In this document: piece by piece, positions 1-64,000 of the stretch
Position numbering within the stretch: the first letter of the stretch is position 1
How the letters are laid out: the number at the start of each line of letters is the position of its first letter
Source: Arcobacter nitrofigilis
GTDB taxonomy: Bacteria; Campylobacterota; Campylobacteria; Campylobacterales; Sulfurovaceae
DNA: 64,000 bases
Assembly: GCA_022736375.1 (NCBI GenBank)
Contig: DZCE01000002.1
Location: 732-64,731, forward strand
Reading direction: 5' to 3'
Made by a program: the position numbers and the translations under genes
Notes under the pieces: generated by a model
Told to the model about the DNA's origin: nothing
Database searches by the model: none
The model's input: the letters and a program-made list of their open reading frames with translations, nothing else

Positions 1-905
1 TAGTATCATTATCTTTTGTGCCATTTATTTTAGTCGTGGCCGGGTAGAAGATATCGCTTAATATATTAGTACTATTATACTTTATGTAATTTATTTTATC
101 CTTTATGCCGTCTAATTTAGCATCGATTGTATCGGGAACGATTCTTAATATATCAGCACTTTTATCCTTTATATCATTTACTTTAGCATTGATTTTATTA
201 GGGATATAGTTTATTATATCAGAACCTTTATCTTTTAAGTCCTGTATCTTATTATCTACATTCTTTAATTTAGAATCGGCCACGGTACCGTAGGTTTCTA
301 TTTTATCCTTTATATCATTTACTTTAGCATTGATTTTATTAGGGATATAGTTTATTATATCAGAACCTTTATCTTTTAAGTCCTGTATCTTATTATCTAC
401 ATTCTTTAATTTAGAATCGGCCACGGTACCGTAGGTTTCTATTTTATCCTTTATATCATTTACTTTAGCATTGATTTTATTAGGGATATAGTTTATTATA
501 TCAGAACCTTTATCTTTTAAGTCCTGTATCTTATTATCTACATTCTTTAATTTAGAATCGGCCACGGTACCGTAGGTTTCTATTTTATCCTTTATATCAT
601 TTACTTTAGCATTGATTTTATTAGGGATATAGTTTATTATCTCCGAAACTTTATCTTTTAAGTCCGGTATTATACCATTTGGGTCATCCAGTTCGTCAGC
701 GATTGCATATGGAATATAGTTTAGTATATCGGAACTTTTATCTTTTAGGTATCTTATTTTGGAATTGATTACTTCGTTATATGTCGCTATAGTATCCTTT
801 ACGTTATTCACCTTGGTTTCAATTGCATTTGGAATATAGTTTAGTATATCGTAACCTTTATCCTTTATGTCTTGTATTTTTTCCTTAAAGTGTCCTATTT
901 TAGTA
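1..905 (-). repeat. Degenerate array of at least 8 KDKxSDI(I/L)NYIP-type 40-47-aa repeats surrounding the perfect copies
   Basis: Hand translation gives IQDIKDKGYDILNYIPNAIETK (~880-815), IRYLKDKSSDILNYIPYAIADE (~760-700), IPDLKDKVSEIINYIPNKINAK (~665-600), three perfect copies, NDIKDKSADILRIVPDTIDAK (178-119) and DGIKDKINYIKYN (~110-70). The array continues to the window edge. Confidence 0.85.
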
Positions 906-3900
906 TCTATAATATTTGGTCCGAAGTCTAACGCATTAGTACCGCCATGCGTTCTCGTATTTGTTAGTGGGGTGTCGACTATATGACTATAATTAGATTT
1001 TTTATCAACTATGTTATTATTAGTCACATCACTTGTAGAATCTAAGGTGCTCCCCTCGCGAATATTGTTAATTTTCGGTTTAACAACACTATCTTCTTTT
1101 AGGAACGCCGGCATCTTGTCCATACCATAATAGCTGACAATTTGCGGTATCCCTAATAACGTGGCTGTTAGTTTGTTCTTATCAGCTATCGTAGGGGCCT
1201 CTTTTATCTTCTTCATAAGATCATTATAGGTTGTTTTAACCCATGATGTAACCTTATCAGACGCGACACTTTCACTATCGACAGGTTCTGGGATTTTCTT
1301 ATCTTCTCCTATTGATTTGAATAATGTTTTATTACTATTATACAGCTCCGTATTCTTGTTTTTTTCTTTGATCTGATTATTAATTCCTATTTTCTTATAT
1401 TTATCTATTCTGGATATAGCCTGATCTAGACTTAAGTTAGCTTTTATATCCTCGACTTTACGCATAGCCTTATCAGTCTTGTCGTCCATTTTTCCTATTA
1501 CAACGTGGGTATGAATGGCTTTCGCGAGGTCATCTCCAAACACAGGTATATATTTGACTACCCCTTCTAACGCTACTAAACCTTTAGTAGTTACGGATAA
1601 ATCTTTGTTTTTTATGTCCGTGAATATTTTAGTTGCCGTATATGCTATACCACCTGCGGCGGCAGCTAAAGCTATTCGTAATGCACCTTTCGCTCCTAAT
1701 GAGTTAGCTAATCCCGAAAGTCCTTGATTTAATCTACTCATCGTTTGAGTGAGCCTGTTACTACTACTTGTAGCATTTCTAGTTCTTCGTCGTCTTCTAG
1801 AGGCACTTGACCCTATGCCACTACCACCGAAACCTAACCCCCTCGGTAGCCTGGATAACGCCACTATACCGGCGACACCAGCTAACATGGTGGTAGCTAT
1901 CTTGCCGGCGACACCAGTTAATAGACTAAACCCACCCTTTACTATGCTCCCGACTCCACCTAGTAGTCCGAATAATTTACTAAATATGTTCTTTTCTTTT
2001 TTCTTGTCTTTCTCACAACAAGCTTCTATTATAATTTTGTCTTCGCCCACACGGCTTGTTAGGCGCTCTCGCCATCCATTAGTTCTGAGTCCATTTCCGT
2101 TGTTACTCTTAGTATTTAGTTTATCAGCCACAACAGTCAATTTAGATACCAAGTCCACTACTCCAATTGTAGATAACAAATCTCGCATTCTATTCTGGAA
2201 TGATTCAGTTATATCACTTCTTCTTCCAACCGTTGAACTTATTATATCATCTATTGCAGTCAAGTGTAATGGGCTAGCATTATCTCGTGTAAAGAGTCTA
2301 AATTTACGTATCACCGTCGGATTAAGATAATCATAATCGGTGATTATCATTTTCTTCAGTTCATCTATATCTTTTGCTTGATAGAAATCACTTACTAGTA
2401 ATTGTCTTAATTTATCTATGTCTAGTAGATCCTCTTCTCTGGTTATAATAGATGAGAATATGCCAGATTTCCCGACAGTGTTTTCGAAGTCGACTAATCT
2501 ATCTCTAGCCGTTGTAAATTCATGATCAGATGTCGGTAATGTTATTCTTGTCGACAATGAGGCTACTATTTGGTCGATATCTATTGTCGAGAACGGATCT
2601 GGCGTGATAGAATAGTTTAATAAACCGCGTATTTTAATTATCCTCATTGGATCTAGGAGATCGGTTTCCGTTTTAACTAGGTCGGCCATACTTGTGCCAT
2701 ATATCGACGATACAGGACCACCATTCAGTAATGCCAGTTTATAGTTATCGATTATTGACGAATTATGTAGGTCGTCTGGTGTGCTAAACAAATCTGCTAT
2801 GTAACTGTAACTAGTGGATCTTAGTTTAAAAATAGCCCTTCTGAATTGTAGTCCGCGCTGAGCATCGTAGTCTATAACAATCGGCTTAGCTAAATTATTT
2901 ACAACCTTTCTGAATTTTCTGTCTGTTAACCATCTACCTATCCTCTTAAATATTCCACCTTTATCCACACCATACATTATCGCGCTTTCTAACTTTGATA
3001 TTTTTAGTGGATTGAGCAGATCGATCGGTTTACGTATCTCATTTCTTATTAGATAGCTTGGTGATAATCCAGCCAAGATATGGGAGTAACGGTGTCCTCC
3101 AGATAGTACACTAAGTTTATAGTTATCGATGATAGACGTTTTATATAAATCATTAGGATTAGAGAATAAATCGGCGATATAGTCAAAGCCGGTGGATCTT
3201 AATCGCAATATAGCTCTATTAAAGTCTGCTGTTCTCATAGCTAATGAATCAGTAAGTACTGGGGTTTCTAATTCTTTAACAACTTTTCTGAATTTGAAGT
3301 TTCTCCAAATTCGTCCAACTCTCTCGGATACAGTGCCACCAATTGGAGCTATACTATATACTATTGCTTTGTTTAGTAGATCTATTTTGATTGGATCAAG
3401 TATATCTATTGGTTTAGTTATCTCGTTAGCTATAATTATCGGTGGTGGAGTCGGTGGAATCGGACCGGCTAATGGGTCGGCTATTCCCAACACTTCAAAT
3501 TTATATTTTCGTATTGTTTTTAAGTCATATAGATCTTTTTCTCTGCTAAAAAGAGAGGCAATCCCAGTATATCCAGCACTGATCAATTTCATTTTAGCTC
3601 TTGTAAACTCCATATGTCGTCTGGCTGCCGAATCCATTACGACCGGTTTTGCTAATTCAGCAACTACATCTTCGAATTTTTTACCTCTCCACCATCTACC
3701 TATTTTAGCAAAAATGCTTTTACCAGGGGTTAGAATAGCATTTTTTAAGTCATCAAAGTAGTAGGGATTTAGCAGTTTAGTTGGTTCATTCCCTAATATA
3801 TCGTCTACTGTCCGTGGTGTCCATCTTTTATACGTTGTAATTTTAGATCTGTTAGTGTTATATTCTTCGTCAACAATGAAATCCCTAAGTTTATTAGCCT

Positions 3901-6589
3901 TTCTTAAATCAAATAATCTCCTCCAGGCCGTTCCACTATCGAGTCCCGTGATTCCGTCGGCATATAAGTTTATCAAGAATGTGCTTATCCTTGTATCGTA
4001 TTCACCTGAACGTAGATCCCTTAGTCTATTTTCGAACTTAGTTTTTAATCCGTCAGGTCCTACGACGTTATGTCGCCATAAAAATAATGTATACCATCTA
4101 CGTTCATCTACCCAACCGAGTACCTTCTTAACTGCCCACCAATTGAGACCTCGTACTTTTTTCCTAAAAGACCTAAATATAACACTTGCTTTATTATAGA
4201 GAAACTCTCTATATAGTTCAAATTTATCTATATTTAATAAGTCAACTGGGTTACTATATATATCCTCTATTCTTGTAGGTATAATGACTTCTTTTTTGAG
4301 TACGTCCAGGCCAAGTAAAGCTTTCTCCCTTAGAGAATGGGCCGTTAATACATTGAGAGTATCTTCCGGGGATACTATCTCTTCAGATATCAAACCTCTT
4401 TTGTCGATTGAATCTTCTTCGGCTATAAGTATCTCTCTGGCTCTTAAGAATCTTTTGGTAAAGTAATTCGATAACTTAGATTTACTAATATTATCTAACT
4501 CTTTTGTTACTGGACTAAATTTACTAATAGTCTGTTCTATTGGATTATCTTTACTAATAGTTTGTTCTATTGGATCATCTTTACTAATAGTTCGTTCCGT
4601 TAGATTAAAGTTATTAATAGTTTGTTTTATCGGACTATCGCTATTAATAGTTTGTTCTAATGGATTATCTGTCTTCGATCCAGCAATATTAGACTTAGAC
4701 GTAGCCGATACTGAATCATTTCCCTTATCAATATATTTAAATATCGAATCTGTATATCTTTTCGCGACATGGTCTTTTCGAATACCAGTCTTCCCGGTAT
4801 CGTTGTTATATTCTAATATGTTGTTTTTGATAAGTTGAGACTTACTATACTTATTAATTACATCGTCTGATAGTTTGATTCTATCCTTTAACGATGAGAT
4901 CTCAGAACTAATATTTATTAAATCGTCCACAGAGGAGGTTTTTATAAGATGTTGTAGATACTCGACCACCTCTTTATTTTTATTTCCGGATATTCCAGCA
5001 TAGAACTCTTCATTATCCATATCTCGTATATCCGGCGAACCACCTTTGGCTACCCATATCGTCAAGACCTCTATAAACTCACGTTTCGTACTTTCTTTGA
5101 AAGATTTTACGTCATCCTTAACTACTAGCTGATTATGTATGTTTTTAATAACGGATGTTATTCCTAATTTATTACTATCTCGAAGCATTGTGGAATCAAT
5201 GTTATTCCCTATTTTCGTCATAGTTGTAAATGTGTTACTTTCGTAGTCATACGTTGCTAACTCATTACTTTCCGAGGAGTCCCTCATTAGAGTAACTTCT
5301 CTTAGAATCCTACTCAATAATCCAGGTATTACGTCCGTGATTGTTTTCTCTGTTTTTATAGAGAATATCGCACCCTCGTTGAGTTCTTTTTCGTCAAGTA
5401 CTTCACTATTTATAACACTCTCGGCACTAAGAAGTTTAGCTAGAGATTTATATCCTTTATTTATAGTACTGCCCGATTCGTAACCTTCTGCTTTTTCGTC
5501 AAAGAATCTTTCTGGATTCAACCACATAAGTCTGGCTTTATTTATAACATCTTTCCCGACATCTGTTTGTTTAATAATCTTACCTAATTTATTGCTAATA
5601 GCTTGTTTACCGACCCCGGTTAGGGACATTGCCGCCAAATCTGCTTTGGTCATCCCCATACTGGCTAGTTGCTCGGCTTGATCGATACCATTCTCAAGCA
5701 TAGATGAGCCGGTTAACATTAGATCTTTTAGTTTATTTTTACCATTAGTAATTCTTTTCGCTAGAGCGCTCTGCCACGCTGTCTGTGTACTGAAATAATC
5801 CACCGTCGATTTAACTGCGTTAGATGTAACAGTTTGTGCGGCCATCTCACTGAGATTAATCTTACTAGTCTCAGGTAGACCAGTGTTCTTTAATATACCT
5901 CTTAGTACATCAGTTATATTAGTGAATATCTCACCATGATACGTAGTTTGTTTTCTAAGCAAGTATACGGAACGATAATTCAATTCCAGCGACTTTCTAT
6001 AGTAGGTCGCTGTTTGCGATACCTGGAAGATCCGCATCTCGCGCATCTCACTGGCCATGATGGATAATAATTTTACCTGGCTCTGTGTACCACCTCTAAT
6101 TAGGTTTTGGGTATCTTTTGTGGTAGCTAAGTTATTAGCGGCGAATAGGTCATTAATTTTATTTCTTATCGACTCCTTTTCTACTTCCTCTTCGGATAAT
6201 CTTGGTGTAGATATACTTCGCTCTTCAATAAGAAGTTCTGTTATTCTATCTTTAAAGCTACCGTCCGGTATATATCCTTTAACAGATTTAAATCCGGACT
6301 TTCCGAGTTCTTTTAATGGTTCCTTTAAATCGTCTAAGGCGGATGATAGTAAGTCTTTTGCGTTATCAAGGTCCGAAAAGTTATCTCCTAGTTCAGGCAT
6401 AGATGATTTAACTATATCCATTACATCGCCTGCTGGATCTAGTGTTAGATTATCTACTGTCTTGGTAGCTACATTCGCACCAAATGATAAAACAGGATTA
6501 CGGTCATTACTAATATCTTCGCCGTTTAACAAACTCTGGTCAAAATCATTATCAAAGCTGAATTCATCTATATCGTCAAATTTTGCCAT
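1..6589 (-). CDS. Giant virion/tail-type protein, N-terminal >2196 codons; C-terminus lies beyond the left edge (candidate tape-measure / injection / tail-lysin-type protein)
   Basis: ATG at 6589-6587 with an AAGGAAAA SD. The frame (first codon bases = 1 mod 3) was hand-translated and is open at 6589, 4549, 3694, 3307, 2932, 2026-1739, 1018-900, 439 and 178-2. No other minus-strand ORF >=60 aa is listed over 6.6 kb, and the plus-strand ORFs here are L/S-rich shadows. A Gly-rich hydrophobic segment LFGLLGGVGSIVKGGFSLLTGVAGKIATTMLAGVAGIVAL (about 1855-1975) is followed by RRRRR. Confidence 0.8.
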   Translation of the reverse strand, partial: MAKFDDIDEFSFDNDFDQSLLNGEDISNDRNPVLSFGANVATKTVDNLTLDPAGDVMDIVKSSMPELGDNFSDLDNAKDLLSSALDDLKEPLKELGKSGFKSVKGYIPDGSFKDRITELLIEERSISTPRLSEEEVEKESIRNKINDLFAANNLATTKDTQNLIRGGTQSQVKLLSIMASEMREMRIFQVSQTATYYRKSLELNYRSVYLLRKQTTYHGEIFTNITDVLRGILKNTGLPETSKINLSEMAAQTVTSNAVKSTVDYFSTQTAWQSALAKRITNGKNKLKDLMLTGSSMLENGIDQAEQLASMGMTKADLAAMSLTGVGKQAISNKLGKIIKQTDVGKDVINKARLMWLNPERFFDEKAEGYESGSTINKGYKSLAKLLSAESVINSEVLDEKELNEGAIFSIKTEKTITDVIPGLLSRILREVTLMRDSSESNELATYDYESNTFTTMTKIGNNIDSTMLRDSNKLGITSVIKNIHNQLVVKDDVKSFKESTKREFIEVLTIWVAKGGSPDIRDMDNEEFYAGISGNKNKEVVEYLQHLIKTSSVDDLINISSEISSLKDRIKLSDDVINKYSKSQLIKNNILEYNNDTGKTGIRKDHVAKRYTDSIFKYIDKGNDSVSATSKSNIAGSKTDNPLEQTINSDSPIKQTINNFNLTERTISKDDPIEQTISKDNPIEQTISKFSPVTKELDNISKSKLSNYFTKRFLRAREILIAEEDSIDKRGLISEEIVSPEDTLNVLTAHSLREKALLGLDVLKKEVIIPTRIEDIYSNPVDLLNIDKFELYREFLYNKASVIFRSFRKKVRGLNWWAVKKVLGWVDERRWYTLFLWRHNVVGPDGLKTKFENRLRDLRSGEYDTRISTFLINLYADGITGLDSGTAWRRLFDLRKANKLRDFIVDEEYNTNRSKITTYKRWTPRTVDDILGNEPTKLLNPYYFDDLKNAILTPGKSIFAKIGRWWRGKKFEDVVAELAKPVVMDSAARRHMEFTRAKMKLISAGYTGIASLFSREKDLYDLKTIRKYKFEVLGIADPLAGPIPPTPPPIIIANEITKPIDILDPIKIDLLNKAIVYSIAPIGGTVSERVGRIWRNFKFRKVVKELETPVLTDSLAMRTADFNRAILRLRSTGFDYIADLFSNPNDLYKTSIIDNYKLSVLSGGHRYSHILAGLSPSYLIRNEIRKPIDLLNPLKISKLESAIMYGVDKGGIFKRIGRWLTDRKFRKVVNNLAKPIVIDYDAQRGLQFRRAIFKLRSTSYSYIADLFSTPDDLHNSSIIDNYKLALLNGGPVSSIYGTSMADLVKTETDLLDPMRIIKIRGLLNYSITPDPFSTIDIDQIVASLSTRITLPTSDHEFTTARDRLVDFENTVGKSGIFSSIITREEDLLDIDKLRQLLVSDFYQAKDIDELKKMIITDYDYLNPTVIRKFRLFTRDNASPLHLTAIDDIISSTVGRRSDITESFQNRMRDLLSTIGVVDLVSKLTVVADKLNTKSNNGNGLRTNGWRERLTSRVGEDKIIIEACCEKDKKKEKNIFSKLFGLLGGVGSIVKGGFSLLTGVAGKIATTMLAGVAGIVALSRLPRGLGFGGSGIGSSASRRRRRTRNATSSSNRLTQTMSRLNQGLSGLANSLGAKGALRIALAAAAGGIAYTATKIFTDIKNKDLSVTTKGLVALEGVVKYIPVFGDDLAKAIHTHVVIGKMDDKTDKAMRKVEDIKANLSLDQAISRIDKYKKIGINNQIKEKNKNTELYNSNKTLFKSIGEDKKIPEPVDSESVASDKVTSWVKTTYNDLMKKIKEAPTIADKNKLTATLLGIPQIVSYYGMDKMPAFLKEDSVVKPKINNIREGSTLDSTSDVTNNNIVDKKSNYSHIVDTPLTNTRTHGGTNALDFGPNIIDTKIGHFKEKIQDIKDKGYDILNYIPNAIETKVNNVKDTIATYNEVINSKIRYLKDKSSDILNYIPYAIADELDDPNGIIPDLKDKVSEIINYIPNKINAKVNDIKDKIETYGTVADSKLKNVDNKIQDLKDKGSDIINYIPNKINAKVNDIKDKIETYGTVADSKLKNVDNKIQDLKDKGSDIINYIPNKINAKVNDIKDKIETYGTVADSKLKNVDNKIQDLKDKGSDIINYIPNKINAKVNDIKDKSADILRIVPDTIDAKLDGIKDKINYIKYNSTNILSDIFYPATTKINGTKDNDT
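160..640 (-). repeat. Perfect in-frame tandem repeat, 141-bp unit x 3.4 (units start at 160, 301, 442 and 583)
   Basis: Copies 160-300, 301-441 and 442-582 are base-for-base identical, and 583-640 is identical up to the divergence point. Each unit encodes the 47-aa sequence IETYGTVADSKLKNVDNKIQDLKDKGSDIINYIPNKINAKVNDIKDK in the giant-ORF frame. Confidence 0.95.
2560..3760 (-). repeat. Three tandem divergent ~125-129-aa coding modules inside the giant ORF (approximate bounds)
   Basis: Anchor strings are KIGRWWRGKKFEDVVAELAKP (W codon 3692-3694), RVGRIWRNFKFRKVVKELETP (3305-3307) and RIGRWLTDRKFRKVVNNLAKP (2930-2932). Spacings are 387 and 375 bp. Each is followed by a ...LRSTxxxYIADLFSxPxDL...IIDNYKL block. 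Confidence 0.8.
4521..4670 (-). repeat. 30-bp x 5 in-frame tandem repeat (decapeptide DNPIEQTISK family)
   Basis: The string TTACTAATAG / TTATTAATAG / CTATTAATAG recurs at 4521, 4551, 4581, 4611 and 4641. The units translate as DNPLEQTINS, DSPIKQTINN, FNLTERTISK, DDPIEQTISK and DNPIEQTISK. Confidence 0.9.
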
Positions 6590-6617
6590 AATATTTTCCT
6601 TTTTTTGTTTATGTGTA

Positions 6618-6623
6618 AGTCAA
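6618..6623 (-). promoter_or_regulatory. Promoter-like core TTGACT; T of TGA is 33 nt upstream of the giant-ORF ATG
   Basis: Preceded by TTTTTTATTTTTC and the terminator hairpin. Member of the recurrent wTGAww family. Confidence 0.35.
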
Positions 6624-6624
6624 G

Positions 6625-6663
6625 AAAAATAAAAAAGTGGAGTGATTAATCACTCCACTTTTT
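6625..6663 (-). terminator. Intrinsic terminator between the 143-aa gene and the giant ORF
   Basis: Palindrome GTGGAGTGATT/AATCACTCCAC (6637-6658) is extended by A/T pairs. On the minus strand it is followed by TTTTTTATTTTT. The stop TGA of 6650-7081 lies inside the stem. Confidence 0.7.
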
Positions 6664-7081
6664 CATCATTAAAGTAGTGTCGAAATAGTATCAACCATCT
6701 GAGTGTTAATAGTATAGGCATCCTTCTTAATACATATTTTGTTCTTAGATCGGATAGAAAACTTAATATTGTACCATTTAAAATACGTTCAGATCGTAAC
6801 ATATAGTCTATAACGCTGTATTCGTTTTTCCTTATTAGATTGTCTAGCAATAGAGAAGATAGATCTAATATATTAATTATCTCTGAAAAGAAATTAGATT
6901 TTTCTATATCGTCTATTAACTCTTCGTAGACGTGTCTCGAGAATATAAGTACGTGTTTTTTACTATACTTATCCAGGAGTTCTATAAATCCAATATCTTT
7001 CGGCGCTGTTTTTAAACGTTTCTTTATCTCCTCTATAGCGAGAAGATTTGCCCCTATTAATCCTTTGAAACTATTTTGCAT
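6650..7081 (-). CDS. hypothetical protein, 143 aa
   Basis: ATG 7081 preceded by a GGTGAGGG SD. Overlaps the upstream gene by 25 nt. The stop TGA lies inside the terminator hairpin. No motifs recognised. Confidence 0.7.
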   Translation of the reverse strand: MQNSFKGLIGANLLAIEEIKKRLKTAPKDIGFIELLDKYSKKHVLIFSRHVYEELIDDIEKSNFFSEIINILDLSSLLLDNLIRKNEYSVIDYMLRSERILNGTILSFLSDLRTKYVLRRMPILLTLRWLILFRHYFNDEKVE

Positions 7082-7746
7082 AATCCCTCACCACCTTTAT
7101 TTGGTCTTTTTATCACAGATGACACATATTTTATATCCCCATGCGTTATAATGAAGATCAACTCGATAGTACTCATCTCCATTGTTAGTATACTTAGGAT
7201 ATTTATAAACGATTTCATTGTTAAATTCTTTTTCATAACAGTCTTTACTTCGTTTTTTCTCCAACCACATATAGTCGTGTCGCCATTGTCATACGAATAT
7301 ATAGTATTAATTCGTATATCAACATCCTGTATCTCCTTATTGAAAATACCTATAATATTTCTCATAAGTCTAGTTAATAGAGTAGATCTGGATTTACTAT
7401 CATTCGCAACAACCGAACTCGTTATTACAATTCCATGTGTATCGCCAAGATTAGTGATACACTCCAATTTAAAGTCATCTCCTAAATATAGCTCTATGAA
7501 ACTATTAAAAGATTGTAGAGTGAACGTCGGGTTCATGAGAACGGAAATAGCTTGTGATTTTGTCCATCCGTTAAATTTCTTTTTTAGTAGAAATCTATTT
7601 TGAATGGTTCTAGTTAGATTTCTACTAAGACTTATTTGTCTGATAAGTGTCATTAATACCTTTTTAAGCATACCTCCGGCAGATTGTTCTATCGACGACG
7701 ATAATAGTCTATCTAGAAATTCATCATCGTCTTTAGGTTTTGCCAT
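7057..7746 (-). CDS. hypothetical protein, 229 aa
   Basis: ATG 7746 with an AGGAGG SD. Overlaps the upstream ORF by 34 nt. The plus-strand ORF 7076-7603 is its antisense shadow. Confidence 0.7.
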   Translation of the reverse strand: MAKPKDDDEFLDRLLSSSIEQSAGGMLKKVLMTLIRQISLSRNLTRTIQNRFLLKKKFNGWTKSQAISVLMNPTFTLQSFNSFIELYLGDDFKLECITNLGDTHGIVITSSVVANDSKSRSTLLTRLMRNIIGIFNKEIQDVDIRINTIYSYDNGDTTICGWRKNEVKTVMKKNLTMKSFINILSILTMEMSTIELIFIITHGDIKYVSSVIKRPNKGGEGLCKIVSKD

Positions 7747-8123
7747 AATGTCGTCCTCCTAAATACTCTTTTTTTTGTTTTAATCAATGGATCTAAATGT
7801 TTTAACACCTCTTTGGTCTTGACCAGTATACACACCATGGGATATGGTATAATGTACATATCCGGCTCCGTCTTATTAACCCAAATATCTAATAGATTAT
7901 AGTACTTTTCTATACCCATCAAATATTCTTGTGTCTCACTAGGAGTACTTTGATGTACGAATATGACTACATATTCGTATCTAAATTTACTCATCTGAAT
8001 TAATTCAAGAGGATCCGCATCAGTGTCCTTCAGTTCATACACTTTCTCCAACCATAAATATAGGTCATATATTCCCTTATTATCATATGTGGGGACTTTG
8101 GTATATTTATATTTATATCTCAC
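7713..8123 (-). CDS. hypothetical protein, 136 aa, GTG start
   Basis: GTG 8123 is preceded by AAGGGAG 4-5 nt upstream and is the only start near the 5' end of the ORF. Confidence 0.6.
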   Translation of the reverse strand: MRYKYKYTKVPTYDNKGIYDLYLWLEKVYELKDTDADPLELIQMSKFRYEYVVIFVHQSTPSETQEYLMGIEKYYNLLDIWVNKTEPDMYIIPYPMVCILVKTKEVLKHLDPLIKTKKRVFRRTTLWQNLKTMMNF

Positions 8124-8165
8124 TCTACTCCCTTAAGTTATATTTCAATAGTATAATATGTAGGT

Positions 8166-8879
8166 CTATTTTAGCGGAACATCCGTTACAGTGAATCCTT
8201 TTTCATTAAATTTAGAATTTCCCTTAGAATTTAGATTACCGTTAATTGTTACATTGCTATTAAATACAACATTTGCGGTGTTAAAAGTTATCTCACCAGC
8301 TGATATCTCTACAGATGAACCATTTACATTCATAATAGCCTTACCTGTCTTTGTGCTAAAGTCGAATTTGAATACAGCTTTCTCGCCATTGTTATTTGTA
8401 GTATGTACAAACAGTTCTCCAGTTTTTGGCGAAATACCGACCGCCCATGAATTCTTTTGATCCCGTGGCACTTTCTGAGGTTTCTTTAAGTTACTAAATA
8501 GGAACAGTGCTTGTTCTTGGGGGATCAGATCCTCTTGCCCATCCCAAGATGACCAGTAGTAATCGTTGGATAGTATATTTTTCCATATAAATACCTCCAT
8601 ACCTTTTACCACTGTAGGCGGAAGAGCTCTATTAGAGTTCATAGATAACCAAGGCATTTTTAGACCCAACCCCACTTTCTTATTTGCACTTTGTTTATTT
8701 CCTTTACTATCCGTATATTTTGACTTAACATCTTTAGTCTTATCTATAGGCATATCTGCGTCAGGTACAACTGATTGTGATGGATTAACATCTAAATACA
8801 ATTGTCCTTCTTCCAAATCTTTCGTCGCTATACCTGTTCCCATTATAACAAGTATAGCACCATTACCAGAATTTGACAT
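8166..8879 (-). CDS. hypothetical virion protein, possible baseplate central spike/needle (gpV / gp5-tip-like C-terminus)
   Basis: The track start is TTG 8903; ATG 8879 (MSNSGNG...) has an AAGGAG SD 7 nt upstream. The C-terminus is a run of short beta-strand repeats (EISAGEITFNTANVVFNSNVTINGNLNSKGNSKF). It is the first gene of the operon that ends in the giant ORF. The functional call is inference only. Confidence 0.3.
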   Translation of the reverse strand: MSNSGNGAILVIMGTGIATKDLEEGQLYLDVNPSQSVVPDADMPIDKTKDVKSKYTDSKGNKQSANKKVGLGLKMPWLSMNSNRALPPTVVKGMEVFIWKNILSNDYYWSSWDGQEDLIPQEQALFLFSNLKKPQKVPRDQKNSWAVGISPKTGELFVHTTNNNGEKAVFKFDFSTKTGKAIMNVNGSSVEISAGEITFNTANVVFNSNVTINGNLNSKGNSKFNEKGFTVTDVPLK

Positions 8880-8907
8880 AGTAGTCTCCTTTCTAATGTA
8901 CAATATA

Positions 8908-8913
8908 AATCAA
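8908..8913 (-). promoter_or_regulatory. Promoter-like core TTGATT at -33 of ATG 8879
   Basis: The context CATTTTAATTGATTTATATT is nearly identical to the 15196 site (TTTTAATTGAT). Confidence 0.4.
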
Positions 8914-8928
8914 TTAAAATGTTTGTAG

Positions 8929-8965
8929 AAAAAATAAGAAACATACTGAGTTTCTTATTTTTTTT
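8929..8965. terminator. A-tract/hairpin/T-tract element (bidirectional terminator-like) in a divergent intergenic region
   Basis: 11-bp stem AAATAAGAAAC/GTTTCTTATTT (8932-8942 / 8950-8960) with a 7-nt loop, flanked by A6 and T8. It lies upstream of both 8879(-) and 9093(+), so its role as a terminator is uncertain. Confidence 0.45.
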
Positions 8966-9092
8966 ACTTATGGTTAATCTATTTTAGATTAATAACTTTC
9001 GTTATTCCACATGTATTATATGCGACTATATTTATAAAATTATCCATCTTGAATATACTTAAATGATTGGACTTAAAATATAAGGAGAGTAT

Positions 9093-9506
9093 ATGGCGGT
9101 ATTTACAGAGACCGATAAACTAACATTAGATAATATCCATAAAAAGAGGATGGATATAGTTGAGAATATTTACAATAAAGTTATAAAAGAACCTGATTCG
9201 GAGTTGATGCTTCCTTTACTACAAATTATGCGTGACGTAGACGGACAGGTGATGAAGAAGGCTATGATAGCTCTTAAAGAAGAAGATCAGAAAACTGATA
9301 GTGATACCGTAACTATGATAGGTGAATTATTACGTCAACACAGTAGACATAGATCTGAGTTACCTACAATAGATGTCAACGAGATGGTTCGAGATCTACC
9401 AACATTAGAACAATTAGGTACTCTCCCTGTTCTAGGAGAGTATGAGGATAATACGAGCCAAATAACATTTGAAGAGATTATGGGTAAGGATGCGGAATAT
9501 GATTAA
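9093..9506 (+). CDS. hypothetical protein, 137 aa
   Basis: ATG 9093 with an AAGGAGAG SD. First gene of a plus-strand five-gene block. Confidence 0.7.
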   Translation: MAVFTETDKLTLDNIHKKRMDIVENIYNKVIKEPDSELMLPLLQIMRDVDGQVMKKAMIALKEEDQKTDSDTVTMIGELLRQHSRHRSELPTIDVNEMVRDLPTLEQLGTLPVLGEYEDNTSQITFEEIMGKDAEYD

Positions 9507-10221
9507 CCGTGCGAATTTCATATTGAAGGTTCTTGAATTAGTGAAGACGTTCGGCGACGAGTATATACCATTACCTAACACCACTCTTAATGAGAAATAC
9601 GGGGTCGGTAGACCTAGCTTGGTCGGTAACGGATATCCGTTTGTTAGATACTTTTCTATAGGAGCACTATCTTCATATGTTAATGGTGGGATAATGGATC
9701 GTGGAGCATTTAATCCGATCAAGGTCGCCTCCGTTAGAAATCAGATACCTCTCGCTATCAAGCCTGTTGGTTCTGAATTTGATTCCAGCAATTATTTTAT
9801 TAAAAAGCATATGGTGATTAATGGTGTCAGATACCACGCTTGGTATGTCAAAAGAATAAGCGATTTCTCTAAGGTTCAAGTTATCGAAAAGAGCGGTTCT
9901 ACTGGTAATGTCATTAATACTAATGATTCGATAATTCTTAACCCTGAAACTATGTCAAGTGATATTAATTTAACAACCATAGAGGTCACGAAGAAGGTAT
10001 TGATATCTCTTACTATAAATGATATAAGCAATTTAATTGAAGTTATCTCATTGCTTAATATAAAATCAAATATAATATCTGAAATAGGTCTATGTTCAGG
10101 TATAGAGTATGATGAAGAATTACATTGTTGTCAAACAGTTGCATTCTCTATGATAGATCAAATTATTAATAATAAAACAGAACCTATTACGTTTACAATT
10201 AACATTGGGAACTTTATATGA
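9499..10221 (+). CDS. hypothetical protein, 240 aa
   Basis: The track start 9469 lies inside the upstream gene. ATG 9499 (MINRANF...) overlaps the upstream stop (TATGATTAA) and has AAGGA 8 nt upstream. Its stop overlaps the ruvC start (ATGA). Confidence 0.65.
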   Translation: MINRANFILKVLELVKTFGDEYIPLPNTTLNEKYGVGRPSLVGNGYPFVRYFSIGALSSYVNGGIMDRGAFNPIKVASVRNQIPLAIKPVGSEFDSSNYFIKKHMVINGVRYHAWYVKRISDFSKVQVIEKSGSTGNVINTNDSIILNPETMSSDINLTTIEVTKKVLISLTINDISNLIEVISLLNIKSNIISEIGLCSGIEYDEELHCCQTVAFSMIDQIINNKTEPITFTINIGNFI

Positions 10222-10751
10222 AAATAGCCATGGGTATAGATCCAGGGACTAGAACATTAGGTATGGCCGCTTTATTCATTAATGACGATGGCGTTATCAG
10301 AAATATGGAGTTGGCAACATTTTACATAGATAAAGATAATGCCTTTAGTTTTGATCCGGAGGATGTGGAATCCAGATTTAAACGCATAGCTTTTATTATA
10401 GACAGTGCTATGAAATACTATTCTCCATATATTGTCGGTACAGAAAAAGTATTATTCAACAAGATGTCTGCCGTTGGATTTGAAACAGCTTTAATGGGGT
10501 CAAAAATTATACAACGGACGTGTATGGCAAATGTTGAATTGGAACAGGTATATGCCTTTACCCCTAGTGATATAAAAAGGAGTGTTGGAGTGAGTGGTAC
10601 AGAGAAAAATAAAAACGTCATACTAAGAGGTGCTATAAATTCTTATGTATTAAAACCATTTGAAGAGATGCTTTATAAAGCAAGTGATCACGAAGTAGAT
10701 GCCGCTATAATGGCGAAATTAGCTTACTTGAAAACAATAGGATTATTTTAA
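10218..10751 (+). CDS. ruvC: RuvC-type Holliday junction resolvase
   Basis: N-terminal MGIDPGTRTLG matches RuvC GIDPGxxxxG. GTEKVLF matches the catalytic AIEQVF. The C-terminal DHEVDAAIMA matches the ADAADALAIA acidic pair. Length 177 aa. Confidence 0.85.
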   Translation: MKIAMGIDPGTRTLGMAALFINDDGVIRNMELATFYIDKDNAFSFDPEDVESRFKRIAFIIDSAMKYYSPYIVGTEKVLFNKMSAVGFETALMGSKIIQRTCMANVELEQVYAFTPSDIKRSVGVSGTEKNKNVILRGAINSYVLKPFEEMLYKASDHEVDAAIMAKLAYLKTIGLF

Positions 10752-10763
10752 AAAGGATAAAAA

Positions 10764-11162
10764 ATGAAAAACTTTTCGGAAAGTGATAAATCTGATGCAA
10801 TCTTAATATCAATTGTTATTACAATTGTAGTGGCAATTATATTAGCTACAATGATGTATGCTGATAGTAATCGTGCAAAGATTCAAAACAATATTATAAA
10901 CGCCCAATTAGTAGCTACGCTACTACAGAGTGGATATATAACCAATAATACCAAATTATTAAACGACTTGAATCTCAAACGAAATCCATCGATTAAGGAT
11001 ATAACAATGACAACGATTGAGGCGGTAGCGACATCTATAGATAGAAATACATCTACTAAGTTTAAACCGAAAATAGAGTGTGTCCCAGTCACCAAAACTG
11101 ATATACAAAATCAAGTATATTCAGATTTATTTAACTTGTATAAGGATACCAAATGCAAATAA
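10764..11162 (+). CDS. probable i-spanin (type II inner-membrane protein)
   Basis: Single N-terminal TM helix AILISIVITIVVAIILATMMYA followed by a polar, helical periplasmic part. Its 3' end overlaps the lipoprotein gene. AAGGA SD. Confidence 0.55.
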   Translation: MKNFSESDKSDAILISIVITIVVAIILATMMYADSNRAKIQNNIINAQLVATLLQSGYITNNTKLLNDLNLKRNPSIKDITMTTIEAVATSIDRNTSTKFKPKIECVPVTKTDIQNQVYSDLFNLYKDTKCK

Positions 11163-11509
11163 AGATATTTTTAGTAACGATTATCATGTTGATAATAACA
11201 TCATGTACAAATACAACTGGTCTTGTTACACACGATGATAAGGTACATAAGAGAACTACACCTAATGACGTTGATACAACTAAACCAATCGTCGCCCCCC
11301 CAAAGGTCATAATAAAAACTGTTAAACAAGTTGAAACAAAGACCGTAGTGGTAAACAAATCTAAGGTGATAGAATTACCACCTCTTCCTGATCCAGAAAA
11401 ATGGAATGGTATGAATGATCAGGAGAGGATAGCTACTCTATTACAGATACTCGGTAAGATCACAATTATCATTAAGGCTAATAATGAACAGGCCTTGATA
11501 GTAAAATAA
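11153..11509 (+). CDS. probable o-spanin (outer-membrane lipoprotein)
   Basis: Signal peptide ending in the lipobox LIITSC, with Cys at aa 18. The mature part is proline-rich (VAPPKV, LPPLPDPE). Overlaps the i-spanin candidate by 10 nt. Confidence 0.55.
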   Translation: MQIKIFLVTIIMLIITSCTNTTGLVTHDDKVHKRTTPNDVDTTKPIVAPPKVIIKTVKQVETKTVVVNKSKVIELPPLPDPEKWNGMNDQERIATLLQILGKITIIIKANNEQALIVK

Positions 11510-11529
11510 AGAAAGTTTTAAAAAATATA

Positions 11530-11565
11530 GTAGTTACCATGGATCGTTCGATCCATGGTAACTAC
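11530..11565. terminator. Bidirectional terminator hairpin between convergent genes
   Basis: Perfect inverted repeat GTAGTTACCATGGATCG/CGATCCATGGTAACTAC between the o-spanin stop (11509) and the 1107-aa gene stop (11600). Confidence 0.65.
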
Positions 11566-11599
11566 ATTACATTTAATTCACATACTAGGTTAATGGAAA

Positions 11600-14500
11600 T
11601 TATATGATCAACATAGGTGGTCCGATAAATATATCCGAATCATCTATTATAGAATCGTTATCGTTATAAACATTTCCTTCGTTCGCGATATTTAACAATG
11701 TTGATTCAATTTGAATATCCTCCGTTAATATTCCGCCATCTCTCGCTATTACGTAACTTCCAGTAAATAATAGATCCATATCATCTTTTTTATTAAAGTT
11801 ATCTTTCGTCCCCGAGAGAGTCATGGTTAAATCTACAACGACATTATTATCCGTCTTTATATCCCGTATATAACTATCTAGCATTGTATAATGTTTAGTA
11901 TCAGATATTTTATTTCTAAATAAATTATTTTTTCCTATCGACATAGATGCCATATCCGTGGTTAAACTCGCCTCATATGTATCATTTTCATCTAATATGT
12001 ATACAATGGTTGGTAAGTCTTTAGATAAAGGTATTCCATTGTTAGTAGTACCTACCAAATGTGTAACAGGCCCTAAGTTATCAGATACTACATCCTGGTA
12101 ATCGGTACCTATAACCATTGTCCTCCTCATTGTAACACTATGTTCTAAATTCACATTAGGTGTATTGACGGCTAATATTTCGCTACCGGAAAATATATTA
12201 CCGGTAGAGGTAGTAGTGGTACTGTAAATCGTCCCGTTGATAACAGTACCGTCTGCCATATAACTATGTCTAGATCGTGATAATATACTAAACCCATTAC
12301 CAAGCTCATTACTAAGTTCCTGTGGATCATTCCCACTACTTGTACCACAAAAGTTGGATATTAATGGGCTGCCTATTCTAATAGTTCCGCCGTCATATGT
12401 ATACATACTGCTCCTTAACTCGGATCTAGATATGATCTTGATTATACTGTCGTCCGATTTATCTACATATATAGGTTCGGCATATCCATATAGATGTATA
12501 GGTATTGAATATTTAGATGATCCGGAACTAACCATACGTCCCCATTCGCTAATACGATATGTTGTATATATCGGTATATGGTCATATGGGATATATGTAC
12601 AGTAATCGAATTCCAGAGTCCCGTAACCTATTCTCATTATAGTATCCGTATCTGAAATACCTCCGTATATTCCATGTCTTAGAGTACTCATATCAGATGT
12701 CTTTTCTTGTCGTACCGGAATATATAGCATCGTGTTATCGTAATCGGACATAGTAACTACTCTAGAGATAACGATTTTACCGTCGTTAGCCATCGGATAT
12801 ATAAATGATGACGGATCCATGTATCGCATGTCTGCTTCGTCCGAATCATATATAGGATTTCCATTCTTATCGTAACCAATGATACGTCGACCTATGGTGT
12901 CGTTACCCATGGTATTGTAGTTAGGGTATACGGTGGTTATATTATATGGTGATGAGCTGGTCGTTTCTGTCGTAGTAGACATCATCTCTGTTGGTAGAAT
13001 TGTGTTTTTAATCTCTATATTAAATGTGAAGTCTATAGGTGGTAAGGTAAGTGTACTAGTGGCATCTAGAATCTTTGCCTCAGTATTACCGCTTAACAAT
13101 AGACTCCCTGGGGTCGGTATTGATACCAACTTATGGCTACTGTTAATGAGTATCTTAGTTAGATATGATGTTAGCTTATCCAACATGGACTTAATTGCAC
13201 CTAATTCCTTTATGTCCTTATTAGGCGAGAACTTATCGCCGAGTATCGCATGTATAATATCTATTAGGAACACATTCGGATCCGTCATATCGTTCAATAT
13301 CTTACTCTTTATCTCATACTTATTTATCAATACATCTGCAGAGTTCCCGTTATCGAAAAGTAGTTCGATAGGGGTAAATATAAGTTTAGTAATCTTAATG
13401 AGTACATCTTTTATATAAGTATTTGGTTCGGTATAGATTAACACTTTTGTAAATATATTGAATAATCTATACTCTTCAATATTACTTTCCATTTGCGATC
13501 GTTCCATAAAGTCTATATTAGCCATCGGTATGTTATTTATCAAAGGAGCCACTATATCTTTAACATAGATTGGTAGTTTAGATATGTAATCTAAAACTGA
13601 TGACAAATCTTTATTTATTCTGTTCCGCATATTTATTCCGGTTACAGTCGATAGATCTGGGATTCTACCACTTTTATGTAGGGTATATAGTAATATCGCT
13701 AGTAGTTCTTCGTTATTTGAAACTAAAATCGACTCACTAGTTTCCGTAGAGAATATATTGACTGTAAATTTTATTCTATTACTTAGTAGAGACCATATTA
13801 TGTATTCGATAACATCGAAGGTAGATAATATAATACTATCCGTAAATGATATTTCTCTTGTCTTCTCTAGGAGTAGATAGCTGGTGCCAGTTTGGATATG
13901 TGGCGTTCTTCTGAATAACAACTCTATATCCGACTTGAATTTATTCAATGTCCAATCATTCTTATTGGTAGAGTTTACGTATAGTAACTTCGTAAATTCA
14001 TCGACACTTATTGATCTATTTTCTTTGTTAGTAATGTCTGTTAGTCTAATAACAGGGTTATATGGTTCGTCTGACCCCGTAATATTGTTTTGTTCTTTCA
14101 TAAGAGTAACGTTGGATATATCGTATCCGGAACTGTGTATTAGATTATCGACTATCATGTCGAATGATTTTCTACTACCAAGTTCTTTATTCAGGTAGCC
14201 TATATTTAGATATAGCCACTGCCGGGAATATTTAGATAAGTACATATACTCTTCCGACAGTTCCTTGTTAGATTTTAATTTCATATCCACTAGATATGAG
14301 TGGGCATATATTGTATTTATCTTGGAAGCTCTTAAATTAACTATCTTCAAGCTAATACCATTATACGCATTGGCCATAAACAACGGTAGATAATTGTCAT
14401 GGTATAGTGCAAATTTCTCGTTTATATGTGTCTTATATACATTCTTAATATATACTTCCAACTGACTTATTATATACTTTTCATTTTCCTCCAACAGTAG

Positions 14501-14923
14501 ACTATCATATCCTAATATTTTAAAATCAGAAGATGATATTAATTCGTCTATTGTCATCGTCGATAATACACCGTTTATAAAAATCATATTATCACTATAA
14601 ATACTACTATATGTTCCGGCATCTCTTTTTAAGAGTTCTCTTTTTGTCAATGGATATTTTTCTATATTAGCTCGATTTAGTAGAATTGTTACACCGTCAT
14701 CAATCGTTTTAATATATATATATTCATCATTCCGGTGGTATTTACCGGATAGATTTAGATAATACTTCCACGTGTATCGATCCGGGGATATCGATGTACC
14801 TAACTCATATTTAGGTAGTTGTTTTAATTCAATATATTTCCCGAGTATATCTAGTTTGAATACTATCGAATAGGCTAGTCTTGACGTATCTTTCATAAAT
14901 TTATTTATACTTTCGATATTCAT
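11600..14923 (-). CDS. large hypothetical protein, 1107 aa (probable virion/tail component)
   Basis: ATG 14923 with an AGGGGGG SD. Monocistronic unit bracketed by hairpins at 11530-11565 and 14979-15003. No catalytic motifs seen. Confidence 0.6.
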   Translation of the reverse strand: MNIESINKFMKDTSRLAYSIVFKLDILGKYIELKQLPKYELGTSISPDRYTWKYYLNLSGKYHRNDEYIYIKTIDDGVTILLNRANIEKYPLTKRELLKRDAGTYSSIYSDNMIFINGVLSTMTIDELISSSDFKILGYDSLLLEENEKYIISQLEVYIKNVYKTHINEKFALYHDNYLPLFMANAYNGISLKIVNLRASKINTIYAHSYLVDMKLKSNKELSEEYMYLSKYSRQWLYLNIGYLNKELGSRKSFDMIVDNLIHSSGYDISNVTLMKEQNNITGSDEPYNPVIRLTDITNKENRSISVDEFTKLLYVNSTNKNDWTLNKFKSDIELLFRRTPHIQTGTSYLLLEKTREISFTDSIILSTFDVIEYIIWSLLSNRIKFTVNIFSTETSESILVSNNEELLAILLYTLHKSGRIPDLSTVTGINMRNRINKDLSSVLDYISKLPIYVKDIVAPLINNIPMANIDFMERSQMESNIEEYRLFNIFTKVLIYTEPNTYIKDVLIKITKLIFTPIELLFDNGNSADVLINKYEIKSKILNDMTDPNVFLIDIIHAILGDKFSPNKDIKELGAIKSMLDKLTSYLTKILINSSHKLVSIPTPGSLLLSGNTEAKILDATSTLTLPPIDFTFNIEIKNTILPTEMMSTTTETTSSSPYNITTVYPNYNTMGNDTIGRRIIGYDKNGNPIYDSDEADMRYMDPSSFIYPMANDGKIVISRVVTMSDYDNTMLYIPVRQEKTSDMSTLRHGIYGGISDTDTIMRIGYGTLEFDYCTYIPYDHIPIYTTYRISEWGRMVSSGSSKYSIPIHLYGYAEPIYVDKSDDSIIKIISRSELRSSMYTYDGGTIRIGSPLISNFCGTSSGNDPQELSNELGNGFSILSRSRHSYMADGTVINGTIYSTTTTSTGNIFSGSEILAVNTPNVNLEHSVTMRRTMVIGTDYQDVVSDNLGPVTHLVGTTNNGIPLSKDLPTIVYILDENDTYEASLTTDMASMSIGKNNLFRNKISDTKHYTMLDSYIRDIKTDNNVVVDLTMTLSGTKDNFNKKDDMDLLFTGSYVIARDGGILTEDIQIESTLLNIANEGNVYNDNDSIIDDSDIFIGPPMLII

Positions 14924-14978
14924 TATGGTCCCCCCTTTATTATAAATCAGAGAAAAACTTTATTAGAGTAAAAAAAAT

Positions 14979-15003
14979 AGGAAGAACCATGATGGTTCTT
15001 TCT
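14979..15003 (-). terminator. Hairpin plus T8 on the minus strand, upstream of the 1107-aa gene
   Basis: AGGAAGAACCAT/ATGGTTCTTTCT. The minus strand reads hairpin-CCTATTTTTTTTAC. No minus-strand gene lies upstream of it. Confidence 0.4.
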
Positions 15004-15195
15004 ACCGTCATTATATTATATTAAAAAATGTTATCCTGATTGTTGTTATGTAAATACAAAGTAATATATGTCATATTCTATAGAAGATCAAAATAACTAC
15101 GGTTATCTGGTTTTATAACCAATATTAGTATACTGAATTTAAAAAAACAATTACATACTTTCTAAATTTTAATAAAAGAATACATAGCTTTTTAA

Positions 15196-15201
15196 TTGAT
15201 A
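15196..15201 (+). promoter_or_regulatory. Promoter-like core TTGATA at -33 of ATG 15230
   Basis: Context GCTTTTTAATTGATATTTTA. Same 38-nt distance from TTAATTGAT to the ATG as at 8908. Confidence 0.4.
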
Positions 15202-15229
15202 TTTTAATTAAAAAAGCAAGGGAGTATAA

Positions 15230-17851
15230 ATGAATACTAAGAATGCAATTTCTGAGCAAGAGAAGGTAATAGAAGAATTCCGGAAGTTTTTTATTCCAGC
15301 AGAGCGGATCAATGGCGAATCGATAGTTGATTATTCTGATCTATTAAATGTGGCTCATTCGACAGCTGGTATCATCGGTAATAACTATGATACATTGGAT
15401 CTGTTTCCGGAGATACGAATAGCACTTGGGCTTATTTCAGGATTTATTATCTCTCCAAATGGTGGTAACGAAGGGGTATCGAAGAAATATCATATCTTAG
15501 ACACTAAACTAAATCAGGGGTTATTATCCAAATGCGAAAAAACTATACAGTCTTTTATAAATAAGGAGATGAGCGATATAGATTTATATAACGAGATTTG
15601 GTCTATACGTGTAACAGACGGTGCTGTGGCTAGGCTTGTTCTAAATAGAGGAGAATTGATTAATTTTTTAAAGAAGATAAAGTCTAATTCCAGCGATGTG
15701 ATAACGATGAGTAAAGATCCGATAAGTGGATTCAAGCAGAATCCACTTATCGACGACGTTATTACATTATCGGTCACCGACAAAATTAAACTTCCAGATA
15801 ATAAAAATTCTACCTCAATAACATTATTTCAGGACGTTCAGGATGATGTAATAAAAAACTGGGGGTTAAATATCCTGTCCGACCCTATAATCGCTGGGTT
15901 GAACTATATGGAGATGGAAGAGAGGGCAACTTTACTATCTAAAAGTACGTCTCCGGGGAGAGATGGTGTATTAAGTTCAGAAATAATTAGTAAAATAGAT
16001 GAACTTGTAAACGCTAGGCAAGATAATAGTTTAGCTATTAATGGTCTTAATCATGGTATACATGTTCCAAAAGGCGATAAAGAGGGGGGGCATATCTACA
16101 TCAGATTACCAGCATCTTCAATTGTCCCTATTATTAACAAGAGCGATCTTAATAAACCAAAAGCTTTTATGGTTGTATTAGACGAACTATATTCTCCGTA
16201 TGATGTAACTAACTTTAGAGGCAACACAAACTACCTTGAGAAAATAATAAATAACAGGATACAAGGGAATAACATAGATAAAAGTGATGGTCTTAAAGTA
16301 AAGATTCTAAATAATATGCCAGGCCTATATAGAGAGGTTATAAGAAGACATATAAAAGATAGACTATATGAAATAATGGGTTCTAAAAATATAGATGTGG
16401 AACTACCAAATGATGTATTGGAAGTTCTATTCAACAGGGGATTAAGTGCGAAGAAAGCCAATATATTGTTCCTAACCACCGAACAGTTATCTTATCAAGC
16501 TTTGGAATATAGAAAAAATGGAACTGGAGCGAGTCTATTGGAGAGGGTGAATCTATTACTTAGTTTTAGATCAGTTGTTTTCTTACACAATATCCATACC
16601 TCAATGAGGAACGCGATACCTAGGAAAACTGTAAAATATATAATGCCCGATTCGGTTAAAGATCCAGTTAAAGCAGGTAAAGACTTCATAAATATAACAA
16701 ACTCGAAAAATGCAGGACTACTTCCAACCGGAGATATGAATCTAAGAGCGTTGATGCAAAATATGGCGAACCAAGGAGTGACGTATATTCTAGAACATAT
16801 AAATTTCCCTAAGATAGAAATAAGTTATGAGGAATCAACTACTGCTATTCCGGTAAACACCGAACTTGAAAACATGCTTATGGAGAGGATGATTGCCGCA
16901 TTAAATATAAAGCCAAGTATGATAACTAGTAGGGCAGCGTTCGCTACTGAATTAAAACAGGGTGAAAATGATATAAATCGTATGATAAGCGATAATCAGT
17001 ACAAATTTATAGAAAGTCATAGCAAATTTGTACAAATGGTGCTTAGTAATAATATGTACTTAATCAAAAAGCTCGAAGATATAATAAGGGCAGATAAAGC
17101 TCAAGTATTTAACGCGATACCTAAAAATGTCAGGATGGGATTAGATAGTAACATATTGACGGAGGATGAGGTGATACGATATGTAGTCTATCATATGATT
17201 ATTGCGAACACTAAATTAGTATTACCTAGTTTGGAAAAAGCAAATAATGATCCACTAAAAGAGTCATATATTAACTTCAAGACCGTTGTAGATGAGATGT
17301 TCGCAGAGTTCCTAGATAATGGGGCAGCTATACCATCCTCGATAACCGAGAGATATGGCAGTGATTTAGATGGTATGGTATACTTATTCAAATTAGGACT
17401 ATCGTTAGATTGGTGGGATAAAAACGGATTCATGAATGGCGCTGTACTGGATACATTTACGACCAATGAAGATGGATTATCTGAAAATCCAATACTGAAT
17501 AAGGCTCATATGTTCTTCCATAATTTAGCATTATCATATCAAAATGCGGAAAAACAAAGACTTGATATCGAGTCTAACGAAAAGGCCGCAAATGTTAAAA
17601 ATGATAAAAAAGTACAAAAATTAAAAGAGAAACTTGGAGATAAAGAGGATAGAAAAGATATTGATACCACCGGTTCCGGTGATATAGACCAAACAATAGA
17701 GGAGTCTTCAGATAAATCAAAAGATGATAATGATGACGATATAGACCAAACAATAGAGGAGTCTTCAGATAAATCAAAAGATGATAATGATGACGATAAT
17801 CCTATAGATAATAAAGCTGGTGTAAAAAAAGATAGCGATACAGATATATAG
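15230..17851 (+). CDS. large hypothetical protein, 873 aa, with an acidic repeat C-terminus
   Basis: ATG 15230 with an AGGGAG SD. The last ~90 aa are strongly acidic and include two perfect 19-aa copies of DIDQTIEESSDKSKDDNDD. The function cannot be supported; the size would fit a jumbo-phage portal but no motif confirms this. Confidence 0.6.
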   Translation: MNTKNAISEQEKVIEEFRKFFIPAERINGESIVDYSDLLNVAHSTAGIIGNNYDTLDLFPEIRIALGLISGFIISPNGGNEGVSKKYHILDTKLNQGLLSKCEKTIQSFINKEMSDIDLYNEIWSIRVTDGAVARLVLNRGELINFLKKIKSNSSDVITMSKDPISGFKQNPLIDDVITLSVTDKIKLPDNKNSTSITLFQDVQDDVIKNWGLNILSDPIIAGLNYMEMEERATLLSKSTSPGRDGVLSSEIISKIDELVNARQDNSLAINGLNHGIHVPKGDKEGGHIYIRLPASSIVPIINKSDLNKPKAFMVVLDELYSPYDVTNFRGNTNYLEKIINNRIQGNNIDKSDGLKVKILNNMPGLYREVIRRHIKDRLYEIMGSKNIDVELPNDVLEVLFNRGLSAKKANILFLTTEQLSYQALEYRKNGTGASLLERVNLLLSFRSVVFLHNIHTSMRNAIPRKTVKYIMPDSVKDPVKAGKDFINITNSKNAGLLPTGDMNLRALMQNMANQGVTYILEHINFPKIEISYEESTTAIPVNTELENMLMERMIAALNIKPSMITSRAAFATELKQGENDINRMISDNQYKFIESHSKFVQMVLSNNMYLIKKLEDIIRADKAQVFNAIPKNVRMGLDSNILTEDEVIRYVVYHMIIANTKLVLPSLEKANNDPLKESYINFKTVVDEMFAEFLDNGAAIPSSITERYGSDLDGMVYLFKLGLSLDWWDKNGFMNGAVLDTFTTNEDGLSENPILNKAHMFFHNLALSYQNAEKQRLDIESNEKAANVKNDKKVQKLKEKLGDKEDRKDIDTTGSGDIDQTIEESSDKSKDDNDDDIDQTIEESSDKSKDDNDDDNPIDNKAGVKKDSDTDI
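17681..17798 (+). repeat. 57-bp x 2 perfect in-frame tandem repeat (acidic 19-mer)
   Basis: 17681-17737 and 17738-17794 are identical (GATATAGACCAAACAATAGAGGAGTCTTCAGATAAATCAAAAGATGATAATGATGAC). They encode DIDQTIEESSDKSKDDNDD at the C-terminus of the 873-aa protein. Confidence 0.95.
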
Positions 17852-17938
17852 TAATTCGAATAATAGTATAGTTACGATCTACAATTGATATATATCGATT
17901 ATAATACTAAAAAATAATTTTAAAATCAGTTAAGTGTT

Positions 17939-17976
17939 ATAGTACAACAACTAGGGTAACCTAGTTGTTGTACTAT
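17939..17976. terminator. Bidirectional terminator, 17-bp perfect stem
   Basis: ATAGTACAACAACTAGG-GTAA-CCTAGTTGTTGTACTAT between the convergent genes 15230-17851(+) and 17980-18288(-). Confidence 0.7.
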
Positions 17977-17979
17977 TGT

Positions 17980-18288
17980 TTATACTTTTTCAAAATACTT
18001 TATACCGGATTTAGTTAGACGGAAAGATCCCATCGCAATAAGAAATCCCGCTATAGACAATCCGACTATAAAATCTGGAGATATAAATACCGATGCAAAA
18101 ATAGGTATAGCTATAGCTAATACCACAAGTGGATGCACATTACCATATACTTTAAATATAATCCCGACAACCGAACCTGCTAATAGAACGCAGAAAAGTT
18201 GACCTGGAGTCATACCTGATAAATACACTAATTCGATGATGAATATAGAACCCATTACCGATACTGTTGCTTTTGTTTCATTTGACAT
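17980..18288 (-). CDS. small integral membrane protein (about 4 TM helices)
   Basis: Hydrophobic helices SVMGSIFIIELVYL, LFCVLLAGSVVGIIF, LVVLAIAIPIFASVFI and IVGLSIAGFLIAMG. ATG 18288 has an AAAGGA SD; the longer track start 18345 lacks one. Confidence 0.55.
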   Translation of the reverse strand: MSNETKATVSVMGSIFIIELVYLSGMTPGQLFCVLLAGSVVGIIFKVYGNVHPLVVLAIAIPIFASVFISPDFIVGLSIAGFLIAMGSFRLTKSGIKYFEKV

Positions 18289-18425
18289 TTTAAATCCTTT
18301 CGGTCTTTTTTTAAGAGAGACCAACTCTATTTGAGGTAATAACATAAGGTTATTCCATTTTTATAATATATGAATGGATTTTTTTTTAATGCTTATCAAC
18401 GTATTTATACTATCGGTAGAAAGAT

Positions 18426-20753
18426 TCACAATTTGAGACACTTGTTTAACTCAACACTTGGTAATGTCAGCCCAGTTTTATTAATAACATTTATATCGGA
18501 AAGTTTAATCATAGCTCCAGATTGATTACTTATATGACTTATTATAAATATCTGTCCGGTATTTTGAACATCTAGTATATTATTAATATTACTATATATT
18601 TTATCGCTATGTACCTCATCCATCGAAGATCCGAATTCGTCTAGAATTATTGGATAATCGTTTAAATCTAGTAGCTCCATTACAGTCAGCTTAAAGGCTA
18701 GATTTATTATATCTTTCATGGATGTGGACCCTTTCGATACATCACCACGATATACCCCATTTATAGTAAATGGAAATTCATAATTAATCCCCTTGAAGTC
18801 ATCGTCAGATATACCGGAACTTAGAAAATCCAGTTTTATATCATAGGCCCATATATCACTAAGTGTTTTATTTATCTTACCTACTATATAATCTAACGAA
18901 CTAGTCATTAAATTATCGACAGCTGTCTTAGCCTCTATGTATATAGCTGAAGTAACTTTCTTCTCCACAATAGTCTCTTCTATTTTTTTACTTACACTAT
19001 CTATGTCTCTTTTTATATTATCTACAATTATAAATTGTTCATTTAGCTCGGCTCTTTGGCTGATTAATTTTTCGATATCTTTCTTTATCAATACATCTAT
19101 GACTCTATCTATCTCTTGTAATTCATATTCTAGTACTGTCTTAGTAGCCATATCTATAAGATTAATATAATTATTTCTTTGTTCTAGTATATACTTAGAT
19201 CTCTCTAGTTCTGCTTTTAGATTATTACTCTTCTGTTCTACGATATACATTTTATTCGTTATTTCTTTTATTTCGGCTTTAATTCTAGATACTCTAGTTG
19301 TGTTATCATTATCTGATAGTATCTCGTCAATCTCTTTATATTTATCTACCAACGACGACCTATTTGTAATAGTTGTACTTAGTGTATTAATAAGTAGATC
19401 TCTTCTATCAGTATTAAATATGGATAGAATATCATTATCGCGAATATCTTCGAATAGTACATTTATAGTATTCACCCCTAGATTATATTTATCTATACTT
19501 TCCTTACGTCTAATCTTAATATTGGTTTCTTCTTGATGTAATCTATCCAGCTGCACCATTGATTCATTATATTCATTAATAGTGCCACATTTTACACAAG
19601 TTATCTTTTTTATCTTACTCCCATTTAGGGCTATACTACTTCGTATATCTATGAGATTATTATCTAATCTATCGATATCTGTTTTACCAATACGTATGTG
19701 TTCGGATATGATATTCCTAGTTACTGGTGACACCATTAGCCTATCTTCTATCGTATTCAATATTTCTGTATATAACTCTAATTGCCCTATATCCACTCCT
19801 TTTGGAAAACTTCCCACAATGATTCCTATCTCCTGTTCTATCAACGCCATACTAGATGAGTTGGTCCGGGCTAGGTCTTTATTTAGAGTATCTTTTTGAT
19901 CAGATAATTCTATATAATTTTTCTTTATAGATGACAGTTGTCCCATTATTTTGTTATCAAAGTGTTCAATTTCAGATACAGGTTGTATTACATAGTTTTC
20001 GAATTTCGATAGCTGTTCGGTTATCATTTTAACAAACGTATCTCTACTAATGTGTGTTGAGTTCTTAAGTAACTCTGTATGGAATCTTAATATGTCGTCT
20101 ATCTTATTGAGCTCTTCTTTGATTGCAGTATGTTCTTTTTCATTGTACATAAACATTAATTTATTTTTATCGTTAGTAAGCTTTTTGATATAGGTTGTTC
20201 TAAAGTTATCTACACTTCTTGCCTTATTGACAAACTCAATCGCATAGTCTATATCTAATATTCCTATTTTATTAAAAAGATCTTTTCTAGCTCTAGTGGA
20301 AGTATTTGTAAATTTAATTCTATTGTTTAATAGATCAACTATCGTAGTTGTTATACCAAATATATCTTTAATAAGTTGTAATTGAATAGTCTTGGTTCCG
20401 CCTTTATTAAGGTTATCCCCGTCTATAGTTTCGCTATTCTGAAATTTAACTAATCTTCCTATATCCGATGCATTAGAAAATATTGGATCTTTTATCATAA
20501 TACATTTTTGTAAGGTGTATTCTATATAATAGTAATGGTCGTTCTTGAATACTAATATTTTTTTGTATCCACTTTTAGAGTAATTTTCCTTGTTAATTGG
20601 CATTACATTTAGTTCTTCCCCTAATGATGATTTACCTGAACCATTTATTCCAATGATTAATTGAAATCTCTTGTCCGGGCGATATATGAGTGTATTTGAT
20701 TTTCCAAAATTTATTCGATTGTTCCCACCCAACTCCATTTTTACTATATTCAT
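18426..20753 (-). CDS. Rad50/SbcC-like SMC-type ABC ATPase with a central CxxC hook
   Basis: Walker A GINGSGKSS (aa 35-43). Long K/E/I-rich coiled-coil middle. CVKC at aa 386-389 of 775 (nt 19587-19598), exactly mid-protein. Signature-like SKGSTSM, Walker B PIILDEFGSSMD and H-loop IISHIS are present. Confidence 0.75.
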   Translation of the reverse strand: MNIVKMELGGNNRINFGKSNTLIYRPDKRFQLIIGINGSGKSSLGEELNVMPINKENYSKSGYKKILVFKNDHYYYIEYTLQKCIMIKDPIFSNASDIGRLVKFQNSETIDGDNLNKGGTKTIQLQLIKDIFGITTTIVDLLNNRIKFTNTSTRARKDLFNKIGILDIDYAIEFVNKARSVDNFRTTYIKKLTNDKNKLMFMYNEKEHTAIKEELNKIDDILRFHTELLKNSTHISRDTFVKMITEQLSKFENYVIQPVSEIEHFDNKIMGQLSSIKKNYIELSDQKDTLNKDLARTNSSSMALIEQEIGIIVGSFPKGVDIGQLELYTEILNTIEDRLMVSPVTRNIISEHIRIGKTDIDRLDNNLIDIRSSIALNGSKIKKITCVKCGTINEYNESMVQLDRLHQEETNIKIRRKESIDKYNLGVNTINVLFEDIRDNDILSIFNTDRRDLLINTLSTTITNRSSLVDKYKEIDEILSDNDNTTRVSRIKAEIKEITNKMYIVEQKSNNLKAELERSKYILEQRNNYINLIDMATKTVLEYELQEIDRVIDVLIKKDIEKLISQRAELNEQFIIVDNIKRDIDSVSKKIEETIVEKKVTSAIYIEAKTAVDNLMTSSLDYIVGKINKTLSDIWAYDIKLDFLSSGISDDDFKGINYEFPFTINGVYRGDVSKGSTSMKDIINLAFKLTVMELLDLNDYPIILDEFGSSMDEVHSDKIYSNINNILDVQNTGQIFIISHISNQSGAMIKLSDINVINKTGLTLPSVELNKCLKL

Positions 20754-20829
20754 TCTTTATCCCCTACCGATTATTCTTATCATTTAACCCCATATATAAA
20801 AAAAGAGAGAAATGTTATTTTTGGTAATA

Positions 20830-20863
20830 AGATAAGAAGGTCATTAAAGTGACCTTCTTATCT
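20830..20863 (-). terminator. Terminator/attenuator hairpin upstream of the Rad50-like gene
   Basis: 14-bp stem AGATAAGAAGGTCA/TGACCTTCTTATCT starting 3 nt after the stop of 20866-21852. Confidence 0.6.
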
Positions 20864-20865
20864 AT

Positions 20866-21852
20866 CTAAACATCTAACTCTTCTTTAACGACTCTACATC
20901 CACAAAGTCCATCTTTATAAATGTAGTATCTTTTACTATATGGTAATTCCACATTCAACTCATATCTAGAATCTGTTTCAGCTTTGTATGCTGTTGGATC
21001 ATTTAGATATTTGATGGCTTCGTCAGCTATTGCTATTTGGAGTTCACAAATTTTCTTTCTTGTTTCGCCAAACTCAGGTAAAATAATTTTTTCCGAAGCT
21101 GACTTTCTCTCGATGTAGTCTAACAAAGTGCCAGAAGTTTCTTGTCTTGGTTCTGGATTTTTACTTCTAGATTTCCAAGTCCTTGCTGAATCAAAGATCT
21201 TTTTCATGGCGACATCTATTTCGTCTACTGGTAATGATTCTGGTATCGCATCTTTCAATACATCCTTCATCTCATCAATTGGCGATTTGTCGCCAGATAG
21301 TACATTTGGGATTAGACCTTTGTTGTTATCATACCACTCAGGTGTAATATCATTACCGAAAAACGATTTCCACTTAGTTGAAAATTCTTTACTGAAAAGT
21401 TCTGGATCAGTTACCACAAAGATCTTTTCACTATCATTTTCAGTAACATTGATAGGTTTATCTATTTCATTAACAAAATCGGTAAGTCTAGCTTTAACCT
21501 CAACGTCATCGATAAGTCTAGTTACATCTTCAACCTTCTTAACCCAAGTATCTGTTGACATTACTTTCATTTTCTTGCTTTTACCTTCTATAAAAGATGT
21601 TACAATTTCACGGAATCGTACTTCTCTTATTTCCGACACATTTTTACTGAGCAAGTATGTATCCCTATCTCTAGGTCCCTGTGTAAATAAAGATAACTCA
21701 TTTTCGTCTTCCGAAATTATAATGCTAGAACTTTTCTTCGCTAACTCTGTATATGTTACGAATTCCATAGGTGTCATCATCCCGTCAATTGCTGCTAATA
21801 ACATATATACGTTAAATTTGTTCGCCTCTAAGTTTGCCATGATATTTTTCAT
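20866..21852 (-). CDS. hypothetical protein, 328 aa
   Basis: ATG 21852 with an AAAGGAAAAG SD. Acidic and helical. Contains no Mre11/SbcD phosphoesterase motifs (DxH, GDxxD, GNHE). Confidence 0.65.
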   Translation of the reverse strand: MKNIMANLEANKFNVYMLLAAIDGMMTPMEFVTYTELAKKSSSIIISEDENELSLFTQGPRDRDTYLLSKNVSEIREVRFREIVTSFIEGKSKKMKVMSTDTWVKKVEDVTRLIDDVEVKARLTDFVNEIDKPINVTENDSEKIFVVTDPELFSKEFSTKWKSFFGNDITPEWYDNNKGLIPNVLSGDKSPIDEMKDVLKDAIPESLPVDEIDVAMKKIFDSARTWKSRSKNPEPRQETSGTLLDYIERKSASEKIILPEFGETRKKICELQIAIADEAIKYLNDPTAYKAETDSRYELNVELPYSKRYYIYKDGLCGCRVVKEELDV

Positions 21853-21924
21853 ATCTTTTCCTTTAAGTTTGATTTATTACAGTTCTATTATATGTGAATA
21901 GAAATATTTCAAATACTATGTAAT

Positions 21925-22596
21925 CTACAAATCGCTTACCAATCCCATTCCTTTTAAGTAAAAAACTATAGTTCTATTTACTTGGAATCCGTCACCATAC
22001 TTTTCTATAGCATCCTGACTACTAACTCCATGTAATCTAAGTGACTTTTCATGTGCTAGTGCTAATCCCCTATCGCCACCTCTGACAGCAGCAAATTCAT
22101 GTATTGGATAATTCTGATTATGACCGGATAAAATCATCATCTCCGAGAATGTTATCTTGGCCTTAGCTGAGGAAGCTGTCATTTGCCCTGTAACATTATC
22201 ATATTTATGACTATCTACGACAGATAACTTCTTCGAAGAGGTATGCGTTGTTCTCCTTACTGGGCATAATAAAACTTTATCTTCCTTAGGCGATATAACT
22301 TCAACATCTATATCAGGATCTACTATCCTGATATGGTGGTGTATTTTAACCCCTTTACTCTCAGCTGTCTTAATTAAAGTAGCTATAGGCACATTCATCT
22401 CATGTATAGGCATAACAAAGTTCAGTATCTCATCTCCACTTATTAACCTATCTATTAACTCGTTAAATTCTTTATCTGGTAGATTAAAAATATGATCTTC
22501 GTATAATTTGATATTCCTCTTATCCCCAAATGAAATCGTACTTATAGTCTCCCTGATATGCGCCTCTTGTTTTAATCTTTTAGAACTTTTTGCCAT
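21925..22596 (-). CDS. RNA polymerase beta-subunit extreme C-terminal fragment (tail piece of a split beta)
   Basis: The track start 22680 is over-extended; ATG 22596 (MAKSSK...) has a GGAGG SD. YDNVTGQMTASSAKAKITFSEMMILSGHNQNYPIHEFAAVRGGD aligns to bacterial RpoB [47 protein letters not shown]. The C-terminal IVFYLKGMGLVSDL aligns to FNVLLKEIRSLGINIEL. Confidence 0.65.
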   Translation of the reverse strand: MAKSSKRLKQEAHIRETISTISFGDKRNIKLYEDHIFNLPDKEFNELIDRLISGDEILNFVMPIHEMNVPIATLIKTAESKGVKIHHHIRIVDPDIDVEVISPKEDKVLLCPVRRTTHTSSKKLSVVDSHKYDNVTGQMTASSAKAKITFSEMMILSGHNQNYPIHEFAAVRGGDRGLALAHEKSLRLHGVSSQDAIEKYGDGFQVNRTIVFYLKGMGLVSDL

Positions 22597-22619
22597 AGCA
22601 ATGCCTCCAATATTTAATA

Positions 22620-22625
22620 TATCAA
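22620..22625 (-). promoter_or_regulatory. Promoter-like core TTGATA at -28 of ATG 22596 (beta tail-piece gene)
   Basis: Back-to-back with the plus-strand core TTGAGT at 22644-22649 (-30 of GTG 22675) in a 78-nt divergent spacer. Confidence 0.35.
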
Positions 22626-22674
22626 ATAATCTTTTATTTTTCGTTGAGTAAAAATTAATAAAAAGGGGAATATA

Positions 22675-23541
22675 GTGCATTCTAATATACTGAGAGTCGC
22701 GAATAAGGACTATGATAAACAGCGAAGTGATATATATTACGGTATTGATTTTGGCTATACCGCTATGTCTAATAATAGTCGGATAATGGGGTATCTAAAA
22801 TTTGTTGCGGATAGGTTGCGTGCAATCAAAAATTCGATCATGGATATATTTCCGAATATACTTGGTCCTGGTAATATAAAATTGATCAAAAATATAAAAA
22901 GTAAAACGAAAGATAGGAAAAGACTAGAAAAAATGTCTACTTATTTTGACATATCTCCTAGGTTAATAAATGTAATAGAAGGTCAGACTGTTGATCTAAA
23001 GACATTGGTCACAACTCTACACGGCATTCTATCTTACGATACTTTTTCACCTGGCCAATACTTAGATATGTTAACGGAAGCAATTGGGGATTTATCTAAT
23101 AGACCTGAGGAAGCCCACGCGTTTATAGGAAAGTACCAGTCTAGTATTACGATGTTACAGAAGATAAACAAAGAATCTAGTGGTGAAATATCAAAACTAT
23201 TTGAAGGTAAAGATGACCAGATGTCGATAGGAAAATTAATTCCTAATTATTCTACTTTATCTGAAACATTACCTATATTAGATTCGTTAACGTACCACCT
23301 AGAAATAGATAATATTCAGGAATTAAAATCTAAATCAGATGAGATTAATCAGCTTACTGATATCATGCTAAAACTCTACAACGAAAGTTCGATAACATTA
23401 AGTAGTAACTCCGCAGAGTATATTATATCTCTTACTGATGTTGTAATAGATAGACTTGGTATATATAATGACTTGATATATGTACTACTTAGAACATGTG
23501 AAATAACAGATAAGTTAATAACAGAGATTTATGAATATTAG
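22675..23541 (+). CDS. hypothetical protein, 288 aa, probable GTG start
   Basis: GTG 22675 with an AAAAGGGG SD 6 nt upstream. Isolated plus-strand gene. Its stop TAG is embedded in the shared hairpin 23539-23565. Confidence 0.6.
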   Translation: MHSNILRVANKDYDKQRSDIYYGIDFGYTAMSNNSRIMGYLKFVADRLRAIKNSIMDIFPNILGPGNIKLIKNIKSKTKDRKRLEKMSTYFDISPRLINVIEGQTVDLKTLVTTLHGILSYDTFSPGQYLDMLTEAIGDLSNRPEEAHAFIGKYQSSITMLQKINKESSGEISKLFEGKDDQMSIGKLIPNYSTLSETLPILDSLTYHLEIDNIQELKSKSDEINQLTDIMLKLYNESSITLSSNSAEYIISLTDVVIDRLGIYNDLIYVLLRTCEITDKLITEIYEY

Positions 23542-23565
23542 ATAGGTGTCATAGACACCTATCTA
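23539..23565. terminator. Shared hairpin containing both stop codons of a convergent gene pair
   Basis: TAGATAGGTGTC-ATA-GACACCTATCTA. The plus-strand stop TAG (23539-23541) and the minus-strand stop (23559-23561) are both in the stem. Confidence 0.65.
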
Positions 23566-24254
23566 ATTAATCCGATTGCATTATATAGACGTCTTAATAT
23601 TTTTCTAATCCACCTAATAATATTCATCTTACTTTGTTCTTGACGTAACTCGATATTTTCTTCCGTAGATGAAACATTAATTACTCCATTATTCACATCC
23701 ATTGTAGTGTTACTAATAACAGGATATATGTTATTAAATGTGATATCGGAGATAGGTGTATTTTTTAAGTTAATGAATGCTCGTACATCAGGTAGTAACT
23801 CACCTAAAGCTTCCACTACCTTGAATAGCTTCACATAGTCCTTAACATCTACGTCAACTACAAATATATGTTTACCGGCAAGATATCTATTTATGATAGT
23901 AGTTGTAATATTTATAAATATATGATCATCATCACTGTATGCATCAGAAATAGTTATATCTTGTATATATCGAGTTTCTATACACTTGGTCTCTCTTACA
24001 TAAGTATTATATTGTATTCTCAACACTTTACTAATACTGAAAATATATAAATCCATCTTCCCTGTCTTAGGGATTGGGTATCCTCTTTCGATATCCTCTT
24101 TGGTAATCTCATAAGATTGCTCATTCAACGACTGTCTGGAGATATTATCATTAATTAAATTAACATTAGCATCTCCATTATTATCGTCATGTAATGCAAT
24201 AAATTGAGTCAATCCTTTTATCGTAAGACCATTCGGTAAAACTATGTTTTCCAT
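23559..24254 (-). CDS. hypothetical protein, 231 aa
   Basis: ATG 24254 with an AGGAGTG SD, 13 nt after the upstream stop. Confidence 0.7.
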   Translation of the reverse strand: MENIVLPNGLTIKGLTQFIALHDDNNGDANVNLINDNISRQSLNEQSYEITKEDIERGYPIPKTGKMDLYIFSISKVLRIQYNTYVRETKCIETRYIQDITISDAYSDDDHIFINITTTIINRYLAGKHIFVVDVDVKDYVKLFKVVEALGELLPDVRAFINLKNTPISDITFNNIYPVISNTTMDVNNGVINVSSTEENIELRQEQSKMNIIRWIRKILRRLYNAIGLIR

Positions 24255-24267
24255 ATTATCACTCCTA

Positions 24268-25689
24268 TTATATTTCTGAGTATGGATTTACTATTATATA
24301 GTTATCCTGGGCAGTTCTCCATATCATATAACTATTATCGCTTTTTGTATGAATGACAAACCAGTATATCAAACGCTTTCTATCCACTTGTCTTGTAATT
24401 AACGAAACAACTGGATTCATTTTCCTAATAGAAACCAGTGTGAATCTAGATACAATTCTATCCCCTAATGTCAACGGAATATTTAGTAGATTTTCATCAA
24501 TCCTGATTTTTATCGTTACCAGTCTAGCTCCAGGAGATATGTTACTCATATCTCCATTATTGAATATCTGATTGGTTATATCGGATATAACAAATGGTTC
24601 TTTTAGCATACCTAGAGTATATTTAGAGAGTATCTCGTTCATTTCTGGAAATATGTTATTCATAGTATGACTTATCATACCACTAGGTGAAACTCGATTC
24701 ACTATCATCGTAGATTCATCAAATGATAAATACTCGATATTCCTAAATATATTGTAGTCAAATATATTCGAATTAAAAGTCTTCATTAGACTTCTGACAG
24801 CCGGGATATTTACATTCTTAACATTCAATGTATTTAATGTCTTTAATGGATTTTTCTCTGCCCTTTTGTTGGAGTAAAACTCCATAATGGAGTTTATTGG
24901 TTCCACTGGCTCGTTAAGTTTAATCAACGTATAATACCCAGTTTGTGCCTCCCCAGTTATTCTCTTTTTGAATTTACCATCTGTGGGACTCGGTTTGGTT
25001 GAGAACGCGTCGTCGTATAGCACAGAATAGTACTCTCTATTTCTCTTCCAATCTTTATTCTTATCATTGTGAAAAAATACAAATTTTACATCACGCATGA
25101 ATGCATGTAGATTAGTCTCAGTATCATAATATATATATGATGGTAATACCTTGATGTAGTTTAGTAAACCTCCTTTATGCGCTATTTGCTTTATTTTTGA
25201 TGTAAGTTGGAAACCTAGATTTGATAGTTCTAACATACTAACTGGATGTATGTCAATGTTAGATATAAGGAAGTTGTTATTCACAGTTATGTTACTAAAA
25301 GTATTTATCTCATATCTTTCATTTATGTCCGACTTCACTATAACTATTATTTCCTCTACGCTGAACATAGTGAAGTCAGACATGTTAGGTATTATGTCTA
25401 GTATGGCCACTATTGTTGGCTTGATAACTTTATCGACTATAAACCACTCTAATGTTACTATATCGTCTACGATGTATTCTGTGTTGAATCCATCAAATAC
25501 AATATCTGGCGGCACAGATAAAGCCCTATTGTCGCTGTTCCTACTTATATACCCTTCCCTACCATTGTAACTAACACCTGACATTTTATTTGTATTTTTT
25601 CTTTGGTTAACCGTATCATATAGATAACCATGAAATGTTAATGTATTCTCTTCTTTATATATATCTACGTATAGAACAATTCTTTTCAT
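24268..25689 (-). CDS. hypothetical protein, 473 aa
   Basis: ATG 25689 with an AAGGAGAAG SD. Confidence 0.7.
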   Translation of the reverse strand: MKRIVLYVDIYKEENTLTFHGYLYDTVNQRKNTNKMSGVSYNGREGYISRNSDNRALSVPPDIVFDGFNTEYIVDDIVTLEWFIVDKVIKPTIVAILDIIPNMSDFTMFSVEEIIVIVKSDINERYEINTFSNITVNNNFLISNIDIHPVSMLELSNLGFQLTSKIKQIAHKGGLLNYIKVLPSYIYYDTETNLHAFMRDVKFVFFHNDKNKDWKRNREYYSVLYDDAFSTKPSPTDGKFKKRITGEAQTGYYTLIKLNEPVEPINSIMEFYSNKRAEKNPLKTLNTLNVKNVNIPAVRSLMKTFNSNIFDYNIFRNIEYLSFDESTMIVNRVSPSGMISHTMNNIFPEMNEILSKYTLGMLKEPFVISDITNQIFNNGDMSNISPGARLVTIKIRIDENLLNIPLTLGDRIVSRFTLVSIRKMNPVVSLITRQVDRKRLIYWFVIHTKSDNSYMIWRTAQDNYIIVNPYSEI

Positions 25690-25738
25690 AACTTCTCCTT
25701 ATTTCAGAAAAATAAAAGACTTAATGTTTTTTATTTAA

Positions 25739-25766
25739 CGATAGGTAATATTAATATTACCTATCG
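25739..25766 (-). terminator. 28-nt perfect palindrome between 25785-26498 and 24268-25689
   Basis: CGATAGGTAATATT|AATATTACCTATCG. There is no clear T-tract, so it could be a terminator, a processing site or a protein-binding site. Confidence 0.4.
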
Positions 25767-25784
25767 CATTTAGCACTCGTTACG

Positions 25785-26498
25785 TCACAAGTAGGGTATT
25801 CTAGTCGTCCTTAGTAAATGTTGTTCACACATTAACGAGTATTTTTTGATTTGACGTCTGTAACGTCTAGCCAAATAAGGTGTCTCGTCGGTAGCCTTCT
25901 TTATAGCAGAAATCAAGACCCGATAAACATCGCCTGGTTCCATATCGACCAATCCTATAGATTGTTCAGTATTGATCTTAGCAGTAAATGGTAATGTTAT
26001 ACCTTTATATAAACCATTAATTCCGGTAATATAATTATCTATTACTACGAAAACTTTCCCATCTATTTCTCCGCAGTATAGTGTCTCGGCGATGAACTCA
26101 TATTTAATAGAATTAAATTTTATTATTTTAGTGTTAATACTGTGCTTAATACGCATTATACTATTATAATTAAATTCTAATATGTCGGTAGATATTTCTT
26201 CTACGGTCATTCTGGCATTCTCGCCTACATAAATATAGTTATAGTCACCGTATTTAGGTAAGATAACGCATCCTGAGAGAATAGAAATCTCTTTTAGATT
26301 ACAATTTGAATCATCTACAATAGTTACAAATGGTGGTGTATTTGGAAGTTCTACCGCGAGTCTCTTGATTTTTCTCGGATCGACTGATACGACTCTGTCG
26401 TCGGGGACGTGACATGATTCGAGTACGAATATAATTTCTCTTTGAGAAGGTGTATATATCCCAACATTTTTTTTGTGGACATAGTATAATTTTTCCAT
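25785..26498 (-). CDS. hypothetical protein, 237 aa
   Basis: ATG 26498 with an AAGGAGA SD. Followed by the palindrome at 25739-25766. Confidence 0.7.
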   Translation of the reverse strand: MEKLYYVHKKNVGIYTPSQREIIFVLESCHVPDDRVVSVDPRKIKRLAVELPNTPPFVTIVDDSNCNLKEISILSGCVILPKYGDYNYIYVGENARMTVEEISTDILEFNYNSIMRIKHSINTKIIKFNSIKYEFIAETLYCGEIDGKVFVVIDNYITGINGLYKGITLPFTAKINTEQSIGLVDMEPGDVYRVLISAIKKATDETPYLARRYRRQIKKYSLMCEQHLLRTTRIPYL

Positions 26499-26590
26499 AA
26501 AATTATCTCCTTGATTAATTTAAATTCTAATATACATATGTATAAAATATGAATAGAATTTTTTTAATCGCCTCCAAGTATTATTTTAAA

Positions 26591-26623
26591 ATAATATATG
26601 TTGGGTTACCCAACATATATTAT
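26591..26623 (-). terminator. Terminator hairpin overlapping the stop of the 623-aa gene
   Basis: 15-bp stem ATAATATATGTTGGG/CCCAACATATATTAT with loop TTA, followed on the minus strand by TTTTAAAATAA. Confidence 0.6.
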
Positions 26624-28491
26624 GAATATATATATAATGCCCCACTCTCCTCTATACTTTGTCTAGCTACTGAGCCGTTATTTAACCTAACGGTAACCGG
26701 CAACGGTTCTTTTAATTCATTAACTATCTCTTGGAATAATATAGTTCCATGTTCTCTATTGTAAATATAACATCCCGCCTCATTTCTATTAAAAAATGCT
26801 GTGTTACCATTTCTTAATAATACCGGATGGAATAACATATCTACATGTAGATTATAATTAATATATCCGACAACTGTGATTATCTTGGTGTTGGTATCTA
26901 ATCTATACACTGGTCCAGTTCCGTCTATAGACGAGTTACTATTTATGATTAATAACTCATCCCTATCTACCATTGCTATAGTGAGTGGACCGGTCGATAA
27001 CGTTGGATCTTTTAGATCGTATACTAATTCACTGTTTTTAGAATTTACATCCCATTTTAAAATTGAACGTCCTTGATTTGTATCACTAATAAAGTACACA
27101 AACTGATCTCCGGGACCTCTCGTTATTTTAGACGGGTGACAAGTTACTCCTAGATTTTCATTACTTCTTTCTAATTTGTTTTTGAAGCTGAATGTATTCG
27201 CACTATATTTAACAAATTGTAATACTATAATGTTATCATTCCTTAAAAATTCAACTACGAATGAATTATTGGTTATATTAAATATTTTGGAAACCCTCGT
27301 GATATTTAATTTCTCTTCCTTGGTAAACATATTTATCATTCTAAGACCACTATAACCTGTGCCGTCCTCTTTAAATTTCACGGAAAAGAAGTTAAATTTA
27401 TCTCTATCGAATATTATAACTCGTTCATCTATTAATCCTTCGGTGATAGTTTCTGTTGTATTGATAGCCAATGTTGAACCAATAAATTCCAATTGATTGT
27501 TATATTTAAGATCTTTATTTACGATAAATAGCTGTTCACCGATCGTTGTTGATAATTTGAAATCTATAAAAAGTGTATCAGTATGATATACGCGCACAAT
27601 CAAAATCCGGTTTTGTTGTAGAATATCGGCCGATATATCTATAGCGTCTCCGGCTATATTCTCTTCGATGTACGTTTTAACAAACATACTTGTATTTGGG
27701 TCAATAAGCGATACCTTCTTAATAGAACTACCTGATCTAACCCCGAACTTTACTATTTTGTTATATCGGCTATTTAATCCTGATATATTACTAACAAGCG
27801 TTATGCCTATATTAGACATGACGACCTCGTGTATCAATAGCGGGGTATCCATGGTTTCGGTATGCTGAATAGCCACTATTTTTATAACGTCTACTGTCAA
27901 GATATCGTCTATATCAAATGCTTGTTTATCAAACTTATATGATATAAGTTTTGTAGATTTTAATTCAGAGAAAATAACCTTGTCGTTCGAGGAATCCATA
28001 ATTACCCAGGATGTCGATAAATGCCCTTCCTTATCTGGACTTATTTTAGATATATTCATTGTGAAATATCTACTAGTCGTATCGTACAACATCTCCAAAT
28101 CAATACTTACCAATAACGGTTTTCGTAAGACTAACGGTGAGCGTATTACATTTGAAAAAAGATCCCAAGCCGTAGAGTTAATTGGCGCAGGTCCCTGCCA
28201 TCCTACAGGATCTATGAATTCGTTCCCTTCCGCATTGGTAAAAATTCTCCGATAGAACCAGTAATATGTATTCCCTACTGGAACACTCTTTTTTAAGATG
28301 TACTTGTACAAAAAGGAATCGTCGTTAGCTGTAGATTCAATATATGATTCTACTATGTCAGCCATAGCGACGGTATCTGGGGAGGATGGTTTATTTAAAA
28401 CCATCCATTCTGTTCGCCGCTGTAGCGTAGCTCCGACCTCTGATAATTCTTCTGTAGATAGCGATTGGATAATAAAAGTTTTTTGTGTCAT
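26620..28491 (-). CDS. hypothetical beta-rich virion protein, 623 aa (shares an N-terminal module with 51676-53589 and 41653-42618)
   Basis: ATG 28491 with a GAGGA SD. W..PAPI at aa 98-104, LVSI at 127-130 and FTM...DK...STSWVIMDSSNDKVIFSE at 143-176 parallel the 637-aa protein. The C-terminal half is made of repetitive beta-strand blocks. Confidence 0.55.
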   Translation of the reverse strand: MTQKTFIIQSLSTEELSEVGATLQRRTEWMVLNKPSSPDTVAMADIVESYIESTANDDSFLYKYILKKSVPVGNTYYWFYRRIFTNAEGNEFIDPVGWQGPAPINSTAWDLFSNVIRSPLVLRKPLLVSIDLEMLYDTTSRYFTMNISKISPDKEGHLSTSWVIMDSSNDKVIFSELKSTKLISYKFDKQAFDIDDILTVDVIKIVAIQHTETMDTPLLIHEVVMSNIGITLVSNISGLNSRYNKIVKFGVRSGSSIKKVSLIDPNTSMFVKTYIEENIAGDAIDISADILQQNRILIVRVYHTDTLFIDFKLSTTIGEQLFIVNKDLKYNNQLEFIGSTLAINTTETITEGLIDERVIIFDRDKFNFFSVKFKEDGTGYSGLRMINMFTKEEKLNITRVSKIFNITNNSFVVEFLRNDNIIVLQFVKYSANTFSFKNKLERSNENLGVTCHPSKITRGPGDQFVYFISDTNQGRSILKWDVNSKNSELVYDLKDPTLSTGPLTIAMVDRDELLIINSNSSIDGTGPVYRLDTNTKIITVVGYINYNLHVDMLFHPVLLRNGNTAFFNRNEAGCYIYNREHGTILFQEIVNELKEPLPVTVRLNNGSVARQSIEESGALYIYS

Positions 28492-28519
28492 GGGAAATTC
28501 CTCATTTTAAAAATAGTTA

Positions 28520-28525
28520 TGTCAT
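28520..28525 (-). promoter_or_regulatory. Promoter-like core ATGACA at -33 of ATG 28491
   Basis: Context TCTTTTTAATGACATAAC. Confidence 0.35.
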
Positions 28526-28560
28526 TAAAAAGATGATTTATAATGAAAAATAAATAGAGA

Positions 28561-28584
28561 CTAGTCGGTCTGATGACCGAATAG
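28561..28584 (-). terminator. Hairpin plus T-rich tail in a divergent intergenic region
   Basis: CTAGTCGGTC-TGAT-GACCGAATAG (one mismatch). The minus strand continues TCTCTATTTATTTTTC. It lies upstream of both 28491(-) and 28636(+). Confidence 0.35.
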
Positions 28585-28608
28585 TCCTTTATCAAATATA
28601 ATTCTTAC

Positions 28609-28614
28609 TTGATA
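28609..28614 (+). promoter_or_regulatory. Promoter-like core TTGATA at -26 of ATG 28636
   Basis: Context ATTCTTACTTGATAATATAAA. Confidence 0.3.
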
Positions 28615-28635
28615 ATATAAAAACAGGAGACTACG

Positions 28636-29238
28636 ATGTTACCGATGAACGTATTTATGGATTTTGAGATATTACCCCCTTACGATAAGGCTATTAGATC
28701 AAATAAAAAATATAGGATAGTCGACCGAAGACTTCTATCGAATATGATAAAAGTTGTCCCAAATGTATATGAATTCATATATAGGAAGCTAGATAGAACT
28801 AAAGATGAGTTTATGTCCGATAAAGAAGGCGGCATATATATCCTAACACTCGAAGATAGAAATGATAGAATGTTCGAGATCCCAGAGAACAAAATAAATA
28901 CTTTAAATATAGAGACTATGGTGGAAGTCGTAGATAAAACAATAGGTATAAGTTTAGGGACAGTTCCAGTGGATATCGATTTGGACGGTTTGGATAGGGA
29001 GCTGGTGGCCTATATCCTAAATAGATTAGGGATACCAACTGTTATAGAAATCATAGAAACCTCCGACAGAGATACTATTTCTATAACCGACCTAGCTGAA
29101 TTTGAAGATAATAGATTGAAAGAGAAACTGGCAACAAACATATATGATATGTATGAGTCTGTGGCGAAAGAGAATATACGACTGCAAGATATTATACGTA
29201 AATTGGTAGAGTATAACAATAAAAAAATAGGACTATGA
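28636..29238 (+). CDS. hypothetical protein, 200 aa
   Basis: ATG 28636 with a CAGGAGA SD. Isolated plus-strand gene. Its stop TGA lies inside the shared hairpin 29232-29259. Confidence 0.65.
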   Translation: MLPMNVFMDFEILPPYDKAIRSNKKYRIVDRRLLSNMIKVVPNVYEFIYRKLDRTKDEFMSDKEGGIYILTLEDRNDRMFEIPENKINTLNIETMVEVVDKTIGISLGTVPVDIDLDGLDRELVAYILNRLGIPTVIEIIETSDRDTISITDLAEFEDNRLKEKLATNIYDMYESVAKENIRLQDIIRKLVEYNNKKIGL

Positions 29239-29259
29239 CGCGTTACATCGCGTCATAGT
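29232..29259. terminator. Shared hairpin containing both stop codons of a convergent gene pair
   Basis: ACTATGACGCG-TTACAT-CGCGTCATAGT. The plus-strand TGA (29236-29238) is in the stem and the minus-strand TAA (29243-29245) is in the loop. Confidence 0.65.
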
Positions 29260-30409
29260 AGTTGTAGCCGACACCATCCTTTGTTAGGTAAATATCTTTA
29301 CTAACTGCATTTGAAGATAGTATAATAGATAGTACTATCGCGTCAGAATTCGCAATCGAGGTTGCCGTTGACCATATCTTACCAATATATGATTCGGGTT
29401 GGAAATTAAATTTACCGAAAAGTTCTTCTGGTAAACTATTAATTTCACGCATCAGAGCTTCGTTATTCTTATCTGATATGACAGTGACCTTCCTGGAAGA
29501 CGGGTATCTTATCTCAACATCGCTCGTCACCTCTATGACATTCGACGCTTTCTTGTCTTCTAAGAAATCCCTTAATCGTTTCATGGATTTTTTGTTTCCA
29601 GGATCCATGAAATATATTTGGTATTCAATTTTAAACGAAGTTATTTCGTCTATATCTACCCCAGACAGGGATACTATTCCGTTAACCACAGAAGTCAGTA
29701 TGGTATTAACATTCTGTGGAATTACAGGCAATGGAACTTCTTTGGGATTCTTTAGAAAGTCAATTATTAAATCTAGTAACTCGGTGAACTCAACCACATC
29801 ATCCGCGCTATTCATTGATGAGGACATCCCGGTAGTATATGAGAAAGCTACTATTCCGTCCATATCTGTATCTATAAATGTCTTAACTATGTCTTTAGGA
29901 TTACACATTAATCCTGGTATAGTCGTTCTTTTTATCATAGGGATATCTGGTACATTTCTCAATAACATAACTTGAGGATGTTGGATAACCGGCGGTTGTG
30001 ACGTAGTATTCATGTCTCTCCCGATCCCACGATTTGAAAATCCAGTACTACGAGATGAGGAATCCGGTAGAAACGACGACCCAGGTAATGGTAGGTTACT
30101 ATTACCGTACATAGTAGGGGCACGTCCACTTGCTATATCGAACAATCTCGCTGCATAGTTTGTAACTATAGGACGTTCTACCCTATTATCCTGAAGTATC
30201 TCCGAGATGTACTTTACTATATTCATTATGTCCTTTATTTCCCTTGCTCTCGCTATCATATCTGAGATGTCATATTCCATTCGTTGATCGATCATCTTAA
30301 ATTGGACAAGTTCTTGCTCGCCAGACTGACTCACAATTGTTATAAAGAAAGTTCCTCTATCTTCTAGTAGTCTAAATTGTGTATTTTCTCGCATATTTTG
30401 TGTAAACAT
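29243..30409 (-). CDS. hypothetical protein, 388 aa, translationally coupled to the beta-N gene
   Basis: ATG 30409. Its AAGGTGA SD contains the TGA stop of the upstream RNAP beta-N gene. Contains a central S/G/P-rich linker (GNSNLPLPGSSFLPDSSSRSTGFSNRG). Confidence 0.65.
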   Translation of the reverse strand: MFTQNMRENTQFRLLEDRGTFFITIVSQSGEQELVQFKMIDQRMEYDISDMIARAREIKDIMNIVKYISEILQDNRVERPIVTNYAARLFDIASGRAPTMYGNSNLPLPGSSFLPDSSSRSTGFSNRGIGRDMNTTSQPPVIQHPQVMLLRNVPDIPMIKRTTIPGLMCNPKDIVKTFIDTDMDGIVAFSYTTGMSSSMNSADDVVEFTELLDLIIDFLKNPKEVPLPVIPQNVNTILTSVVNGIVSLSGVDIDEITSFKIEYQIYFMDPGNKKSMKRLRDFLEDKKASNVIEVTSDVEIRYPSSRKVTVISDKNNEALMREINSLPEELFGKFNFQPESYIGKIWSTATSIANSDAIVLSIILSSNAVSKDIYLTKDGVGYNYYDAM

Positions 30410-30416
30410 CTTTTTA

Positions 30417-31940
30417 TCACCTTCTTAATATTTTGTTCAGTTTAGAGATCGTATCAATCTCATCTTGACTAAGTACAATTCTACCATCCTTTATGTTTAA
30501 AAATGGATTCATAGTTGATATTGGGACAGGAAATCCATCGGGTCCTGCATTCAAATTACCAACATGTACTTGGGCACCGCTTAATGTCATGTATTCTATT
30601 GGTATTCCTGGATCTTTTGCAGCATGAACACCATTTCCTCTGTTTGCATCATCTACCATAAGGTTCATCTTTGGGATTTTTGATGCACATGGATTTGATG
30701 GACGTGTCACTGGTAGTACCGGAGGGGCGACTACCGAGTATAGTGACTTTGGATATAGCTCTTTCCTTAGAATAGCCTTTATCAATTGATTAGTTATAGG
30801 TTTATTACCCATATTGTCTATCATCGAAGCCACACCATTTATCTTAATGGCAAATTGGTGTAACATATGATATGTACTACCCCAGTGTCTATCTTCATAG
30901 TAATCCGATTCGTTTGGCGACGCATTCTTATTCCTGGTTATATAAAGTATTAATTCCGAAAATGTGGACACAAATATTCCACTCGCTTTTAGCTTTTTTT
31001 GACTCTCGGAATCTATATAGTTCTTTATAGAATTTATAGTCTTATAGTATCTAACATTCCCACCTTTTTCCTGATAAAAAGCCATAAATATAAACTCTAA
31101 CATATCACTCTCTCTTTCCTCCCCTGACAGTATTGACATTATTGGGGTAGCTGAGATGTTAGCCATATGTAGTACAGAACTTATTATATCAATAATAATT
31201 TCTATATCCGGATTATCCACAAGAATTTCGTCTTTAACCAGGAATTCAACCCTAGCGTCTTTACCAAATGACTTAAAAGTTGTATATCCTTCTATCTGAG
31301 GTTGACCTATATATCTAATAATATAACCGTCCTTCAAAAAGTACTCATCCAAAGTACTTACGAAACCAAGTTCTATAAATACTAACATCATAGTAGGTAA
31401 TTGAACCTTTCTACCCTTACCGTTGATAGGTTTATATAGATCGTTCGCTGTCATGAATCCTTTCATAGTTACATTACCGTTTATTACTACAGTAAATGGA
31501 GCTGTGAAGAAGTTTTTCTTTATGTTAAAAGTATCTATCCTTGCCCATCCAGTACGTATAGAACACACATCGGAGTTAATTATTGGGCGAATCATATACC
31601 TTACACCATTAACATATAGTTCAGGGGAATCTAGATACGGGACGGCGAACATTTGCTGTATAGCCATATTATTATCCGCCGGTAGGACAAATTTGAGCGT
31701 CACTGGTATAAAGTCCGATCTCAATATATCTATCGTTGCTAAGGATGAATCATATAATTCCCTAGCAGATTTTATATCGTAACCTATATATTGAAGTCTC
31801 CTTGTCGAATCGAAAACTCCGCGTAATAGACTATCTATCACATCGATCATACCGGAAACATTTTTACCCTCCAGTCCGTTTACGATATCTTTGTTGTACT
31901 TAAACATCTGTGGGTTTATCCAAATGCTATCAAAGTCCAT
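30417..31940 (-). CDS. RNA polymerase beta-subunit N-terminal fragment (compact; second RNAP set)
   Basis: The start is re-set to ATG 31940 (GGAGG SD 8 nt upstream). VPYLDSPELYVNGVRYMIRPIIN resembles RpoB IPxMTxxGTFIINGxERVIVSQ. The C-terminal MNLMVDDAN...AQVHVGNLNAGPDGFPVPISTMNPF resembles RpoB SQFMDQxNPL...RDVHPSHYGRxCPIETPEGPNIGLI. The protein ends where the beta-C gene 47404-49452 begins in the RpoB alignment. Confidence 0.6.
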   Translation of the reverse strand: MDFDSIWINPQMFKYNKDIVNGLEGKNVSGMIDVIDSLLRGVFDSTRRLQYIGYDIKSARELYDSSLATIDILRSDFIPVTLKFVLPADNNMAIQQMFAVPYLDSPELYVNGVRYMIRPIINSDVCSIRTGWARIDTFNIKKNFFTAPFTVVINGNVTMKGFMTANDLYKPINGKGRKVQLPTMMLVFIELGFVSTLDEYFLKDGYIIRYIGQPQIEGYTTFKSFGKDARVEFLVKDEILVDNPDIEIIIDIISSVLHMANISATPIMSILSGEERESDMLEFIFMAFYQEKGGNVRYYKTINSIKNYIDSESQKKLKASGIFVSTFSELILYITRNKNASPNESDYYEDRHWGSTYHMLHQFAIKINGVASMIDNMGNKPITNQLIKAILRKELYPKSLYSVVAPPVLPVTRPSNPCASKIPKMNLMVDDANRGNGVHAAKDPGIPIEYMTLSGAQVHVGNLNAGPDGFPVPISTMNPFLNIKDGRIVLSQDEIDTISKLNKILRR

Positions 31941-31982
31941 GATAACTACCTCCATTTTAAATTCATTATAATAGTCGACTTC

Positions 31983-33053
31983 CTAAAAAATTCTTTTTAC
32001 CAGATCAGTTATAACAGCCCCTACGCCGATCCCGATACCTTTTTCTAATCCACTGGAAATTGGTCCAGTAGAATACTTATTCTTTTCTATCTCTAATTTA
32101 GTATCCAATATAGCGAGTGTTCTGGAATGTTTTTCTCGCTCCTGACGTATAACCATCTCAGCTAGTAGCATCTTCTGATTACGATCTAATTGCCGATCCT
32201 GGACTTCCAATATATCAAGTGTGGCTTTCAGTAGATCTAGATCTACTTCACATTCCATTGGTGTCTTATGTAGACCATATTCTTTATGTTTGGATATAGG
32301 TACCCCATCAATATTGGTACCTACTAGTATACCATCCATATACGACGTCACATAAATACCGTCAAATCTAGTTGGATCATATATTGATGTTATCTTATGG
32401 ATCTCTCCATGTATCTTATAATAATATTCGACACTTCGAATATTATTGTTCACGATACTAATATCGTGTCGCATCGTATTATGTTTAACATCGTTCGACT
32501 TTACCATCCTATTTTCATGTTCGACTTTACCAGGTAGCATACTATACAAAGTATGTGAAGATATTATCGATTTATACCCATTTGTCCCTGCACTTACGAT
32601 AACCGACAGTGGTACTAATTCTAATAGTACAAGCACTCTATCGTCAATCATACTGATATTATCTGGGAGTTTTTTAACTACTTGCCTTATAGATTCACTT
32701 AATCTCATATATGCTTTAGCCGCCTCAACAACGTTTTCATATCTTATTATCCGAACGATAAATGTCATCTTCGGGTAATTATGTAGGATATTTGAAATAT
32801 AACACATTGATGCGTAGAATACGTTACCGATAAGACCATCAGATTGTATAACTGTTGCTGTGTGAAATTTATTGGAAAAATCATAATTCATCCCAAATAG
32901 ACTAACATCTAGAGTAGATCCAATATCGGGTAAATAATTCGGGTCATTAATATCTAGTAATTCCGAAGGTATCGTTTTAAATGATTTAGCCCAGGTTAAG
33001 AAATCGTTATCTTTATTGACAATAATTTCAACAGTAGGTAATGCTTCATTCAT
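31983..33053 (-). CDS. hypothetical protein, 356 aa
   Basis: The track start 33137 lies inside the terminator stem. ATG 33053 (MNEALPT...) has an AAGGAG SD. The C-terminus is a coiled coil plus a Gly-rich tail (GIGIGVGAV). Confidence 0.65.
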   Translation of the reverse strand: MNEALPTVEIIVNKDNDFLTWAKSFKTIPSELLDINDPNYLPDIGSTLDVSLFGMNYDFSNKFHTATVIQSDGLIGNVFYASMCYISNILHNYPKMTFIVRIIRYENVVEAAKAYMRLSESIRQVVKKLPDNISMIDDRVLVLLELVPLSVIVSAGTNGYKSIISSHTLYSMLPGKVEHENRMVKSNDVKHNTMRHDISIVNNNIRSVEYYYKIHGEIHKITSIYDPTRFDGIYVTSYMDGILVGTNIDGVPISKHKEYGLHKTPMECEVDLDLLKATLDILEVQDRQLDRNQKMLLAEMVIRQEREKHSRTLAILDTKLEIEKNKYSTGPISSGLEKGIGIGVGAVITDLVKRIF

Positions 33054-33081
33054 TATATCTCCTTTTTCTTTTTTCTTGTTA

Positions 33082-33087
33082 TTACAA
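33082..33087 (-). promoter_or_regulatory. Promoter-like core TTGTAA at -33 of ATG 33053
   Basis: Context TATTATTGTAATAAC. Variant core (TGT instead of TGA). Confidence 0.25.
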
Positions 33088-33125
33088 TAATATAATATGT
33101 TAACATTTTTTAGGTAAACGCCAAT

Positions 33126-33161
33126 ATAATAACACATTGGCCGAAACCAATGTGTTATTAT
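33126..33161 (-). terminator. Hairpin immediately after the probable capsid gene
   Basis: 13-bp stem AATAACACATTGG/CCAATGTGTTATT with loop CCGAAA, starting at the stop codon of 33161-35293. Confidence 0.55.
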
Positions 33162-35293
33162 TAGTTAATAATTCTGATTGATGGAGCGTCGGAATCTCTC
33201 AATGCTTCTTCTAGACCAGTCATTTCAATTACACCTGCAACTGGAGTAATGTTGAACCCGCCATATCTAGGGTAGATATTCGCCAGATGGTAAGTACCTC
33301 CAGTGCCACTACTTCTAGCGACAGAGCCAATGATGCTAGGTGATTTCAATCTGATTAATCCCGCGAATGGGTTGACTGCCGCTTCACCTAAAACGTCACC
33401 TCCCCGTGTTGGCATTGTAGACGACATAGTCAAAATAAGCAAGTCGGTGAACCGGCTATCCATAGTTCCATTAATTTTAATAATGATTTTCCCTGCATAC
33501 TCGTTATTTAATTTCTGAATAACTGGATCAAGGTATCTTTGGATTTTAGAAGACGTAGCGATCTTGACAATCGGTACATATTGTTGATTAATCTCTTTTA
33601 ATCTCTTCTCGAAATATGAATCGATTACCAAACTAATAATAGCAGTTTTTATATTATTACTAACCGATGACATTACCGCATCATATCGTGTATCAGATGA
33701 AAAACTCTTCGCACTAGAAACAACATCGAAATTGGAATACGTATAGTAGTTTCTATCTGTCCCGAATGTTGACGTTGTTATATCGGTTAGAGATAGCTCG
33801 GATGACTTCTTATTAGCTAGAATACCATCTTTAATTGTATATGCTAGTGTTAAAAGTTTGGTACGGAAATACTCTTCTTCTACCAAATTTGCAAATTGGT
33901 TACTGAATTTAATTTTTTCAGCTAGAGTGACACTTCTATTAAAAGATGGATCATTAAATGATTGTAATAATTCACGAACGCTAATAGGTGATTTAATTCC
34001 TAATCCTATATGTTGAGTTTTTCCCGAGAAATCAATTTGTGGCCCATTCTCTCTATAGGTATCATCTACAATTTTATAATCAGGAATCCAGCTTCTTAGA
34101 GTCATACTACTAGCGAAAGCCTTAACTGCATCGGTTGCCGGGATTTTTTTACCGTCACTATCCGTATATTTAACATCGTAATTGATCTGTGATATATTAA
34201 ATTTACCCAAACGTAAATCCCCACTAAGTGAAATTGTTGGGGTAATTTTAATCGTATAACCATCTGGAATCCAACTCAAGGCTTCTGCTGGTTTTCCCGT
34301 AGTAAAGTCATTATCTTTGTTCGTGAAGATAAATATAGGTGTTACGGCGGCGGCGACGGCGGTTGTTGCTCCGAATGCGGTTCCTGGTGCATGATTACCT
34401 GGTGAAGATAGTACATTGAAATTCATAATAGATTTCTTATTCGAGTCGTTTGGATCAACAATGTCATAATTAACCTCTTGTACTCTAATATTTCTGTCGA
34501 TAATAGCAAAAGCATCATGTCGTCCTTCCACATTGAGTAGAATATTCATACTATTTGCTAGCGTCGTTAAGTTAGGTTCTTTGTTTGCAAGGATAGGAGC
34601 CGTGTCTTTACCAGCAATCTTATCGTCTGCTTTTTTCAAAGCTACATCCAGATACGATTTATTTGTTTCTGTAACGTAAATCCTTACTGTATCCATGAAC
34701 AATGCTGTGAGAAGGTTGCCATCTGCAAGGTCAATATATAATTGAGAATCAATTCCGGATGTATCAAGTTCTGTTCTACTTTTATTAAACGTGATATTCA
34801 TAGCTACGTCATGTACAGCTGCGCCACCAGAGTCTGGTAAAACGTGAATAGTAGTAAAGGTTTCCTCTAGAAATGTGTCAGTGACACCACCGAGGCTATC
34901 AAAGATATAAGCCATATTTATGTTGGCGAATGAATCGAGATTACCGGCAACATCGGTATACTCACTCCCCTTCGCCATGACGACAATCTCCTGGACACTA
35001 CCATCAGGTCTATTTATATTAACTGTATGTCCGGTCTTATCTTTATATTTAGATAACATATATACTGTAATAGCTTGGATTGCGGAAGTAGTAGTTAAAG
35101 TTACTTGATTATTTTGCTCATCGTAAAACTGTCTACTAGCTAGAGACGTTGCTTGCGAGATGAGCACGTCTTCATAGTTACTATTTTTTTTTAACTCGTT
35201 ATAATCTGTGATTCCCCTGAGACCTAGCGCCGTTAATATATTATCTACGCAGTCCTTAACCTCGTTTGTGAAGATAGCATAATTTGTTGACAT
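33161..35293 (-). CDS. probable major capsid protein, 710 aa
   Basis: Strong AAAAAAGGAAAAA SD. Monocistronic between a promoter-like core and the 13-bp hairpin 33126-33161. Its size and its position two genes upstream of the compact beta-N match the phiKZ gp120 (MCP)-gp123 order as recalled. No direct motif proof. Confidence 0.45.
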   Translation of the reverse strand: MSTNYAIFTNEVKDCVDNILTALGLRGITDYNELKKNSNYEDVLISQATSLASRQFYDEQNNQVTLTTTSAIQAITVYMLSKYKDKTGHTVNINRPDGSVQEIVVMAKGSEYTDVAGNLDSFANINMAYIFDSLGGVTDTFLEETFTTIHVLPDSGGAAVHDVAMNITFNKSRTELDTSGIDSQLYIDLADGNLLTALFMDTVRIYVTETNKSYLDVALKKADDKIAGKDTAPILANKEPNLTTLANSMNILLNVEGRHDAFAIIDRNIRVQEVNYDIVDPNDSNKKSIMNFNVLSSPGNHAPGTAFGATTAVAAAVTPIFIFTNKDNDFTTGKPAEALSWIPDGYTIKITPTISLSGDLRLGKFNISQINYDVKYTDSDGKKIPATDAVKAFASSMTLRSWIPDYKIVDDTYRENGPQIDFSGKTQHIGLGIKSPISVRELLQSFNDPSFNRSVTLAEKIKFSNQFANLVEEEYFRTKLLTLAYTIKDGILANKKSSELSLTDITTSTFGTDRNYYTYSNFDVVSSAKSFSSDTRYDAVMSSVSNNIKTAIISLVIDSYFEKRLKEINQQYVPIVKIATSSKIQRYLDPVIQKLNNEYAGKIIIKINGTMDSRFTDLLILTMSSTMPTRGGDVLGEAAVNPFAGLIRLKSPSIIGSVARSSGTGGTYHLANIYPRYGGFNITPVAGVIEMTGLEEALRDSDAPSIRIIN

Positions 35294-35365
35294 GTTTTTC
35301 CTTTTTTAAGTTATTATTTCATTTAATAGTTTTTTGTCCCTATAATAGATAAAAAACTATTAATT

Positions 35366-35908
35366 CTATTTTTTAGTTAAGTCACTAAGAATTACCCCAT
35401 GAAATAACACCCCGTTTTTATATTTTGTAAATAGTAAATCGGCTAGATCGCGTAATCTCGACTCATCCATTTCTTTATGTTGATCTGAAAGTTGCCGGGG
35501 ATACTTTCTAGTAAGATTACTATCGACGATTAATAAAATTATAGATTTTTCACCATGATAAATGTTCTTCAGAAATCTAACTTCCGTTAGATTATCGGGG
35601 ATGAAACAGCTTAATAACTCATTCTCTCTTTCATCCATTAATACATTTGTTAAATAGTTGTCAGTTACATTAAGTCCGAATTTCTTGTATATGTTTAAAA
35701 GTAGGTATTTCGTCGCTTTACCTATATACTCAATATCTGTCTCAGATAGTACGTTATTACGCGCTATATATCTTTCTTCTTTACGTAGTGGTACCGGACC
35801 ACATATGTTAGAATATAGATAATCTACAACTTTCTCGTCGTCACCAAGCGTTGCGTATAAACGCTCTGCAGTGACTACGTCTACGGCACATAGTATGGAA
35901 GTTTTCAT
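35366..35908 (-). CDS. hypothetical protein, 180 aa
   Basis: ATG overlaps the upstream stop (ATGA). Confidence 0.65.
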   Translation of the reverse strand: MKTSILCAVDVVTAERLYATLGDDEKVVDYLYSNICGPVPLRKEERYIARNNVLSETDIEYIGKATKYLLLNIYKKFGLNVTDNYLTNVLMDERENELLSCFIPDNLTEVRFLKNIYHGEKSIILLIVDSNLTRKYPRQLSDQHKEMDESRLRDLADLLFTKYKNGVLFHGVILSDLTKK

Positions 35909-36489
35909 AGATATAGATCTTTATGATTAAAGTTTAGGATCTTATCTGTATTGGCTTCCGTAAGTTCACCAAAACTCTTTTTCAATTTTTCTATATTTAG
36001 CCATATGTTATATCGATGACTTCTAATCTTTTTTATGATCATCTCTAGTTGATTATAATCAAGTTTAATGATGGTTGATTGTCCGTCTATAGCGATAACT
36101 CCAACATCAAATTGTGTATCTGAGGACTTATGTAATTCCAGTGTCTCCGAGAAATTAGTAATAGCGTCTTGCGATACGGGTACTAAAAATTTAGTAATTC
36201 CAGGTACATTGTTAATCTCTAACGACTTGACATCCTCCTTAATACGATACTTTATAGAGTCAATCTTGTCTTTAGCCAACTTATCTAAAAGAACCGTTGG
36301 TTTATTTTTCTCCATCCAATCTGGGAAGCTTTCAGAAATTAACGCCGGTACTTTGTCTGTCGCATAGAATACGAACATACCGTCATTGACGAGATATACT
36401 TTTCTATATTCTATAATCTCCTTATCTGTAATAATCATAGTGAAGTCATAATGCTCTATTACCGTTTTAATATCTATCTGTGTATTCAT
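35905..36489 (-). CDS. hypothetical protein, 194 aa
   Basis: ATG 36489 with an AAAAGGAAAGAAG SD. Confidence 0.65.
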   Translation of the reverse strand: MNTQIDIKTVIEHYDFTMIITDKEIIEYRKVYLVNDGMFVFYATDKVPALISESFPDWMEKNKPTVLLDKLAKDKIDSIKYRIKEDVKSLEINNVPGITKFLVPVSQDAITNFSETLELHKSSDTQFDVGVIAIDGQSTIIKLDYNQLEMIIKKIRSHRYNIWLNIEKLKKSFGELTEANTDKILNFNHKDLYL

Positions 36490-36517
36490 CTTCTTTCCTT
36501 TTCATCTGTTTTTTATC

Positions 36518-36523
36518 TTTCAT
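36518..36523 (-). promoter_or_regulatory. Promoter-like core ATGAAA at -33 of ATG 36489
   Basis: Context CTTTTTATATGAAAGATAAAA, immediately after the terminator 36527-36562. Confidence 0.35.
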
Positions 36524-36526
36524 ATA

Positions 36527-36562
36527 AAAAGAGCTATACCATTAATTTGGTATAGCTCTTTT
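36527..36562 (-). terminator. Terminator after the paralogue triplet
   Basis: 15-bp stem AAAAGAGCTATACCA/TGGTATAGCTCTTTT with the stop TAA (36542-36544) in the loop. T-rich 3' side on the minus strand. Confidence 0.65.
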
Positions 36563-38308
36563 AGTAGCTATGTAATGCGTTGCAGGTATCACTACATTAT
36601 TATATGCATCAAAGGAGGACAACCCAAATGTATTACTATAAAATGCGCACCCGATACCTTGGAATCTATATTCTAACTTGGTAAATACCGTTAAATTGGT
36701 AGATATCTTTAGATGAAGTTCGTTATAGTTTTTAAACGTATATGTTTCATCGGTCTCCATGTCCCCTAATGGAGTTAAAGTATTCCCATTAGCAGGATTA
36801 ACGCCTAAAATATCTTCATGTTTCTGAAGTATAGTATTATAGCCATTTACTTTTTTCCAGTACTTTGTGAGAGATACCCCAGTATATGACTTTTTTTGTG
36901 AACGCATTAGGGTCGCCGATGTAATTACCCTATCTGTTCTACTGGATGATTTGGCAAAAGTTAAATAACTCACATCTGGAATCTCAACGTGACATAATGT
37001 ATTAAACAAGTCCACGTCGAATGGTACAAGTGGTTTAACTCTCGGATGACCACCAGGGTATATATCTAAATCTGAGATAGCTACCCATCCTCCAACTTCT
37101 TTATACCAGAATGCGTCGTCTTTAGTTCCAGACGATAATAGGTTTACGTCAAATCTATCATAATCCATTGAAATAGGCATCCAGGACCCAGGTCCTTCTC
37201 CCAGATCTACTATAAAGTGAACTTTGGTTTCTTTTCCGGCTATATGGTCAAATGTAAAAACCTTCCCGTTATCTGGATGGGTATATAGATCGGGCTGTTT
37301 GAACCAGTAATTGTTATTATCCCTAGTATCATATTCATCTGACGACGGAGTAATGAGATTAACATATGTATTATCAAAATATGGAGTATATATATTAACT
37401 GTATATTGTCCGCTGACATTCCCTGTAAATTTAAATGCTATCGATATGTATCGTTCTGGATATATTGATGTCAGTTCGCCTCGGAACAATCCGGCGACAA
37501 TTAATTCTTTACTACCTGACATTCTATAGTCCTCCTTACCCGACTCAACATGTATACATTTAATGCCAAAACCATCTTTATATGAGTCTGGTTTAAAGTA
37601 CAGGAAATTTCGACCCATATCTCTGTGGATTGAAGCTCGGATGTTATCAAAGATGTAAGCCGTAGAGCTGCGATTGAAATCTTTAGGAATATCCGCACTA
37701 CAAGCTATATGCACTTTAGGTACGAACTCGTGATCGATACTTTTAAATACCCCGCCATCATAGACATCACTAAGGTTACCTAATTGATCTACTTGAAATG
37801 ATAAATTAGGAATGAGTGTCCCCACGCCACTCATGGAAGGTGCTTGGGGACCTCTCTTACCTTTGGATCCCTCTATCCCGATTCTACCATCCTCCCCACG
37901 TAATACACTGATATACGCCTCCGCATCTTCCACTAGGATGTAGAAGACGTCTGTATTAATGGGGGAGTAACTATTATTAATTTGTTTAGATAATGGAGAC
38001 ACCTGATATACCATCTCGCCAATCTCTATGGAGCTAATATGATTAATATTCTTAGCTTTATTATTATAAACAAATAATCCAAAATCGTCAGCAGATTCTG
38101 GTACCGATATACCTGAAATGTCACCTATATCGATTACCATTTTGTTACGTAATGGTTCTAAATCGACATATACGTATTCTCTGTTATTTCTTAAATATAT
38201 GTCATTAATCGACTCACCTCTCTTGTAAGAAGGCGTCAACGCCGCGGATACTTTATTTAATAATTCGGCGTCTACAACACCATTATTTTCTAATTTATTA
38301 AAACTCAT
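36542..38308 (-). CDS. tail-fibre/baseplate-type paralogue C, 588 aa, with a collagen-like GXY stretch
   Basis: ATGA overlap with the upstream paralogue and an AAGGAGAG SD. Six perfect G-X-Y triplets, GEDGRIGIEGSKGKRGPQ, at aa 138-155 (nt 37844-37897). Confidence 0.5.
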   Translation of the reverse strand: MSFNKLENNGVVDAELLNKVSAALTPSYKRGESINDIYLRNNREYVYVDLEPLRNKMVIDIGDISGISVPESADDFGLFVYNNKAKNINHISSIEIGEMVYQVSPLSKQINNSYSPINTDVFYILVEDAEAYISVLRGEDGRIGIEGSKGKRGPQAPSMSGVGTLIPNLSFQVDQLGNLSDVYDGGVFKSIDHEFVPKVHIACSADIPKDFNRSSTAYIFDNIRASIHRDMGRNFLYFKPDSYKDGFGIKCIHVESGKEDYRMSGSKELIVAGLFRGELTSIYPERYISIAFKFTGNVSGQYTVNIYTPYFDNTYVNLITPSSDEYDTRDNNNYWFKQPDLYTHPDNGKVFTFDHIAGKETKVHFIVDLGEGPGSWMPISMDYDRFDVNLLSSGTKDDAFWYKEVGGWVAISDLDIYPGGHPRVKPLVPFDVDLFNTLCHVEIPDVSYLTFAKSSSRTDRVITSATLMRSQKKSYTGVSLTKYWKKVNGYNTILQKHEDILGVNPANGNTLTPLGDMETDETYTFKNYNELHLKISTNLTVFTKLEYRFQGIGCAFYSNTFGLSSFDAYNNVVIPATHYIATKRAIPN

Positions 38309-39897
38309 AAATTCTCTCCTTGATTATCTACATTATACTTAGTGGATCTCCCTACCCTACCCAAATCTGTATATAATATGGCAGTATGTTTTCGGAATAC
38401 AATAAATCCAATAGATGCGCCCTTTGCCGTATCACCTGTGTCAATCAAATATCCTTTCAGGATACTGTCTTTATGACGACCGGATGACATAGCTATTTTA
38501 TAAGGTGACATAGCCGTATACATCTTTTTAAATATATTAGCATTATCTCGCAATATACTGTACGTTACTATTTCCGCATCCTCCGGACGATACCTACCAA
38601 TTAATTGATCCACAGGAAGGTCGAATGATGGTAGTTGGGAATCTTTTCTAAAAGTACCTAATGGTTCCATATATCGCATTACTAGTTTTCGTTCATCTTC
38701 TTGTGGTCTCCATGTATTTTCTTCAAATTCAAATGGAGTAAATGATAACTCGCCGAATGTCAATTCGGCAACACCTGTAGATGACCAATCCGTGAGTCCC
38801 GAAATAGTCTTATTAAGAACTATTTTAAATCCAGTCATATCTGGTAAATCATGTCTAGTATCTTCGGTAACCACCGTGGCCCCAGATGAAATAGTTCCAA
38901 TTTGGACATTGTATCTTATACCATTCTCTGGGCTACTTTTGTGTGATCTTTCAACAATGAACGGAATCGAATATTTTACCTCGCTTCTATCGGTAGGTAA
39001 ATACTGGAATTTCTTGATTGTATACTTATTTTTAATATAATCAATCAATATCACGGAGTAATATCCAGGGATATCCGAATTGAACGTAAAATTAACGTAC
39101 ATAAAATCAGGATGGTGTTCACGTGCAGTGATATCTGCATCTCGATTTAATTCAACAAATTGCGAAATAGGAATCACTGTATTCGTTCCACCTAATTTTC
39201 CATCTTTAAGATAAAATTTATATCTACCTCTAGAACCGGCGACACCATCAGGTCTTGGTAGTAAATGACGTTCTCTTCGCATTGTAGTCAATCTAAGATT
39301 CATAATATAAATAGATTGTGTACTCTGGTTGCTATACGTGAAGAAACAATCTGCCCCATAAGCAACTAACTCTTTTAGATCATTAGGTACTAACTTCTTC
39401 TGGGCAACCATATCATCAAATGGTAAGTCAAAATGTAACAATCCGTTAACAAATCTATTACTATTTGCTGTAACGAATCCATTATATCCTTTATCGCCAA
39501 TTTGCGCCACTGGAGCAGTTACTCCATCAATACCAACTGTATTTTGTAGTAAAGCTACATTATTACCTTCGCTATTACAAAGAATGTACACATAACTATT
39601 AGCTGGGTTAGTTTTGAATTGTCTTGTGTCACTAAATCCTATTCCGTATAGTAATCCATTATATTCAATTCCGCCAATATTTAATGGGCTTGTACCATTA
39701 GGTAGATTAACTGATATAATCTGGTTAGTTACTAACGGTGCCTTGGAACTATCTGTTATCTTTATAACCCCATTATCTAAAATACCGATTATCGGAGTAA
39801 ATATTTTATTCGGCATCTCTAGATGTCCATATACCCTGTTAATCTCATCTGCACTAAAAGTCTCACCATTGTGATCTTTCTTTACTGTAATTATCAT
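38305..39897 (-). CDS. tail-fibre/baseplate-type paralogue B, 530 aa
   Basis: AGGGGGA SD. A degenerate GXY stretch, GIDGVTAPVAQIGDKGYNG, at aa 122-140 (nt 39478-39534), in the same relative position as in its neighbours. Confidence 0.5.
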   Translation of the reverse strand: MIITVKKDHNGETFSADEINRVYGHLEMPNKIFTPIIGILDNGVIKITDSSKAPLVTNQIISVNLPNGTSPLNIGGIEYNGLLYGIGFSDTRQFKTNPANSYVYILCNSEGNNVALLQNTVGIDGVTAPVAQIGDKGYNGFVTANSNRFVNGLLHFDLPFDDMVAQKKLVPNDLKELVAYGADCFFTYSNQSTQSIYIMNLRLTTMRRERHLLPRPDGVAGSRGRYKFYLKDGKLGGTNTVIPISQFVELNRDADITAREHHPDFMYVNFTFNSDIPGYYSVILIDYIKNKYTIKKFQYLPTDRSEVKYSIPFIVERSHKSSPENGIRYNVQIGTISSGATVVTEDTRHDLPDMTGFKIVLNKTISGLTDWSSTGVAELTFGELSFTPFEFEENTWRPQEDERKLVMRYMEPLGTFRKDSQLPSFDLPVDQLIGRYRPEDAEIVTYSILRDNANIFKKMYTAMSPYKIAMSSGRHKDSILKGYLIDTGDTAKGASIGFIVFRKHTAILYTDLGRVGRSTKYNVDNQGENL

Positions 39898-39906
39898 ACC
39901 GTCCCC

Positions 39907-41640
39907 CTATAATATTCTTGCGTCACATACTATATGATGCTCTTCTATTTCACTATACAAAGAACCTGCTATTAAGGAATATACACAATACCCAGTTTGC
40001 GCTTTATCTATCTTTGACCTAATGTTACATCCGTATAGATAGTGATCCCTAGAATCCCCAGTCGCGAGTAAAATATTCTTATCGGTCGCCTCAATTGTAC
40101 TAGTCGAAGCGGATGCGGCGCTAGTAGTCCATGTCCGATATGCTTTGAATGGCGCCTTATCTGAATTTCTTTTTCCGTCGTTTACTTCGAATCTTATAGC
40201 GTAATGCTTATCCAATTTTGGCATAGTAAATCTAGTCCAGATTAATCCATCCCCCTTTAATTCACCTAGATTATTACTAACCCCTCTAAGATATCCTCCG
40301 GAATAATCGGTATTAGCCGAAGAAATTATCACCTCATAGTAGACTTTGGATCTTACTTTGTCTAAGTTTGAATCCATCTTCGCCTGCATATACTGATTCA
40401 ATATATCCTCATCTCCTGTAGGAAAATATTGTTGTATAAATCCTCTTTTGCTAAGTGCTGGGGAGAATATCTCTACTTTACCGCCAAGTTCCATATATCT
40501 TACAGCATCTACAGATAAAGGTAATTTCACTGGAGTCATGCCAGATGTAGTTTTAATTACAGACTCGGTATCTCCTGATGTTAAATTTACCCATTCGGAT
40601 GAAGCTGCTCCGGTCGGAGCTATCTGAACCATCATACCTCTGCTATTAGATTGATCTAATTTGTAGTCTATATTCCCGATAATACTTTCTGGACTTAATC
40701 CTACTTGGATATAAACTGGCATAATGCCGTTGGTATCCTCGTATAATGAAGTATCGTAAGTAAAACTACGTTTTGCTACCAACTGCGATCCGTTAGATCG
40801 ACCGAAATAGAATAATACATCATATTTTCCGGATATCGTTGATTTAAATCCCATAGAGAAATACCAATCTCCGTCATCATGTATTAATCTAGAAGCTATT
40901 ACATTATGAATAGGGTGACATAATCCTGAACTAAAATGAGTGTTGGCCGATTCCTTTTGGGTCACCATTGTTGAGTTAAGTACAATACTCCCTTGATCAT
41001 TATTTATGTTTACTTCATATTCTTCCGGACATTTGTGTCCGAAATTATAATATCCATCACAGATATATACCTCATTAGTATCTGGTGAATTATTCTTTCT
41101 CCACGGCATATACTTAGATTGTTGTATCTTGAACCCGGTGTTAAACATCAAATTATGATCGTCGGATACAGTTTGTATATCGCCAATCTCCCCTCTATCT
41201 CCATTCGGAGAGTCTAATCCGTTAAATCCACTAGGTCCGGTTAATATATGTACATTAAGCTGACCATTCAAAATTATAATCTTAAGTACTGTTTTGTAAT
41301 TAACGAATATAATTGGATTTACAGGATATGTCTTCCCAACATCATCTCCTAACAATGTAATATTATTTATAGTAATAACATCTGTAGTTATTGTATGTAA
41401 TTTCTGTAACGCTACTATATATGATGCATCATCTGTAACTGACTGACTTGGGGTACTTAACCTCAAATCACCTAGAATAAGATCTATTCCTTTAAACTTG
41501 CATATATTCTTCCTGGAATTAATGAAGATAGATCCTACTATTTCCGAATCATCATCTCCTAATTCATTAAGAGGGTTAATAATTTTCTTATTTATCTCCT
41601 CAGCGGTTAAATAATCGCCGACATTTATTTTTCCTACCAT
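39907..41640 (-). CDS. tail-fibre/baseplate-type paralogue A, 577 aa
   Basis: AAGGAGAG SD. GPSGFNGLDSPNGDRGEIGD at aa 135-154 (nt 41179-41238). Confidence 0.5.
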   Translation of the reverse strand: MVGKINVGDYLTAEEINKKIINPLNELGDDDSEIVGSIFINSRKNICKFKGIDLILGDLRLSTPSQSVTDDASYIVALQKLHTITTDVITINNITLLGDDVGKTYPVNPIIFVNYKTVLKIIILNGQLNVHILTGPSGFNGLDSPNGDRGEIGDIQTVSDDHNLMFNTGFKIQQSKYMPWRKNNSPDTNEVYICDGYYNFGHKCPEEYEVNINNDQGSIVLNSTMVTQKESANTHFSSGLCHPIHNVIASRLIHDDGDWYFSMGFKSTISGKYDVLFYFGRSNGSQLVAKRSFTYDTSLYEDTNGIMPVYIQVGLSPESIIGNIDYKLDQSNSRGMMVQIAPTGAASSEWVNLTSGDTESVIKTTSGMTPVKLPLSVDAVRYMELGGKVEIFSPALSKRGFIQQYFPTGDEDILNQYMQAKMDSNLDKVRSKVYYEVIISSANTDYSGGYLRGVSNNLGELKGDGLIWTRFTMPKLDKHYAIRFEVNDGKRNSDKAPFKAYRTWTTSAASASTSTIEATDKNILLATGDSRDHYLYGCNIRSKIDKAQTGYCVYSLIAGSLYSEIEEHHIVCDARIL

Positions 41641-41652
41641 ATACTCTCCTTA

Positions 41653-42618
41653 TTAACTAATAACTGGCATTGGTAACTTCGCCGGTAGACTACTATCGGA
41701 TAACGTTACTGTACGTAATACCAAATATTCCCACTGTTGCTGCTTATGAGAGATATATGGTCTAATTCCTAATAGATACTTACTACCCTCTTTTATAAAT
41801 GACATAAACGATGGTATAATGAGGTTCTCATCTGTCGCCTTACCAGAGTATATTAACAACCCGTCGCTATATAATTCAACATCAAATCCGGTAGACAATT
41901 GAATATCTTGGATTCTAAAATGTTCCAGACTATCCTTAACGATAACGATGGAATTAATGTTAGTTACTGGTTTAACTAACCTAGATTGAGTTGTTATGAA
42001 TATAAACGAAGAAGGTTCACTAACATCATTTGTTGTGCTGTGAAACATTGCCTTAATCTGATATAGTTTACCCTCTTCTAAAACTATGTCTGATAGATCA
42101 TAATACCCTAGATTATTTTGATCCTCAATTACACAATCTATAATCTCACCATAGATATCTAATAGAAATATAGTAATTGCTTTCTTTTTACCATTCCCGT
42201 TTACAGCAAATCCATCAATTTTTATTTTGAACCCTGTTTTGGGGTGAGCTGATATAGAATAATCTGAAGATATTACTGGTCTAGCTACCAAAGACGGGAC
42301 CGATATATTTATCGGAGATGCTCTCTCTGCTATATCTTTCATTGGCACTATCTGCGTCTTTGTACCAGCACGCATAATAATCGGTTCTTGGTTATCTGGA
42401 TCTGGTTGTACATTCTGAAAAAATGTAACTTCGAGAAGATACTCTTTTTCAGGGTAATATGGGATATTTTTGAAAACTAGCTTAGTAGTTGTAGATTCGT
42501 CCCCTGTATCTCCGGACTTGGCCAATACCCTAGTGAAATTATCTATACCCAATCTATAGTCTACTCGTATTATCGGATGATCTGTCTTAATCGGTCCAAT
42601 GGACATTTGGAAATCCAT
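41653..42618 (-). CDS. hypothetical virion protein, 321 aa
   Basis: AAGGAG SD. SPINISVP and GKKKAITIFLLDIYGEIIDCVIE resemble the N-terminal module of the 623- and 637-aa proteins. Confidence 0.6.
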   Translation of the reverse strand: MDFQMSIGPIKTDHPIIRVDYRLGIDNFTRVLAKSGDTGDESTTTKLVFKNIPYYPEKEYLLEVTFFQNVQPDPDNQEPIIMRAGTKTQIVPMKDIAERASPINISVPSLVARPVISSDYSISAHPKTGFKIKIDGFAVNGNGKKKAITIFLLDIYGEIIDCVIEDQNNLGYYDLSDIVLEEGKLYQIKAMFHSTTNDVSEPSSFIFITTQSRLVKPVTNINSIVIVKDSLEHFRIQDIQLSTGFDVELYSDGLLIYSGKATDENLIIPSFMSFIKEGSKYLLGIRPYISHKQQQWEYLVLRTVTLSDSSLPAKLPMPVIS

Positions 42619-42650
42619 ATATACTCCTTTTTTTTATTTTTATTTATCAG

Positions 42651-42684
42651 TAAATAGCTACCGCTATTAAACAGTAGCTATTTA
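42651..42684 (-). terminator. Hairpin after the 265-aa gene
   Basis: TAAATAGCTAC/GTAGCTATTTA, 11 bp with a 12-nt loop, directly followed by a promoter-like core. Confidence 0.45.
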
Positions 42685-42691
42685 GAGTTCT

Positions 42692-43489
42692 TTATTGTTC
42701 TAGTTTTTGATCTGTCAATGGAATGGTGTCGTCTATAGTACACGGAACGGAATCCTCAGTTTGTCCACTAGTGGTGGTAGATTTTGTACTATTTTTTTTA
42801 TTAAGTATCTCGTTAAGTCTCTCCCTACCGGCGACACTACCTGGTAGCTGGATATTATCCGGTGGTGTGATATTTAGAATCCTTGGTTCGGAGTTATTAA
42901 TAACAGCTTCTTGTTGAAATGATTGCGTTTCAATATTTGCTTGTAGTTTCGCTAATATTGTCATAAATCTAGATATCTCCTCATCTCTCGATGCTATTTT
43001 CGACTCTATCAATTCATCGTAGGTTACACTTTCAATCTTGAATACTTTAGGATTCTCCAATATAGTATCTAATACGTTAGTATTCTCTTCGAATATCTCA
43101 AATATCTCTATATTATTAGGCGTCTCCCCAGCATCTCTTTTCGAATTAACTATCCACCCTCTAACCACTTTTAACTTTACGGAATCTAAAAAGAACCTAT
43201 TATAATCTGAAAATGGGGTCTCCACATCTATACTATCTATATAAATATTTCCTACCGTTGTTACTTTCAACATAGTATCTTTACGATTGCGATACGCATC
43301 CTCAAAGTCCATATAAATAAACTCAAATTCGTCAGGTGATACTGTCACTAGAGAAGGTCCAGTTTCCTCCTCAATCAACAACATAGCTACTGATTTTACC
43401 ACATGTTGCCCGTCTTTATGTCCGATTGTTAATAATAAATCATTTTTTCCTATATCTATCCCGTACTCTTTTTTGAATCTAGAACTCAT
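42692..43489 (-). CDS. hypothetical protein, 265 aa
   Basis: The track start is 43519. ATG 43489 (MSSRFKK...) follows GAAGGAGG by 7 nt. Confidence 0.65.
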   Translation of the reverse strand: MSSRFKKEYGIDIGKNDLLLTIGHKDGQHVVKSVAMLLIEEETGPSLVTVSPDEFEFIYMDFEDAYRNRKDTMLKVTTVGNIYIDSIDVETPFSDYNRFFLDSVKLKVVRGWIVNSKRDAGETPNNIEIFEIFEENTNVLDTILENPKVFKIESVTYDELIESKIASRDEEISRFMTILAKLQANIETQSFQQEAVINNSEPRILNITPPDNIQLPGSVAGRERLNEILNKKNSTKSTTTSGQTEDSVPCTIDDTIPLTDQKLEQ

Positions 43490-43517
43490 TTCTAATCCTC
43501 CTTCATATATTTTATTC

Positions 43518-43523
43518 ATTCAA
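43518..43523 (-). promoter_or_regulatory. Promoter-like core TTGAAT at -33 of ATG 43489
   Basis: Context GATTATTTGAATGAATAAA. A second copy, TTTGATAAG, lies 13 nt further upstream, right after the T9 terminator tail. Confidence 0.35.
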
Positions 43524-43534
43524 ATAATCTTATC

Positions 43535-43577
43535 AAAAAAAAATAGTACCGGATGTTACCTAGGTAACATCCGGTAC
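43535..43577 (-). terminator. Strong intrinsic terminator
   Basis: 32-nt perfect palindrome GTACCGGATGTTACC|TAGGTAACATCCGGTAC (43546-43577), followed on the minus strand by TA + T9. Confidence 0.8.
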
Positions 43578-43637
43578 GGCGGTGGATAACTTGTTTAAGT
43601 AGGAATCTTTATTATAGAATATCCTACTAAAGGCATA

Positions 43638-44489
43638 TTAATAGTTGCCAAGTGCTGGTACGAATAGTCCAAACAATCCAGCTACTACACCTGATTTTAC
43701 AGTCTCGCCTGAAGGTAGTTCGAATACTACTTTAAATGGGTCTGTGGGGCTAATACTAGCTGAAGAGACAAGAATTCTGCCATCCTCGGTATAAATCGTA
43801 CAATCTTGTGAAATAGCTACGCTATTAAAATTGCCTCGTGTTGCATCATCTGTAGGGAAAATAAGAATAGAGGGTGTACTAGTTGCATCGTCTTCGTTAA
43901 TTGCGTAACTAATTGTTTTGAAGTTTGATACAATAGTACTCATTACTTCAGCTGGATTAGTCGCTTCTCTAGTGAGTCTTTCTGCATTCTCAGACACTAC
44001 CCCGATTTCATCATAGATCCCAGCTAGTTCATTGCTGATAAGAGCAGTGATTTGGCTGTCAGTATATGCTTGTGCTGCGTTAGCCATCTCGGTGATAGAT
44101 GCCGCGTTATCATCAATGAATTGTTTGATTTCGAGGAAAGTATCCGCCTCGATAGCAGCGCCTTCGGTAATAATGTTCATAGCATCTGTTGCCGCTTTTT
44201 TCGCGATATTTAGCATAGAACCAGGAATTGTTTCTCCACCATTAAGTGTTGCCATTGCAGGGCCGTATCTATTCTCGATGGCCGACTCTACTTCACTCAT
44301 ATATTCTTCAATAGTCTTTCGAGTGTTGTGATTTTGACCTAATAGGGCATAAAGTCTACTTTGAATAGCACCATTAGAACTGGTTACCGAGTTCAAATTA
44401 TATGTCAAAGTAGATATATTGTTATTTACGCCTGGTAACAGATTTAAATCTATTTTTTTTAACGCTGGAGATCTTCCTAATCTAGCCAT
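43638..44489 (-). CDS. hypothetical virion protein, 283 aa (paralogue of 44529-45428)
   Basis: The C-terminal ~80 aa (LIFPTDDATRGNFNSVAISQDCTIY...LPSGETVKSGVVAGLFGLFVP) align with the upstream neighbour. Followed by a strong terminator. Confidence 0.65.
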   Translation of the reverse strand: MARLGRSPALKKIDLNLLPGVNNNISTLTYNLNSVTSSNGAIQSRLYALLGQNHNTRKTIEEYMSEVESAIENRYGPAMATLNGGETIPGSMLNIAKKAATDAMNIITEGAAIEADTFLEIKQFIDDNAASITEMANAAQAYTDSQITALISNELAGIYDEIGVVSENAERLTREATNPAEVMSTIVSNFKTISYAINEDDATSTPSILIFPTDDATRGNFNSVAISQDCTIYTEDGRILVSSASISPTDPFKVVFELPSGETVKSGVVAGLFGLFVPALGNY

Positions 44490-44510
44490 GAGTTTTTCCT
44501 TTGTGATAAA

Positions 44511-44536
44511 TTATTTGAAGTTTATACTTCAAATAA
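44511..44536 (-). terminator. Weak AT-rich hairpin between the two tandem paralogues
   Basis: TTATTTGAAGT-TTAT-ACTTCAAATAA. The stop TGA of 44529-45428 lies in the stem. Confidence 0.3.
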
Positions 44537-45428
44537 TAGAAATTTTATTAGGGACAAAAAACGCACCCAACCCGAACAACGTTCCAGATAACATGAATTC
44601 TCCATCAGGAAGTCTGATGTTTATTTTAAACTTGTCAATTTCATCTATATCGGCAGTTACAGTATATATACTGCCACTATCTGAAAATAGGATACATTCG
44701 CCACTAATAGCAACACTAGCCCAATTAGCTCTATCCGGCGAGTTTTGTGGAAATATTAATACAGATGGTGTATTAGTAAGTGTAGCTGAACTAACCTTAT
44801 AACATATATTCTTAAAATTATTAGTAATTATATTCATTACAATATTATCTATGTTAAGATAATCAAAACTGACAAATAATTCAGACATACGCTTATTAAT
44901 AAGATCATCTATCTTTTCAACATTTGATGATAAGAATTCATTAAAGTCGTCAGTTGCCGCGGTTTGAGGGCTCATCTCTCTAAGCTCACAGAGGAATTCG
45001 CCAGAAGAGGTTTTAACTATTTTATATAAATATACAGATGTGCTAGTTATCTTGCCTTTTAATATAATTTGCCCGTTTAATATAACAGGAATTCGACCTA
45101 ACCCCTCTAATATAAACCAATTGATATCCTCCTCGTTTGAATTAACAGTGGTAAATAGTCCGGAGGTAGTTCTTGTGTATGAGTTAAGATCGTCTAGCCC
45201 ACCTCTCCTAACGATCATAGTATCATTGGTAAAATAAACATCGTCGTTAGCGTAACTCCTACTAATGCCATCGATAGCCTTAACGACTTGTGTGTTATCC
45301 TCAATATTAGGATTCATAAATTTACCAATCAGATTCTTCAGCTCCTTGAATAATGGATTTATATCCATCGCGCTGAGTATACTCTTATACGTGCCGGTAG
45401 AGTCAATTTTATCATCAAATTTACCCAA
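44529..45428 (-). CDS. hypothetical virion protein, 299 aa, TTG start (paralogue of 43638-44489)
   Basis: TTG 45428 lies 6 nt after AAGGAG; the next in-frame Met is 20 codons downstream with no SD. C-terminus: LIFPQNSPDRANWASVAISGECILF...LPDGEFMLSGTLFGLGAFFVP. Confidence 0.6.
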   Translation of the reverse strand: MGKFDDKIDSTGTYKSILSAMDINPLFKELKNLIGKFMNPNIEDNTQVVKAIDGISRSYANDDVYFTNDTMIVRRGGLDDLNSYTRTTSGLFTTVNSNEEDINWFILEGLGRIPVILNGQIILKGKITSTSVYLYKIVKTSSGEFLCELREMSPQTAATDDFNEFLSSNVEKIDDLINKRMSELFVSFDYLNIDNIVMNIITNNFKNICYKVSSATLTNTPSVLIFPQNSPDRANWASVAISGECILFSDSGSIYTVTADIDEIDKFKINIRLPDGEFMLSGTLFGLGAFFVPNKISII

Positions 45429-45489
45429 AGTGTGGCTCCTTTACTTATTTTATTTTCAATTAATCAATTGAAGGTATAATAATTATAAA

Positions 45490-45528
45490 TAAAAAATAAT
45501 AATCTGCTGAGGGAATACCCATCAGCAG
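45490..45528 (-). terminator. Intrinsic terminator after the RNAP beta-C/beta'-C pair
   Basis: CTGCTGAGGG-AATA-CCCATCAGCAG (45504-45528, one bulge) with the stop TGA (45522-45524) in the stem. The minus strand continues ATTATTATTTTTTATTTAT. Confidence 0.7.
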
Positions 45529-47420
45529 TTCAACATAATATCACCAGGGTGTGGATCTTTATTACTAGAATAGGTCTGTTCGTTAGGAAACATCCAATGT
45601 AACAAACCTCCTAATAAGAAAGCGATATAGATATTCGAAGTACCTAATCTTCTCTCGTAATTGATAATTATACCATCATCATCATTTGTTAACGTTGGAT
45701 TTTTTAGCGATTTGACGTAAATCGACTTTACTATCAACGATGTAAAGGAGTACGGAATGAACATCTTACTAAGCATAAATGCATGTAGCTCATCCAAGAG
45801 AGTATATTTATCCATTCCCGTTGCCGCGGCACCGACCAGAATAGTCTCAAACTCTCTTGGAGTTGTCTCTAGACTTATTCCGATATTTGGTAACTTAAAG
45901 ACCGGAACGTCCTCCTTTAATGCCAGTATATTATTTAAATATATTTTATATACCGATTTATTGGCCACCACATTACCAATCTTACCAATCAATCTTAACA
46001 TAAAGAGAGTAAATGATAGTTTCTTTACATTTGTTGACGCGATAATAACAGTTTGTCTGCGCCTACTACCAGTTATCTTATCGATAATCTCTAACTCAAA
46101 TTGTTTAATTCTTGAATATGAATTTATATCCTTAGAAATATACTTTTCGGAAAATGTTATATTACTCACCGGAATATTTATATTATAATTGTTTTTGTTT
46201 AGATTGAACCAAGATTTATCCATATATACATTACCGTCATCACCGATGGTAAATATGTTTTTGGCGACGCCTTTAAAAATATACTCTTCTTCTTTAGAAC
46301 TACCCATATGATGTTTTTGTCCTATAATAAGTTGACTCATTATCTCTATAAAATATTGCGACACAAAGAGCCCTAAATTATATACAGGTGGTATATTATG
46401 GGTTAGTTCACCTAAACATACTGAACATATTTTCTTAGGATCATTCAGTTTACACCCTGAAGGATGACGGACTCTAATAGTATGCCCGATATAACTAGAA
46501 GACTCTTTCACATCCATAACCCGCAGTCTCGATAGACTATCATCCGTGAAGTATGATCCAACTAACGATACGTGATTTTTATCAGTCACGTCTATACTGG
46601 CGTACTCCTCAGATCCACAATCTCCATTGACGAACTCCACGAAAAACATCAATAATAGTTTCATAAGCTTACCGAAATACTCGGAGTCGGCGATAGCTCC
46701 CTTTTTAGCTCTCTGCGCTATAATAGTACTGTAACTATCTACTATATACGTATACGCATCGTAATGCCCTAATGCATAACTAGTAGCTATTGGTTTCCGT
46801 AGGATTTTCTTATTTATGTCCGATCTAAAACCAATAGGTCCGACGGTTGTTAATAATTGTTGCTGACGTACCAAACCGGCTAAGTATGATTGTCCCACAG
46901 GGGTACCGGCATACTTAGTACTAAGTAATCTATGCGTGATATCATATGCCTCATTAACGGCCCTTGGGGTCTGATCGTCATATATCCTTTCAATCGCCGA
47001 AATCAACTCTTCGTCGCATTGAATGTTTAGAACATCAATTATATCATAACATATGACATAGTTACTTACATGAAATGCTTGATTGTAATATGTCGATTTC
47101 ACATTTCTTATTGCACTAAGAAATGTATATTCGTCGATACCACTTCCACCTCTCCTGTAATCTGTTATAACGGCACCCATAGCTAGATTGACTGCCGTTT
47201 CGTCAAAAAAATCTCCTTTATAGAAATTCCCTATAAGATATCTTGAAGACTGTTTTAATCCAATTGTATTTACCAGCGACCATATAGGAATATTTAAAAC
47301 TATCTCATCTTTCCTCAATTCAACCATTTTATCGTCGAATAATATACTATGACTACCTGATATTCCGTCTTTAGCCTTATCCATACTTATTTGCCCTATT
47401 ATGTTAGCTGATAGAACCAT
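45522..47420 (-). CDS. RNA polymerase beta'-subunit C-terminal fragment (bridge helix to trigger loop)
   Basis: [20 protein letters not shown] resembles beta' [45 protein letters not shown] resembles IRSxxxCxxxxGVCxxCYG. [26 protein letters not shown] resembles [33 protein letters not shown] SD; the start overlaps the beta-C gene by 17 nt. Confidence 0.8.
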   Translation of the reverse strand: [632 protein letters not shown]

Positions 47421-49452
47421 TATTCCCCTCCTCTTCTTGTGTTAATTCTATTCCATACATAGACAATATGAATTTAGTTCGCTCAATAGCACTATCATGC
47501 ACTGGAACGTCGTTCTCATCAATTAAGTTCTCCGTGACATTATTATAGTTCTTAATCATATTATGATACATCACCATATAATACTTTGGACTACTTAACG
47601 CCGATATGAATAACCGTAAGTCTTTTCTTTCGGCGTTAGTCCATGCTAGGAGTAATAATACTTCTTGTTCACTAAGGAACTTTGGTGCGGCCGCTGAAAA
47701 GTTTCCGGAATTAGAATTATTCTTGGTGCCGCTACTGGGTTTACCATTAGGTCTAAAAAATGGTGCTGTGGAGTTCATCATTTCATCTGGTGATTTGCCT
47801 AACAGAAAGAAGTCTAGTTTATAGACCCCTATAATATATTTTGATAATTTACCGTCTATGGTGACACGTTCCCTAGGGACAGCGTACTCGGACTCGGCAA
47901 TACGTATAACCTTCTCCGCGGAAATGTCATTGAAATCAAAGGATAATATAGTTCTAAAGTCACCTTTGTTCGCTGTTTCTACGAGTATCTTTTTAGCCTC
48001 GTAATTTGACTTTATCGAGTCCAGCATGGTAATCGCATTAGCCTCACCTAATAGTTCAATATGTCTATATATTATATCAAATCCACCGGCAATAGATTCT
48101 TCACTGAACCCTCCATTTTTCCAAATATACTCCTTAACTCTATCGTTACATAAACTAATAAACTTTGAGAAATAAGCATGATACATAATACCTATATTTT
48201 GACGCGATATTACGGATTCTACAGGGATAACTATATCTACACCTTCCGGGATATTCTCAGAGTTTTCTACGATGTTGGATACTATTCCTTTACTACCAAA
48301 CTGAGAGGTTACCTTACCTCCTATGTCAGGTATCGTCGGAAACGCCACCGTGACTTCGATATAGAAGTGAGGTAGCTTTGATTTTTTAGCATATAGCGTC
48401 CTATTATCTTTAGGACCATTTACTATACCTAAGGCATCGAGAGTTATTTTTGTAAAGTGTTTGGATACATTACCCTCCCTGATATATTTATCGTGCAACC
48501 TTATAATCGATTGTAAGAATTCTATCTCTAGTTCCGCATAGTATTCCAATTGATCGTGTATAGTGTGGTAACCCACCGGCTTTGTAGAGTTTTTAGTTTG
48601 AGATATCACAAATATATCTATAACCTCACCACCATTTTTAGATAAGACGTTTAACATCCCTAAACTTGTTAAATCTTGAAGATCATTATGCTCTGTTAAA
48701 GTCTTTGTCATCTTTTCATATAAGTCAAAGCTAGGATCAGTAGTTATTTTTGAACAAAGAATACCATCTTCTCTAACTTTAGATCCAACATCAGGCAACG
48801 GGCTACCATTGTTTATTTGAGCTAGAATATCTTTAGCATTCACCTCTATAATGTATTTTTTGATATAAGAGAATTCCAATTTCTCCTGGGCTCGTTTCGA
48901 TATCACTATACCATCCTCGTTACTATTTAACGGCGATATAAATGCTACGTTTAACGTTACAGACTGAGTGTATTGATCATTAATTACATTCGGTATAGTT
49001 GTAAAATTATCACCCTTATTAAAGAACTTCCCAGGTCGTAGATCCTTATTATATCTATGTAATAATCCGTACTTACCGTCTGTAGACGTATACGGCACTA
49101 TGATCTCGGCGCCAACATTTCCATCCACATCTATATAAACAATGAGTGTCTTCATTATTATATTACCATGTTTCTTATTAACAACCTGTAGAATCTGTAG
49201 ATCATTAGACGCCTTATATGCATGTGTAGCATCGCCCATCATTTTCTCCATCCCAGTAAGTATTAGTCCCTTATCTGGGTTATTTAACGGTACTCCCTGA
49301 GAATGTGTGACGTTTAAACCCATCGCTAGTCTAGGCGAAGATACATGTACTCCATTTGGTATAGTTGCTCCTAATCCAAGAACTCTCTTCGTTAGAGGTA
49401 CAGCTTCCGGATCCCTTTTAATAAGTTTACCTTGACGACTTTCTTCCACCAT
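47404..49452 (-). CDS. RNA polymerase beta-subunit C-terminal fragment
   Basis: [30 protein letters not shown] resembles RpoB ANRALMGSNMQRQAVPL...[29 protein letters not shown] resembles [31 protein letters not shown]...[17 protein letters not shown] resembles GNKGVVSKI...[32 protein letters not shown] resembles [15 protein letters not shown]. Confidence 0.85.
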   Translation of the reverse strand: [682 protein letters not shown]

Positions 49453-49481
49453 AATGGCTCCTTCGTATTTAATATTAACTT

Positions 49482-49487
49482 CTTCAT
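49482..49487 (-). promoter_or_regulatory. Promoter-like core ATGAAG at -34 of the RNAP beta-C ATG 49452
   Basis: Context ATTATAATGAAGAAGTT. Confidence 0.3.
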
Positions 49488-49636
49488 TATAATATGTGCA
49501 TATATTAAAATATAAACACTAAAAATAGATCTATATATTTTATCATTTATTTTACCATATCACTGATAATAAATTACTGTTATTATATTCTGGTAGTTGG
49601 ATTTTTAGCTAACTACAAAAATAATATAGTTCTTCT

Positions 49637-49642
49637 TTGATA
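49637..49642 (+). promoter_or_regulatory. Promoter-like core TTGATA at -27 of the transglycosylase ATG 49665
   Basis: Context GTTCTTCTTTGATAAGATT. Confidence 0.3.
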
Positions 49643-49664
49643 AGATTACATAAAGGAGAACATA

Positions 49665-50429
49665 ATGAAACTTATCTTATTTATCTTATTCTTAACGGCG
49701 AATCTATTAGGGAGCGCGGTAAAGACAACAATACCAACGCGAGCAATGACGTATCTACCAGAACTGTATATAGCTATTGATAAATACTGGCCTGGATTTA
49801 GTTTACCTCCGTTAATAGCAGCTCAGATAGAGCAAGAGACATGCTTTAGCATGACACATAATCGATGTTGGAATCCAAATGTAGAATTTAAAGGATATAA
49901 AGTTGACTCTACATCCGGACAACGTTATTTAAAAGAACATGGGGTCGGATTACCTCAAATAACTAGGGCAAATTATATCAGAAATGGTAGAGTCGTAGAA
50001 AAATTTGATGCATTATCCGAGATGAAATCACATTTCCCTAAAGTACTAACAGATGTAAGTTGGAATAACATAAAAGGGCGACCAGATCTACAAATGGCTA
50101 TAATCACACTTAAGGATAAACAAAATTACAACACCTTTAAACTATATGCTAAAGATGAATTAAATAATTTAATATTCATGTTAGCGTCCTATAACGGAGG
50201 TGTTGGTGGATTATTATCGGAGATAAAATACTGTAAACGCCAAATGGATTGTAATCCTGGAATATGGTTTAATAATGTGGCTAATGTAGCGCTGAAATCT
50301 AAAAAGCCGCTATGGGGTAATAAGAGTCCATGGGAGATAAACAGAGATTATCCACATTTAATCCTTACGATTAGATTTAATAAATACTGTTTCGATTTTT
50401 TAAATCGCGATAGTATAACAAAAAAATAG
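49665..50429 (+). CDS. secreted lytic transglycosylase (SLT family), probable endolysin
   Basis: N-terminal signal/SAR-like sequence MKLILFILFLTANLLGSAV. SLT motifs IEQETCF (catalytic Glu), GLPQIT (GLMQ-like) and LASYNGGVGG (AYNxG). AAAGGAGAA SD. Confidence 0.8.
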   Translation: MKLILFILFLTANLLGSAVKTTIPTRAMTYLPELYIAIDKYWPGFSLPPLIAAQIEQETCFSMTHNRCWNPNVEFKGYKVDSTSGQRYLKEHGVGLPQITRANYIRNGRVVEKFDALSEMKSHFPKVLTDVSWNNIKGRPDLQMAIITLKDKQNYNTFKLYAKDELNNLIFMLASYNGGVGGLLSEIKYCKRQMDCNPGIWFNNVANVALKSKKPLWGNKSPWEINRDYPHLILTIRFNKYCFDFLNRDSITKK

Positions 50430-50466
50430 GTAGATAGAATAGAATAGATTGCGTTAGCAATCTATT

Positions 50467-51210
50467 CTATCTCATTTCATTAAGCGGGACAATCGGGTTC
50501 GCGATAAGTGTGGTATATATTCTCCAATCATCGTAGTCAATATCTGCTTGTTTAGCAAATGCCGCTAAAGTAAACATTCTCTTAATCTCTCTGGTAATAG
50601 TAGGGTTATCGTACGTTAGACTACCTTTCTTTTCACTTCTAATATAAGATAATTTATCGGACACCTCTATATCATAATCATTTACATATAGACATGTAAG
50701 TATGAAACATACATCAGTATGGAATTCAATACCCTCGACAAATGGAAATCTGATTAGTATATCTTTTTTACATACCATCCCATTTATTACCGCCCTTGGG
50801 GCGGTAATAAGTTTTCTAATTGTAGGCATATGTGGATATCTGGTATTTATTCCAGCCAACCATATATCGCCGGTAAACTCTTCTGGTAAATATACCAACG
50901 TATCATCCTGATCAAGCTTACACACATATTGATATGAGGCATTTGCTATAGCTATATTACTAGCCAAAGCATCTGACCCGGAAGGAATTTTATCCTCATC
51001 GAACCCTATATGTACTAATTTGATGCCTTGATTTGAACATCTATTAGATAATACAGGTAGCATATAGTGTACATCATTTGATTTACCATCATTTACTAGT
51101 ATAATCTCCCCGACAACACTCTTTAATGATATCGCGGAAGACACCGCCCTACTAAGTTCACCTATTGCTGGATTACATACAGATATGTAAACGGTTATAT
51201 ATTGTGACAT
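50467..51210 (-). CDS. family-2 (GT-A fold) glycosyltransferase
   Basis: N-terminal ITVYISVCN...ILVNDGKSND and the DxD-type motif KLDQDDTLV are typical of the GT2 nucleotide-sugar binding half. 247 aa. Confidence 0.65.
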   Translation of the reverse strand: MSQYITVYISVCNPAIGELSRAVSSAISLKSVVGEIILVNDGKSNDVHYMLPVLSNRCSNQGIKLVHIGFDEDKIPSGSDALASNIAIANASYQYVCKLDQDDTLVYLPEEFTGDIWLAGINTRYPHMPTIRKLITAPRAVINGMVCKKDILIRFPFVEGIEFHTDVCFILTCLYVNDYDIEVSDKLSYIRSEKKGSLTYDNPTITREIKRMFTLAAFAKQADIDYDDWRIYTTLIANPIVPLNEMR

Positions 51211-51265
51211 TTTATTATCCTTTTATTTAAATTATTCATAAATATAATATATAATTGAAAATATG

Positions 51266-51298
51266 ATTAACATCTAGGGTATTACCCTAGATGTTAAT
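51266..51298 (-). terminator. Palindromic hairpin after the small membrane-protein gene
   Basis: TTAACATCTAGGGTA-T-TACCCTAGATGTTAA, abutting the stop at 51298-51300. Confidence 0.5.
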
Positions 51299-51666
51299 TA
51301 AGTCCTTGATATTAGCGCAGATATCACCCAGGCAGCAAAAACAATGTATCCGAATACACGTATCGAATTAGCGATAAATATCGCTCCGTAGGGTACTTCT
51401 ACCCCACTATTTATAATCTCGTCAACAAGACCCTGCTCATCGGCCATATATTTAGGTCGAAACACATCTAGGGTTACCTCTATGAACATTATAATTGGCA
51501 TTGTAATTGCTATAGTGGCTAGTAAGAACTGCACATTAATTAACCAACTACTTTGATTGATCTCGATAGCGTATGTAGATAATAAACCTAGTATGATAAA
51601 AGCTATAACCGATACTACCGAATACATGACTAATCTATTGTCTACCCTGATTGTTTTTTCTTGCAT
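51298..51666 (-). CDS. small membrane protein, 122 aa (about 3 TM helices; holin-like topology possible)
   Basis: Helices VMYSVVSVIAFIILGLLSTYAI, FLLATIAITMPIIMFIEV and VFGYIVFAAWVISALI. Starts 9 nt after the upstream stop. Confidence 0.5.
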   Translation of the reverse strand: MQEKTIRVDNRLVMYSVVSVIAFIILGLLSTYAIEINQSSWLINVQFLLATIAITMPIIMFIEVTLDVFRPKYMADEQGLVDEIINSGVEVPYGAIFIANSIRVFGYIVFAAWVISALISRT

Positions 51667-51675
51667 TTTATTTCC

Positions 51676-53589
51676 TTATGTGAGTTTTTGTCCAACTAAA
51701 GTTGGATTTGTTTTTGTATTAAAGGATAGTATATCTCCATCCTCAAGCTCTACTATAGACGGTATAGATAAGTGTTTATCATTTAATACTTTTCTATTTG
51801 TCCACATATACGTTTTGTTATTGAATATCATGGATATAGGTATCGAATTGTTATCTAATGTATAGACAACTATCTCACCTCCTCTATTAACGAGTATCCT
51901 CTTAGCATTATCATGTACGTTAGTATCACTTAATGATCTTAAAACATTCGTAATGTCACCATTTAAACTAGAACGCATTACCTTCCTATCATTAAAAACA
52001 AGTAAGATCTGCTTAGCGTCGATATTGACAACGCCAGGTAACGCTTCGTTACTAAATTGTTGATCAAAATATACATGCTTAACCAATCCGGACATATTAA
52101 CAAATAGGAAATCTAAATACCCCGTGGAAATATCCCTGGTTAGTAAACCTATAGTATTAGAATTGGCAATAAAAAGAGATATATTATCATCTTCGCGGTA
52201 TTCTGGTTCGACAACCTCAGATCTAAATCCCGGATATACTTTGGTATAGCTATTAAGATTTATCTCTTTAGCCCAATTAAATTCACCAGTAAATTTGTTG
52301 AAATGGACGAGGTATACTAATCTGTAAAATTTGACAACAGAAGTATCGTTCTTATTTCTAATAAGAATCGACAATGCTAGAAACGCATCATTAATCCTTA
52401 ATATAATATATTCTTCTATCGAACTCCCGTCAGATACTAGTTTAGATGGTAATTGTAAAGTACTGAATTTGTCTTTGGTTACTATATCCTCTTCGTCAAA
52501 ATTACACATCACCATAGTTGCCGTCTCGATATTCAAAAGCGGTATCATACCATCCTCCACCTCCTCACTCTGACATTGTCCTGTTTTAAACGGAATATCA
52601 AAATTTGGTATTGTTATTAACGAGTTAACAAATGGGCGTTTTCTGACATATCGAAAATGTGATTCTGTGTTAACATTTACACTAAATGTTTGAGTTTCGA
52701 TTGGTATATTCTTAAATATTGACTCAACTGTCATGTGATAGGATGTATTAGATAACTCTGTTACTTTAATTATCTCCACAATACTATCCATATCAGTCAA
52801 TGACCCGGAGGCTATAATACTACCATCTAAATCTTGTAGAGTGAATTTACTAATTTGATGATCGTTTCTGTTATGTGAAACTCTCAGAAAATTACTCGCC
52901 GAATATTGTTCAAATCTAAAATCCTCTAACTCGACATTTATTCCGTACCTCTTCTTACTTCTTATCGTAAATGGCTTTGCCGACGGATTGCTCCTATTAT
53001 TACCTATAGAGGTAAAAGTGACCATTAACACATATGGTATATTCTCACCTAAATTATGAACTGGTCCAATTTTGAAAGAGTAGAGCAGGGCTTCCTCTTC
53101 GACCACAAGTTCATATACAATATCTCCAGTAGAAACATCTCGTATTTGAGCTATCGTCGATTTATGTTTATCGGAACCGGCATACATAGTAAATTCAGAT
53201 ATAGACACTAAAACTTCTCTGTTATTAATGAACTCAATATCTGGTACATCCACGTTTGGGGTGACAATGAGTACGTTACCGATGGTGTATCCTCCGCCAC
53301 CTGAGATAATCGGTTGAGGGACATCCCATTCCTGACGACTATCTAGCTCCGGATTATCATAAAATGGCTTTGATGTATATAGATAACTCTTCCCATATCT
53401 CGTATCAAGCGTTAGTGCTAGCCTATCTTTAAATTCTACAGAATTAGTCTCCTCCCTAACGTATTTGCCGTTTCTATAGTCCTCCATTGTCTCAAATACT
53501 CTCCAACTCATACCCTTTATATCGGGATCTGAAGTAGGACAATCAATTCTGAACTCAACGAACCCTGGTACTGGTATAGTTAATGACAC
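51676..53589 (-). CDS. hypothetical beta-rich virion protein, 637 aa, GTG start (module shared with 26620-28491)
   Basis: GTG 53589 lies 5 nt after AAGGAG. W.VPQPI at aa 88-94, LVSI at 127-130 and FTMYAGSDKHKSTIAQIRDVSTGDIVYE at 133-160. Confidence 0.55.
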   Translation of the reverse strand: MSLTIPVPGFVEFRIDCPTSDPDIKGMSWRVFETMEDYRNGKYVREETNSVEFKDRLALTLDTRYGKSYLYTSKPFYDNPELDSRQEWDVPQPIISGGGGYTIGNVLIVTPNVDVPDIEFINNREVLVSISEFTMYAGSDKHKSTIAQIRDVSTGDIVYELVVEEEALLYSFKIGPVHNLGENIPYVLMVTFTSIGNNRSNPSAKPFTIRSKKRYGINVELEDFRFEQYSASNFLRVSHNRNDHQISKFTLQDLDGSIIASGSLTDMDSIVEIIKVTELSNTSYHMTVESIFKNIPIETQTFSVNVNTESHFRYVRKRPFVNSLITIPNFDIPFKTGQCQSEEVEDGMIPLLNIETATMVMCNFDEEDIVTKDKFSTLQLPSKLVSDGSSIEEYIILRINDAFLALSILIRNKNDTSVVKFYRLVYLVHFNKFTGEFNWAKEINLNSYTKVYPGFRSEVVEPEYREDDNISLFIANSNTIGLLTRDISTGYLDFLFVNMSGLVKHVYFDQQFSNEALPGVVNIDAKQILLVFNDRKVMRSSLNGDITNVLRSLSDTNVHDNAKRILVNRGGEIVVYTLDNNSIPISMIFNNKTYMWTNRKVLNDKHLSIPSIVELEDGDILSFNTKTNPTLVGQKLT

Positions 53590-53620
53590 GAATTCTCCTT
53601 TTTTTAAAAAAATAAAATAT

Positions 53621-53626
53621 TATCAA
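53621..53626 (-). promoter_or_regulatory. Promoter-like core TTGATA at -36 of GTG 53589
   Basis: Context ATATTCTTTGATAATATTTTA, 17 nt after the hairpin 53643-53672. Confidence 0.3.
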
Positions 53627-53642
53627 AGAATATGAAAGGTGT

Positions 53643-53672
53643 AGAAATAAGTCTTGTTATAGACTTATTTCT
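53643..53672 (-). terminator. Hairpin containing the stop of 53665-54363
   Basis: AGAAATAAGTC-TTGTTATA-GACTTATTTCT with the stop TAA (53665-53667) in the 3' arm. Confidence 0.5.
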
Positions 53673-54363
53673 TCAATATAGATTGTTTAACCCTCAACAT
53701 ATCCATGAACGGCATAACTGCGTACGCATCCCAAGTTATAAGGGGCTTCTTTATGACCAACCGAAGTAGGTTCCTTGCAAGTAACCATCCTCGTTTCCTA
53801 TAATCGATTGTCCCTTCTGTTAGTTTTAGAGACAACCTATCTTTTAGTGCTATAAGTGTAGTCGTCACCGCCTTTTCCGCGGACCCTTTCTTTTTACCTT
53901 TTTGGTAAAAAGCCTTATTTAACAATTCGTCACGAAACCTTTCCGAGTTTAATATTAACTCATATGCTTCTATTACCATGAAACCCAGATGAGTCGCCCC
54001 AGATTTATCATCTGTCCCTGGAACATTTGTAATCAATGGTAACATCATCTTATCGAGTTCCCACATAGTTTTATGGTTTTTTTCACCAAGAACATATGTA
54101 GCTAATAATCTAAATGCTTTATCTAAAACATCCTCTAATCTAGGATCGAATAATGGGTTAGTCTTAGACCATAATGCCGTTTCTTCTTTTGTCGAGAATT
54201 TGATTCTATGCTCTTTATAATCATACATGTCATTACTTAAAAGCATAACCTTTACGGCGTAAAAGAACATCATCACCCCTCTTCTGGATTCATCTATCTC
54301 GTAGAATTTATCTAACGCCTCCCCATACGGTAGGAAGTGTTGTAATGCGTTATTCTTTTCCAT
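53665..54363 (-). CDS. hypothetical protein, 232 aa
   Basis: The track start 54414 (GTG) lies inside the upstream gene. ATG 54363 follows the upstream TAA by 1 nt (TAATATG). Confidence 0.6.
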   Translation of the reverse strand: MEKNNALQHFLPYGEALDKFYEIDESRRGVMMFFYAVKVMLLSNDMYDYKEHRIKFSTKEETALWSKTNPLFDPRLEDVLDKAFRLLATYVLGEKNHKTMWELDKMMLPLITNVPGTDDKSGATHLGFMVIEAYELILNSERFRDELLNKAFYQKGKKKGSAEKAVTTTLIALKDRLSLKLTEGTIDYRKRGWLLARNLLRLVIKKPLITWDAYAVMPFMDMLRVKQSILKK

Positions 54364-54364
54364 A

Positions 54365-54799
54365 TTACAAATCTCTGGATAATGGAAATAGATTGCTATA
54401 CTCTCCGGTAACACCGTATGCTACTGCCTCGTCCTTAGTCCAATCCATACGTTCAGCATATAACTCAGCGTTCATGTCTGTAGTTGGTATTACATCCGCG
54501 AAATGAATCCTTAACACAAAGGTCTTTACTGTACTGTTGTCTTCTGAAGACGTATATTTCATTTCAAATATATTATCATCTATCTCTACGGCAGAAGACA
54601 GAATCCTAGTATGTCTAATCGTACGGAATAAATCTTTATCCGAGAAATAAATATCCATACCATCAACAATGTAATTATTTAATACCCTTTCGTAATCGAT
54701 AGAGTTAAATAAGGCAATCGCCCCTCGTACATAACCATTATGTAGTCGCATATCATTCATAATCGACAATAACGCCGGCATCTCAAGTTTGTCTAACAT
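54365..54799 (-). CDS. hypothetical protein, 144 aa
   Basis: ATG 54799 with an AAAAAGGAAAAA SD. Confidence 0.65.
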   Translation of the reverse strand: MLDKLEMPALLSIMNDMRLHNGYVRGAIALFNSIDYERVLNNYIVDGMDIYFSDKDLFRTIRHTRILSSAVEIDDNIFEMKYTSSEDNSTVKTFVLRIHFADVIPTTDMNAELYAERMDWTKDEAVAYGVTGEYSNLFPLSRDL

Positions 54800-54927
54800 A
54801 TTTTTCCTTTTTAGTTAATTTCAAAGTTATAATATATAAACAGATATAATTATAAAGCGTAAAAAAGAAGATTTTAGTTCCCTATACCTCGATCTATAAT
54901 AAATACTGAATATATGTTTTCGGACGT

Positions 54928-54960
54928 ATATTCTAGTTGACGAAATGTCAACTAGAATAT
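54928..54960 (-). terminator. Hairpin containing the stop of 54952-55854
   Basis: 14-bp stem ATATTCTAGTTGAC/GTCAACTAGAATAT with loop GAAAT and the stop TAG (54952-54954) in the stem. Confidence 0.5.
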
Positions 54961-55854
54961 ACTTTTTAATAGATTGTCGAAAATCTTACCCCCAGGTATT
55001 TTACTAAATCCCGACGGTTTCTCTTTTACTGCACTTCTAGCTAATGTCTTCATCGGTCCACCATTGGTTGGAGCATGAGAACCTTCATTATCCCCCATAT
55101 AAGATTCTACACCTGATATTATAGAAAGAAATGTCTCTAGTGGATTATCCCTAGTTTCCTTTGATCCGATACTTTGTTCAGCTGATTTAGCTAATAATGA
55201 ACTCTTTGTTTGTGTATTATTAACGGCCGTGGCGTCGCCTAACAAACTATTTACTTTGTTAAGAACATTTACCCCAACTTCTGATGCTTTTGAGACAAAA
55301 GAATCTATAGACTTTGCTAGCAAATTATCTGACGCATTAGGGAACACTTTTTTCAAACCATCCAATGCTCCATCAATACCTAGACAGGCCATAGAGAACA
55401 TACTATTAGCCACAACTACTTCGGTAAGCGCTTCAGATGATGCTACGCTTACACCGACCACGTCCTTATTAAAACCCTTACATGAATCTGAGAATATACC
55501 TAGTATAGAATTCAATTGCTCCGTTATTAACCCAAATCCGGCCAATGCATCATTTACAAATTTCATGATATCTTTATATAGCTTATCGAGCCCTAATGCG
55601 TTCAATATGTTATCTAATGTAAATAATGACTTAACCTGTTCAATCAATTTTGCGATATCAATCTCTGGTAAACCGAGAGCCTTTAATATCTTTTTAGGGT
55701 CTTTGAGTAGCTCGTTAAACTCTTTTAATTTCGATTCATACTTTTTTACTTCACTAGTATCGAAAAAGTTGGAATAGTCATATCCCTTATCCTTCACCGT
55801 GGAATTTACGGCTGTGGTTTTAGCTTTTTTATCACCAGGTTTATCTGTCGCCAT
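54952..55854 (-). CDS. hypothetical helical protein, 300 aa (scaffold or internal head protein possible)
   Basis: AGGAGG SD. Ala/Leu/Lys-rich helical composition. Lies two genes downstream of the prohead protease. Confidence 0.5.
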   Translation of the reverse strand: MATDKPGDKKAKTTAVNSTVKDKGYDYSNFFDTSEVKKYESKLKEFNELLKDPKKILKALGLPEIDIAKLIEQVKSLFTLDNILNALGLDKLYKDIMKFVNDALAGFGLITEQLNSILGIFSDSCKGFNKDVVGVSVASSEALTEVVVANSMFSMACLGIDGALDGLKKVFPNASDNLLAKSIDSFVSKASEVGVNVLNKVNSLLGDATAVNNTQTKSSLLAKSAEQSIGSKETRDNPLETFLSIISGVESYMGDNEGSHAPTNGGPMKTLARSAVKEKPSGFSKIPGGKIFDNLLKSIF

Positions 55855-55880
55855 TGTCTAACCTCCTATCTTATTTAATC

Positions 55881-58118
55881 TCATTGTGTGGTATATCTAT
55901 TAGACGAATTGTGCATCGTCCTATTAAACATATCTACGCCGATAACTGGCATATGATGTGACATGAGAGATTTCCAAAACGCCGCGGTATTATATATTGA
56001 AAAATCTGAAACCTCAGCAGCCATCCTCATTCTAGCTCTTGGTAACCAATAGTTTGTCTCATAAACATTTGACCCGGCAAGCATCTTAATATATCTTGCC
56101 ATCATAGAGTTATCGTCCAAGACGATATTTTTAACCCCGCCTTTACCTAAACTGAGTGCAAATAATTTATCAACGTCAGTTATCTGCATCTCTATCTCAA
56201 TACCCAATGACTGATTCTCATCATTATATGGGACCTCTCCTATACCTTTCTTGATATTTAGACGAGTTACGATACCTTTCTTTATATCGACGAACCCTGG
56301 GAGATGCGCACTAACTATAAAAGGGGAACCTAGAGACGACTTACCGATTGCTCTCGGTGCGGCTAACGGAAGAATAAGAGCGATACCCATATATACATCT
56401 CTATATAGCGAAAATTTATTCCCGTAAACCGCCGGTAACGTTATCTTGAAACTATACGTTGTTAATTCGGCCGACGTTGTATCCCACATCTCTGGCATAT
56501 GTACTAGACCACCACCCATTAAAGTCTCGACAACATTAGATAACCCAAGTGATACCCCCGCCACACCGGCGGAAACAAAATCAGATATTGCTGATGTAAT
56601 TTGTTTAACGGCGTTCCCGAAGATATTACCTCCTGCTAGCGAGAAGCGAATATCCTTAGCGGTAGAAGCGAATCCTCTTAACATCGATTGTGTGGGGATT
56701 TCGGTTGTTGTGTTAGTTATTGTCAATTCTTGGGAACCGAGATACTCCACAGCTACCGCAACGTGTCTTGCTCCGTAATTTCTAATATGCTGGTAGTATG
56801 TAATAATGCTACTGTTTTGCAGGTCAATAATGTCTTGCTCATTTTGCGGGAGAGCGGCGGTGATGGTTTTGTCTACTTTACCGGCCACGTCTTTATAAAC
56901 ATCTGTTGCGGCGGCAACAGTAGACTTACCTGTCTCGTATAAAGATTTACCAGTCTCTACAACACTACTTATACCTGATATTGCTGAACCTATATCGCCA
57001 GTTACTCCAGAAAATAATCCACCCAGTGACTTAGAAATATTATCTACAGAGGCGGCCGATTCGGCTACAACTTTTTCAACTACTTCTTTTATATACCCGT
57101 AGGATTCACCACCCATCTTATTTAACTTGTCTGTAAATTCATCGAGACTATTCATGGCTTCCTTACCAGTAGCTGTAAGTGACGTTTCCAGATATGTATT
57201 CTCCTTTAGTTGCATAGATCCGATAGTCTTACCTTTTTCGGCATTAGCTTTAATTGACGCTAATCTAGCCTCAGCGAGACGCTGCCCTTTAGTGAATATA
57301 CTAAATACATTTATATATCCATCGCTACCAATCATATCCGGTAACCACTTAACGGCTTGTGCAATACTATTTTCATTTATTTGTAAAGGAATAGCACTTC
57401 TATCTGACCCTGCATTGCTAACAGGTTCCTTTAAGGATAACACCCCTAATTCCAGAGCAAGTGTATTTGCAACATCGCTAACTAATCTCCAATAATGATG
57501 CATTGTTGGTTTTAATGTATAGTATGATATAACCGGATCCCCAGCTACGAATTTTGATAACCATTTAATACCCCACGTGATAGTTGTTATTGCCGGCATC
57601 AACTTGAACGCGTATCCGATTCCAACCTTACTCCCTAGGCTCATAGCCAATTCATACGGTTCTCTACCGGTTCTGTTTACAATAACATCTCGTCTATCCC
57701 CAGCGTACAGAAAGTATGCCAATAGACTCGCAAACTCAGGTACACCAGCTTCTATTACAAGTGTTTGCTGATTACGGCCATATGCTTCTTGATAATATAT
57801 CCCAACGCCAGTATCTGGGTTTGTCCCACCGTACTTTGATTCGGACCTATTACTTATAACACCTTTACTTCTTGGGTCACAATATTCAGAAAACTGCCAC
57901 TCTCCACCATAAGCATATGCCCCGCCAACAGAGGTGTCAAAATAAGTTATATCAGCATATGTTTTTTGCCGGAATATCTCTGTTGCATTCTTTACTTTGT
58001 CTGAAGCATTACTAATGATATTATTAGAACCATATACCCATTTACTATCTACAACGTTTATTACGGTTTGCCCTATTCTCTCGATTTCTTTATCAGTTGA
58101 ATCTACTAAGTTAGACAT
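55881..58118 (-). CDS. hypothetical head-module protein, 745 aa
   Basis: Starts 10 nt after the protease stop. Central low-complexity G/S/A/V/T region (GGLFSGVTGDIGSAISGISSVVETGKS). No motifs recognised. Confidence 0.6.
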   Translation of the reverse strand: MSNLVDSTDKEIERIGQTVINVVDSKWVYGSNNIISNASDKVKNATEIFRQKTYADITYFDTSVGGAYAYGGEWQFSEYCDPRSKGVISNRSESKYGGTNPDTGVGIYYQEAYGRNQQTLVIEAGVPEFASLLAYFLYAGDRRDVIVNRTGREPYELAMSLGSKVGIGYAFKLMPAITTITWGIKWLSKFVAGDPVISYYTLKPTMHHYWRLVSDVANTLALELGVLSLKEPVSNAGSDRSAIPLQINENSIAQAVKWLPDMIGSDGYINVFSIFTKGQRLAEARLASIKANAEKGKTIGSMQLKENTYLETSLTATGKEAMNSLDEFTDKLNKMGGESYGYIKEVVEKVVAESAASVDNISKSLGGLFSGVTGDIGSAISGISSVVETGKSLYETGKSTVAAATDVYKDVAGKVDKTITAALPQNEQDIIDLQNSSIITYYQHIRNYGARHVAVAVEYLGSQELTITNTTTEIPTQSMLRGFASTAKDIRFSLAGGNIFGNAVKQITSAISDFVSAGVAGVSLGLSNVVETLMGGGLVHMPEMWDTTSAELTTYSFKITLPAVYGNKFSLYRDVYMGIALILPLAAPRAIGKSSLGSPFIVSAHLPGFVDIKKGIVTRLNIKKGIGEVPYNDENQSLGIEIEMQITDVDKLFALSLGKGGVKNIVLDDNSMMARYIKMLAGSNVYETNYWLPRARMRMAAEVSDFSIYNTAAFWKSLMSHHMPVIGVDMFNRTMHNSSNRYTTQ

Positions 58119-58128
58119 ATATTACCCT

Positions 58129-58905
58129 TCATCGTACGTACAGCTGTTCCAGGCTTCTACGGGCCGATAATTCAGCCATTAAAATATCCGGTAGATTAGC
58201 CACCTGCGATAACATTGTAGCCGTTAGCCCGCCTGAACATACACCGTCTATACATATAGAATTGGTCATAGATAACGCGGCGTAGTCCATCGAATCTCTT
58301 TTATTGGCGCCGTCATATGCCCCGCGTAAAACCTGGTCCCAGGTGATAACCCTAGTGAATCTTCTTACCTCGTTACCACCGACCATGGTTTTCTTAGCGA
58401 AACCTCTTATAGACATTGATGTATTTGAGTATGGGTTCTTCAGTGTCTCTAAAAATTGAGAGCCAAAATTACCTTCTGGTTTCAATCTTAATACTATAAG
58501 AATGATATTACCGGTAGATTCGACACATCTCGTATCTTTCTTACCGATATCGACGGCTAATATATCCTTAATGTGTGCAGACTTTCTATCTATTAGTATA
58601 GTACTCAGACGAGCAGCAACCACTTGATCAGGCGTACCAGGTGGTACCTGCGGGTGATCTAGCTCTGATGACAACACCCCTTTATCGAGATAATCCATCA
58701 ACTGTGTATTTTTACCGAAAATCTCTGATGTATACGGGAATGATACCCAATGTCCAGGGGCCATCTCCACGGCCACATTAAATGCCCCAGCGTTTATTAA
58801 CCAGTACCCATTTTCATCAGGTGAAAAATCACCAACTAACAACGACGCATATTGCGGATCCTTCTTCTTTAGCTCTTCTTGTGTCTGTACTCTAATTTCT
58901 ATCAT
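58129..58905 (-). CDS. prohead (maturation) serine protease, T4 gp21 family
   Basis: GVLSSELDHPQVPPGTPDQ (His84) matches T4 gp21 QALGELNHPPRANVDP. NTSMSIRGFAKK matches GVSSRGLGS (catalytic Ser). 258 aa. Sits three genes from a virion-type RNAP beta gene, as recalled for phiKZ gp175-gp178. Confidence 0.75.
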   Translation of the reverse strand: MIEIRVQTQEELKKKDPQYASLLVGDFSPDENGYWLINAGAFNVAVEMAPGHWVSFPYTSEIFGKNTQLMDYLDKGVLSSELDHPQVPPGTPDQVVAARLSTILIDRKSAHIKDILAVDIGKKDTRCVESTGNIILIVLRLKPEGNFGSQFLETLKNPYSNTSMSIRGFAKKTMVGGNEVRRFTRVITWDQVLRGAYDGANKRDSMDYAALSMTNSICIDGVCSGGLTATMLSQVANLPDILMAELSARRSLEQLYVR

Positions 58906-58916
58906 AAAAAAATCTC

Positions 58917-59624
58917 CTATTTATTTCTTAAAATCTTTTCAACATCAGAGGCCTCTATCTCCTCTTTGTTCGCTGTCCTAGATATTAACTCTTCTCTACC
59001 ATCTTTGAAGTAAGATGTCGAAAAGATAGCAAAATTATCTCTTACGTAAGATCTATCTTCGATGTTAACGAATACCGCCTTTATCTTATCCGGAGCGTAC
59101 CTATAGTATAGTTTTGGGTTATTCTCTTGTCTACCTAGAACAGATAGAAGTAAATCTACCTCTCTGAAATTCTTTAGAATTCCAGCATCAGTTGTTCTAG
59201 ATATACTATTAAGTAAACTCCTAGCAATCTCATAAGTAACGAACTCCGGGAACTTACCTTTCTTTATTACTTCGTGAAAGAACTTTTCAACTAGAGAGCC
59301 TGACATAGAAATTTTCTCCATCATAATAGGTTCCCCTTTGGAAAATATTACATGGATGTATTTCTCCCTAGTCGATACTCTCCTAGAAAAAAGCGTTATT
59401 TGATTGGCTAGGGGGAGAGTCATATACTCTCCTTTTGAATTAACAATTGCGAATAGACCGATCGTCTCGATAAACTTACTCATACTAGCAAGTCCTCTTT
59501 CGAAATAAAAACTAGGTATTGCTATGTTTATATCCATATCAGCATAATATAAGCCATCTTTCACCGTAGCAAATTTTATACTCTTCTCGCTCTTCAGTAA
59601 CTCGAATACTTTAATATCAGACAT
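58917..59624 (-). CDS. hypothetical protein, 235 aa
   Basis: ATG 59624, 8 nt after the upstream stop, with a weak SD. Confidence 0.6.
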   Translation of the reverse strand: MSDIKVFELLKSEKSIKFATVKDGLYYADMDINIAIPSFYFERGLASMSKFIETIGLFAIVNSKGEYMTLPLANQITLFSRRVSTREKYIHVIFSKGEPIMMEKISMSGSLVEKFFHEVIKKGKFPEFVTYEIARSLLNSISRTTDAGILKNFREVDLLLSVLGRQENNPKLYYRYAPDKIKAVFVNIEDRSYVRDNFAIFSTSYFKDGREELISRTANKEEIEASDVEKILRNK

Positions 59625-59632
59625 GGTACTTA

Positions 59633-61060
59633 CTAACTATCAATCTGCATGATAAACTTGTTAATAAGGAACTTGGATATAAGATCGGCTTTTGTAAGGG
59701 TAGCTATTGCGGTAGCATCATACTCCGTAGCATTCTTATATTCAGGATCATTATTATATTTACTAAACGTCTCCTCTATCAGCGCTATATTCGTATCCGC
59801 CAAATACACTTCGTTCATTATCCTACTGACCATATACTCCACATTAAAGTAATCTATTCTTTTATAGATTCTAAAGTACAAATCCTTAAGCCTGGTTAAC
59901 ATCAAGTCTAGTTTATCGTTATCATGAACATTGTAGAGTTGTCCAAAGTTATTTATGACATAACTCTTATAGAAAGCTTGAGCTTCTAGAACGGAAGAAG
60001 ATAATCTACTCTCTATACTTCTTGCCTTTATAGCCTCCATTTCCTCGTTATACTTAACTATATTCTCCAATAAAAACGGCACCTTAATGTCGTTCACATG
60101 GACTGCTTTTACAGCACAATATGCCAATAATTCATCTATGTTTGGTAATTTAGGCGCGGCCTTAGCGTAATTTATAGGGACAACGAAGACCTGATACATA
60201 TCACCTACCTTAATATACCTATAAACTATATTACCATTACCGGCCTCGTCATTTAGAGATGTCCTAATTTTTATAATAGCGTCTGCTAACTCTTTCTTCT
60301 TGACATATAATGCGTCGGATGCCCTCAAATCCGGAGTAGAAGCTACCACCTCTAATAACAACATAGCTATGAATACCAATCTAGGGTCTATATTCAATAT
60401 AGTATAATCTTTCGATAAAATGGTCTCAATAGCCTTCGTTATATTAGCTTGTGTTACAGCGTTTCCGGTAGTAGTCACGAAAGCTTTCAATATCTGTCTC
60501 TTTTGTAGAGATTTAATACTATCTATTCTATTAAGTAAATCATCTAGCGTAACAAAATTATTAATAAAATATTGTAGAACTTCAGCAGGATTGTATCTAT
60601 TAGCGCTTTTAGCAATAGGATTAAATTCGATATCCTCATGTACGAGATAATTCATCTCATCCGGAACATTAAGAGTAATTATCTCGTACTTAATACCAAT
60701 ACTAGACACATCAAGGGTGATATACTTTAATAATTCATCTACCGCCTGTTTTTTCATAGTAGCTATTGTGGAAAAATAAAATATAAATTCCTCCTCAATG
60801 TCAGAAGCTATCGTACCAGTATCGATCCTGGATTCCATAAAAAGTTCAGCATGATAACTTGTACTAATCAGGTACCTGGAAGCAAAATTATAATTACATA
60901 TACGTTTAGCCTCCTCTAGAATACTAGATTTAGGATCGTAATTTAAGTTAATACCACCATTTCGTTTAAATCTATTCACTATCGCTAGTGTATATTTTGT
61001 TATCTTTTCACTCATCTCTAGACGAGATTTATTTTCCAGATTTAAGTCTCTAACGGCCAT
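59633..61060 (-). CDS. hypothetical protein, 475 aa
   Basis: ATG 61060 with an AAAGGAGAAA SD. Confidence 0.65.
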   Translation of the reverse strand: MAVRDLNLENKSRLEMSEKITKYTLAIVNRFKRNGGINLNYDPKSSILEEAKRICNYNFASRYLISTSYHAELFMESRIDTGTIASDIEEEFIFYFSTIATMKKQAVDELLKYITLDVSSIGIKYEIITLNVPDEMNYLVHEDIEFNPIAKSANRYNPAEVLQYFINNFVTLDDLLNRIDSIKSLQKRQILKAFVTTTGNAVTQANITKAIETILSKDYTILNIDPRLVFIAMLLLEVVASTPDLRASDALYVKKKELADAIIKIRTSLNDEAGNGNIVYRYIKVGDMYQVFVVPINYAKAAPKLPNIDELLAYCAVKAVHVNDIKVPFLLENIVKYNEEMEAIKARSIESRLSSSVLEAQAFYKSYVINNFGQLYNVHDNDKLDLMLTRLKDLYFRIYKRIDYFNVEYMVSRIMNEVYLADTNIALIEETFSKYNNDPEYKNATEYDATAIATLTKADLISKFLINKFIMQIDS

Positions 61061-61088
61061 AGTTTCTCCTTTGTTTTCTAATGTATTT

Positions 61089-61094
61089 AATCAG
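61089..61094 (-). promoter_or_regulatory. Promoter-like core CTGATT at -33 of ATG 61060
   Basis: Context CCTCTTTACTGATTAAATA, 13 nt after the hairpin 61107-61134. Confidence 0.35.
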
Positions 61095-61106
61095 TAAAGA
61101 GGTAAT

Positions 61107-61134
61107 AGATGGGTGAGCTGTATCTCACCCATCT
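61107..61134 (-). terminator. Hairpin directly after the long RNAP beta gene
   Basis: 11-bp stem AGATGGGTGAG/CTCACCCATCT with loop CTGTAT, starting 1 nt after the stop codon at 61135-61137. Confidence 0.45.
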
Positions 61135-64000
61135 CTATTTTATACTAGATAAAGCCCTACTTCTTTCACTTAAATACGTTAAGAGTATTCCATTTACAAT
61201 AACACTATTAACAATACGTTTATCTAATGAGATACTACTATATGTGATCTCAACCTCATTACCATTCTCGTCGTACGTCTTACATTTCGAGACTTTTCCG
61301 TCTATATCTTCATTGTCGGATTCGGAATCAACAGTTCTACCTAATGTACACTTTAACTGCGTCCCTATAATTAACTTATCGGCAACCTGCATAGGGGATA
61401 AATCAGTATCGACATATACAGCTATATATACCTCATCGTCGAGCATTGTGCTACCATTAATAGAAAATCTAGATTTAATCTGCCCAGTTACACCCTCCCT
61501 AGACATCGTAACCTTATCAGCCTCATTAATAACCTTTCTTAATGTACCTGTCAATTTAGATACTTCACATTTATAGTAACATACTATTCTAGATATAGTC
61601 CCTGTAACCGAATACTTTGGAACGTCGGATTTCAAATTTATTAAACTTTCATATGCTTTAGAATCCCCCCTAACCATATCTATATCGATTGGTTCTCCAG
61701 TTATAACCATTACTGGATCGCCGGCTAGTACGCGTTGACCGACTTCGCGTAATCCGGCTATATTTTTATTAGACATTGTTCTAATACTGGAAACAACTGT
61801 TTTCTTCACGGACATCCTCGATAGGATATCTGGATCTACTTCAACAGAATCTTCCCAACTACCATGTGACTCAGCAAACCGTACCCTAGCCAATTTACCA
61901 GTCTTCATCGACACCTCTTTCTTATTAAAAAAATCTGGTTGAAAGAAAGAAGTATTATGGGTTATATTCTCTCCAGCTTTTATTACGTCCCCGACTTTCC
62001 TTATCGTGACAATATCAAAAGTATTACAGATAGAATCCTCGATCTTAGATGTGTACTTACCAAGAAAGTACTTTTTCTTTTTTTTAGTATCAAGATATTC
62101 AACGATGATGTATAAATCCTCATTTATCTCGATGACCTTACAATCTGTGATTGCGTTTATACACATGTTCTCATCTAGTTTATTACCTATGATCTTCTCA
62201 CCGTATGTTCTTAATGGTAACGTAATCTCACCATCCATAGGAAATAGACCGGTACCCTGAGTGGTGGCGAAATTGGCACGTTTACCATCATCTAGGTGTA
62301 TATTAGGTAATGTCATACTAATTGAATCGTATATCTCCGATATATGAAGATCCTTCCCTGACGTATCGAACACTCCACGATTATTTATAATGCGTGGGTT
62401 AGCACTCCTAAAGAATGTAATACCTGAGTCGCCATTATCTCTAACTGACAGTGAGGCTAATCCTAATGACGTTGAGTGGTAAAATCTAGTCGGTATGACC
62501 ATCGACTCTTTTGCCCTACCTTGATGGCCCATATACGTTATATCGGATTTTTGTCTCACTACAGCATATGGGTTAGCGTCGTCTCTGAGCATTACAGTAC
62601 TATCTGAAGTAAGCAGATCCCATGTATCATATGGAGCTATCTTTATTGGTTTACTACCAAAACTATCATAGTTAGATGCTGCCTTTACATTTTGAGACAA
62701 TACTTTATATAACATACTAGGGATCAATTCCCTACCACGTAATCTTGTATCCGTCATATCTGTTAGCGCTTTGACCTTATTCACCGTTAAAAGTCTATTT
62801 GCCTCAATACATATTCCCTCTACCGTCAGTGGCATATTTAACTCTTCGAGTACGCTAAGCGTTATCTTGTCTATAAGAAGTTTCTTGAGGGACATAGTCT
62901 CTTTATATACTTTTCTTGGAAACCCGATAATATCGTCGAAGTTAGCTATAGCAACAGCACCCTCTAATCCATATTTAACATTCTTTAAAAATTTCATTTT
63001 CTTTGTAATACCATTTAATATAAGTCTACTCTGAAGTTTAATATCAGTTATGAATACATGCATATCTGCGAATTTTATAACCATCTCATCTTCTCGTAAC
63101 TCATCGTATGTTCTCTTTGGTGGAGTGACCGTATAGTCTACATTAAGTAATTTTAATGTCTTTGTAAACCCTAACAAATTTATCAAGAATATAAATAATG
63201 GTATTTTTTCTCCGGCAAGCATAATGTAACTATATGTTTTATCGGATACCCTTGATACCCCTGTCAGTTCATATAAATCCGCAACTTTGGTTAATTTTTT
63301 ATCCCGATATACATGTAAGGTATCGTCGCTCTTAACGAACAACTCATCCCCCTCATATGTCCCACATAAGATATACCCCTGAGCCTCAATCTCTAATGCC
63401 TTATCCTTATTCAAATTCTCGATTACAGAGAATCTATTATTGTAAGAGAAAAATAGCTCAAATCCGTTTAAATTATAGTAACTAAAACTTTTGGCAGATA
63501 GCATATATAAATAGGACATCTCTACATCTGTCGGTAGGTTAACCTTCTCGCTTAACAAATAAAGTTCTGTAGATTGCATGACCGCCATTTTTACAGATAC
63601 ATCGCTAGACATTGTACTTTTAATAAACAACTTTGTGAAGTTTGTAGTTAATAATACAGAGTCTTCAGCTACTTTACGTATAGGTAGATCAAGTATCTGC
63701 CCGCGCATACAATAGATATTACCAAAGATCTTAAATGTTCCATCTTCATGTAACCTTGGTAGATTCTGAACTATCTTATGCTCACCGAACCCAGGAATGT
63801 ATGTTGATATACTTATCTTATCATAGTCTGTAACAGCGTCTTTATGGTTTTCTATCTCAACATCTGTAACAATAACCCCATGTGATTCTATTGATGTAAT
63901 CGCCGCTAGTATGTCTTTACTATATAACTTATCGACATACCCTAAGTCAAATTCAAGACCTCTGTCGCTTTTAGAAGAATCCTTAAGGAATCCGTCCCTG
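61135..64000 (-). CDS. RNA polymerase beta-subunit, long N-terminal-to-region-H fragment; 5' end lies beyond the right edge
   Basis: The frame stays open from 63708 up to 63999 (hand-translated ...RDGFLKDSSKSDRGLEFDLGYVDKLY...NIYCMRGQ), so the track Met is internal. MGHQGRAKESMVIPTRFYHSTSLGLASLSVRDNGDSGITFF resembles RpoB ALGPGGLxRERAGxEVRDVHxSHYGRxCPxETPEGxNxGL. DDGKRANFATTQGTGLFP resembles ANRALMGSNMQRQAVP. VRFAESHGSWEDSVEV resembles VAFMPWNGYNFEDAILI. ADKLIIGTQLKCTLG resembles GDKxAGRHGNKGV. Confidence 0.75.
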   Translation of the reverse strand, partial: RDGFLKDSSKSDRGLEFDLGYVDKLYSKDILAAITSIESHGVIVTDVEIENHKDAVTDYDKISISTYIPGFGEHKIVQNLPRLHEDGTFKIFGNIYCMRGQILDLPIRKVAEDSVLLTTNFTKLFIKSTMSSDVSVKMAVMQSTELYLLSEKVNLPTDVEMSYLYMLSAKSFSYYNLNGFELFFSYNNRFSVIENLNKDKALEIEAQGYILCGTYEGDELFVKSDDTLHVYRDKKLTKVADLYELTGVSRVSDKTYSYIMLAGEKIPLFIFLINLLGFTKTLKLLNVDYTVTPPKRTYDELREDEMVIKFADMHVFITDIKLQSRLILNGITKKMKFLKNVKYGLEGAVAIANFDDIIGFPRKVYKETMSLKKLLIDKITLSVLEELNMPLTVEGICIEANRLLTVNKVKALTDMTDTRLRGRELIPSMLYKVLSQNVKAASNYDSFGSKPIKIAPYDTWDLLTSDSTVMLRDDANPYAVVRQKSDITYMGHQGRAKESMVIPTRFYHSTSLGLASLSVRDNGDSGITFFRSANPRIINNRGVFDTSGKDLHISEIYDSISMTLPNIHLDDGKRANFATTQGTGLFPMDGEITLPLRTYGEKIIGNKLDENMCINAITDCKVIEINEDLYIIVEYLDTKKKKKYFLGKYTSKIEDSICNTFDIVTIRKVGDVIKAGENITHNTSFFQPDFFNKKEVSMKTGKLARVRFAESHGSWEDSVEVDPDILSRMSVKKTVVSSIRTMSNKNIAGLREVGQRVLAGDPVMVITGEPIDIDMVRGDSKAYESLINLKSDVPKYSVTGTISRIVCYYKCEVSKLTGTLRKVINEADKVTMSREGVTGQIKSRFSINGSTMLDDEVYIAVYVDTDLSPMQVADKLIIGTQLKCTLGRTVDSESDNEDIDGKVSKCKTYDENGNEVEITYSSISLDKRIVNSVIVNGILLTYLSERSRALSSIK

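Follow-up and report, generated by a model that had tools for sequence, protein, structure and literature searches.

A giant open reading frame of a divergent phiKZ-like jumbo phage as a putative, repeat-rich member of the gp181 family

The best described counterpart of the protein analyzed here is gp181 of phage phiKZ (PHIKZ181, NP_803747.1), which is 2237 aa long and carries an SLT domain at aa 1885-1978. It is a virion-associated peptidoglycan hydrolase (Briers 2008, as reported in the review PMC5380687), and a table of the same review lists it in a 'needle-like cell-puncturing device'. The 2026 cryo-EM atlas of phiKZ, which covers 40 proteins, describes a tail of 200 nm with a lumen of 68 A and a puncturing device made of gp164, gp163.1, gp101 and gp182; gp181 is not modelled in it and no tape measure is named (PMC13250141). 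In a Tn-seq preprint orf181 is free of insertions and classed as essential, the authors considering it 'likely the tape measure', and the putative tail fibres are gp145 and gp146 (PMC12676376).

A second point of comparison is pb2 of phage T5 (Boulanger 2008; Linares 2023, PMC10038345), a protein of 1219 aa belonging to a non-contractile tail of 160 nm, in which a coiled coil is followed by a hydrophobic stretch and then by a muralytic domain. It occupies the tube lumen as a poorly defined coiled coil, is expelled on triggering and forms a membrane channel: a hydrophobic stretch of 46 residues, suited to two transmembrane helices, is inserted into the membrane and the muralytic domain is released (PMC10038345). 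Ruler and hydrolase are also joined in one polypeptide in tape-measure proteins (TMPs) with embedded lytic domains, such as the TMP of Staphylococcus phage phiIPLA35, as described in PMC8570332; in contrast to the protein analyzed here, these belong to recognised TMP families.

The window, i.e. the whole stretch of 64,000 nucleotides that was analyzed, belongs to a divergent, deep-branching jumbo phage of the phiKZ-like, nucleus-forming type from a freshwater metagenome. Among its products are several pieces of split beta-type subunits of a multisubunit RNA polymerase, and others match the phiKZ-type PHROG families of major capsid, head protease and structural proteins. Many of its ORFs are without any PHROG match, and no near DNA match to the window was found among 50,697 phage records.

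A single gene of at least 2454 codons

On the minus strand of the window a frame runs from an ATG at position 6589 to position 2, i.e. over 2196 codons, without a stop, as a previous sequence-only reading of this DNA had claimed; three independent assemblies agree on it apart from whole in-frame repeat units. The gene exits the window at the left edge. Leftward extension, which the same reading had proposed, was possible with a near-identical assembly (L001) that adds 258 residues, all still repeats, with the frame still open and no stop reached; the gene is thus at least 2454 codons long in total. Its single close relative is a complete protein of 3101 aa from an uncultured phage (JGI 3300028549, contig Ga0308317_1285045, 65 kb; hereafter P0001), to which it is colinear with 37-38% identity over about 1450 aa. 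The N-terminus (MAKFDD...DFD) aligns residue by residue with that of this full-length relative, from which we conclude that ATG 6589 is the true start; the sequence AAAGGA is present upstream of it at the distance of a ribosome-binding site. Plus-strand ORFs within the gene (e.g. 1749-2330 and 3192-3761) were rejected as antisense shadows of the long frame. The parts of the gene and its upstream neighbours are as follows.

2..6589, minus strand: giant ORF, 5' 2196 codons (open frame, extended by L001, colinear with P0001)
4670..6589, minus strand: conserved N-terminal domain, aa 1-640, carrying the family signature (PHROG 3201, pairwise comparison with gp181, alignment)
4520..4670, minus strand: five decapeptide repeats (TRF period 30, 5.0 copies, 78% matches)
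3785..4492, minus strand: basic and aromatic-rich middle region, aa 700-935, common only to P0001 (BLASTP)
2645..3784, minus strand: three tandem modules of about 125 aa, aa 936-1315 (41-48% pairwise identity)
2030..2644, minus strand: region conserved with P0001, aa 1316-1520 (BLASTP, family alignment, motif survey)
1991..2020, minus strand: Cys pair and Lys-rich tract CCEKDKKKEK (P0001 counterpart CCEEEKEKKK)
1844..1975, minus strand: Gly-rich hydrophobic, hairpin-like segment, aa 1539-1582 (Kyte-Doolittle mean over 19 residues, KD19, of 1.56-1.77; predicted helical)
1784..1798, minus strand: Arg5 cluster RRRRR in a Gly/Ser-rich loop (RNRRRGTRR at the aligned place of P0001)
1634..1699, minus strand: third, weaker Ala/Gly-rich hydrophobic helix, aa 1631-1652 (KD19 1.31)
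869..1633, minus strand: Lys/Ile/Asp-rich region, aa 1653-1907, partly alignable to P0001
2..868, minus strand: open-ended KDK..NYIP array, aa 1908-2196 and beyond (TRF, repeat search, AF2 helices)
6628..6667, minus strand: terminator-like hairpin separating the giant gene from the operon before it (18-pair stem followed by a T-run)
6650..8903, minus strand: four-gene operon directly upstream of the giant gene (PHROG, tblastn, synteny)

All the features of the giant ORF that the sequence-only reading had listed are present at about the coordinates it gave. The N-terminal region, which it had described as helical, is almost entirely alpha-helical in an AF2 model, including one helix of 80 residues; pLDDT is 70-86 for aa 410-620, the mean over this low-confidence model being 57. 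Three motifs of this domain (YYRKSLELNYR, KNTGLPE and IPGLLSRIL) are invariant columns of the family alignment. No structural relative of the N-terminal model was found by Foldseek in the PDB (best E=0.27). The five decapeptides, claimed at 4521-4670, read DNPLEQTINS, DSPIKQTINN, FNLTERTISK, DDPIEQTISK and DNPIEQTISK. The three modules had been placed at 2560-3760; their number and size stand, and their limits are moved here to nt 2645-3784 (M1, aa 936-1062; M2, aa 1063-1187; M3, aa 1188-1315). The AF2 model of aa 936-2135 was computed from a single sequence, has a mean pLDDT of 37 and gives no usable prediction for the modules. The conserved region that follows them ends in NNGNGLRTNGW (nt 2072-2104), a variant of the motif DxDGDGxRDGS which often precedes the hydrophobic segment in the gp181 family.

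The Cys pair, Lys tract, Gly-rich segment and Arg5 cluster, announced at about 1790-2020, were all located within nt 1784-2020. The hydrophobic segment (LFGLLGG...IVALSRLP) contains Lys residues and many Gly, and its hydropathy makes it a candidate for membrane-inserting helices; a PDB sequence search gave a marginal match to the T3SS translocator AopB (E=0.01). The third hydrophobic helix, which was absent from the earlier list, is conserved in P0001 as GKAGVAIAALTTSYGAAKIF.

The array of KDKxSDIxNYIP repeats, previously assigned to positions 1-905, starts at nt 868. Its core is a unit of 141 nt (47 aa) present in 3.6 copies with 98% identity, and each unit is made of sub-repeats of 22 and 25 aa. 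The array displays a sharp hydrophobic periodicity of 3.62 residues and AF2 models it as uninterrupted helices, 76 and 153 residues long (pLDDT 50-65), so that long amphipathic alpha-helices are predicted; Pfam returned only sub-threshold matches of apolipoprotein, Baculo_PEP_C and spectrin type. The three repeat systems had been described as nested. Three are indeed present, following one another along the protein, and only the C-terminal array is nested in itself.

Five loci from lake metagenomes were found through contigs encoding the neighbouring 143-aa protein; the lake samples of origin are JGI 3300000228/232/235, SRR407181 and SRR1559230. In a gapped alignment with the window, L001 shows 4 base differences and has one 141-nt unit fewer; a further assembly, L002, shows 3 base differences and is shorter by that same 141-nt unit as well as by one 30-nt unit. 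About 200 apparent mismatches between strains were discarded as a register shift caused by the repeat-unit indel, and with only 3-4 real base differences dN/dS between strains has no power. The length differences among the three sequences are all whole in-frame repeat units. The 141-nt difference may reflect a collapse of near-perfect repeats during assembly, and that of the 30-nt unit is more likely a real polymorphism, since these units are only 71-82% alike.

Searches of viral contigs with repeat and N-terminal queries, scans of metagenomes and of genome collections, and a scan of viral contigs for exact DNA matches to the end of L001 did not yield the 3' end of the gene; all assemblies found lack it, each of them breaking in or before the array. 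The breaks inside the array, together with the variable copy number of the 141-nt unit among assemblies, would fit an ORF that is an assembly chimera or a non-coding open frame rather than one gene. We give this explanation practically no weight: the chance of an open frame of 2196 codons is about 1e-70 at 35.6% GC, three independent assemblies agree apart from whole in-frame units, and the colinear relative is a complete protein. The giant ORF is a genuine gene; its minimum length is 2454 codons.

Relationship to the gp181 family

The resemblance to phiKZ gp181 that had been suggested from the letters of the sequence is borne out as homology. Residues 1-640 match PHROG 3201, the gp181 family, whose profile has 2408 positions, with E=4e-40, and aa 198-547 align directly with gp181 246-605 (E=8e-9, about 21% identity). 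By tblastn the N-terminal region is matched in about 50 cultured phiKZ-like phages (Goslar, PhiEaH1, RSL2/RSF1, PCH45, AgentSmith and others), where the genes are labelled tail fibre, chitinase, lytic transglycosylase or tail lysozyme. A scan of 1.84 billion representatives gave 1098 relatives of the N-terminal domain at E<=1e-3 and 448 at E<=1e-10. Among the matches listed, lengths range from 1424 to 3857 aa, apart from a few shorter entries, and with at least 2454 codons the giant gene falls within the size range of the family (about 1400-3900 aa). The size of about 2200 aa and the C-terminal transglycosylase that the sequence-only reading had given for gp181 agree with the record of the phiKZ protein.

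The architecture common to the family begins with a helical N-terminus that is conserved and continues, through a middle part that varies and a hydrophobic segment rich in Gly and Ala, to an interchangeable peptidoglycan hydrolase. The hydrophobic segment was found in 152 members out of 177 (86%), at a median position of aa 1296, i.e. about 0.60 of the length, and its position scales with protein length (rho 0.61). The giant ORF has its own segment at aa 1539-1582, with KD19 up to 1.77. At least one peptidoglycan-hydrolase Pfam domain was detected in 27 relatives out of 39, and these domains are of about ten kinds (SLT, NlpC/P60, Amidase_2, phage lysozyme, VanY, M23, GH19, glucosaminidase and others); where mapped, the domain follows the hydrophobic segment and lies 350-600 aa before the C-terminus. 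No hydrolase domain was found by Pfam in the 2196 aa encoded in the window, and the further 258 residues of L001 read as repeats. By analogy with the relatives, the hydrolase of the giant gene is predicted to lie beyond the window. In the search against known families that had been proposed, homology to the gp181 family was found, and no curated tape-measure family was matched at E<=0.1 in Pfam or NCBIfam by the giant ORF, P0001 or gp181.

The likeness to phiKZ gp181 comprises the homologous N-terminal domain, the giant size, a tail-centre neighbourhood and, at about 60% of the length, an uncharged stretch rich in Gly and Ala. In gp181, however, this stretch is weaker (aa 1297-1327, KD 1.22), homology is limited to the N-terminal third, and there are almost no internal repeats (load 0.005 compared to 0.106 in the giant ORF). 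The internal-repeat load of the giant ORF is the highest of the 175 members sampled, with 10.6% of residues in recurring 6-mers against a median of 0.6%.

The relative P0001 shares with the giant ORF the middle region, one module, the NGNG motif, the Cys pair and Lys tract, the hydrophobic segments, the Arg cluster and the same upstream synteny. It has a single copy of the module where the giant ORF has three: M1 and M3 both align to one P0001 segment, 922-1058. With the triplication the hydrophobic segment comes to lie at aa 1539 instead of about aa 1286, which corresponds to about the 90th percentile of the family. After this segment P0001 carries other repeat families, an NlpC/P60 domain at 2517-2612 and a lysozyme-like stretch further on, and its downstream genes are absent from the window. 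Those downstream genes are an ATPase, which is a bacterial-type AAA_15/21 accessory gene, a RecJ-like gene and ORFans, one of the neighbours being an ORFan of 183 aa. Since P0001 has unrelated repeat families in the equivalent region, the three repeat systems are, by comparison of sequences, lineage-specific expansions. By the same kind of comparison, the giant ORF classifies as a new member of the known gp181 family, divergent and with an unusual wealth of repeats.

Genes upstream of the giant gene

The sequence-only reading had described a preceding four-gene operon whose first product is spike-like, and this description holds. The first gene (8166-8903, minus strand; likely true start 8879) matches PHROG 3216 with E=3e-30 and the phiKZ gp164 locus by tblastn with E=2.5e-9, and its homologues in other phages are labelled 'baseplate puncture protein'. 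Sequence similarity thus identifies it as a homologue of the phiKZ central spike gp164. The three genes that follow encode, in this order, ORFans of 136, 229 and 143 aa, for which a PHROG search gave no family match. The upstream gene order is conserved on the contig of P0001. The giant gene is therefore found in a tail-centre/baseplate neighbourhood, next to a gp164-like spike operon. The phiKZ adjacency is not kept: gene 181 of phiKZ is located between the vRNAP gene gp180 and the baseplate gene gp182, and in the window a block resembling gp175-178 lies at 58-64 kb, about 50 kb from the giant gene.

The giant gene had also been credited with a terminator/promoter cassette of its own. The terminator part is consistent with the hairpin at 6628-6667; no promoter was found by k-mer comparison of upstream regions, which gave only the ribosome-binding site as a shared element. 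A sigma-70 scan returned 20 sites compared to 15.5 expected; as the phage has RNA polymerases of its own, such a scan carries no meaning here.

Possible function and its meaning

We consider it likely that the giant ORF, which comes from a divergent jumbo phage of the phiKZ-like type, encodes a giant tail protein of the gp181 family with a function resembling that of pb2. The function of the gp181 family is inferred, as the 2026 atlas does not place gp181, and this applies, even in phiKZ, to its location in the tube lumen; the mechanism proposed below is drawn from the analogy with T5 pb2 and from the published data on phiKZ orf181. Of the functional parts of pb2, the first two occur in the same order in the giant ORF, a predicted-helical part followed by a hydrophobic stretch; the third, the muralytic domain, is known from relatives. 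It differs from pb2 in that no sequence similarity is detectable, and the gp181 family differs in belonging to contractile-tailed jumbo phages and in having 600-1500 aa after the hydrophobic segment.

According to this mechanism, a few copies of the mostly alpha-helical protein would lie inside the tail tube, and the roughly 1500 aa ahead of the hydrophobic segment would act as a length ruler in tail assembly. Once the sheath contracts and the spike is lost, the protein would be expelled ahead of the DNA; its hydrophobic helices would insert into the host membrane and help to form a conduit, and the cell-wall hydrolase domain predicted beyond the window would digest peptidoglycan locally. In terms of dimensions, a stretch of about 1300 aa in front of the hydrophobic segment would measure about 195 nm if each residue contributes 1.5 A, compared to the 200-nm tail of phiKZ, and 3-6 copies would by calculation fill 13-27% of the lumen of a phiKZ-sized tube. 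In the family this stretch ranges from 1030 to 1540 aa, for which tails of about 155-230 nm would be predicted. Owing to the module triplication, the presumed ruler is about 250 aa longer than in P0001. The C-terminal amphipathic-helix array probably does not set tail length, because it is located after the membrane segment.

Other roles can be considered for the product. It may be a pilot or conduit protein ejected from the tail or from the interior of the particle, functionally like T7 gp16 and equipped with a lysin and membrane-active segments, with another protein serving as the ruler. We regard this as rather unlikely, even though a constant hydrophobic segment coupled to a swappable hydrolase suits envelope penetration, no tape-measure model was matched, and the full gp181 (2237 aa x 1.5 A = ~335 nm) far exceeds the phiKZ tail. 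What tells against it is that no other tape-measure candidate of phiKZ is known and the Tn-seq authors give this role to orf181 (PMC12676376), that the hydrophobic segment lies further from the N-terminus in longer proteins and, in phiKZ-sized members, at a distance that fits the tail length numerically, and that the gene sits among tail-centre genes. In a distinct proposal, very improbable in our judgement, the membrane-inserting hairpin and the amphipathic array with its apolipoprotein-like periodicity would remodel the host inner membrane after ejection. If it were true, repeat copy number would tune membrane shaping and not tail length.

Two further roles come from the existing literature and annotation. 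The 2008 proposal for gp181, i.e. a part of a needle-like cell-puncturing device of the baseplate, is echoed in the review table cited above (PMC5380687) and would agree with the adjacency of the giant gene and the spike gene. The atlas, however, builds this device without gp181, which largely refutes the proposal (PMC13250141); moreover, the giant protein is predicted to be alpha-helical and not a beta-helix, and the window encodes a separate gp164 homologue, so that we judge such a role very improbable. Even less credible is a tail fibre. PHROG 3201 and several RefSeq records bear the label 'tail fiber protein', but this label was assigned automatically, Pfam detected in the giant ORF no domain of fibre, receptor-binding or beta-rich type and its AF2 models are alpha-helical, hydrophobic segments and internal lytic domains are not features of fibres, and the putative fibres of phiKZ are other proteins, gp145 and gp146 (PMC12676376). 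The pb2-like tail protein of the gp181 family is the reading retained here.

The result is the annotation of a divergent member of a known family, and not of a new system or kind of gene. Among the virion components of nucleus-forming jumbo phages, proteins resembling gp181 are the largest and belong to the least understood; in phiKZ the protein is essential, yet it is absent from the 2026 structural atlas. The difference in module number from P0001 offers a natural test of the ruler idea: the two extra modules of about 125 aa predict a tail longer by about 35-40 nm, if that part of the protein is the ruler. Co-occurring near-identical strains that differ by whole in-frame units constitute another natural experiment on the family. 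Finally, one conserved scaffold combined with about ten types of hydrolase represents a catalogue of virion-associated lysins matched to different hosts.

Repeat-unit differences in the giant gene

The giant gp181-like gene was compared between the window and two near-identical lake-metagenome contigs (L001 and L002). The assemblies show only 3-4 base differences over 6.3-6.6 kb, and what separates the window from the two contigs beyond these is precisely a single 30-nt unit, a single 141-nt unit or both, in frame every time. The copy-number-variable sites are as follows:

4520-4670, 30-nt units (decapeptide repeats)
160-670, 141-nt units (C-terminal array)

These differences correspond either to true copy-number polymorphism or to repeats collapsed in assembly.

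gp181-family loci in relatives

In the 65-kb contig of the closest relative (L008), a single 183-aa gene lies between the giant gene and the following gene, about 900 bases downstream of the giant gene:

L008 20218-21468, AAA_15/AAA_21-type ATPase

The closest relatives of this ATPase are found in Sulfurovum/Campylobacterota metagenome-assembled genomes; it may be an accessory gene of host origin, and may give a weak hint as to the host of that relative. In Bacillus phage AgentSmith (L007 8938-18326), the gp181 family is split over two neighbouring genes, one (1044 aa) carrying the N-terminal domain and the other (2081 aa) the VanY and SLT domains.

Gene order and divergence of the window

The following block resembles phiKZ gp175-gp178:

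58129-63708 (-), head maturation protease, structural protein, unassigned 475-aa gene and RNA polymerase beta piece

In phiKZ the gp175-gp178 block is contiguous with gp180-gp181-gp182, whereas in the window it is located about 50 kb away from the giant gene. No PHROG match was obtained for long runs of genes of 250-640 aa (36542-45428 and 50467-55854), which indicates a strong divergence of this phage lineage. The GC content climbs to 0.41 at 56-58 kb, across gene 55881-58118 (PHROG 3181).

Putative spanin, promoter and polymerase elements

Two small overlapping genes, whose products have no PHROG match, were considered:

10764-11162 (+), 132 aa, N-terminal transmembrane helix
11153-11509 (+), 118 aa, signal peptide with a lipobox-like end (LIITS|C), Pro-rich body

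From their sequence features, the two products look like an i-spanin/o-spanin pair.

By-eye inspection of intergenic regions revealed an AT-rich string resembling TATA(T/A)TATA, repeated 30-50 nt 5' of several genes (for example 7713-8123, 20866-21852, 23559-24254, 47404-49452, 50467-51210 and 54365-54799). This string, which may be a phage promoter element, was not seen upstream of the giant gene in the same by-eye inspection.

Matches to PHROGs of phiKZ-type RNA polymerase beta subunits were obtained for four distinct genes:

21925-22680 (-)
45522-47420 (-)
47404-49452 (-)
61135-63708 (-)

The set is consistent with phiKZ-like phages, whose multisubunit polymerases, both virion and non-virion, are split.

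Follow-up and report, generated by a model that had tools for sequence, protein, structure and literature searches.

A young and probably variable array of helical units in the giant gp181-type tail protein of a phiKZ-like jumbo phage from cave biofilms

Tape measure protein (TMP) length sets tail length in lambda, T4 and TP901-1, according to the references that PMC13585406 and PMC8616913 cite on this point, and the first of these papers, where it deals with the matter, counts tandem repeats among the contributors to variation in tape-measure length. Variable repeats within TMPs were described by Katsura & Hendrix 1984, Pedersen 2000 and Belcaid 2011, as cited in the same two papers. In the canonical cases, lambda gpH, the TP901-1 TMP and the TMPs of mycobacteriophages, recombination duplicates or deletes helical units in frame. 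The giant gp181-type proteins of phiKZ-like, nucleus-forming and related jumbo phages are essential, conserved and mechanistically obscure, and a ruler role is assumed for them. Common to phiKZ gp181 (orf181), SPN3US gp239, 201phi2-1 gp276 and Goslar gp204 (Goslar_00232) is a giant tail gene by the baseplate genes, and these orthologues are regarded as the likely tape measure. PMC5380687 describes the 246-kDa phiKZ protein as a lysin of the virion and places it at the cell-puncturing device.

The protein considered here is a further member of this family. The window, the whole 64,000-nt stretch of DNA that was analysed, codes for several split RNA polymerase beta/beta' subunits, a major head protein, virion structural proteins and an SbcC-like ATPase, and on its gene content it is classed as a phiKZ-like jumbo phage. 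The giant ORF lies on the minus strand (2..6589), with its ATG at 6589 and 2196 codons inside the window, and has its 3' end beyond it, giving a protein of more than 2196 aa. Upstream of it is a baseplate-assembly-protein-like gene (8166..8903, minus strand; phrog_3216), as orf182 lies beside orf181 in phiKZ. The conserved N-terminal region (4676..6568, minus strand; aa 8-638) is gp181-like, matching phrog_3201 with an E value of 4e-40, and in tblastn it hits one gene each in 73-79 jumbo-phage records, always the giant lysin or 'tail fiber' gene. The phages concerned include Goslar, PhiEaH1, RSL2/RSF1, PCH45, Serratia and Klebsiella jumbo phages and phiKZ-like Pseudomonas phages, and the labels on the matched genes range over chitinase, lytic transglycosylase, tail lysozyme, tail-associated endolysin and 'tail fiber'; the Goslar counterpart is a 2252-aa gene adjoining the homologue of phiKZ ORF179. 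Among 5.8 billion proteins, 49 homologues of 1500-3100 aa were found, and between them the peptidoglycan-hydrolase Pfam domains are swapped (SLT, GH19, NlpC/P60, amidase_2, M23, VanY, glucosaminidase and phage lysozyme). On these sequence grounds the giant ORF is assigned to the phiKZ gp181 family of lysin-carrying tail proteins, at only 21-26% identity to the gp181 orthologues. Megablast of the giant gene against 50,697 phage records gave zero matches, as did phmmer of the protein against PDB sequences.

Shared with the gp181 orthologues are the N-terminal ~600 aa, ~125-aa modules, a DGDG-type motif, a basic tract and a Gly-rich segment; C-terminal muralytic domain(s) would be shared as well if a second contig (L006, see below) continues the gene. 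The family-typical core (1622..2101, minus strand) consists of NGNGLRTNGWRERL, which carries the DGDG-type motif, a Cys pair with a Lys-rich tract (CCEKDKKKEK), a Gly-rich hydrophobic segment that forms the hydropathy maximum (aa 1536-1581), RRRRR and a second hydrophobic segment (aa 1636-1656). As judged by inspection rather than with a profile, the order of these landmarks (NGNGLRTNGWRERL, basic tract, Gly-rich segment, RRRRR) is the same in the homologues P0002, P0009, P0016 and others. Three ~125-aa modules at window 2560-3760 follow the pattern ...KPIDLLNP.KI..L...I.Y......RKFRKVV..L.KPV..D...; they match in position the 'DVYV.G...P.L......G.Y.D..TG..I' modules of typical gp181 homologues, the sequences being hardly alike.

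Beyond this core, typical gp181 members have conserved helical 'YAQYGF' domains, which come after the hydrophobic segment and ahead of the lysin. In the present protein their place is taken by a long array of LKDK-type repeats in the C-terminal third. Within it, a 141-nt period is perfect over 160..640 (minus-strand gene), that is over 481 nt or 3.41 copies coding for aa 1984-2144. Direct string comparison found base-for-base identity across the units 160-300, 301-441 and 442-582, the first mismatch of the period at 641 and no extension to the left of 160, and Tandem Repeats Finder reported 160-670 with a period of 141, 3.6 copies and 98% matches. Three identical units continuing identically to 640 had been noticed in an earlier, sequence-only reading of this DNA, and both methods confirm them. 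A perfect period of 481 nt cannot have arisen by chance. The array is in frame within the sole long ORF that crosses it (minus strand, 6589..2). The same reading had described the neighbouring copies as diverged, which agrees with a repeat search of the window: older copies flank the array on both sides at 66-74% DNA identity, and at the protein level the flanking copies are ~59% identical to the 47-aa unit (23/39 and 13/22).

In the register of the LKDK motif the 47-aa unit is made of LKDKGSDIINYIPNKINAKVND (22 aa) followed by IKDKIETYGTVADSKLKNVDNKIQD (25 aa), and it contains 9 Lys, 8 acidic residues and one Pro. The perfect 141-bp units are the youngest layer of a long Pro/Gly-punctuated LKDK array built from such 22-aa and 25-aa sub-units. 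The part of this degenerate amphipathic-helix array that lies in the window (2..868, minus strand; aa 1908-2196) begins at aa 1908 and reaches the window start; past this point it runs for at least 211 aa further in L001, a contig from another assembly, and at least 378 aa more are found on L006. The array as a whole is at least 900 aa long.

The hydrophobic periodicity of aa 1908-2196 has a sharp peak at 3.6 residues and no power at 3.5 or 3.67, which indicates a plain amphipathic alpha-helix in which 47 aa make 13 turns. A canonical heptad coiled coil was considered for the unit and is ruled out by the zero power at period 3.5. The suggestion that the units form an extended, 'heptad-like' helix is thus borne out as to the helix, by the 3.6 periodicity, by AlphaFold and by apolipoprotein-like profiles, and fails as to the heptads. 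AlphaFold2 run without an alignment gave two long helices spanning nearly all 316 residues of the array region, at low confidence (pLDDT 56). Pfam matches to the giant protein include several helical-repeat families below threshold, namely Baculo_PEP_C, Apolipoprotein A1/A4/E, ApoO, XhlA and YtxH; that to Apolipoprotein A1/A4/E (PF01442) has an E value of 8.8e-7 and 29.2 bits, far under the gathering cut-off of 90 bits. The exchangeable apolipoproteins ApoA-I, A-IV and E are likewise tandem Pro/Gly-punctuated amphipathic helices, of ~22 residues each. At 29 bits against 90 this is a resemblance in the style of repeat and not homology.

The end of the gene seems to lie on another contig. A HMMER search with the L001 array (aa 1881-2407 of the L001 protein) against 1.84 billion representatives returned one strong match, P0051 (924 aa), encoded on L006 (38.6 kb), which comes from the same sample as L001. 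At its start L006 codes for the 378 further residues of LKDK repeats, followed by a stop, a frame change and then the P0051 ORF. P0051 contains an NlpC/P60 domain (PF00877, 57.6 bits, with matches to NlpC/P60 structures in the PDB) and a lysozyme-like region, and it matches the final 635 residues of P0002 at 37% identity; L006 also codes for a piece of a jumbo-phage DNA polymerase and another RNAP beta subunit, and its G+C content is the same. Because of the LKDK repeats, the likeness of P0051 to the P0002 C-terminus, the jumbo-phage genes and the G+C content, L006 is probably the continuation of the giant gene and would add an NlpC/P60 plus lysozyme-like C-terminus, where the gp181 orthologues have SLT or GH19. 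The array would then probably be located between the Gly-rich membrane-like segment and the hydrolase domains on L006. At the L001-L006 junction no overlap was found between the two contigs, an exact-pattern scan of metagenome contigs with the end of L001 found nothing, and a homologue search with the C-terminal 459 aa gave zero matches. At 1081-1210 of L006 the LKDK array is closed by a TAA, created by 17 inserted nt (TAATTCGCATATAAC plus TA) that the next copy of the module does not have; the stop before the 924-aa hydrolase ORF may mark a genuine split of the gene, or come from a frameshift or from mis-assembly within the repeats.

The nearest relative found, the metagenomic protein P0002 (3101 aa), is 37% identical over the N-terminal 44% and in the C-terminal hydrolase part, and its architecture is the same, in that arrays of helical repeats follow the membrane-like segment and precede NlpC/P60. 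The repeats of P0002 have no sequence relation to those of the present protein, one set being of ~60 aa ('KDPVKKN...IP..V..IG..NLPKK') and another of ~70 aa ('ELK.LLEEAK..GSKM'), and they are diverged rather than perfect. Since unrelated helical arrays occupy the same position, this region is a spacer that varies between lineages. The other HMMER matches of the L001 array are weak (21-34% identity), and the best of the non-orthologous ones are apolipoprotein-like KDK repeats of 44 aa placed after Gly-zipper segments in canonical tape measure proteins. Four of the seven further matches that were scanned with Pfam are canonical tape measure proteins (PF20155 TMP_3 or PF10145 PhageMin_Tail) with apolipoprotein-like repeats, and among all the matches checked for internal tandem repeats two, P0054 and P0063, have a 44-aa period. 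In P0054, a PF20155 TMP, the 44-aa repeats are punctuated by KDK and come after a Gly-zipper region, and copies are up to 89% identical.

The same phage was recovered, by exact look-up with a neighbouring gene product, from the JGI assemblies 3300000232 (L001, 38 kb) and 3300000235 (contig L002) and from the Logan assemblies of SRR407181 and SRR1559230; seven public runs (X1 to X7) contain it, all as Logan contigs. Searches for related loci in viral contigs and metagenome contigs found none. Over 17,446 nt L001 matches the window at every base outside the array. Its own array has two full units and a 58-nt partial one (2.41 copies), with one substitution in the first unit (Gly to Ser) and three within 6 nt in the second (two silent, one Ala to Val), all four being G:C>A:T transitions. 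The sequence-only reading had proposed a recent expansion, and the perfect periodicity, together with this otherwise identical contig of 2.41 copies, speaks for it. The relatives compared do not share the perfect copies, and tandem repeats of at least 80% identity occur in none of the 49 sampled gp181 homologues.

The L002 contig stops inside the array and carries one further substitution. Logan contigs of other runs show the SNPs of L001 and L002 again, C>T at 289/571 being present in X7 and X1 and G>A at 485 in X5, and G>T at 293 is an additional variant among those of X1, X5 and X7; because of this recurrence in X1, X5 and X7 the L001/L002 SNPs are not errors of one assembly. Units of different sequence are thus present both within and between samples. 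The L001 substitutions lie inside one GC-rich 13-mer (GGTACCGTGGCCG) of the AT-rich unit, at window 279-289 with equivalents at 420-430 and 561-571. Avoidance of restriction sites was considered for the changes in GGTACCGTGGCCG and rejected, GGTACC being observed 12 times against 7.8 expected and GGCC 50 times against 61, so that neither is avoided.

Variation in the number of units is supported by two short-read assemblies and by depth. In Logan (k=31) the array folds, as expected, into two pieces, one of 143 nt that occurs n times and one of 58 nt that occurs n+1 times. The depths of the two pieces compared with the flank, which as ratios from stretches of 58-143 nt are noisy, were 1.85x and 3.0x in X2, 3.0x and 4.5x in X3, and 2.9x and 4.4x in X4; X7 gave 2.8x for the 143-nt piece, and X6 gave 2.3x and 4.0x, two values that disagree. 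In X1 the flank has a depth of ~24 and the common part of the unit 57.7, or 2.36x, and at least four versions of the SNP cluster are present: clean at 17.6-36.5, three-SNP at 16.3, one-SNP at 7.1 and five-SNP at 8.4. These depths fit a mixture of ~65% two-unit genomes of the L001 type and ~35% three-unit clean genomes. The Logan runs probably share raw data with the JGI assemblies, so the two kinds of evidence are not fully independent.

An artefact of assembly is one alternative to a three-unit allele: the three perfect units might reflect consensus smoothing and arbitrary de Bruijn turns over a two-unit, L001-like population. A perfect repeat of 481 nt is beyond the span of reads of 100-150 nt and, since no read crosses it, 3.41 copies in the window and 2.41 in L001 may each be an assembler's choice. 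The array is also a spot where assemblies of this phage break or miscount, three assemblies having given three results and the 3' part of the gene being split over contigs; a collapse of this kind had been foreseen from the sequence, and it is seen in the break of L002 within the repeat and in the folding of the Logan contigs into 143-nt and 58-nt pieces. L001, identical elsewhere, has fewer copies and SNPs, the window unit equals what the two L001 units have in common once their SNPs are removed, the X2 depth fits two units, and the window shares most k-mers with X1/X2. However, unit depth in X3, X4 and X7 is 2.8-3.0x the flank and that of the 58-mer 4.4-4.5x, as expected for 3 + 0.41 units, and in X1 contigs of the SNP-free unit stand at 17.6-36.5 beside SNP-bearing ones at 16.3 and 7-8, the totals fitting a mixture that includes a three-unit clean allele. 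An artefact is judged unlikely. The window unit itself fits equally an ancestral or homogenised allele and a product of consensus smoothing; a single unequal crossover in the L001 allele would not give the window allele, as the outer units would retain their SNPs. Of the proposal that the array is variable, then, the variation of unit sequence between and within runs stands, and that between two and three copies, supported by assemblies and depth, falls short of proof from short reads.

The giant gene contains a second variable repeat, of five 30-nt units at 4520..4669 (minus strand; aa 641-690) coding for the decapeptide D-x-P-I-E-Q-T-I-S-K. L002 is short by exactly one unit, and the X5 Logan flank contig has 6021 nt where X1/X2 have 6051 nt, a difference that the same loss of 30 nt would account for. 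Elsewhere, at window 17681-17798, a base-perfect tandem repeat (57 nt x 2.1) with an acidic DIDQTIEESSDKSKDDNDD unit sits near the 3' end of the gene for an 873-aa virion structural protein (15230-17851, phrog_3004), and this may be another variable locus.

Run SRR1559230 and samples TB_PC08_64 and TB_PC08_3 are from sulfur-oxidising biofilms of the Frasassi cave (Pozzo dei Cristalli), sampled in May and June 2008, in which Sulfurovum-like Campylobacterota were dominant (PMC4288042). The phage also occurs in a 2019 biofilm study, and 9% of its k-mers are found in a 2025 cave metagenome. Its presence in cave data from 2008, 2019 and 2025 means that the lineage persisted there for years. The Sulfurovum-dominated community, together with a G+C content of 32-39%, hints at a host among the Campylobacterota.

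The description that we favour, with some reserve, is of young, variable helical spacer units in a gp181-type tail protein that change either a measured length or the reach of a hydrolase. Units would come and go through unequal homologous recombination between the 141-bp repeats, or through slippage between them in replication. Each unit would add 47 residues, or ~7 nm if fully alpha-helical (1.5 Angstrom per residue), to an extended helical spacer, and the added unit would alter either the length that is measured inside the tail tube or how far the hydrolase end can reach once ejected. In T4-type tails a ring of the tube or sheath is ~4 nm, and ~7 nm is close to two rings. By analogy with the canonical TMPs it is plausible that tail length changes with the number of units. 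The gp181-type giant protein probably serves both as tape measure and as ejection protein, and as to functional consequence a 'ruler' and a 'post-ejection spacer' are given roughly equal weight. A tape measure was among the options raised in the sequence-only reading; it fits the identity of the gene as gp181-type, and is weakened by the want of a canonical TMP domain, none of the TMP signature families (PF10145, PF20155, TIGR01760) being among the Pfam matches of the giant protein at E<=1. A protein of more than 2400 aa, and possibly of more than 3700 aa with L006, would be far too long for a normal tail if extended throughout, so any ruler must be part of it only, and the array need not be that part.

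The LKDK array may have nothing to do with measurement, and may be an apolipoprotein-like segment of the ejected protein that interacts with membrane or periplasm, lies along the envelope or crosses it, and places the NlpC/P60 and lysozyme domains, in which case the number of units would be near neutral, or would tune reach in the periplasm rather than tail length. The 3.6 periodicity of a straight amphipathic helix, the sub-threshold matches to Apolipoprotein A1/A4/E, ApoO, YtxH and XhlA, and the position of the array, which follows the Gly-rich hydrophobic segment at once and precedes the hydrolases, are all in keeping with this, as are the excessive length of the whole protein for an all-ruler and the quite different helical repeats of P0002 at the same place, which would be expected of a loosely constrained spacer. 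However, similar repeats are present in canonical tape measure proteins, for which tail length is known to depend on the length of the protein, and lipid binding rests on resemblance, every Pfam match being under its gathering score. A role of this kind is regarded as less likely than not. Exposure at the surface, with repeat number varying antigenicity or host range, was the other option raised from the sequence, and both PHROG and RefSeq label the family 'tail fiber protein'. It is contradicted by the internal Gly-rich hydrophobic segments and swapped peptidoglycan hydrolases of the family and by the placing of phiKZ gp181 at the cell-puncturing device or as tape measure rather than in fibres; a Pfam search of the giant protein, moreover, found no receptor-binding or beta-helix domain. 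We consider a fibre highly improbable.

If the spacer units do act on a length, the variation seen could extend to the virions themselves. In this reading two-unit and three-unit alleles co-exist in the natural population, along with point variants and a variable 30-bp repeat, and virions within one biofilm would differ in steps of ~7 nm, in tail length or in the reach of the ejected lysin across the envelope; taken as a whole this picture is speculative and rather improbable. If it is true, the co-existing alleles make the unproven idea that gp181 is a tape measure testable, through changes of helical units in a cultivable relative. The locus offers a natural unit of 47 aa, 13 helical turns and ~7 nm that is apparently gained and lost in the wild. 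A variable spacer between a membrane-like segment and wall-cutting domains also suggests where in such a protein a change of length is tolerated, and gives a simple design for a test of the ruler.

Variation of helical repeats in tape-measure proteins is already a known principle, and in its mode, the duplication and loss of in-frame helical units, the present array resembles the canonical cases. It differs in that those proteins have a PF10145, PF20155 or TIGR01760-type domain, whereas the giant protein is without one and belongs to a contractile-tailed jumbo phage. What is new is that the array belongs to a gp181-type protein, from an uncultured cave jumbo phage, and that a very long LKDK array replaces the usual post-membrane domains of this family. 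New also is the evidence, which supports rather than establishes it, that alleles of such an array co-exist in one natural population.

Follow-up and report, generated by a model that had tools for sequence, protein, structure and literature searches.

In front of the genes of an uncultured giant phage, a T-run followed by TGA recurs, and the signal is real. Within the window (the whole stretch of 64,000 nt that was analysed), re-alignment on the TG separated the 21 hexamers of the original prediction into two motifs, which are likely to be the promoters for the two multisubunit RNA polymerases (RNAPs) that the phage itself encodes, one class for each, with transcription starting at the core G. 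A single promoter family had been proposed, and this was abandoned because the sites at 33082, 49482, 51234 and 54819 carry another, much better defined motif, ATAT(T/A)AT-N5-TG. The proposed TTGATA and ATGAA flavours also failed as a division, the real split lying in the upstream element, which is either TnTT at -8 to -5 or an ATATTAT box at -13 to -7. The class I consensus, T(-8)nT(-6)T(-5)nnnT(-1)G(+1)A(+2), accounts for 17 of the 21 listed sites plus new ones, and the class II consensus, (C/T)ATAT(T/A)AT-N5-TG, for the other four plus four that had been overlooked.

Twenty of the 21 hexamers read as given; the minus-strand exception at 45453-45458 is TGAAAA, and TTGAAA lies one base away at 45454-45459. 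The listed TTGTAA at 33082-33087 has the TG and lacks TGA. The core-to-start distances were correct against independently chosen start codons. The degenerate pattern [ACT]TGA[ACT][AT] showed no excess between genes (0.0085 per nt) over coding DNA (0.0080 in sense, 0.0065 in antisense orientation), but it was strongly position-locked: 28 upstream regions measure 39 nt or more, and 20 of these had it at -36 to -24, compared with 5.4±1.9 in dinucleotide shuffles (maximum 13 in 2000). Exactly at -33 there were seven TGA cores (eight TG), and the shuffle maximum at any one position was 5. The eight sites claimed at -33 were thus present as TG, but not as a rule of fixed spacing, since -33 is the mode of this genome and T(-1) lies at -22 to -29 in a distant relative. 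The predicted T-rich run proved sharper than claimed, with TT placed precisely at -6/-5, counted from the G, in 19 of 24 TGA at -38 to -22 versus 3 of the 26 TGA that these regions have outside that interval (Fisher 2e-6, which like all window P-values is optimistic, the pattern having been defined and the motifs refined on the same 64 kb in which they were tested). T(-6) and T(-5) were present in 17 of 17 class I sites and T(-8) in 14 of 17; T(-8) is missing at some sites assigned to class I (20781, 22623, 45457 and 9065).

Both motifs were specific in strand, position and internal spacing. Upstream-sense matches to TT-Nk-TGA numbered 23 at k=3 and 4-9 at k=0-2 and 6-9. TnTTnnnTGA had 51 matches in 128 kb of strand, 15 of them within the upstream-sense intergenic fraction (2.8%) and none in the rest of the intergenic DNA; against shuffles, the upstream-sense comparison was 14 observed versus 2.26±1.46 (maximum 8). 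Fifteen of the 48 matches with a downstream start on the same strand sit 24-44 nt before that start. For ATAT[AT]AT-N5-TG there were 11 matches in the window, eight of them upstream-sense intergenic (7 observed against a shuffle mean of 0.31 and maximum of 4), and its spacing was also specific, N6-G giving nine upstream-sense matches and other spacings 0-5. Each divergent gene pair (8879/9093, 14923/15230, 22596/22675, 28491/28636 and 49452/49665) has one site per direction, and intergenic DNA that is not upstream-sense, including the spacers of convergent genes, had no match to either motif expression. The class I consensus is insufficient alone, because it is short (about seven fixed bases) and also has 36 matches within genes.

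A single relative was detectable among 1.84 billion representatives; it is syntenic with the window, and its major capsid protein (MCP) is 29% identical. Its 18.5 kb were never used to define the motifs and therefore form the decisive control and the sole independent test set. Both motifs recur there at orthologous intergenic positions. The relative has 20 TnTTnnnTGA matches, seven in the 2.5% of upstream-sense space (binomial 4e-7; shuffles 0.41±0.63), and its TT-Nk-TGA peak is also at k=3. The only class II match in 37 kb of its strand lies exactly before the ortholog of 31983-33053. Between orthologous spacers of the window and the relative, identity is concentrated at -7 to +4. Strand specificity, position upstream of genes, retention in a distant relative, and sites on each side of divergent pairs with none between convergent genes make it very probable that these are promoters of the phage's own RNAPs, as originally proposed.

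The class I sites, with G(+1) denoting the predicted start, begin on the minus strand with TTTTTCTTGA (6620..6629; G(+1) 6621), which lies 32 nt before ATG 6589 of a giant gene (2195 aa or more within the window; the called product has 2407 aa and is itself truncated at the contig end) and abuts the terminator hairpin 6667-6628. TTTTAATTGA was found both at 8910..8919 (-; G(+1) 8911), before the baseplate-assembly-like gene 8166-8879, and at 15190..15199 (+; G(+1) 15198), before the virion structural gene 15230-17851. Between these lie a weak class I-like ACTTAAATGA (9057..9066, +; G(+1) 9065), absent from the original list, before 9093-9506, and TTTTCTCTGA (14947..14956, -; G(+1) 14948), before the 1107-aa gene 11600-14923. 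The class I-like GGTTAAATGA (20780..20789, -; G(+1) 20781) precedes the SbcC-like gene 18426-20753, and one divergent pair is served by the class I-like GATTATTTGA (22622..22631, -; G(+1) 22623), before 21925-22596, and TTTTCGTTGA (22638..22647, +; G(+1) 22646), before 22675-23541. ATTTTTCTGA (25704..25713, -; G(+1) 25705) had been overlooked; its G is just 16 nt before ATG 25689 of a ribonuclease-like gene. Orthologous sites are kept in the relative for TTTTTAATGA (28522..28531, -; G(+1) 28523), before 26620-28491, for TCTTACTTGA (28603..28612, +; G(+1) 28611), before the DUF7194 gene 28636-29238, and for two sites that abut hairpins, TTTTATATGA (36520..36529, -; G(+1) 36521), before the operon 36489->35366, and TATTTACTGA (42647..42656, -; G(+1) 42648), before 41653-42618. 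The second gene of that operon (35366-35908, 180 aa) takes the place of phiKZ gp119 beside the MCP gene (33161-35293), which is itself preceded by TATTAAATGA (35319..35328, -; G(+1) 35320).

Further along the minus strand, TTTTTTTTGA (43533..43542; G(+1) 43534, 45 nt before ATG 43489) is fused to the terminator 43577-43546 and matches class I better than the listed TTGAAT at 43518-43523 (GATTATTTGA, 43520-43529); the latter may be an additional site. A class I-type match not listed originally, TATTATTTGA (44529..44538, -), lies 40 nt before ATG 44489, and the stop codon of the gene 44529-45428 supplies its TGA; that gene is preceded by the class I-like GATTAATTGA (45456..45465, -; G(+1) 45457), the site whose coordinates had been one off. 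The remaining class I sites are TCTTCTTTGA (49631..49640, +; G(+1) 49639), before the endolysin-like gene 49665-50429, TATTCTTTGA (53623..53632, -; G(+1) 53624), before 51676-53589, and TCTTTACTGA (61091..61100, -; G(+1) 61092), before the phiKZ gp177-like gene 59633-61060. Beyond the window, where the gene for a phiKZ gp178-like virion-RNAP subunit of 1364 aa starts, there is a class I-like CGTTTATGTGATAA with its T at -28; the C-terminal 955 codons of this gene lie in the window (61135..64000, -).

All class II sites are on the minus strand. Four were overlooked originally: CATATTATACTATTGA (8145..8160; G(+1) 8146), before the orphan-gene operon 8123->6650; CATATAATACATGTGG (9007..9022; G(+1) 9008), which probably makes a short early transcript, since the terminator 8967-8925 follows after about 85 nt; TATATTATAAAAATGG (18355..18370; G(+1) 18356), before the orphan gene 17980-18345, whose true start may instead be 18288; and CATATAATAGAACTGT (21879..21894; G(+1) 21880), before the orphan gene 20866-21852. 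The other four contain or overlap listed hexamers. CATATTATATTATTGT (33084..33099; G(+1) 33085) contains TTGTAA and stands before the gp122-like/gp123-like gene pair (33053->30417). No other class II site has an ortholog in the relative, and this one is conserved there. At 49481..49496 the box CATATTAT is followed by AATGAA and then G, overlapping the listed ATGAAG; the box-6N-G rule puts G(+1) at 49482, before the non-virion RNAP genes 47404-49452 and 45522-47420. TATATTATATTTATGA (51236..51251; G(+1) 51237) contains ATGAAT and precedes the orphan gene 50467-51210, and TATATTATAACTTTGA (54821..54836; G(+1) 54822) contains TTGAAA and precedes the orphan genes 54799->53665. A possible variant, CATATTTTAT-ACATAT-G (26535..26551), before the orphan gene 25785-26498, was not counted because its box is two T longer than the other copies.

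As originally proposed, parts of two RNAPs are encoded in the window, judging by homology to phiKZ-type subunits. In addition to the gp178-like gene, two non-virion subunit genes (45522..49452, -) are homologs of phiKZ gp71-73 and gp74, with matches to PHROG RNA polymerase beta and to PDB 7ogp chains PHIKZ074 (1.3e-19) and PHIKZ071 (3.9e-10). The gene at 30417..31955 (-) is probably the homolog of phiKZ gp123, a beta-like non-virion subunit, on the basis of phrog_2943 'polymerase' (1e-24), MCP-gp122-gp123 synteny and a colinear BLASTP match (1e-4); it had no direct PDB match. Class II precedes the PHIKZ071/074 homologs, the gp122/gp123-like pair and proteins without PHROG matches, while class I precedes baseplate, virion structural, MCP, gp177-like, gp178-like, endolysin-like and RNase-like genes. 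This gene-class association is thin, most proteins being without annotation.

The original wTGAww core would then be the region around the start site, T(-1)G(+1)A(+2), joined to two different upstream elements. Class II, whose AT-rich box has its centre near -10 and is followed six bases later by a G, would be the early promoter of the virion-packaged RNAP, driving small orphan genes as well as those for the non-virion RNAP. Class I, in which T/A-rich sequence usually comes next, would be used by the non-virion RNAP as a middle/late promoter for structural, virion-RNAP and lysis-type genes, often directly behind the terminator that ends the previous unit. A rule that non-virion RNAP genes are early only is not clean, because the gp123-like gene of the relative has its own class I site; in 201phi2-1 these genes are likewise not cleanly early only (PMC11512511). 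Starts had been predicted 5-12 nt past the core, and a start at the G inside it is more probable by analogy with the AR9 early (box-6N-G+1), phiKZ late (TATG+1) and AR9 late (T-A/G+1) promoters. Such starts would give short leaders (mode 32 nt in this phage, 21-28 nt in the relative) that always keep the Shine-Dalgarno sequence.

Could these be sigma-70-type sites instead? A sigma-70 -35 reading of the cores is impossible, as the original prediction had argued, and sigma-70-type promoters were not enriched (99 vs 115.5, 107 vs 95.7 and 86 vs 84.8). Extended -10 promoters also fit a subset, TTGATAA(T/G)AT (13 vs 6.2±2.4, P=0.004), but this reading would put several transcript starts inside the Shine-Dalgarno sequence. 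At five or six class I sites the T-run doubles as the end of a terminator hairpin, and the T's there may serve termination. Promoters for the phage's own RNAPs are the reading we prefer.

In phiKZ-related phages, virion-RNAP promoters consist of an AT-rich box, and transcription starts 6 nt downstream of it; the early promoter of AR9 is AAATATATATTAT-(6N)-G+1 (PMC5312081), which class II matches in core and spacing. The division of genes resembles that of 201phi2-1, where hypothetical genes have early motifs in front of them and structural genes late ones (PMC11512511). The phiKZ late promoter is T-3ATG+1, and gp123 reads it on the non-template strand (PMC7598289, PMC12809450); the TATG mentioned in the original prediction is an analogue, not the same motif, and neither it nor AR9 AACA-N6-T(A/G) was enriched in the window. 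Promoters of this kind are an expected type of element, but the consensus of the late type is new, and it can be read from sequence with unusual ease.

The 21 hexamers of the original prediction, in which a wTGAww core behind a T-run at a near-fixed distance from start codons had been taken as a promoter family of phage RNA polymerases (RNAPs), were read back from the window. Twenty were exact, including TTGTAA at 33082, which is as listed but has no TGA core, while the hexamer at 45453-45458 was one base off. The hexamer-to-start distances held against our own list of 49 genes, whose starts were chosen by Shine-Dalgarno (SD) support. The loose pattern [ACT]TGA[ACT][AT] is equally common in coding DNA and in spacers. 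It occurred at -36 to -24 in 20 of 28 upstream regions versus 5.4±1.9 in dinucleotide shuffles (maximum 13 in 2000), a comparison qualified by the fact that the pattern was fitted to the same data on which its placement was tested. TGA lay exactly at -33 in seven cases, and shuffles gave at most five at any single position. An artefact of in-frame stop codons was rejected: the -33 position is in frame, but outside that mode only 4 of 13 sites are. Information content anchored on start codons gave a weak T-T-G bump at -34 to -32, and the signal became clear when the sequences were anchored on TG. A home-made EM motif search recovered TTAATTGA, TTTTATTTGATA and CATATTTTAT amid many low-information AT-rich solutions, a result that is not decisive alone. 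The observation of a recurrent motif is confirmed, and its interpretation is partly supported.

The sites fall into two classes and are named here by the position of their predicted G(+1). Class I reads T(-8)nT(-6)T(-5)nnnT(-1)G(+1)A(+2), and class II reads (C/T)ATAT(T/A)AT-N5-TG. Across 17 class I sites, T is invariant at -6 and -5 and present at -8 in 14; 11 of the sites have T at +3 and 12 have A at +4, while A(+2) was fixed by the anchor used for the alignment. Positions -3 (A7/C2/G1/T7) and -2 (A4/C4/T9) vary, leaving only T(-1)G(+1) invariant there. When the gap in TT-Nk-TGA was varied, 23 upstream-sense matches (on the spacer strand reading toward the downstream gene) were found at k=3 versus 4-9 at k=0-2 and 6-9, which argues that the class I signal is more than T-richness. 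A TT at -6/-5 accompanied 19 of the 24 TGA triplets at -38 to -22 versus 3 of 26 elsewhere in the same spacers (Fisher 2e-6). TnTTnnnTGA had 51 matches on both strands of the window, with 15 in upstream-sense intergenic space (2.8% of strand space) and none in other intergenic DNA. The spacers held 14 of them versus 2.26±1.46 in shuffles, and 15 of the 48 matches followed by a same-strand start lay 24-44 nt before that start.

The class II box, (C/T)ATAT(T/A)ATA, is AT-rich, is centred near -10, and has eight copies in upstream-sense spacers. There were 11 matches to ATAT[AT]AT-N5-TG in the window, 8 of them upstream-sense intergenic, and the spacer count of 7 compares with a shuffle mean of 0.31 and a maximum of 4. 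Nine upstream-sense matches had the G after a gap of six (N6-G) versus 0-5 at other gaps, and in 8/8 class II copies a G stands exactly 6 nt past the box, where it may serve as the start site. Four of the listed hexamers (33082, 49482, 51234 and 54819) proved to be the TG ends of class II sites; four more sites, with G at 8146, 9008, 18356 and 21880, were absent from the earlier list, and 26535-26551 is a possible variant. The division into TTGATA and ATGAA flavours that had been proposed did not survive, since the real classes cut across it: ATGAAA at 36518 and ATGACA at 28520 follow a T-tract, while ATGAAT at 51234 and ATGAAG at 49482 follow an ATATTAT box. The hexamer does carry some class information, as class II tends to TGnAA and class I to TGAT(A/T).

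Two class II matches have unusual positions. The predicted start G 18356 lies just 11 nt before the ATG of the longest ORF of the minus-strand gene at 17980-18345, and this ATG has no SD; the true start is probably the internal ATG at 18288, which has a good AAGGA SD and would leave a leader of about 68 nt. The other, ATATAATACTTATGTA at 23997-24012 on the minus strand, lies inside the gene at 23559-24254 and is the sole intragenic sense-strand match to the full class II motif with TGnA; it may be an internal promoter or a chance occurrence.

The source of this 64 kb of DNA (32-39% G+C) is an uncultured phiKZ-like jumbo phage known from metagenomes only. Its genes include a PhiKZ_MCP-family major capsid protein (MCP; 33161-35293), a Peptidase_S80 prohead protease (58129-58905), a ribonuclease-like protein (24268-25689), and split RNAP subunits at 45522-49452, with a second set from 61135 to past the window end. 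As originally claimed, two RNAPs are encoded, a gp178-like virion enzyme and a non-virion one, of whose gp55-, gp68-, gp71-74- and gp123-like subunits only the gp71-74-like and gp123-like genes were seen in the window. The product of 47404-49452 matched the PHIKZ071 chain of the non-virion RNAP in PDB 7ogp (3.9e-10), and that of 45522-47420 matched the PHIKZ074 chain of the same entry (1.3e-19). The 1364-aa protein encoded from 61135 onward is gp178-like, that is, a virion RNAP, by its phrog_3148 hit (1.4e-134) and synteny, and it gave no match to non-virion RNAP structures. The gene at 30417-31955 encodes a probable gp123 homolog, as judged from a hit to phrog_2943 'polymerase' (1e-24), synteny and a colinear BLASTP alignment at 1e-4. 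Gene order is shared with phiKZ in two blocks, gp178-gp177-gp176-gp175 and MCP gp120-gp122-gp123, and a 180-aa gene before the MCP gene occupies the position of gp119 in phiKZ. Nothing was added by Pfam on ten large proteins of the window, by a PDB sequence search with the gp123-like and gp178-like proteins, or by Rfam and tRNA scans.

A giant minus-strand gene at 2-6589 has 2195 aa or more within the window; on L005, a contig of the same phage from another assembly, 2407 aa are called and the contig end still cuts the gene. Repeats occur in it at 160-670 and 4520-4670, comprising near-perfect tandem copies of 141 nt (47 aa; 3.6 copies, 98% identity) and a 30-nt repeat in 5 copies, and breaks in the assemblies of other samples fall in or near this repeat region.

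Class I sites precede the genes for a baseplate-assembly protein and two virion structural proteins, the MCP gene and the adjacent upstream operon (36489->35366), and the gp177-like, endolysin-like and RNase-like genes. The gp178-like virion RNAP gene has the class I site CGTTTATGTGATAA, with its T at -28, as seen on L010, another contig of the same phage. This placement before structural, virion-RNAP and lysis-type genes fits middle or late promoters of the non-virion RNAP. Many class I sites directly follow a hairpin and T-run that close the unit before them; these are 6667-6628, 43577-43546 and the hairpins ahead of 36521, 42648 and 61092. A similarly compact terminator-promoter arrangement has been described in phiKZ (PMC10914365). 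The genes preceded by class II sites are those of the non-virion RNAP (49452->45522, the PHIKZ071/074 homologs) and the gp122/gp123-like pair (33053->30417), along with five units encoding small proteins that lack a PHROG match, a gene content expected of early units (PMC11512511).

All of the sites are oriented toward the downstream gene. Each of the five divergent pairs (8879/9093, 14923/15230, 22596/22675, 28491/28636 and 49452/49665) has one site facing each way, and neither motif regex had a match in the non-upstream-sense intergenic DNA of the window, convergent spacers included. The convergent spacers at 11530-11565 and 17939-17976 hold perfect 16-17 bp palindromic hairpins flanked by T-runs, which are probably bidirectional terminators.

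Several other hairpins lie in spacers near the sites. On the minus strand at 8921-9022, a strong terminator, made of the hairpin 8967-8925 and a T-run, follows about 85 nt after the class II-like site with G 9008; both lie upstream of the baseplate gene's class I site and are distinct from it. Folding of an 88-nt stretch of this region gives three hairpins (-21.6 kcal/mol, z = -6.1), and the 9008-8925 unit may represent a short early non-coding transcript. Small RNAs made from a promoter with an early terminator have been reported for phiKZ and 201phi2-1. Within the 306-nt divergent spacer 14924-15229, which has no plausible ORF, a terminator-like hairpin with a T-run, AAGAACCATCATGGTTCTT CCTATTTTTT, is located at 14982-15000 on the minus strand, between the divergent genes and further upstream than the 14923 class I site, which suggests either a short transcript that has not been annotated or an insulator of transcription. 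A GC-rich hairpin at 28540-28600 (the GACTAGTCGGTCTGATGACCGAATAGTC region) occupies the middle of the divergent spacer 28491/28636, between its two class I sites.

The lineage is very isolated. RNAP identity is about 25% to any sequenced phage, known jumbo phages included. Against 50,697 phage records, megablast with 12 kb and tblastn with the MCP found no DNA or MCP match, and an IMG/VR scan for close relatives found none. Word-indexed searches of 5.8 billion proteins gave no match to the MCP other than the query; with the virion RNAP they gave, besides the query, a single partial match at 25% identity. One relative of the MCP, at 29% identity, came from an exhaustive HMMER search, which covered 1.84 billion representative proteins. 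Yet the gene order of the MCP region is kept with this relative and, blockwise, with phiKZ. The other assemblies of the same phage stop within about 1.3 kb of the right-hand window edge and about 0.6 kb of the left-hand edge, adding little sequence, and they are at least 99.7% identical over shared sequence, so that variation is too small for SNP footprinting.

The contigs of the relative (39% G+C, from different samples) are colinear gene for gene with the window at 28.5-42.6 kb, and three more of its upstream genes may correspond to 42.7-45.4 kb. These 18.5 kb had no part in the definition of the motifs. TnTTnnnTGA had 20 matches there, 7 of which fell in the 2.5% that is upstream-sense intergenic space (binomial 4e-7; shuffles 0.41±0.63), and the gap in TT-Nk-TGA again peaked at k=3, with 9 matches versus 0-5. 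The class II regex had one match in 37 kb of strand, directly before the ortholog of 31983-33053. When five orthologous spacers were aligned on TG, identity was concentrated at -7 to +4 and the rest had diverged. In the relative T(-1) lies at -22 to -29, so the -33 that had been proposed as a fixed spacing is the mode of this genome and does not belong to the motif. The gp123-like gene of the relative has its own class I-type site, TCTTAAATGA, inside a hairpin (contig L016, 10419-10473), whereas the corresponding spacer of the window is just 27 nt long and contains CTATTATAATGAAT instead; promoter placement before this non-virion RNAP subunit thus differs between the two genomes.

In the AR9 early, AR9 late and phiKZ late promoters, transcription starts at the purine after a conserved T. 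For class II, a box-6N-G rule would place +1 on the G of the originally listed core, except at 49482, where it would lie three bases further on. With a start at that G, leaders would measure 16-45 nt (mode 32), and the SD would be kept at all sites. By analogy with these phages, we consider it somewhat better than an even chance that the G within TG is +1.

It is improbable, in our assessment, that the sites form a single family in which wTGAww itself is recognized by one RNAP (or by two, through TTGATA and ATGAA), with a start 5-12 nt downstream and a leader of 20-25 nt. TG(A) is the one element common to all sites, and the tendency of the hexamer toward TGnAA or TGAT(A/T) gives it some class information. 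A start up to about 12 nt downstream of the core does leave the SD in most of them (the distance from +1 to GG is at least 14 nt in all but one), as had been predicted, but is marginal at 25705, where a start 12 nt downstream is inside the SD. Against this reading, the hexamer is no commoner in intergenic than in coding DNA and specificity comes from upstream elements at exact spacings, the proposed flavours cut across the T-tract and ATATTAT elements, and at 49482 the box-6N-G rule puts +1 three bases past the listed TG. Known jumbo-phage promoters, moreover, start at the G or A right after the T (PMC5312081, PMC7598289). Recognition by the host sigma-A/sigma-70 polymerase through an extended -10, with TG at -15/-14, TAnnnT as the -10 and a start about 17 nt before the ATG, appears very unlikely. 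TGnTAnnnT is mildly enriched upstream of genes (13 versus 6.2±2.4, P=0.004), six class I sites fit it (15198, 22623, 28611, 43534, 49639 and 53624), and the TATTAT/TATAAT of the class II box resembles a -10 hexamer. Those six, however, are all that fit among about 20 class I sites; at the sites at -26 to -28 (28611, 49639 and 22623) a start 7 nt past the hexamer would lie within the SD or beyond it; and the invariant TT at -6/-5 would have no role. No -35 partners were found, as sigma-70-type pairs (-35 and -10 hexamers 16-18 nt apart) were at or below dinucleotide-shuffle expectation in three 20-kb scans, and the core itself cannot be read as a -35, as had been argued originally, because the -10 would land on the SD. 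Phages of the phiKZ type with both RNAPs also transcribe independently of the host enzyme (PMC7598289).

A signal acting at the RNA level was weighed as well: the U-rich tract and UGA of the leader might mark where a phage or host RNase processes the transcript, or might act in translation, as a ribosome standby site or an enhancer set at a fixed distance from the SD. RNase E/Y and S1 typically target leaders that are AU-rich and single-stranded, the position is locked to the start codon and SD, and the window encodes the ribonuclease-like protein at 24268-25689. We nonetheless regard this as having little probability, since each gene of a divergent pair must have its own promoter and no other recurrent oriented element occurs in those spacers, since sites right after strong terminators would have little or no upstream RNA to process, and since class II agrees, in both core and spacing, with a promoter type that has been defined biochemically (PMC5312081). 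Least probable, and highly so, is that the T-run is only the terminator tail of the preceding gene and the TGA a chance occurrence or stop codon in AT-rich spacers. A hairpin and T-run do abut the TGA at 6621, 36521, 42648 and 43534 and lie close at 61092, and the TGA at 44530 is a real stop codon. Ten sites, however, stand in divergent spacers, in which no unit ends; the sites at 8911 and 14948 have a T-tract of their own and, upstream of it, a distinct terminator T-run; and the TT-N3-TGA spacing is exact, exceeds dinucleotide shuffles and is seen again in the relative. This explanation is largely refuted by the spacing scans together with the sites of divergent pairs.

The sites are thus probably a pair of promoter-like motif families of a two-RNAP jumbo phage, as judged from sequence. 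They are the expected kind of element and a well-supported computational prediction, with no new mechanism. The early-type motif would be a further member of the AR9/phiKZ early-promoter kind, and the late type, a T-G start with TnTT, would be new. More tentatively, and with somewhat less than even confidence, we propose that the non-virion RNAP of this deep-branching lineage may use a two-part late promoter, T(-8)nT(-6)T(-5) with a T(-1)G(+1)A(+2) initiator, that can be read from sequence; that T(-1)G(+1) would be common to the virion-RNAP early promoters; and that recognition of a T-G start, for which a pocket in the beta-lobe like that of phiKZ gp123 would presumably serve, might be ancestral to both jumbo-phage RNAPs, with the upstream element diverging between enzymes and lineages. 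The late-type consensus is visible in the sequence itself, has fixed internal spacing, and is kept across two genomes with 29% MCP identity. If the start sites are confirmed, it would provide a second and more informative example of start choice by a sigma-less non-virion RNAP, the AR9-type early box would reach a very distant lineage, and there would be a practical rule by which contigs of uncultured jumbo phages could be read for operon structure and for early or late class.

Among known systems, sigma-70/sigma-A promoters, including the extended -10 TGnTATAAT, share with our sites a TG followed by TAnnnT in a subset and the likeness of the class II box to a -10 hexamer, but differ in that our sites have no -35, have an SD spacing incompatible with such promoters at several, and show no enrichment of the full consensus. 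The AR9 late promoter, A(-11)ACA-(6N)-T-A/G(+1), is read on the dU-containing template strand by gp226 (PMC5312081, PMC9209446). Class I is like it in having two parts, a 4-nt upstream element at a fixed gap and a T-purine start, but has TnTT at -8 to -5 versus AACA at -11 to -8. A promoter of the AR9 late type itself was rejected for the window, as AACA-N6-T[AG] had 3 upstream matches versus 3.1±1.8 in shuffles.

The early promoter of AR9, a Bacillus jumbo phage, is AAATATATATTAT-(6N)-G+1, and phiKZ-related virion-RNAP early promoters are AT-rich (PMC5312081, PMC7598289). Class II shares with the AR9 early promoter the ATAT(T/A)AT core, the 6-nt gap to G, a box centred near -10, a place before non-virion RNAP and small hypothetical genes, and rarity elsewhere in the genome. 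It differs in a conserved block that begins later at its 5' end, with (C/T)ATATTAT in place of AAATATATATTAT, in an extra conserved T(-1) and A-rich +3/+4, and in its phage, whose RNAP is only about 25% identical to those of known jumbo phages.

The phiKZ late promoter, T(-3)A(-2)T(-1)G(+1), is read by gp123, a beta-like subunit of the non-virion RNAP, from the non-template strand, and how a 4-bp TATG, each base of which is required, yields specificity has been left open (PMC7598289, PMC12809450). The original prediction had mentioned this TATG as a possible relation of the motif, and it is the nearest known system but an analogue only: TATG occurred upstream of genes in the window 22 times versus 18.3±3.9 in shuffles, with no enrichment, and -3/-2 are variable in class I. 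In sequence the two have only T(-1)G(+1) in common; TnTT at -8 to -5 and A(+2) belong to this lineage. Both systems have a gp123-like gene. Class I has no -35. Like the phiKZ late promoter, it is very short, would overlap the presumed start with T(-1)G(+1), precedes structural genes including the MCP-adjacent operon, and is often fused to the preceding terminator. Detection of phiKZ-type late promoters from sequence alone fails according to the literature, but class I has a fixed T(-8)nT(-6)T(-5) and A(+2), which phiKZ lacks and which make class I detectable in this way.

Follow-up and report, generated by a model that had tools for sequence, protein, structure and literature searches.

What does a separate gene for the very end of an RNA polymerase (RNAP) beta subunit do in a genome, and which polymerase does its product complete? 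This question is raised by a short minus-strand gene in the 64,000-nt stretch of DNA analyzed here (the window), which the initial annotation described as an orphan encoding only the C-terminal tail of beta, far from a presumed partner. The reading that best accounts for the evidence, to which we assign a probability of about 0.9, is that the gene at 21925–22596 encodes the C-terminal piece of beta (beta-C) of the virion RNAP (vRNAP) of a phiKZ-like jumbo phage, complementing the N-terminal piece (beta-N) encoded from 61135 to beyond the end of the window. The window itself belongs to the genome of a phiKZ-like (“group 1”) jumbo phage that is uncultivated and highly divergent and that encodes two multisubunit RNAPs. 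Features relevant to the argument are collected in Table 1.

Table 1. Split beta subunits and associated features, in window coordinates, with their assignments.
Feature	Position	Strand	Size	Remarks
Probable vRNAP beta-C gene	21925..22596	-	223 aa	Orthologue of phiKZ gp149 and SPN3US gp218
Product of the beta-C gene				Equivalent to E. coli beta ~1128–1339; conserved region I: anchor, switch-3, part of clamp
Ribosome-binding site GGAGG	22604..22608	-		7 nt 5′ of ATG 22596; read directly
Divergent intergenic spacer, AT-rich	22597..22674		78 nt	Between the beta-C gene and a plus-strand gene of unknown function (22675–23541)
nvRNAP beta-N gene, phiKZ gp123-like	30417..31955	-		Putative start codon; phrog_2943, E = 1e-24
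nvRNAP beta′-C gene, phiKZ gp74-like	45522..47420	-		PDB 7ogp_D (PHIKZ074), E = 1.3e-19; phrog_3015
nvRNAP beta-C gene, phiKZ gp71–73-like	47404..49452	-		E. coli beta ~657 to C-terminus; has its own tail
vRNAP beta-N gene, 3′ part	61135..64000	-	954 codons	phiKZ gp178/SPN3US gp241-like; continues past the window

The limits of the gene are as first annotated, and a ribosome-binding site accompanies them. The minus-strand open reading frame (ORF) enclosing the gene spans 21925–22680 in the ORF list. ATG 22596 (MAKSSKRL..., 223 aa) is the credible start because GGAGG precedes it by 7 nt, the match to a PHROG family begins at residue 5, and the N-terminal methionine is common to the homologues (M1 is invariant in their alignment). 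A longer, 251-aa reading of the ORF was rejected, since it would overlap the divergent neighbor that starts at GTG 22675. That GTG is preceded by AAGGGG, and if it is indeed where the plus-strand gene starts, the 78-nt back-to-back spacer reported earlier is real. The spacer presumably holds one or more promoters. A promoter scan of the 78 nt found no sigma-70-like site, which is to be expected since the phage uses its own RNAPs, and a candidate upstream motif, TTGATAAGATTA, is modestly enriched (43 matches with two or fewer mismatches versus 27 expected). The gene had also been called monocistronic, and this description is unsupported: two co-directional genes follow it, first one of 328 aa across a gap of 72 nt and then, across another gap of 112 nt, an SbcC-like one, and a scan around the gene found no terminator-like site on its strand.

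The product belongs to a recognized family of jumbo-phage proteins. It matches PHROG 3233 (“RNA polymerase beta subunit”) over its full length (E = 1e-36, profile positions 3–222 of 225), and tblastn retrieves 215 jumbo-phage records at 25–31% identity, including phiKZ-like Pseudomonas phages and phages of Erwinia, Salmonella, Ralstonia, Vibrio, and Bacillus. The comparison with phage KTN4, which is assigned to the species Phikzvirus phiKZ, is especially informative. Its protein KTN4_185 (224 aa, labelled “putative beta/beta′-like virion-associated protein”) belongs to the same PHROG 3233 (E = 4e-98) and shares 31% identity with the window protein in pairwise alignment (E = 3e-26). Since its gene lies three genes past the tail-fibre gene, KTN4_185 is taken to be the orthologue of phiKZ gp149. 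Matches among the viral models of BFVD include jumbo-phage proteins of 222–225 aa, with E-values down to 8e-15, and also proteins of 676–683 aa.

The members of the family are far apart. A word-index search with the single protein returned only the query, and it was necessary to search 1.84 billion representatives exhaustively with HMMER, which yielded 444 homologous clusters, mostly of 217–235 aa and none with more than 35% identity. Identity to any known or metagenomic relative is only 23–34%. The residues that characterize the family (R114, R115, Q138, E152, E167, R172, G173, G174, D175, and G190) are all present in the window protein, and the nearly invariant Q118 is replaced by H.

How the family relates to cellular beta is a more demanding question, as simple searches are silent on it. 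A Pfam search of the protein gave no match to any RNAP model, RNA_pol_Rpb2_6 and RNA_pol_Rpb2_7 included, even at an E-value of 10 (the sole match, to IF2_N at E = 0.13, is a chance one), and phmmer against PDB sequences likewise gave none. By the Pfam criterion, then, the protein is not a member but a remote homologue of beta, since the homology is detectable only by profile–profile and structure comparison. For the former, a family profile was built from 101 homologues. When used with hmmsearch, it matched the beta subunits of E. coli, Xanthomonas, and Thermus exclusively at their C-termini, with E-values of 0.13–1.4 over the whole PDB, which are not significant alone, and of 2e-6 in a directed test. 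Aligned by hhalign to E. coli RpoB alone, the profile gave E = 3.3e-4; against a profile of 81 sequences that included 80 collected proteobacterial RpoB C-termini, it gave a probability of 89% and E = 2.2e-6 over 170 columns, with residues 10–189 placed on beta 1137–1311. Under a relaxed threshold, the alignment extends end to end, from residue 1 to 223 on E. coli beta 1128–1339.

These alignments bear out what had been proposed by eye, namely that the product corresponds to the extreme C-terminus of beta. The first of the two original by-eye alignments, running from KYDNVTGQMTASS to FSEMMILSGHNQNYPIHEFAAVRGGD, is set on RpoB in register by the same hhalign result (89%, E = 2.2e-6). The second, which paired IVFYLKGMGLVSDL with FNVLLKEIRSLGINIEL in the last helix, is recovered under the relaxed threshold only, in columns of low confidence. 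The profile placement on the RpoB C-terminus that had been suggested as a check thus succeeded with hhalign, whereas the Pfam models alone gave no match. In bacterial terms the homologous segment is E. coli beta 1128–1342, that is, region I, covered by Pfam RNA_pol_Rpb2_7 and the end of Rpb2_6, and the homology is remote and collinear: the series TQQP...GEME...LQE.L.VKSDD of RpoB corresponds to TGQ...SEMM...HEF..VRGGD of the phage protein. The two differ in that the phage version is a separate polypeptide, whereas the RpoB tail is the end of a chain of 1100–1400 aa, and in that identity is about 16–18%, with no Pfam match.

Structure comparison agrees. An AlphaFold2 model of the protein, built with 82 homologues, has a mean pLDDT of 77.5, and when it is compared with the PDB by Foldseek, ranks 1 to 44 are all occupied by RNAP beta chains, led by the beta-C subunit of the AR9 non-virion RNAP (nvRNAP; 7s01_C, probability 0.91). 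The TM-scores are low (0.30–0.36), with large rmsd, and weak as stand-alone evidence; an extended fragment modelled on its own, with the partner subunits absent, is expected to score low. It is scarcely credible, in the light of these comparisons, that the protein is a virion structural component without a role in transcription whose resemblance to beta is fortuitous. Many records do label the homologues “putative virion structural protein” or “hypothetical protein”, and the lack of a Pfam match fits such labels. Chance, however, would have to account for a collinear profile alignment of 170–207 columns that falls exactly at the C-terminus of beta, for 44 consecutive beta chains in Foldseek, and for the fact, described below, that the protein begins exactly where beta-N stops, and the phiKZ orthologue co-immunoprecipitates with vRNAP subunits (PMC10612078).

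If the protein is a beta tail, a beta that lacks one should exist, and the gene entering the window at its far end encodes such a protein. No stop codon interrupts its frame up to base 63999, so that the start at 63708 in the ORF list is an artefact of the window edge. The product matches phrog_3148 (E = 1.4e-134, profile positions 568–1414 of 1424), and tblastn finds it in 295 jumbo-phage records, among them the SPN3US-type gp241 orthologue and KTN4_219, a 1451-aa protein labelled “beta/beta′-like virion-associated” that is the orthologue of gp178. A phmmer search of the piece against PDB sequences gave no match, and no vRNAP structure turned up in the PDB copy searched. The protein carries the lysines of the beta double-psi beta-barrel (DPBB; ADKLIIGTQLK) and an equivalent of the PSRM motif (LDKRI), and it ends with ...VEITYSSISLDKRIVNSVIVNGILLTYLSERSRALSSIK and a stop codon, 25 residues past the latter.

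Fixing the register of this C-terminus on bacterial beta required more than one sequence. A single beta-N C-terminus aligned to RpoB by hhalign gave an insignificant result in the wrong register (E = 0.14), and this was resolved by a profile of ten sequences, namely the window protein and nine annotated orthologues, aligned over their last 330 residues. All ten share DK....NQ.K and S...R(I/M)V, and the profile places these motifs on GDK1065MAGRHGNK1073 and PSRM (1105–1107) of E. coli RpoB (E = 7.4e-5). All ten also end 20–37 residues past the PSRM-equivalent motif. When the end of beta-N and the 223-aa protein are concatenated, the product aligns continuously to E. coli beta 1086–1179 (single-sequence E = 4e-3), with “...SSIK” of beta-N at about position 1127 and “MAKS...” of beta-C at about 1128; there is neither gap nor overlap at the junction, and the two pieces therefore tile beta without either. 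The earlier suggestion that the long beta lacks exactly this tail is thus supported in three ways, by the phrog_3148 match that reaches 1414 of 1424, by the conserved end of ten orthologues, and by the seamless junction. The same alignment places the cut between regions H and I, in accord with the proposal that this beta is split after region H.

The second polymerase of the window is the nvRNAP, and its beta subunit is divided elsewhere. The larger piece, at 47404–49452, is matched by 7ogp_C (E = 3.9e-10) and AR9 7s00_C (E = 1.4e-9) in the PDB, by Pfam RNA_pol_Rpb2_6 (E = 7.5e-10), and by E. coli RpoB 657–1128 in BLASTP (E = 4e-9); it starts just before ANRALMGANMQRQAVP of region E. Its DPBB motif, GGKVTSQFGSKG...SRQNIG, lies at residues 378–424 and is followed by a tail of its own of 256 residues, which includes a GEME-like segment, KFLSEQEV. 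The gene for the gp74-like beta′-C adjoins it, as in phiKZ. The assignment of the smaller piece, at 30417–31955, as gp123-like rests on PHROG and synteny: the gp123 orthologue of KTN4 belongs to phrog_2943 too (E = 7e-209), and the gene lies two genes past the major capsid gene, the same position as in KTN4. Neither tblastn of this 512-aa product against phages nor phmmer against PDB sequences gave a match. The earlier view that the second beta is divided between regions D and E is supported by the placement of 47404–49452 on beta 657–1128 and by its 256-residue tail.

It is because the nvRNAP beta is cut between D and E and retains its own tail that this enzyme does not need the 223-aa protein. 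That the protein might nonetheless serve the nvRNAP, or both polymerases, in place of the virion enzyme is a very improbable reading. It draws on a real kinship, as the tail of the nvRNAP beta-C (in phiKZ gp71–73, in AR9, and in the window gene at 47404–49452) is paralogous to the 223-aa protein and provides its best Foldseek match in the PDB, and proteins of 676–683 aa occur among the BFVD matches. The two forms differ, though, in that the nvRNAP tail is covalently continuous with the DPBB, its chain being cut before region E at about E. coli 640–657, whereas the 223-aa protein is separate; and hhalign of the beta-C family profile against the nvRNAP beta-C of the window gave a local match at the expected place that is not significant (E = 0.41). 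Against the idea stand the 256 residues, KFLSEQEV included, that the nvRNAP subunit already has past its DPBB, the purified and solved nvRNAP of phiKZ, which consists of five subunits without gp149 (PMC8287921; PDB 7ogp), and the recovery of gp149 and gp218 in virions and in vRNAP pull-downs (PMC10612078, PMC5105663).

Assignment to the vRNAP, by comparison, agrees with what is published of related phages. The vRNAP of phiKZ consists of gp178, gp149, gp180, and gp80 (PMC8287921), and Gp149 co-immunoprecipitates with tagged Gp180 (PMC10612078). In SPN3US, gp218 (222 aa) is the betaC subunit; mass spectrometry finds it in virions, from which it disappears when the betaN subunit gp241 is missing (PMC5105663). 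The window protein resembles these two in length (223 aa versus 224 and 222 aa), in its full-length match to the same PHROG, in the motifs RR, TGQ, PE, and RGGD, and in its relation to a beta-N of about 1400 aa that ends just past the DPBB and PSRM motif. It differs from them in its low identity, in having H at the family position Q118, and in its gene neighbors, which are SbcC-like and unknown genes here, versus tail and virion genes in phiKZ. A further relative is the HD-betaC subunit of AR9/PBS1-type vRNAPs, from jumbo phages of Bacillus, which has the same beta-C module (phrog_23439 overlaps PHROG 3233 in its members) and carries an N-terminal HD phosphohydrolase domain (PMC7598289), whereas the window protein has no extra domain. 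Phage RNAPs of this kind also lack alpha and omega subunits, unlike the bacterial enzyme (PMC7598289).

Split beta subunits encoded by scattered genes have been described for phiKZ, SPN3US, and their relatives (PMC7598289, PMC5105663, PMC7824862), and the split sites are known to differ between vRNAP and nvRNAP (PMC7598289, PMC7824862). The distance of about 39 kb given by the initial annotation measures 38.5 kb (22596 to 61135), and is ordinary, given that the vRNAP beta genes of KTN4 are 27 kb apart. What was described as an orphan in an unusual position is, for members of this family, the norm. The arrangement as a whole is already known, and what the gene adds to the family is one further, very divergent representative.

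On the reading preferred here, the 223-aa protein would supply the last ~215 residues of a bacterial-type beta, the segment that in cellular RNAPs adjoins the RNA–DNA hybrid. Beta-N would contribute the DPBB with its two catalytic-site lysines, and the two pieces together would constitute a complete beta. By homology with phiKZ and SPN3US, beta-C is likely made late, would assemble with beta-N and three beta′-like pieces, the counterparts of gp180, gp80/gp42, and gp176/gp244, before incorporation into the head, and would be packaged there and injected with the DNA; it is predicted to be required for transcription of the early genes. In bacterial RNAP, the clamp is built in part by region I and the N-terminus of beta′, and region I lies beside the RNA–DNA hybrid. 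For this reason, beta-C should be essential for a closed, active enzyme.

In other uncultivated phages, the beta-C module also occurs in longer proteins. In 25 of the best 150 of the 444 homologues it forms the C-terminal end of a longer chain, the partners being SNF2-family helicases (one with an intein), an HD hydrolase of the known AR9 type, a crotonase-like domain, and three families of unknown function. For example, a 318.6-kb IMG/VR contig has an uninterrupted ORF of 2608 aa with the order GNAT-SNF2-HD-betaC, of which the last 222 residues match the family (E = 7e-43). Long homologues (926–1914 aa) were considered as candidates for an unsplit beta and rejected: BLASTP to the beta-N of the window found no fused beta-N among them, and Pfam identified SNF2 helicase, intein, and DUF5662 domains. 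A functional link between SNF2 helicases and RNAP in group-1 phages has been predicted from phyletic patterns and gene neighborhoods (Iyer et al. 2021; PMC7824862), and in the literature searched we found no report of an SNF2-betaC fusion.

One may ask whether the module serves chiefly as an adaptor that docks on the vRNAP core, its gene remaining separate because phages can then attach and exchange accessory enzymes on the polymerase and so bring them into the virion; the bare protein of the window would then be an “empty” adaptor. The frequency of the fusions among the best 150 homologues, the variety of their partners, the single 2608-aa ORF on a viral contig, and the precedent of the HD fusion in AR9-like phages (PMC7598289) lend this some appeal. 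As the main function it is nevertheless unlikely. The region-I motifs RR, TGQ, PE, and RGGD are kept in the module, and beta-N lacks region I entirely, so that the core depends on the module regardless of any cargo; about five-sixths of the representatives, moreover, are bare proteins of ~220 aa, and the presence of the fused domains in the virion is an assumption. An adaptor role in any case adds to the vRNAP beta-C explanation rather than competing with it. A combined form may be entertained tentatively, as a speculation with some chance of being right: the beta tail, kept as a small separate gene, might act as a universal plug, completing the catalytic core and at the same time anchoring accessory enzymes on the polymerase that is injected. 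If so, a remodelling ATPase like RapA or NPH-I would be a covalent subunit of the vRNAP in the lineages with SNF2 fusions, and the bare module found here would hold such factors without a covalent link, if it recruits them in the first place. The SNF2-betaC fusions would also turn the helicase–RNAP link predicted by Iyer et al. 2021 into a physical association that can be tested directly.

For the vRNAP itself, much of what the window displays has been published since 2014–2021, including the split beta, its two cut sites, genes tens of kilobases apart, and packaging into the head. What the beta-C gene adds is, in the first place, a marker: it shows that the contig belongs to a phiKZ-like jumbo phage, a very divergent one, that encodes both sets of polymerase subunits. 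It also gives a name to a protein that would stay hypothetical after Pfam and simple BLAST searches, and it fixes the split of the vRNAP beta at about position 1127/1128 of E. coli beta. The repeated fusion of the module to SNF2 helicases and other enzymes is a modest additional lead, possibly of interest to specialists.

The beta-C gene, which encodes a 223-aa subunit of the virion RNA polymerase (vRNAP), is found in surroundings that include core phiKZ-like genes, which are listed in the table. Many of the long ORFs nearby, 36542-41640, 26620-28491 and 51676-53589 among them, gave no match whatsoever in a PHROG search, a sign of the high divergence of this phage. G+C content is 0.41 at 56001-58000, versus 0.31-0.37 in the rest of the window, and this richer stretch lies inside ORF 55881-58118, which encodes a 745-aa virion-protein-like product (phrog_3181).

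Two exact copies of TTGATAAGATTA occur in the window, both directly upstream of gene starts. A near copy, AAGATTATTTGA, is located ~25 nt ahead of the ATG of the beta-C gene, and several other genes are likewise preceded by near copies. Enrichment of the motif is modest, with 43 occurrences observed against 27 expected when up to two mismatches are allowed, and TTGATAAGATTA may be a phage promoter element. The ATG annotated for gene 42692-43519 (-), at position 43519, lacks a Shine-Dalgarno sequence, and the motif lies just 5 nt upstream of it; toward this ATG, a terminator-like GC-rich hairpin with a T-run comes first, followed by TTGATAAGATTA. Possibly this start has been placed wrongly; alternatively, the transcript could lack a leader or have a short one.

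The beta-C coding sequence itself contains a hairpin at 22308-22336, with 12 pairs (four of them G-C) and a 5-nt loop, in a scan that permitted G-T pairs; it was scored as terminator-like on the antisense (+) strand of the gene.

Features in the window and beta-C fusion proteins outside it
Feature	Location	Strand	Remark
SbcC-like ATPase	18426-20753	-	core phiKZ-like
Ribonuclease	24268-25689	-	core phiKZ-like
phiKZ-type major capsid protein	33161-35293	-	core phiKZ-like
Head maturation protease	58129-58905	-	core phiKZ-like
TTGATAAGATTA, exact	43525-43536	-	
TTGATAAGATTA, exact	49637-49648	+	
TTGATAAGATTA, near	28609-28620	+	
TTGATAAGATTA, near	53615-53626	-	
TTGATAAGATTA, near	20772-20783	-	
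SNF2-family helicase::beta-C	outside window		P0016, P0017, P0036, P0043, P0052, P0118
GNAT acetyltransferase - SNF2 helicase - HD - beta-C	L084 6365-14191	+	single 2608-aa ORF; 318.6-kb IMG/VR contig
Mid-sized beta-C fusions	outside window		P0005, P0027, P0073, P0077, P0085, P0089, P0102, P0137

Outside the window, SNF2-family helicases in several metagenomic clusters end, at their extreme C-terminus, in the vRNAP beta-C module, a fusion for which no published report was found in the literature searched. One such representative homologue, P0016, carries an intein within its SNF2 part at residues ~181-461 (Hom_end-associated Hint plus LAGLIDADG). Mid-sized homologues of 379-830 aa have other partners N-terminal to the module, namely an HD-hydrolase-like family (phrog_23439), a crotonase/enoyl-CoA-hydratase-like domain (phrog_1128), and the uncharacterised families phrog_14325, phrog_3921 and phrog_20637.
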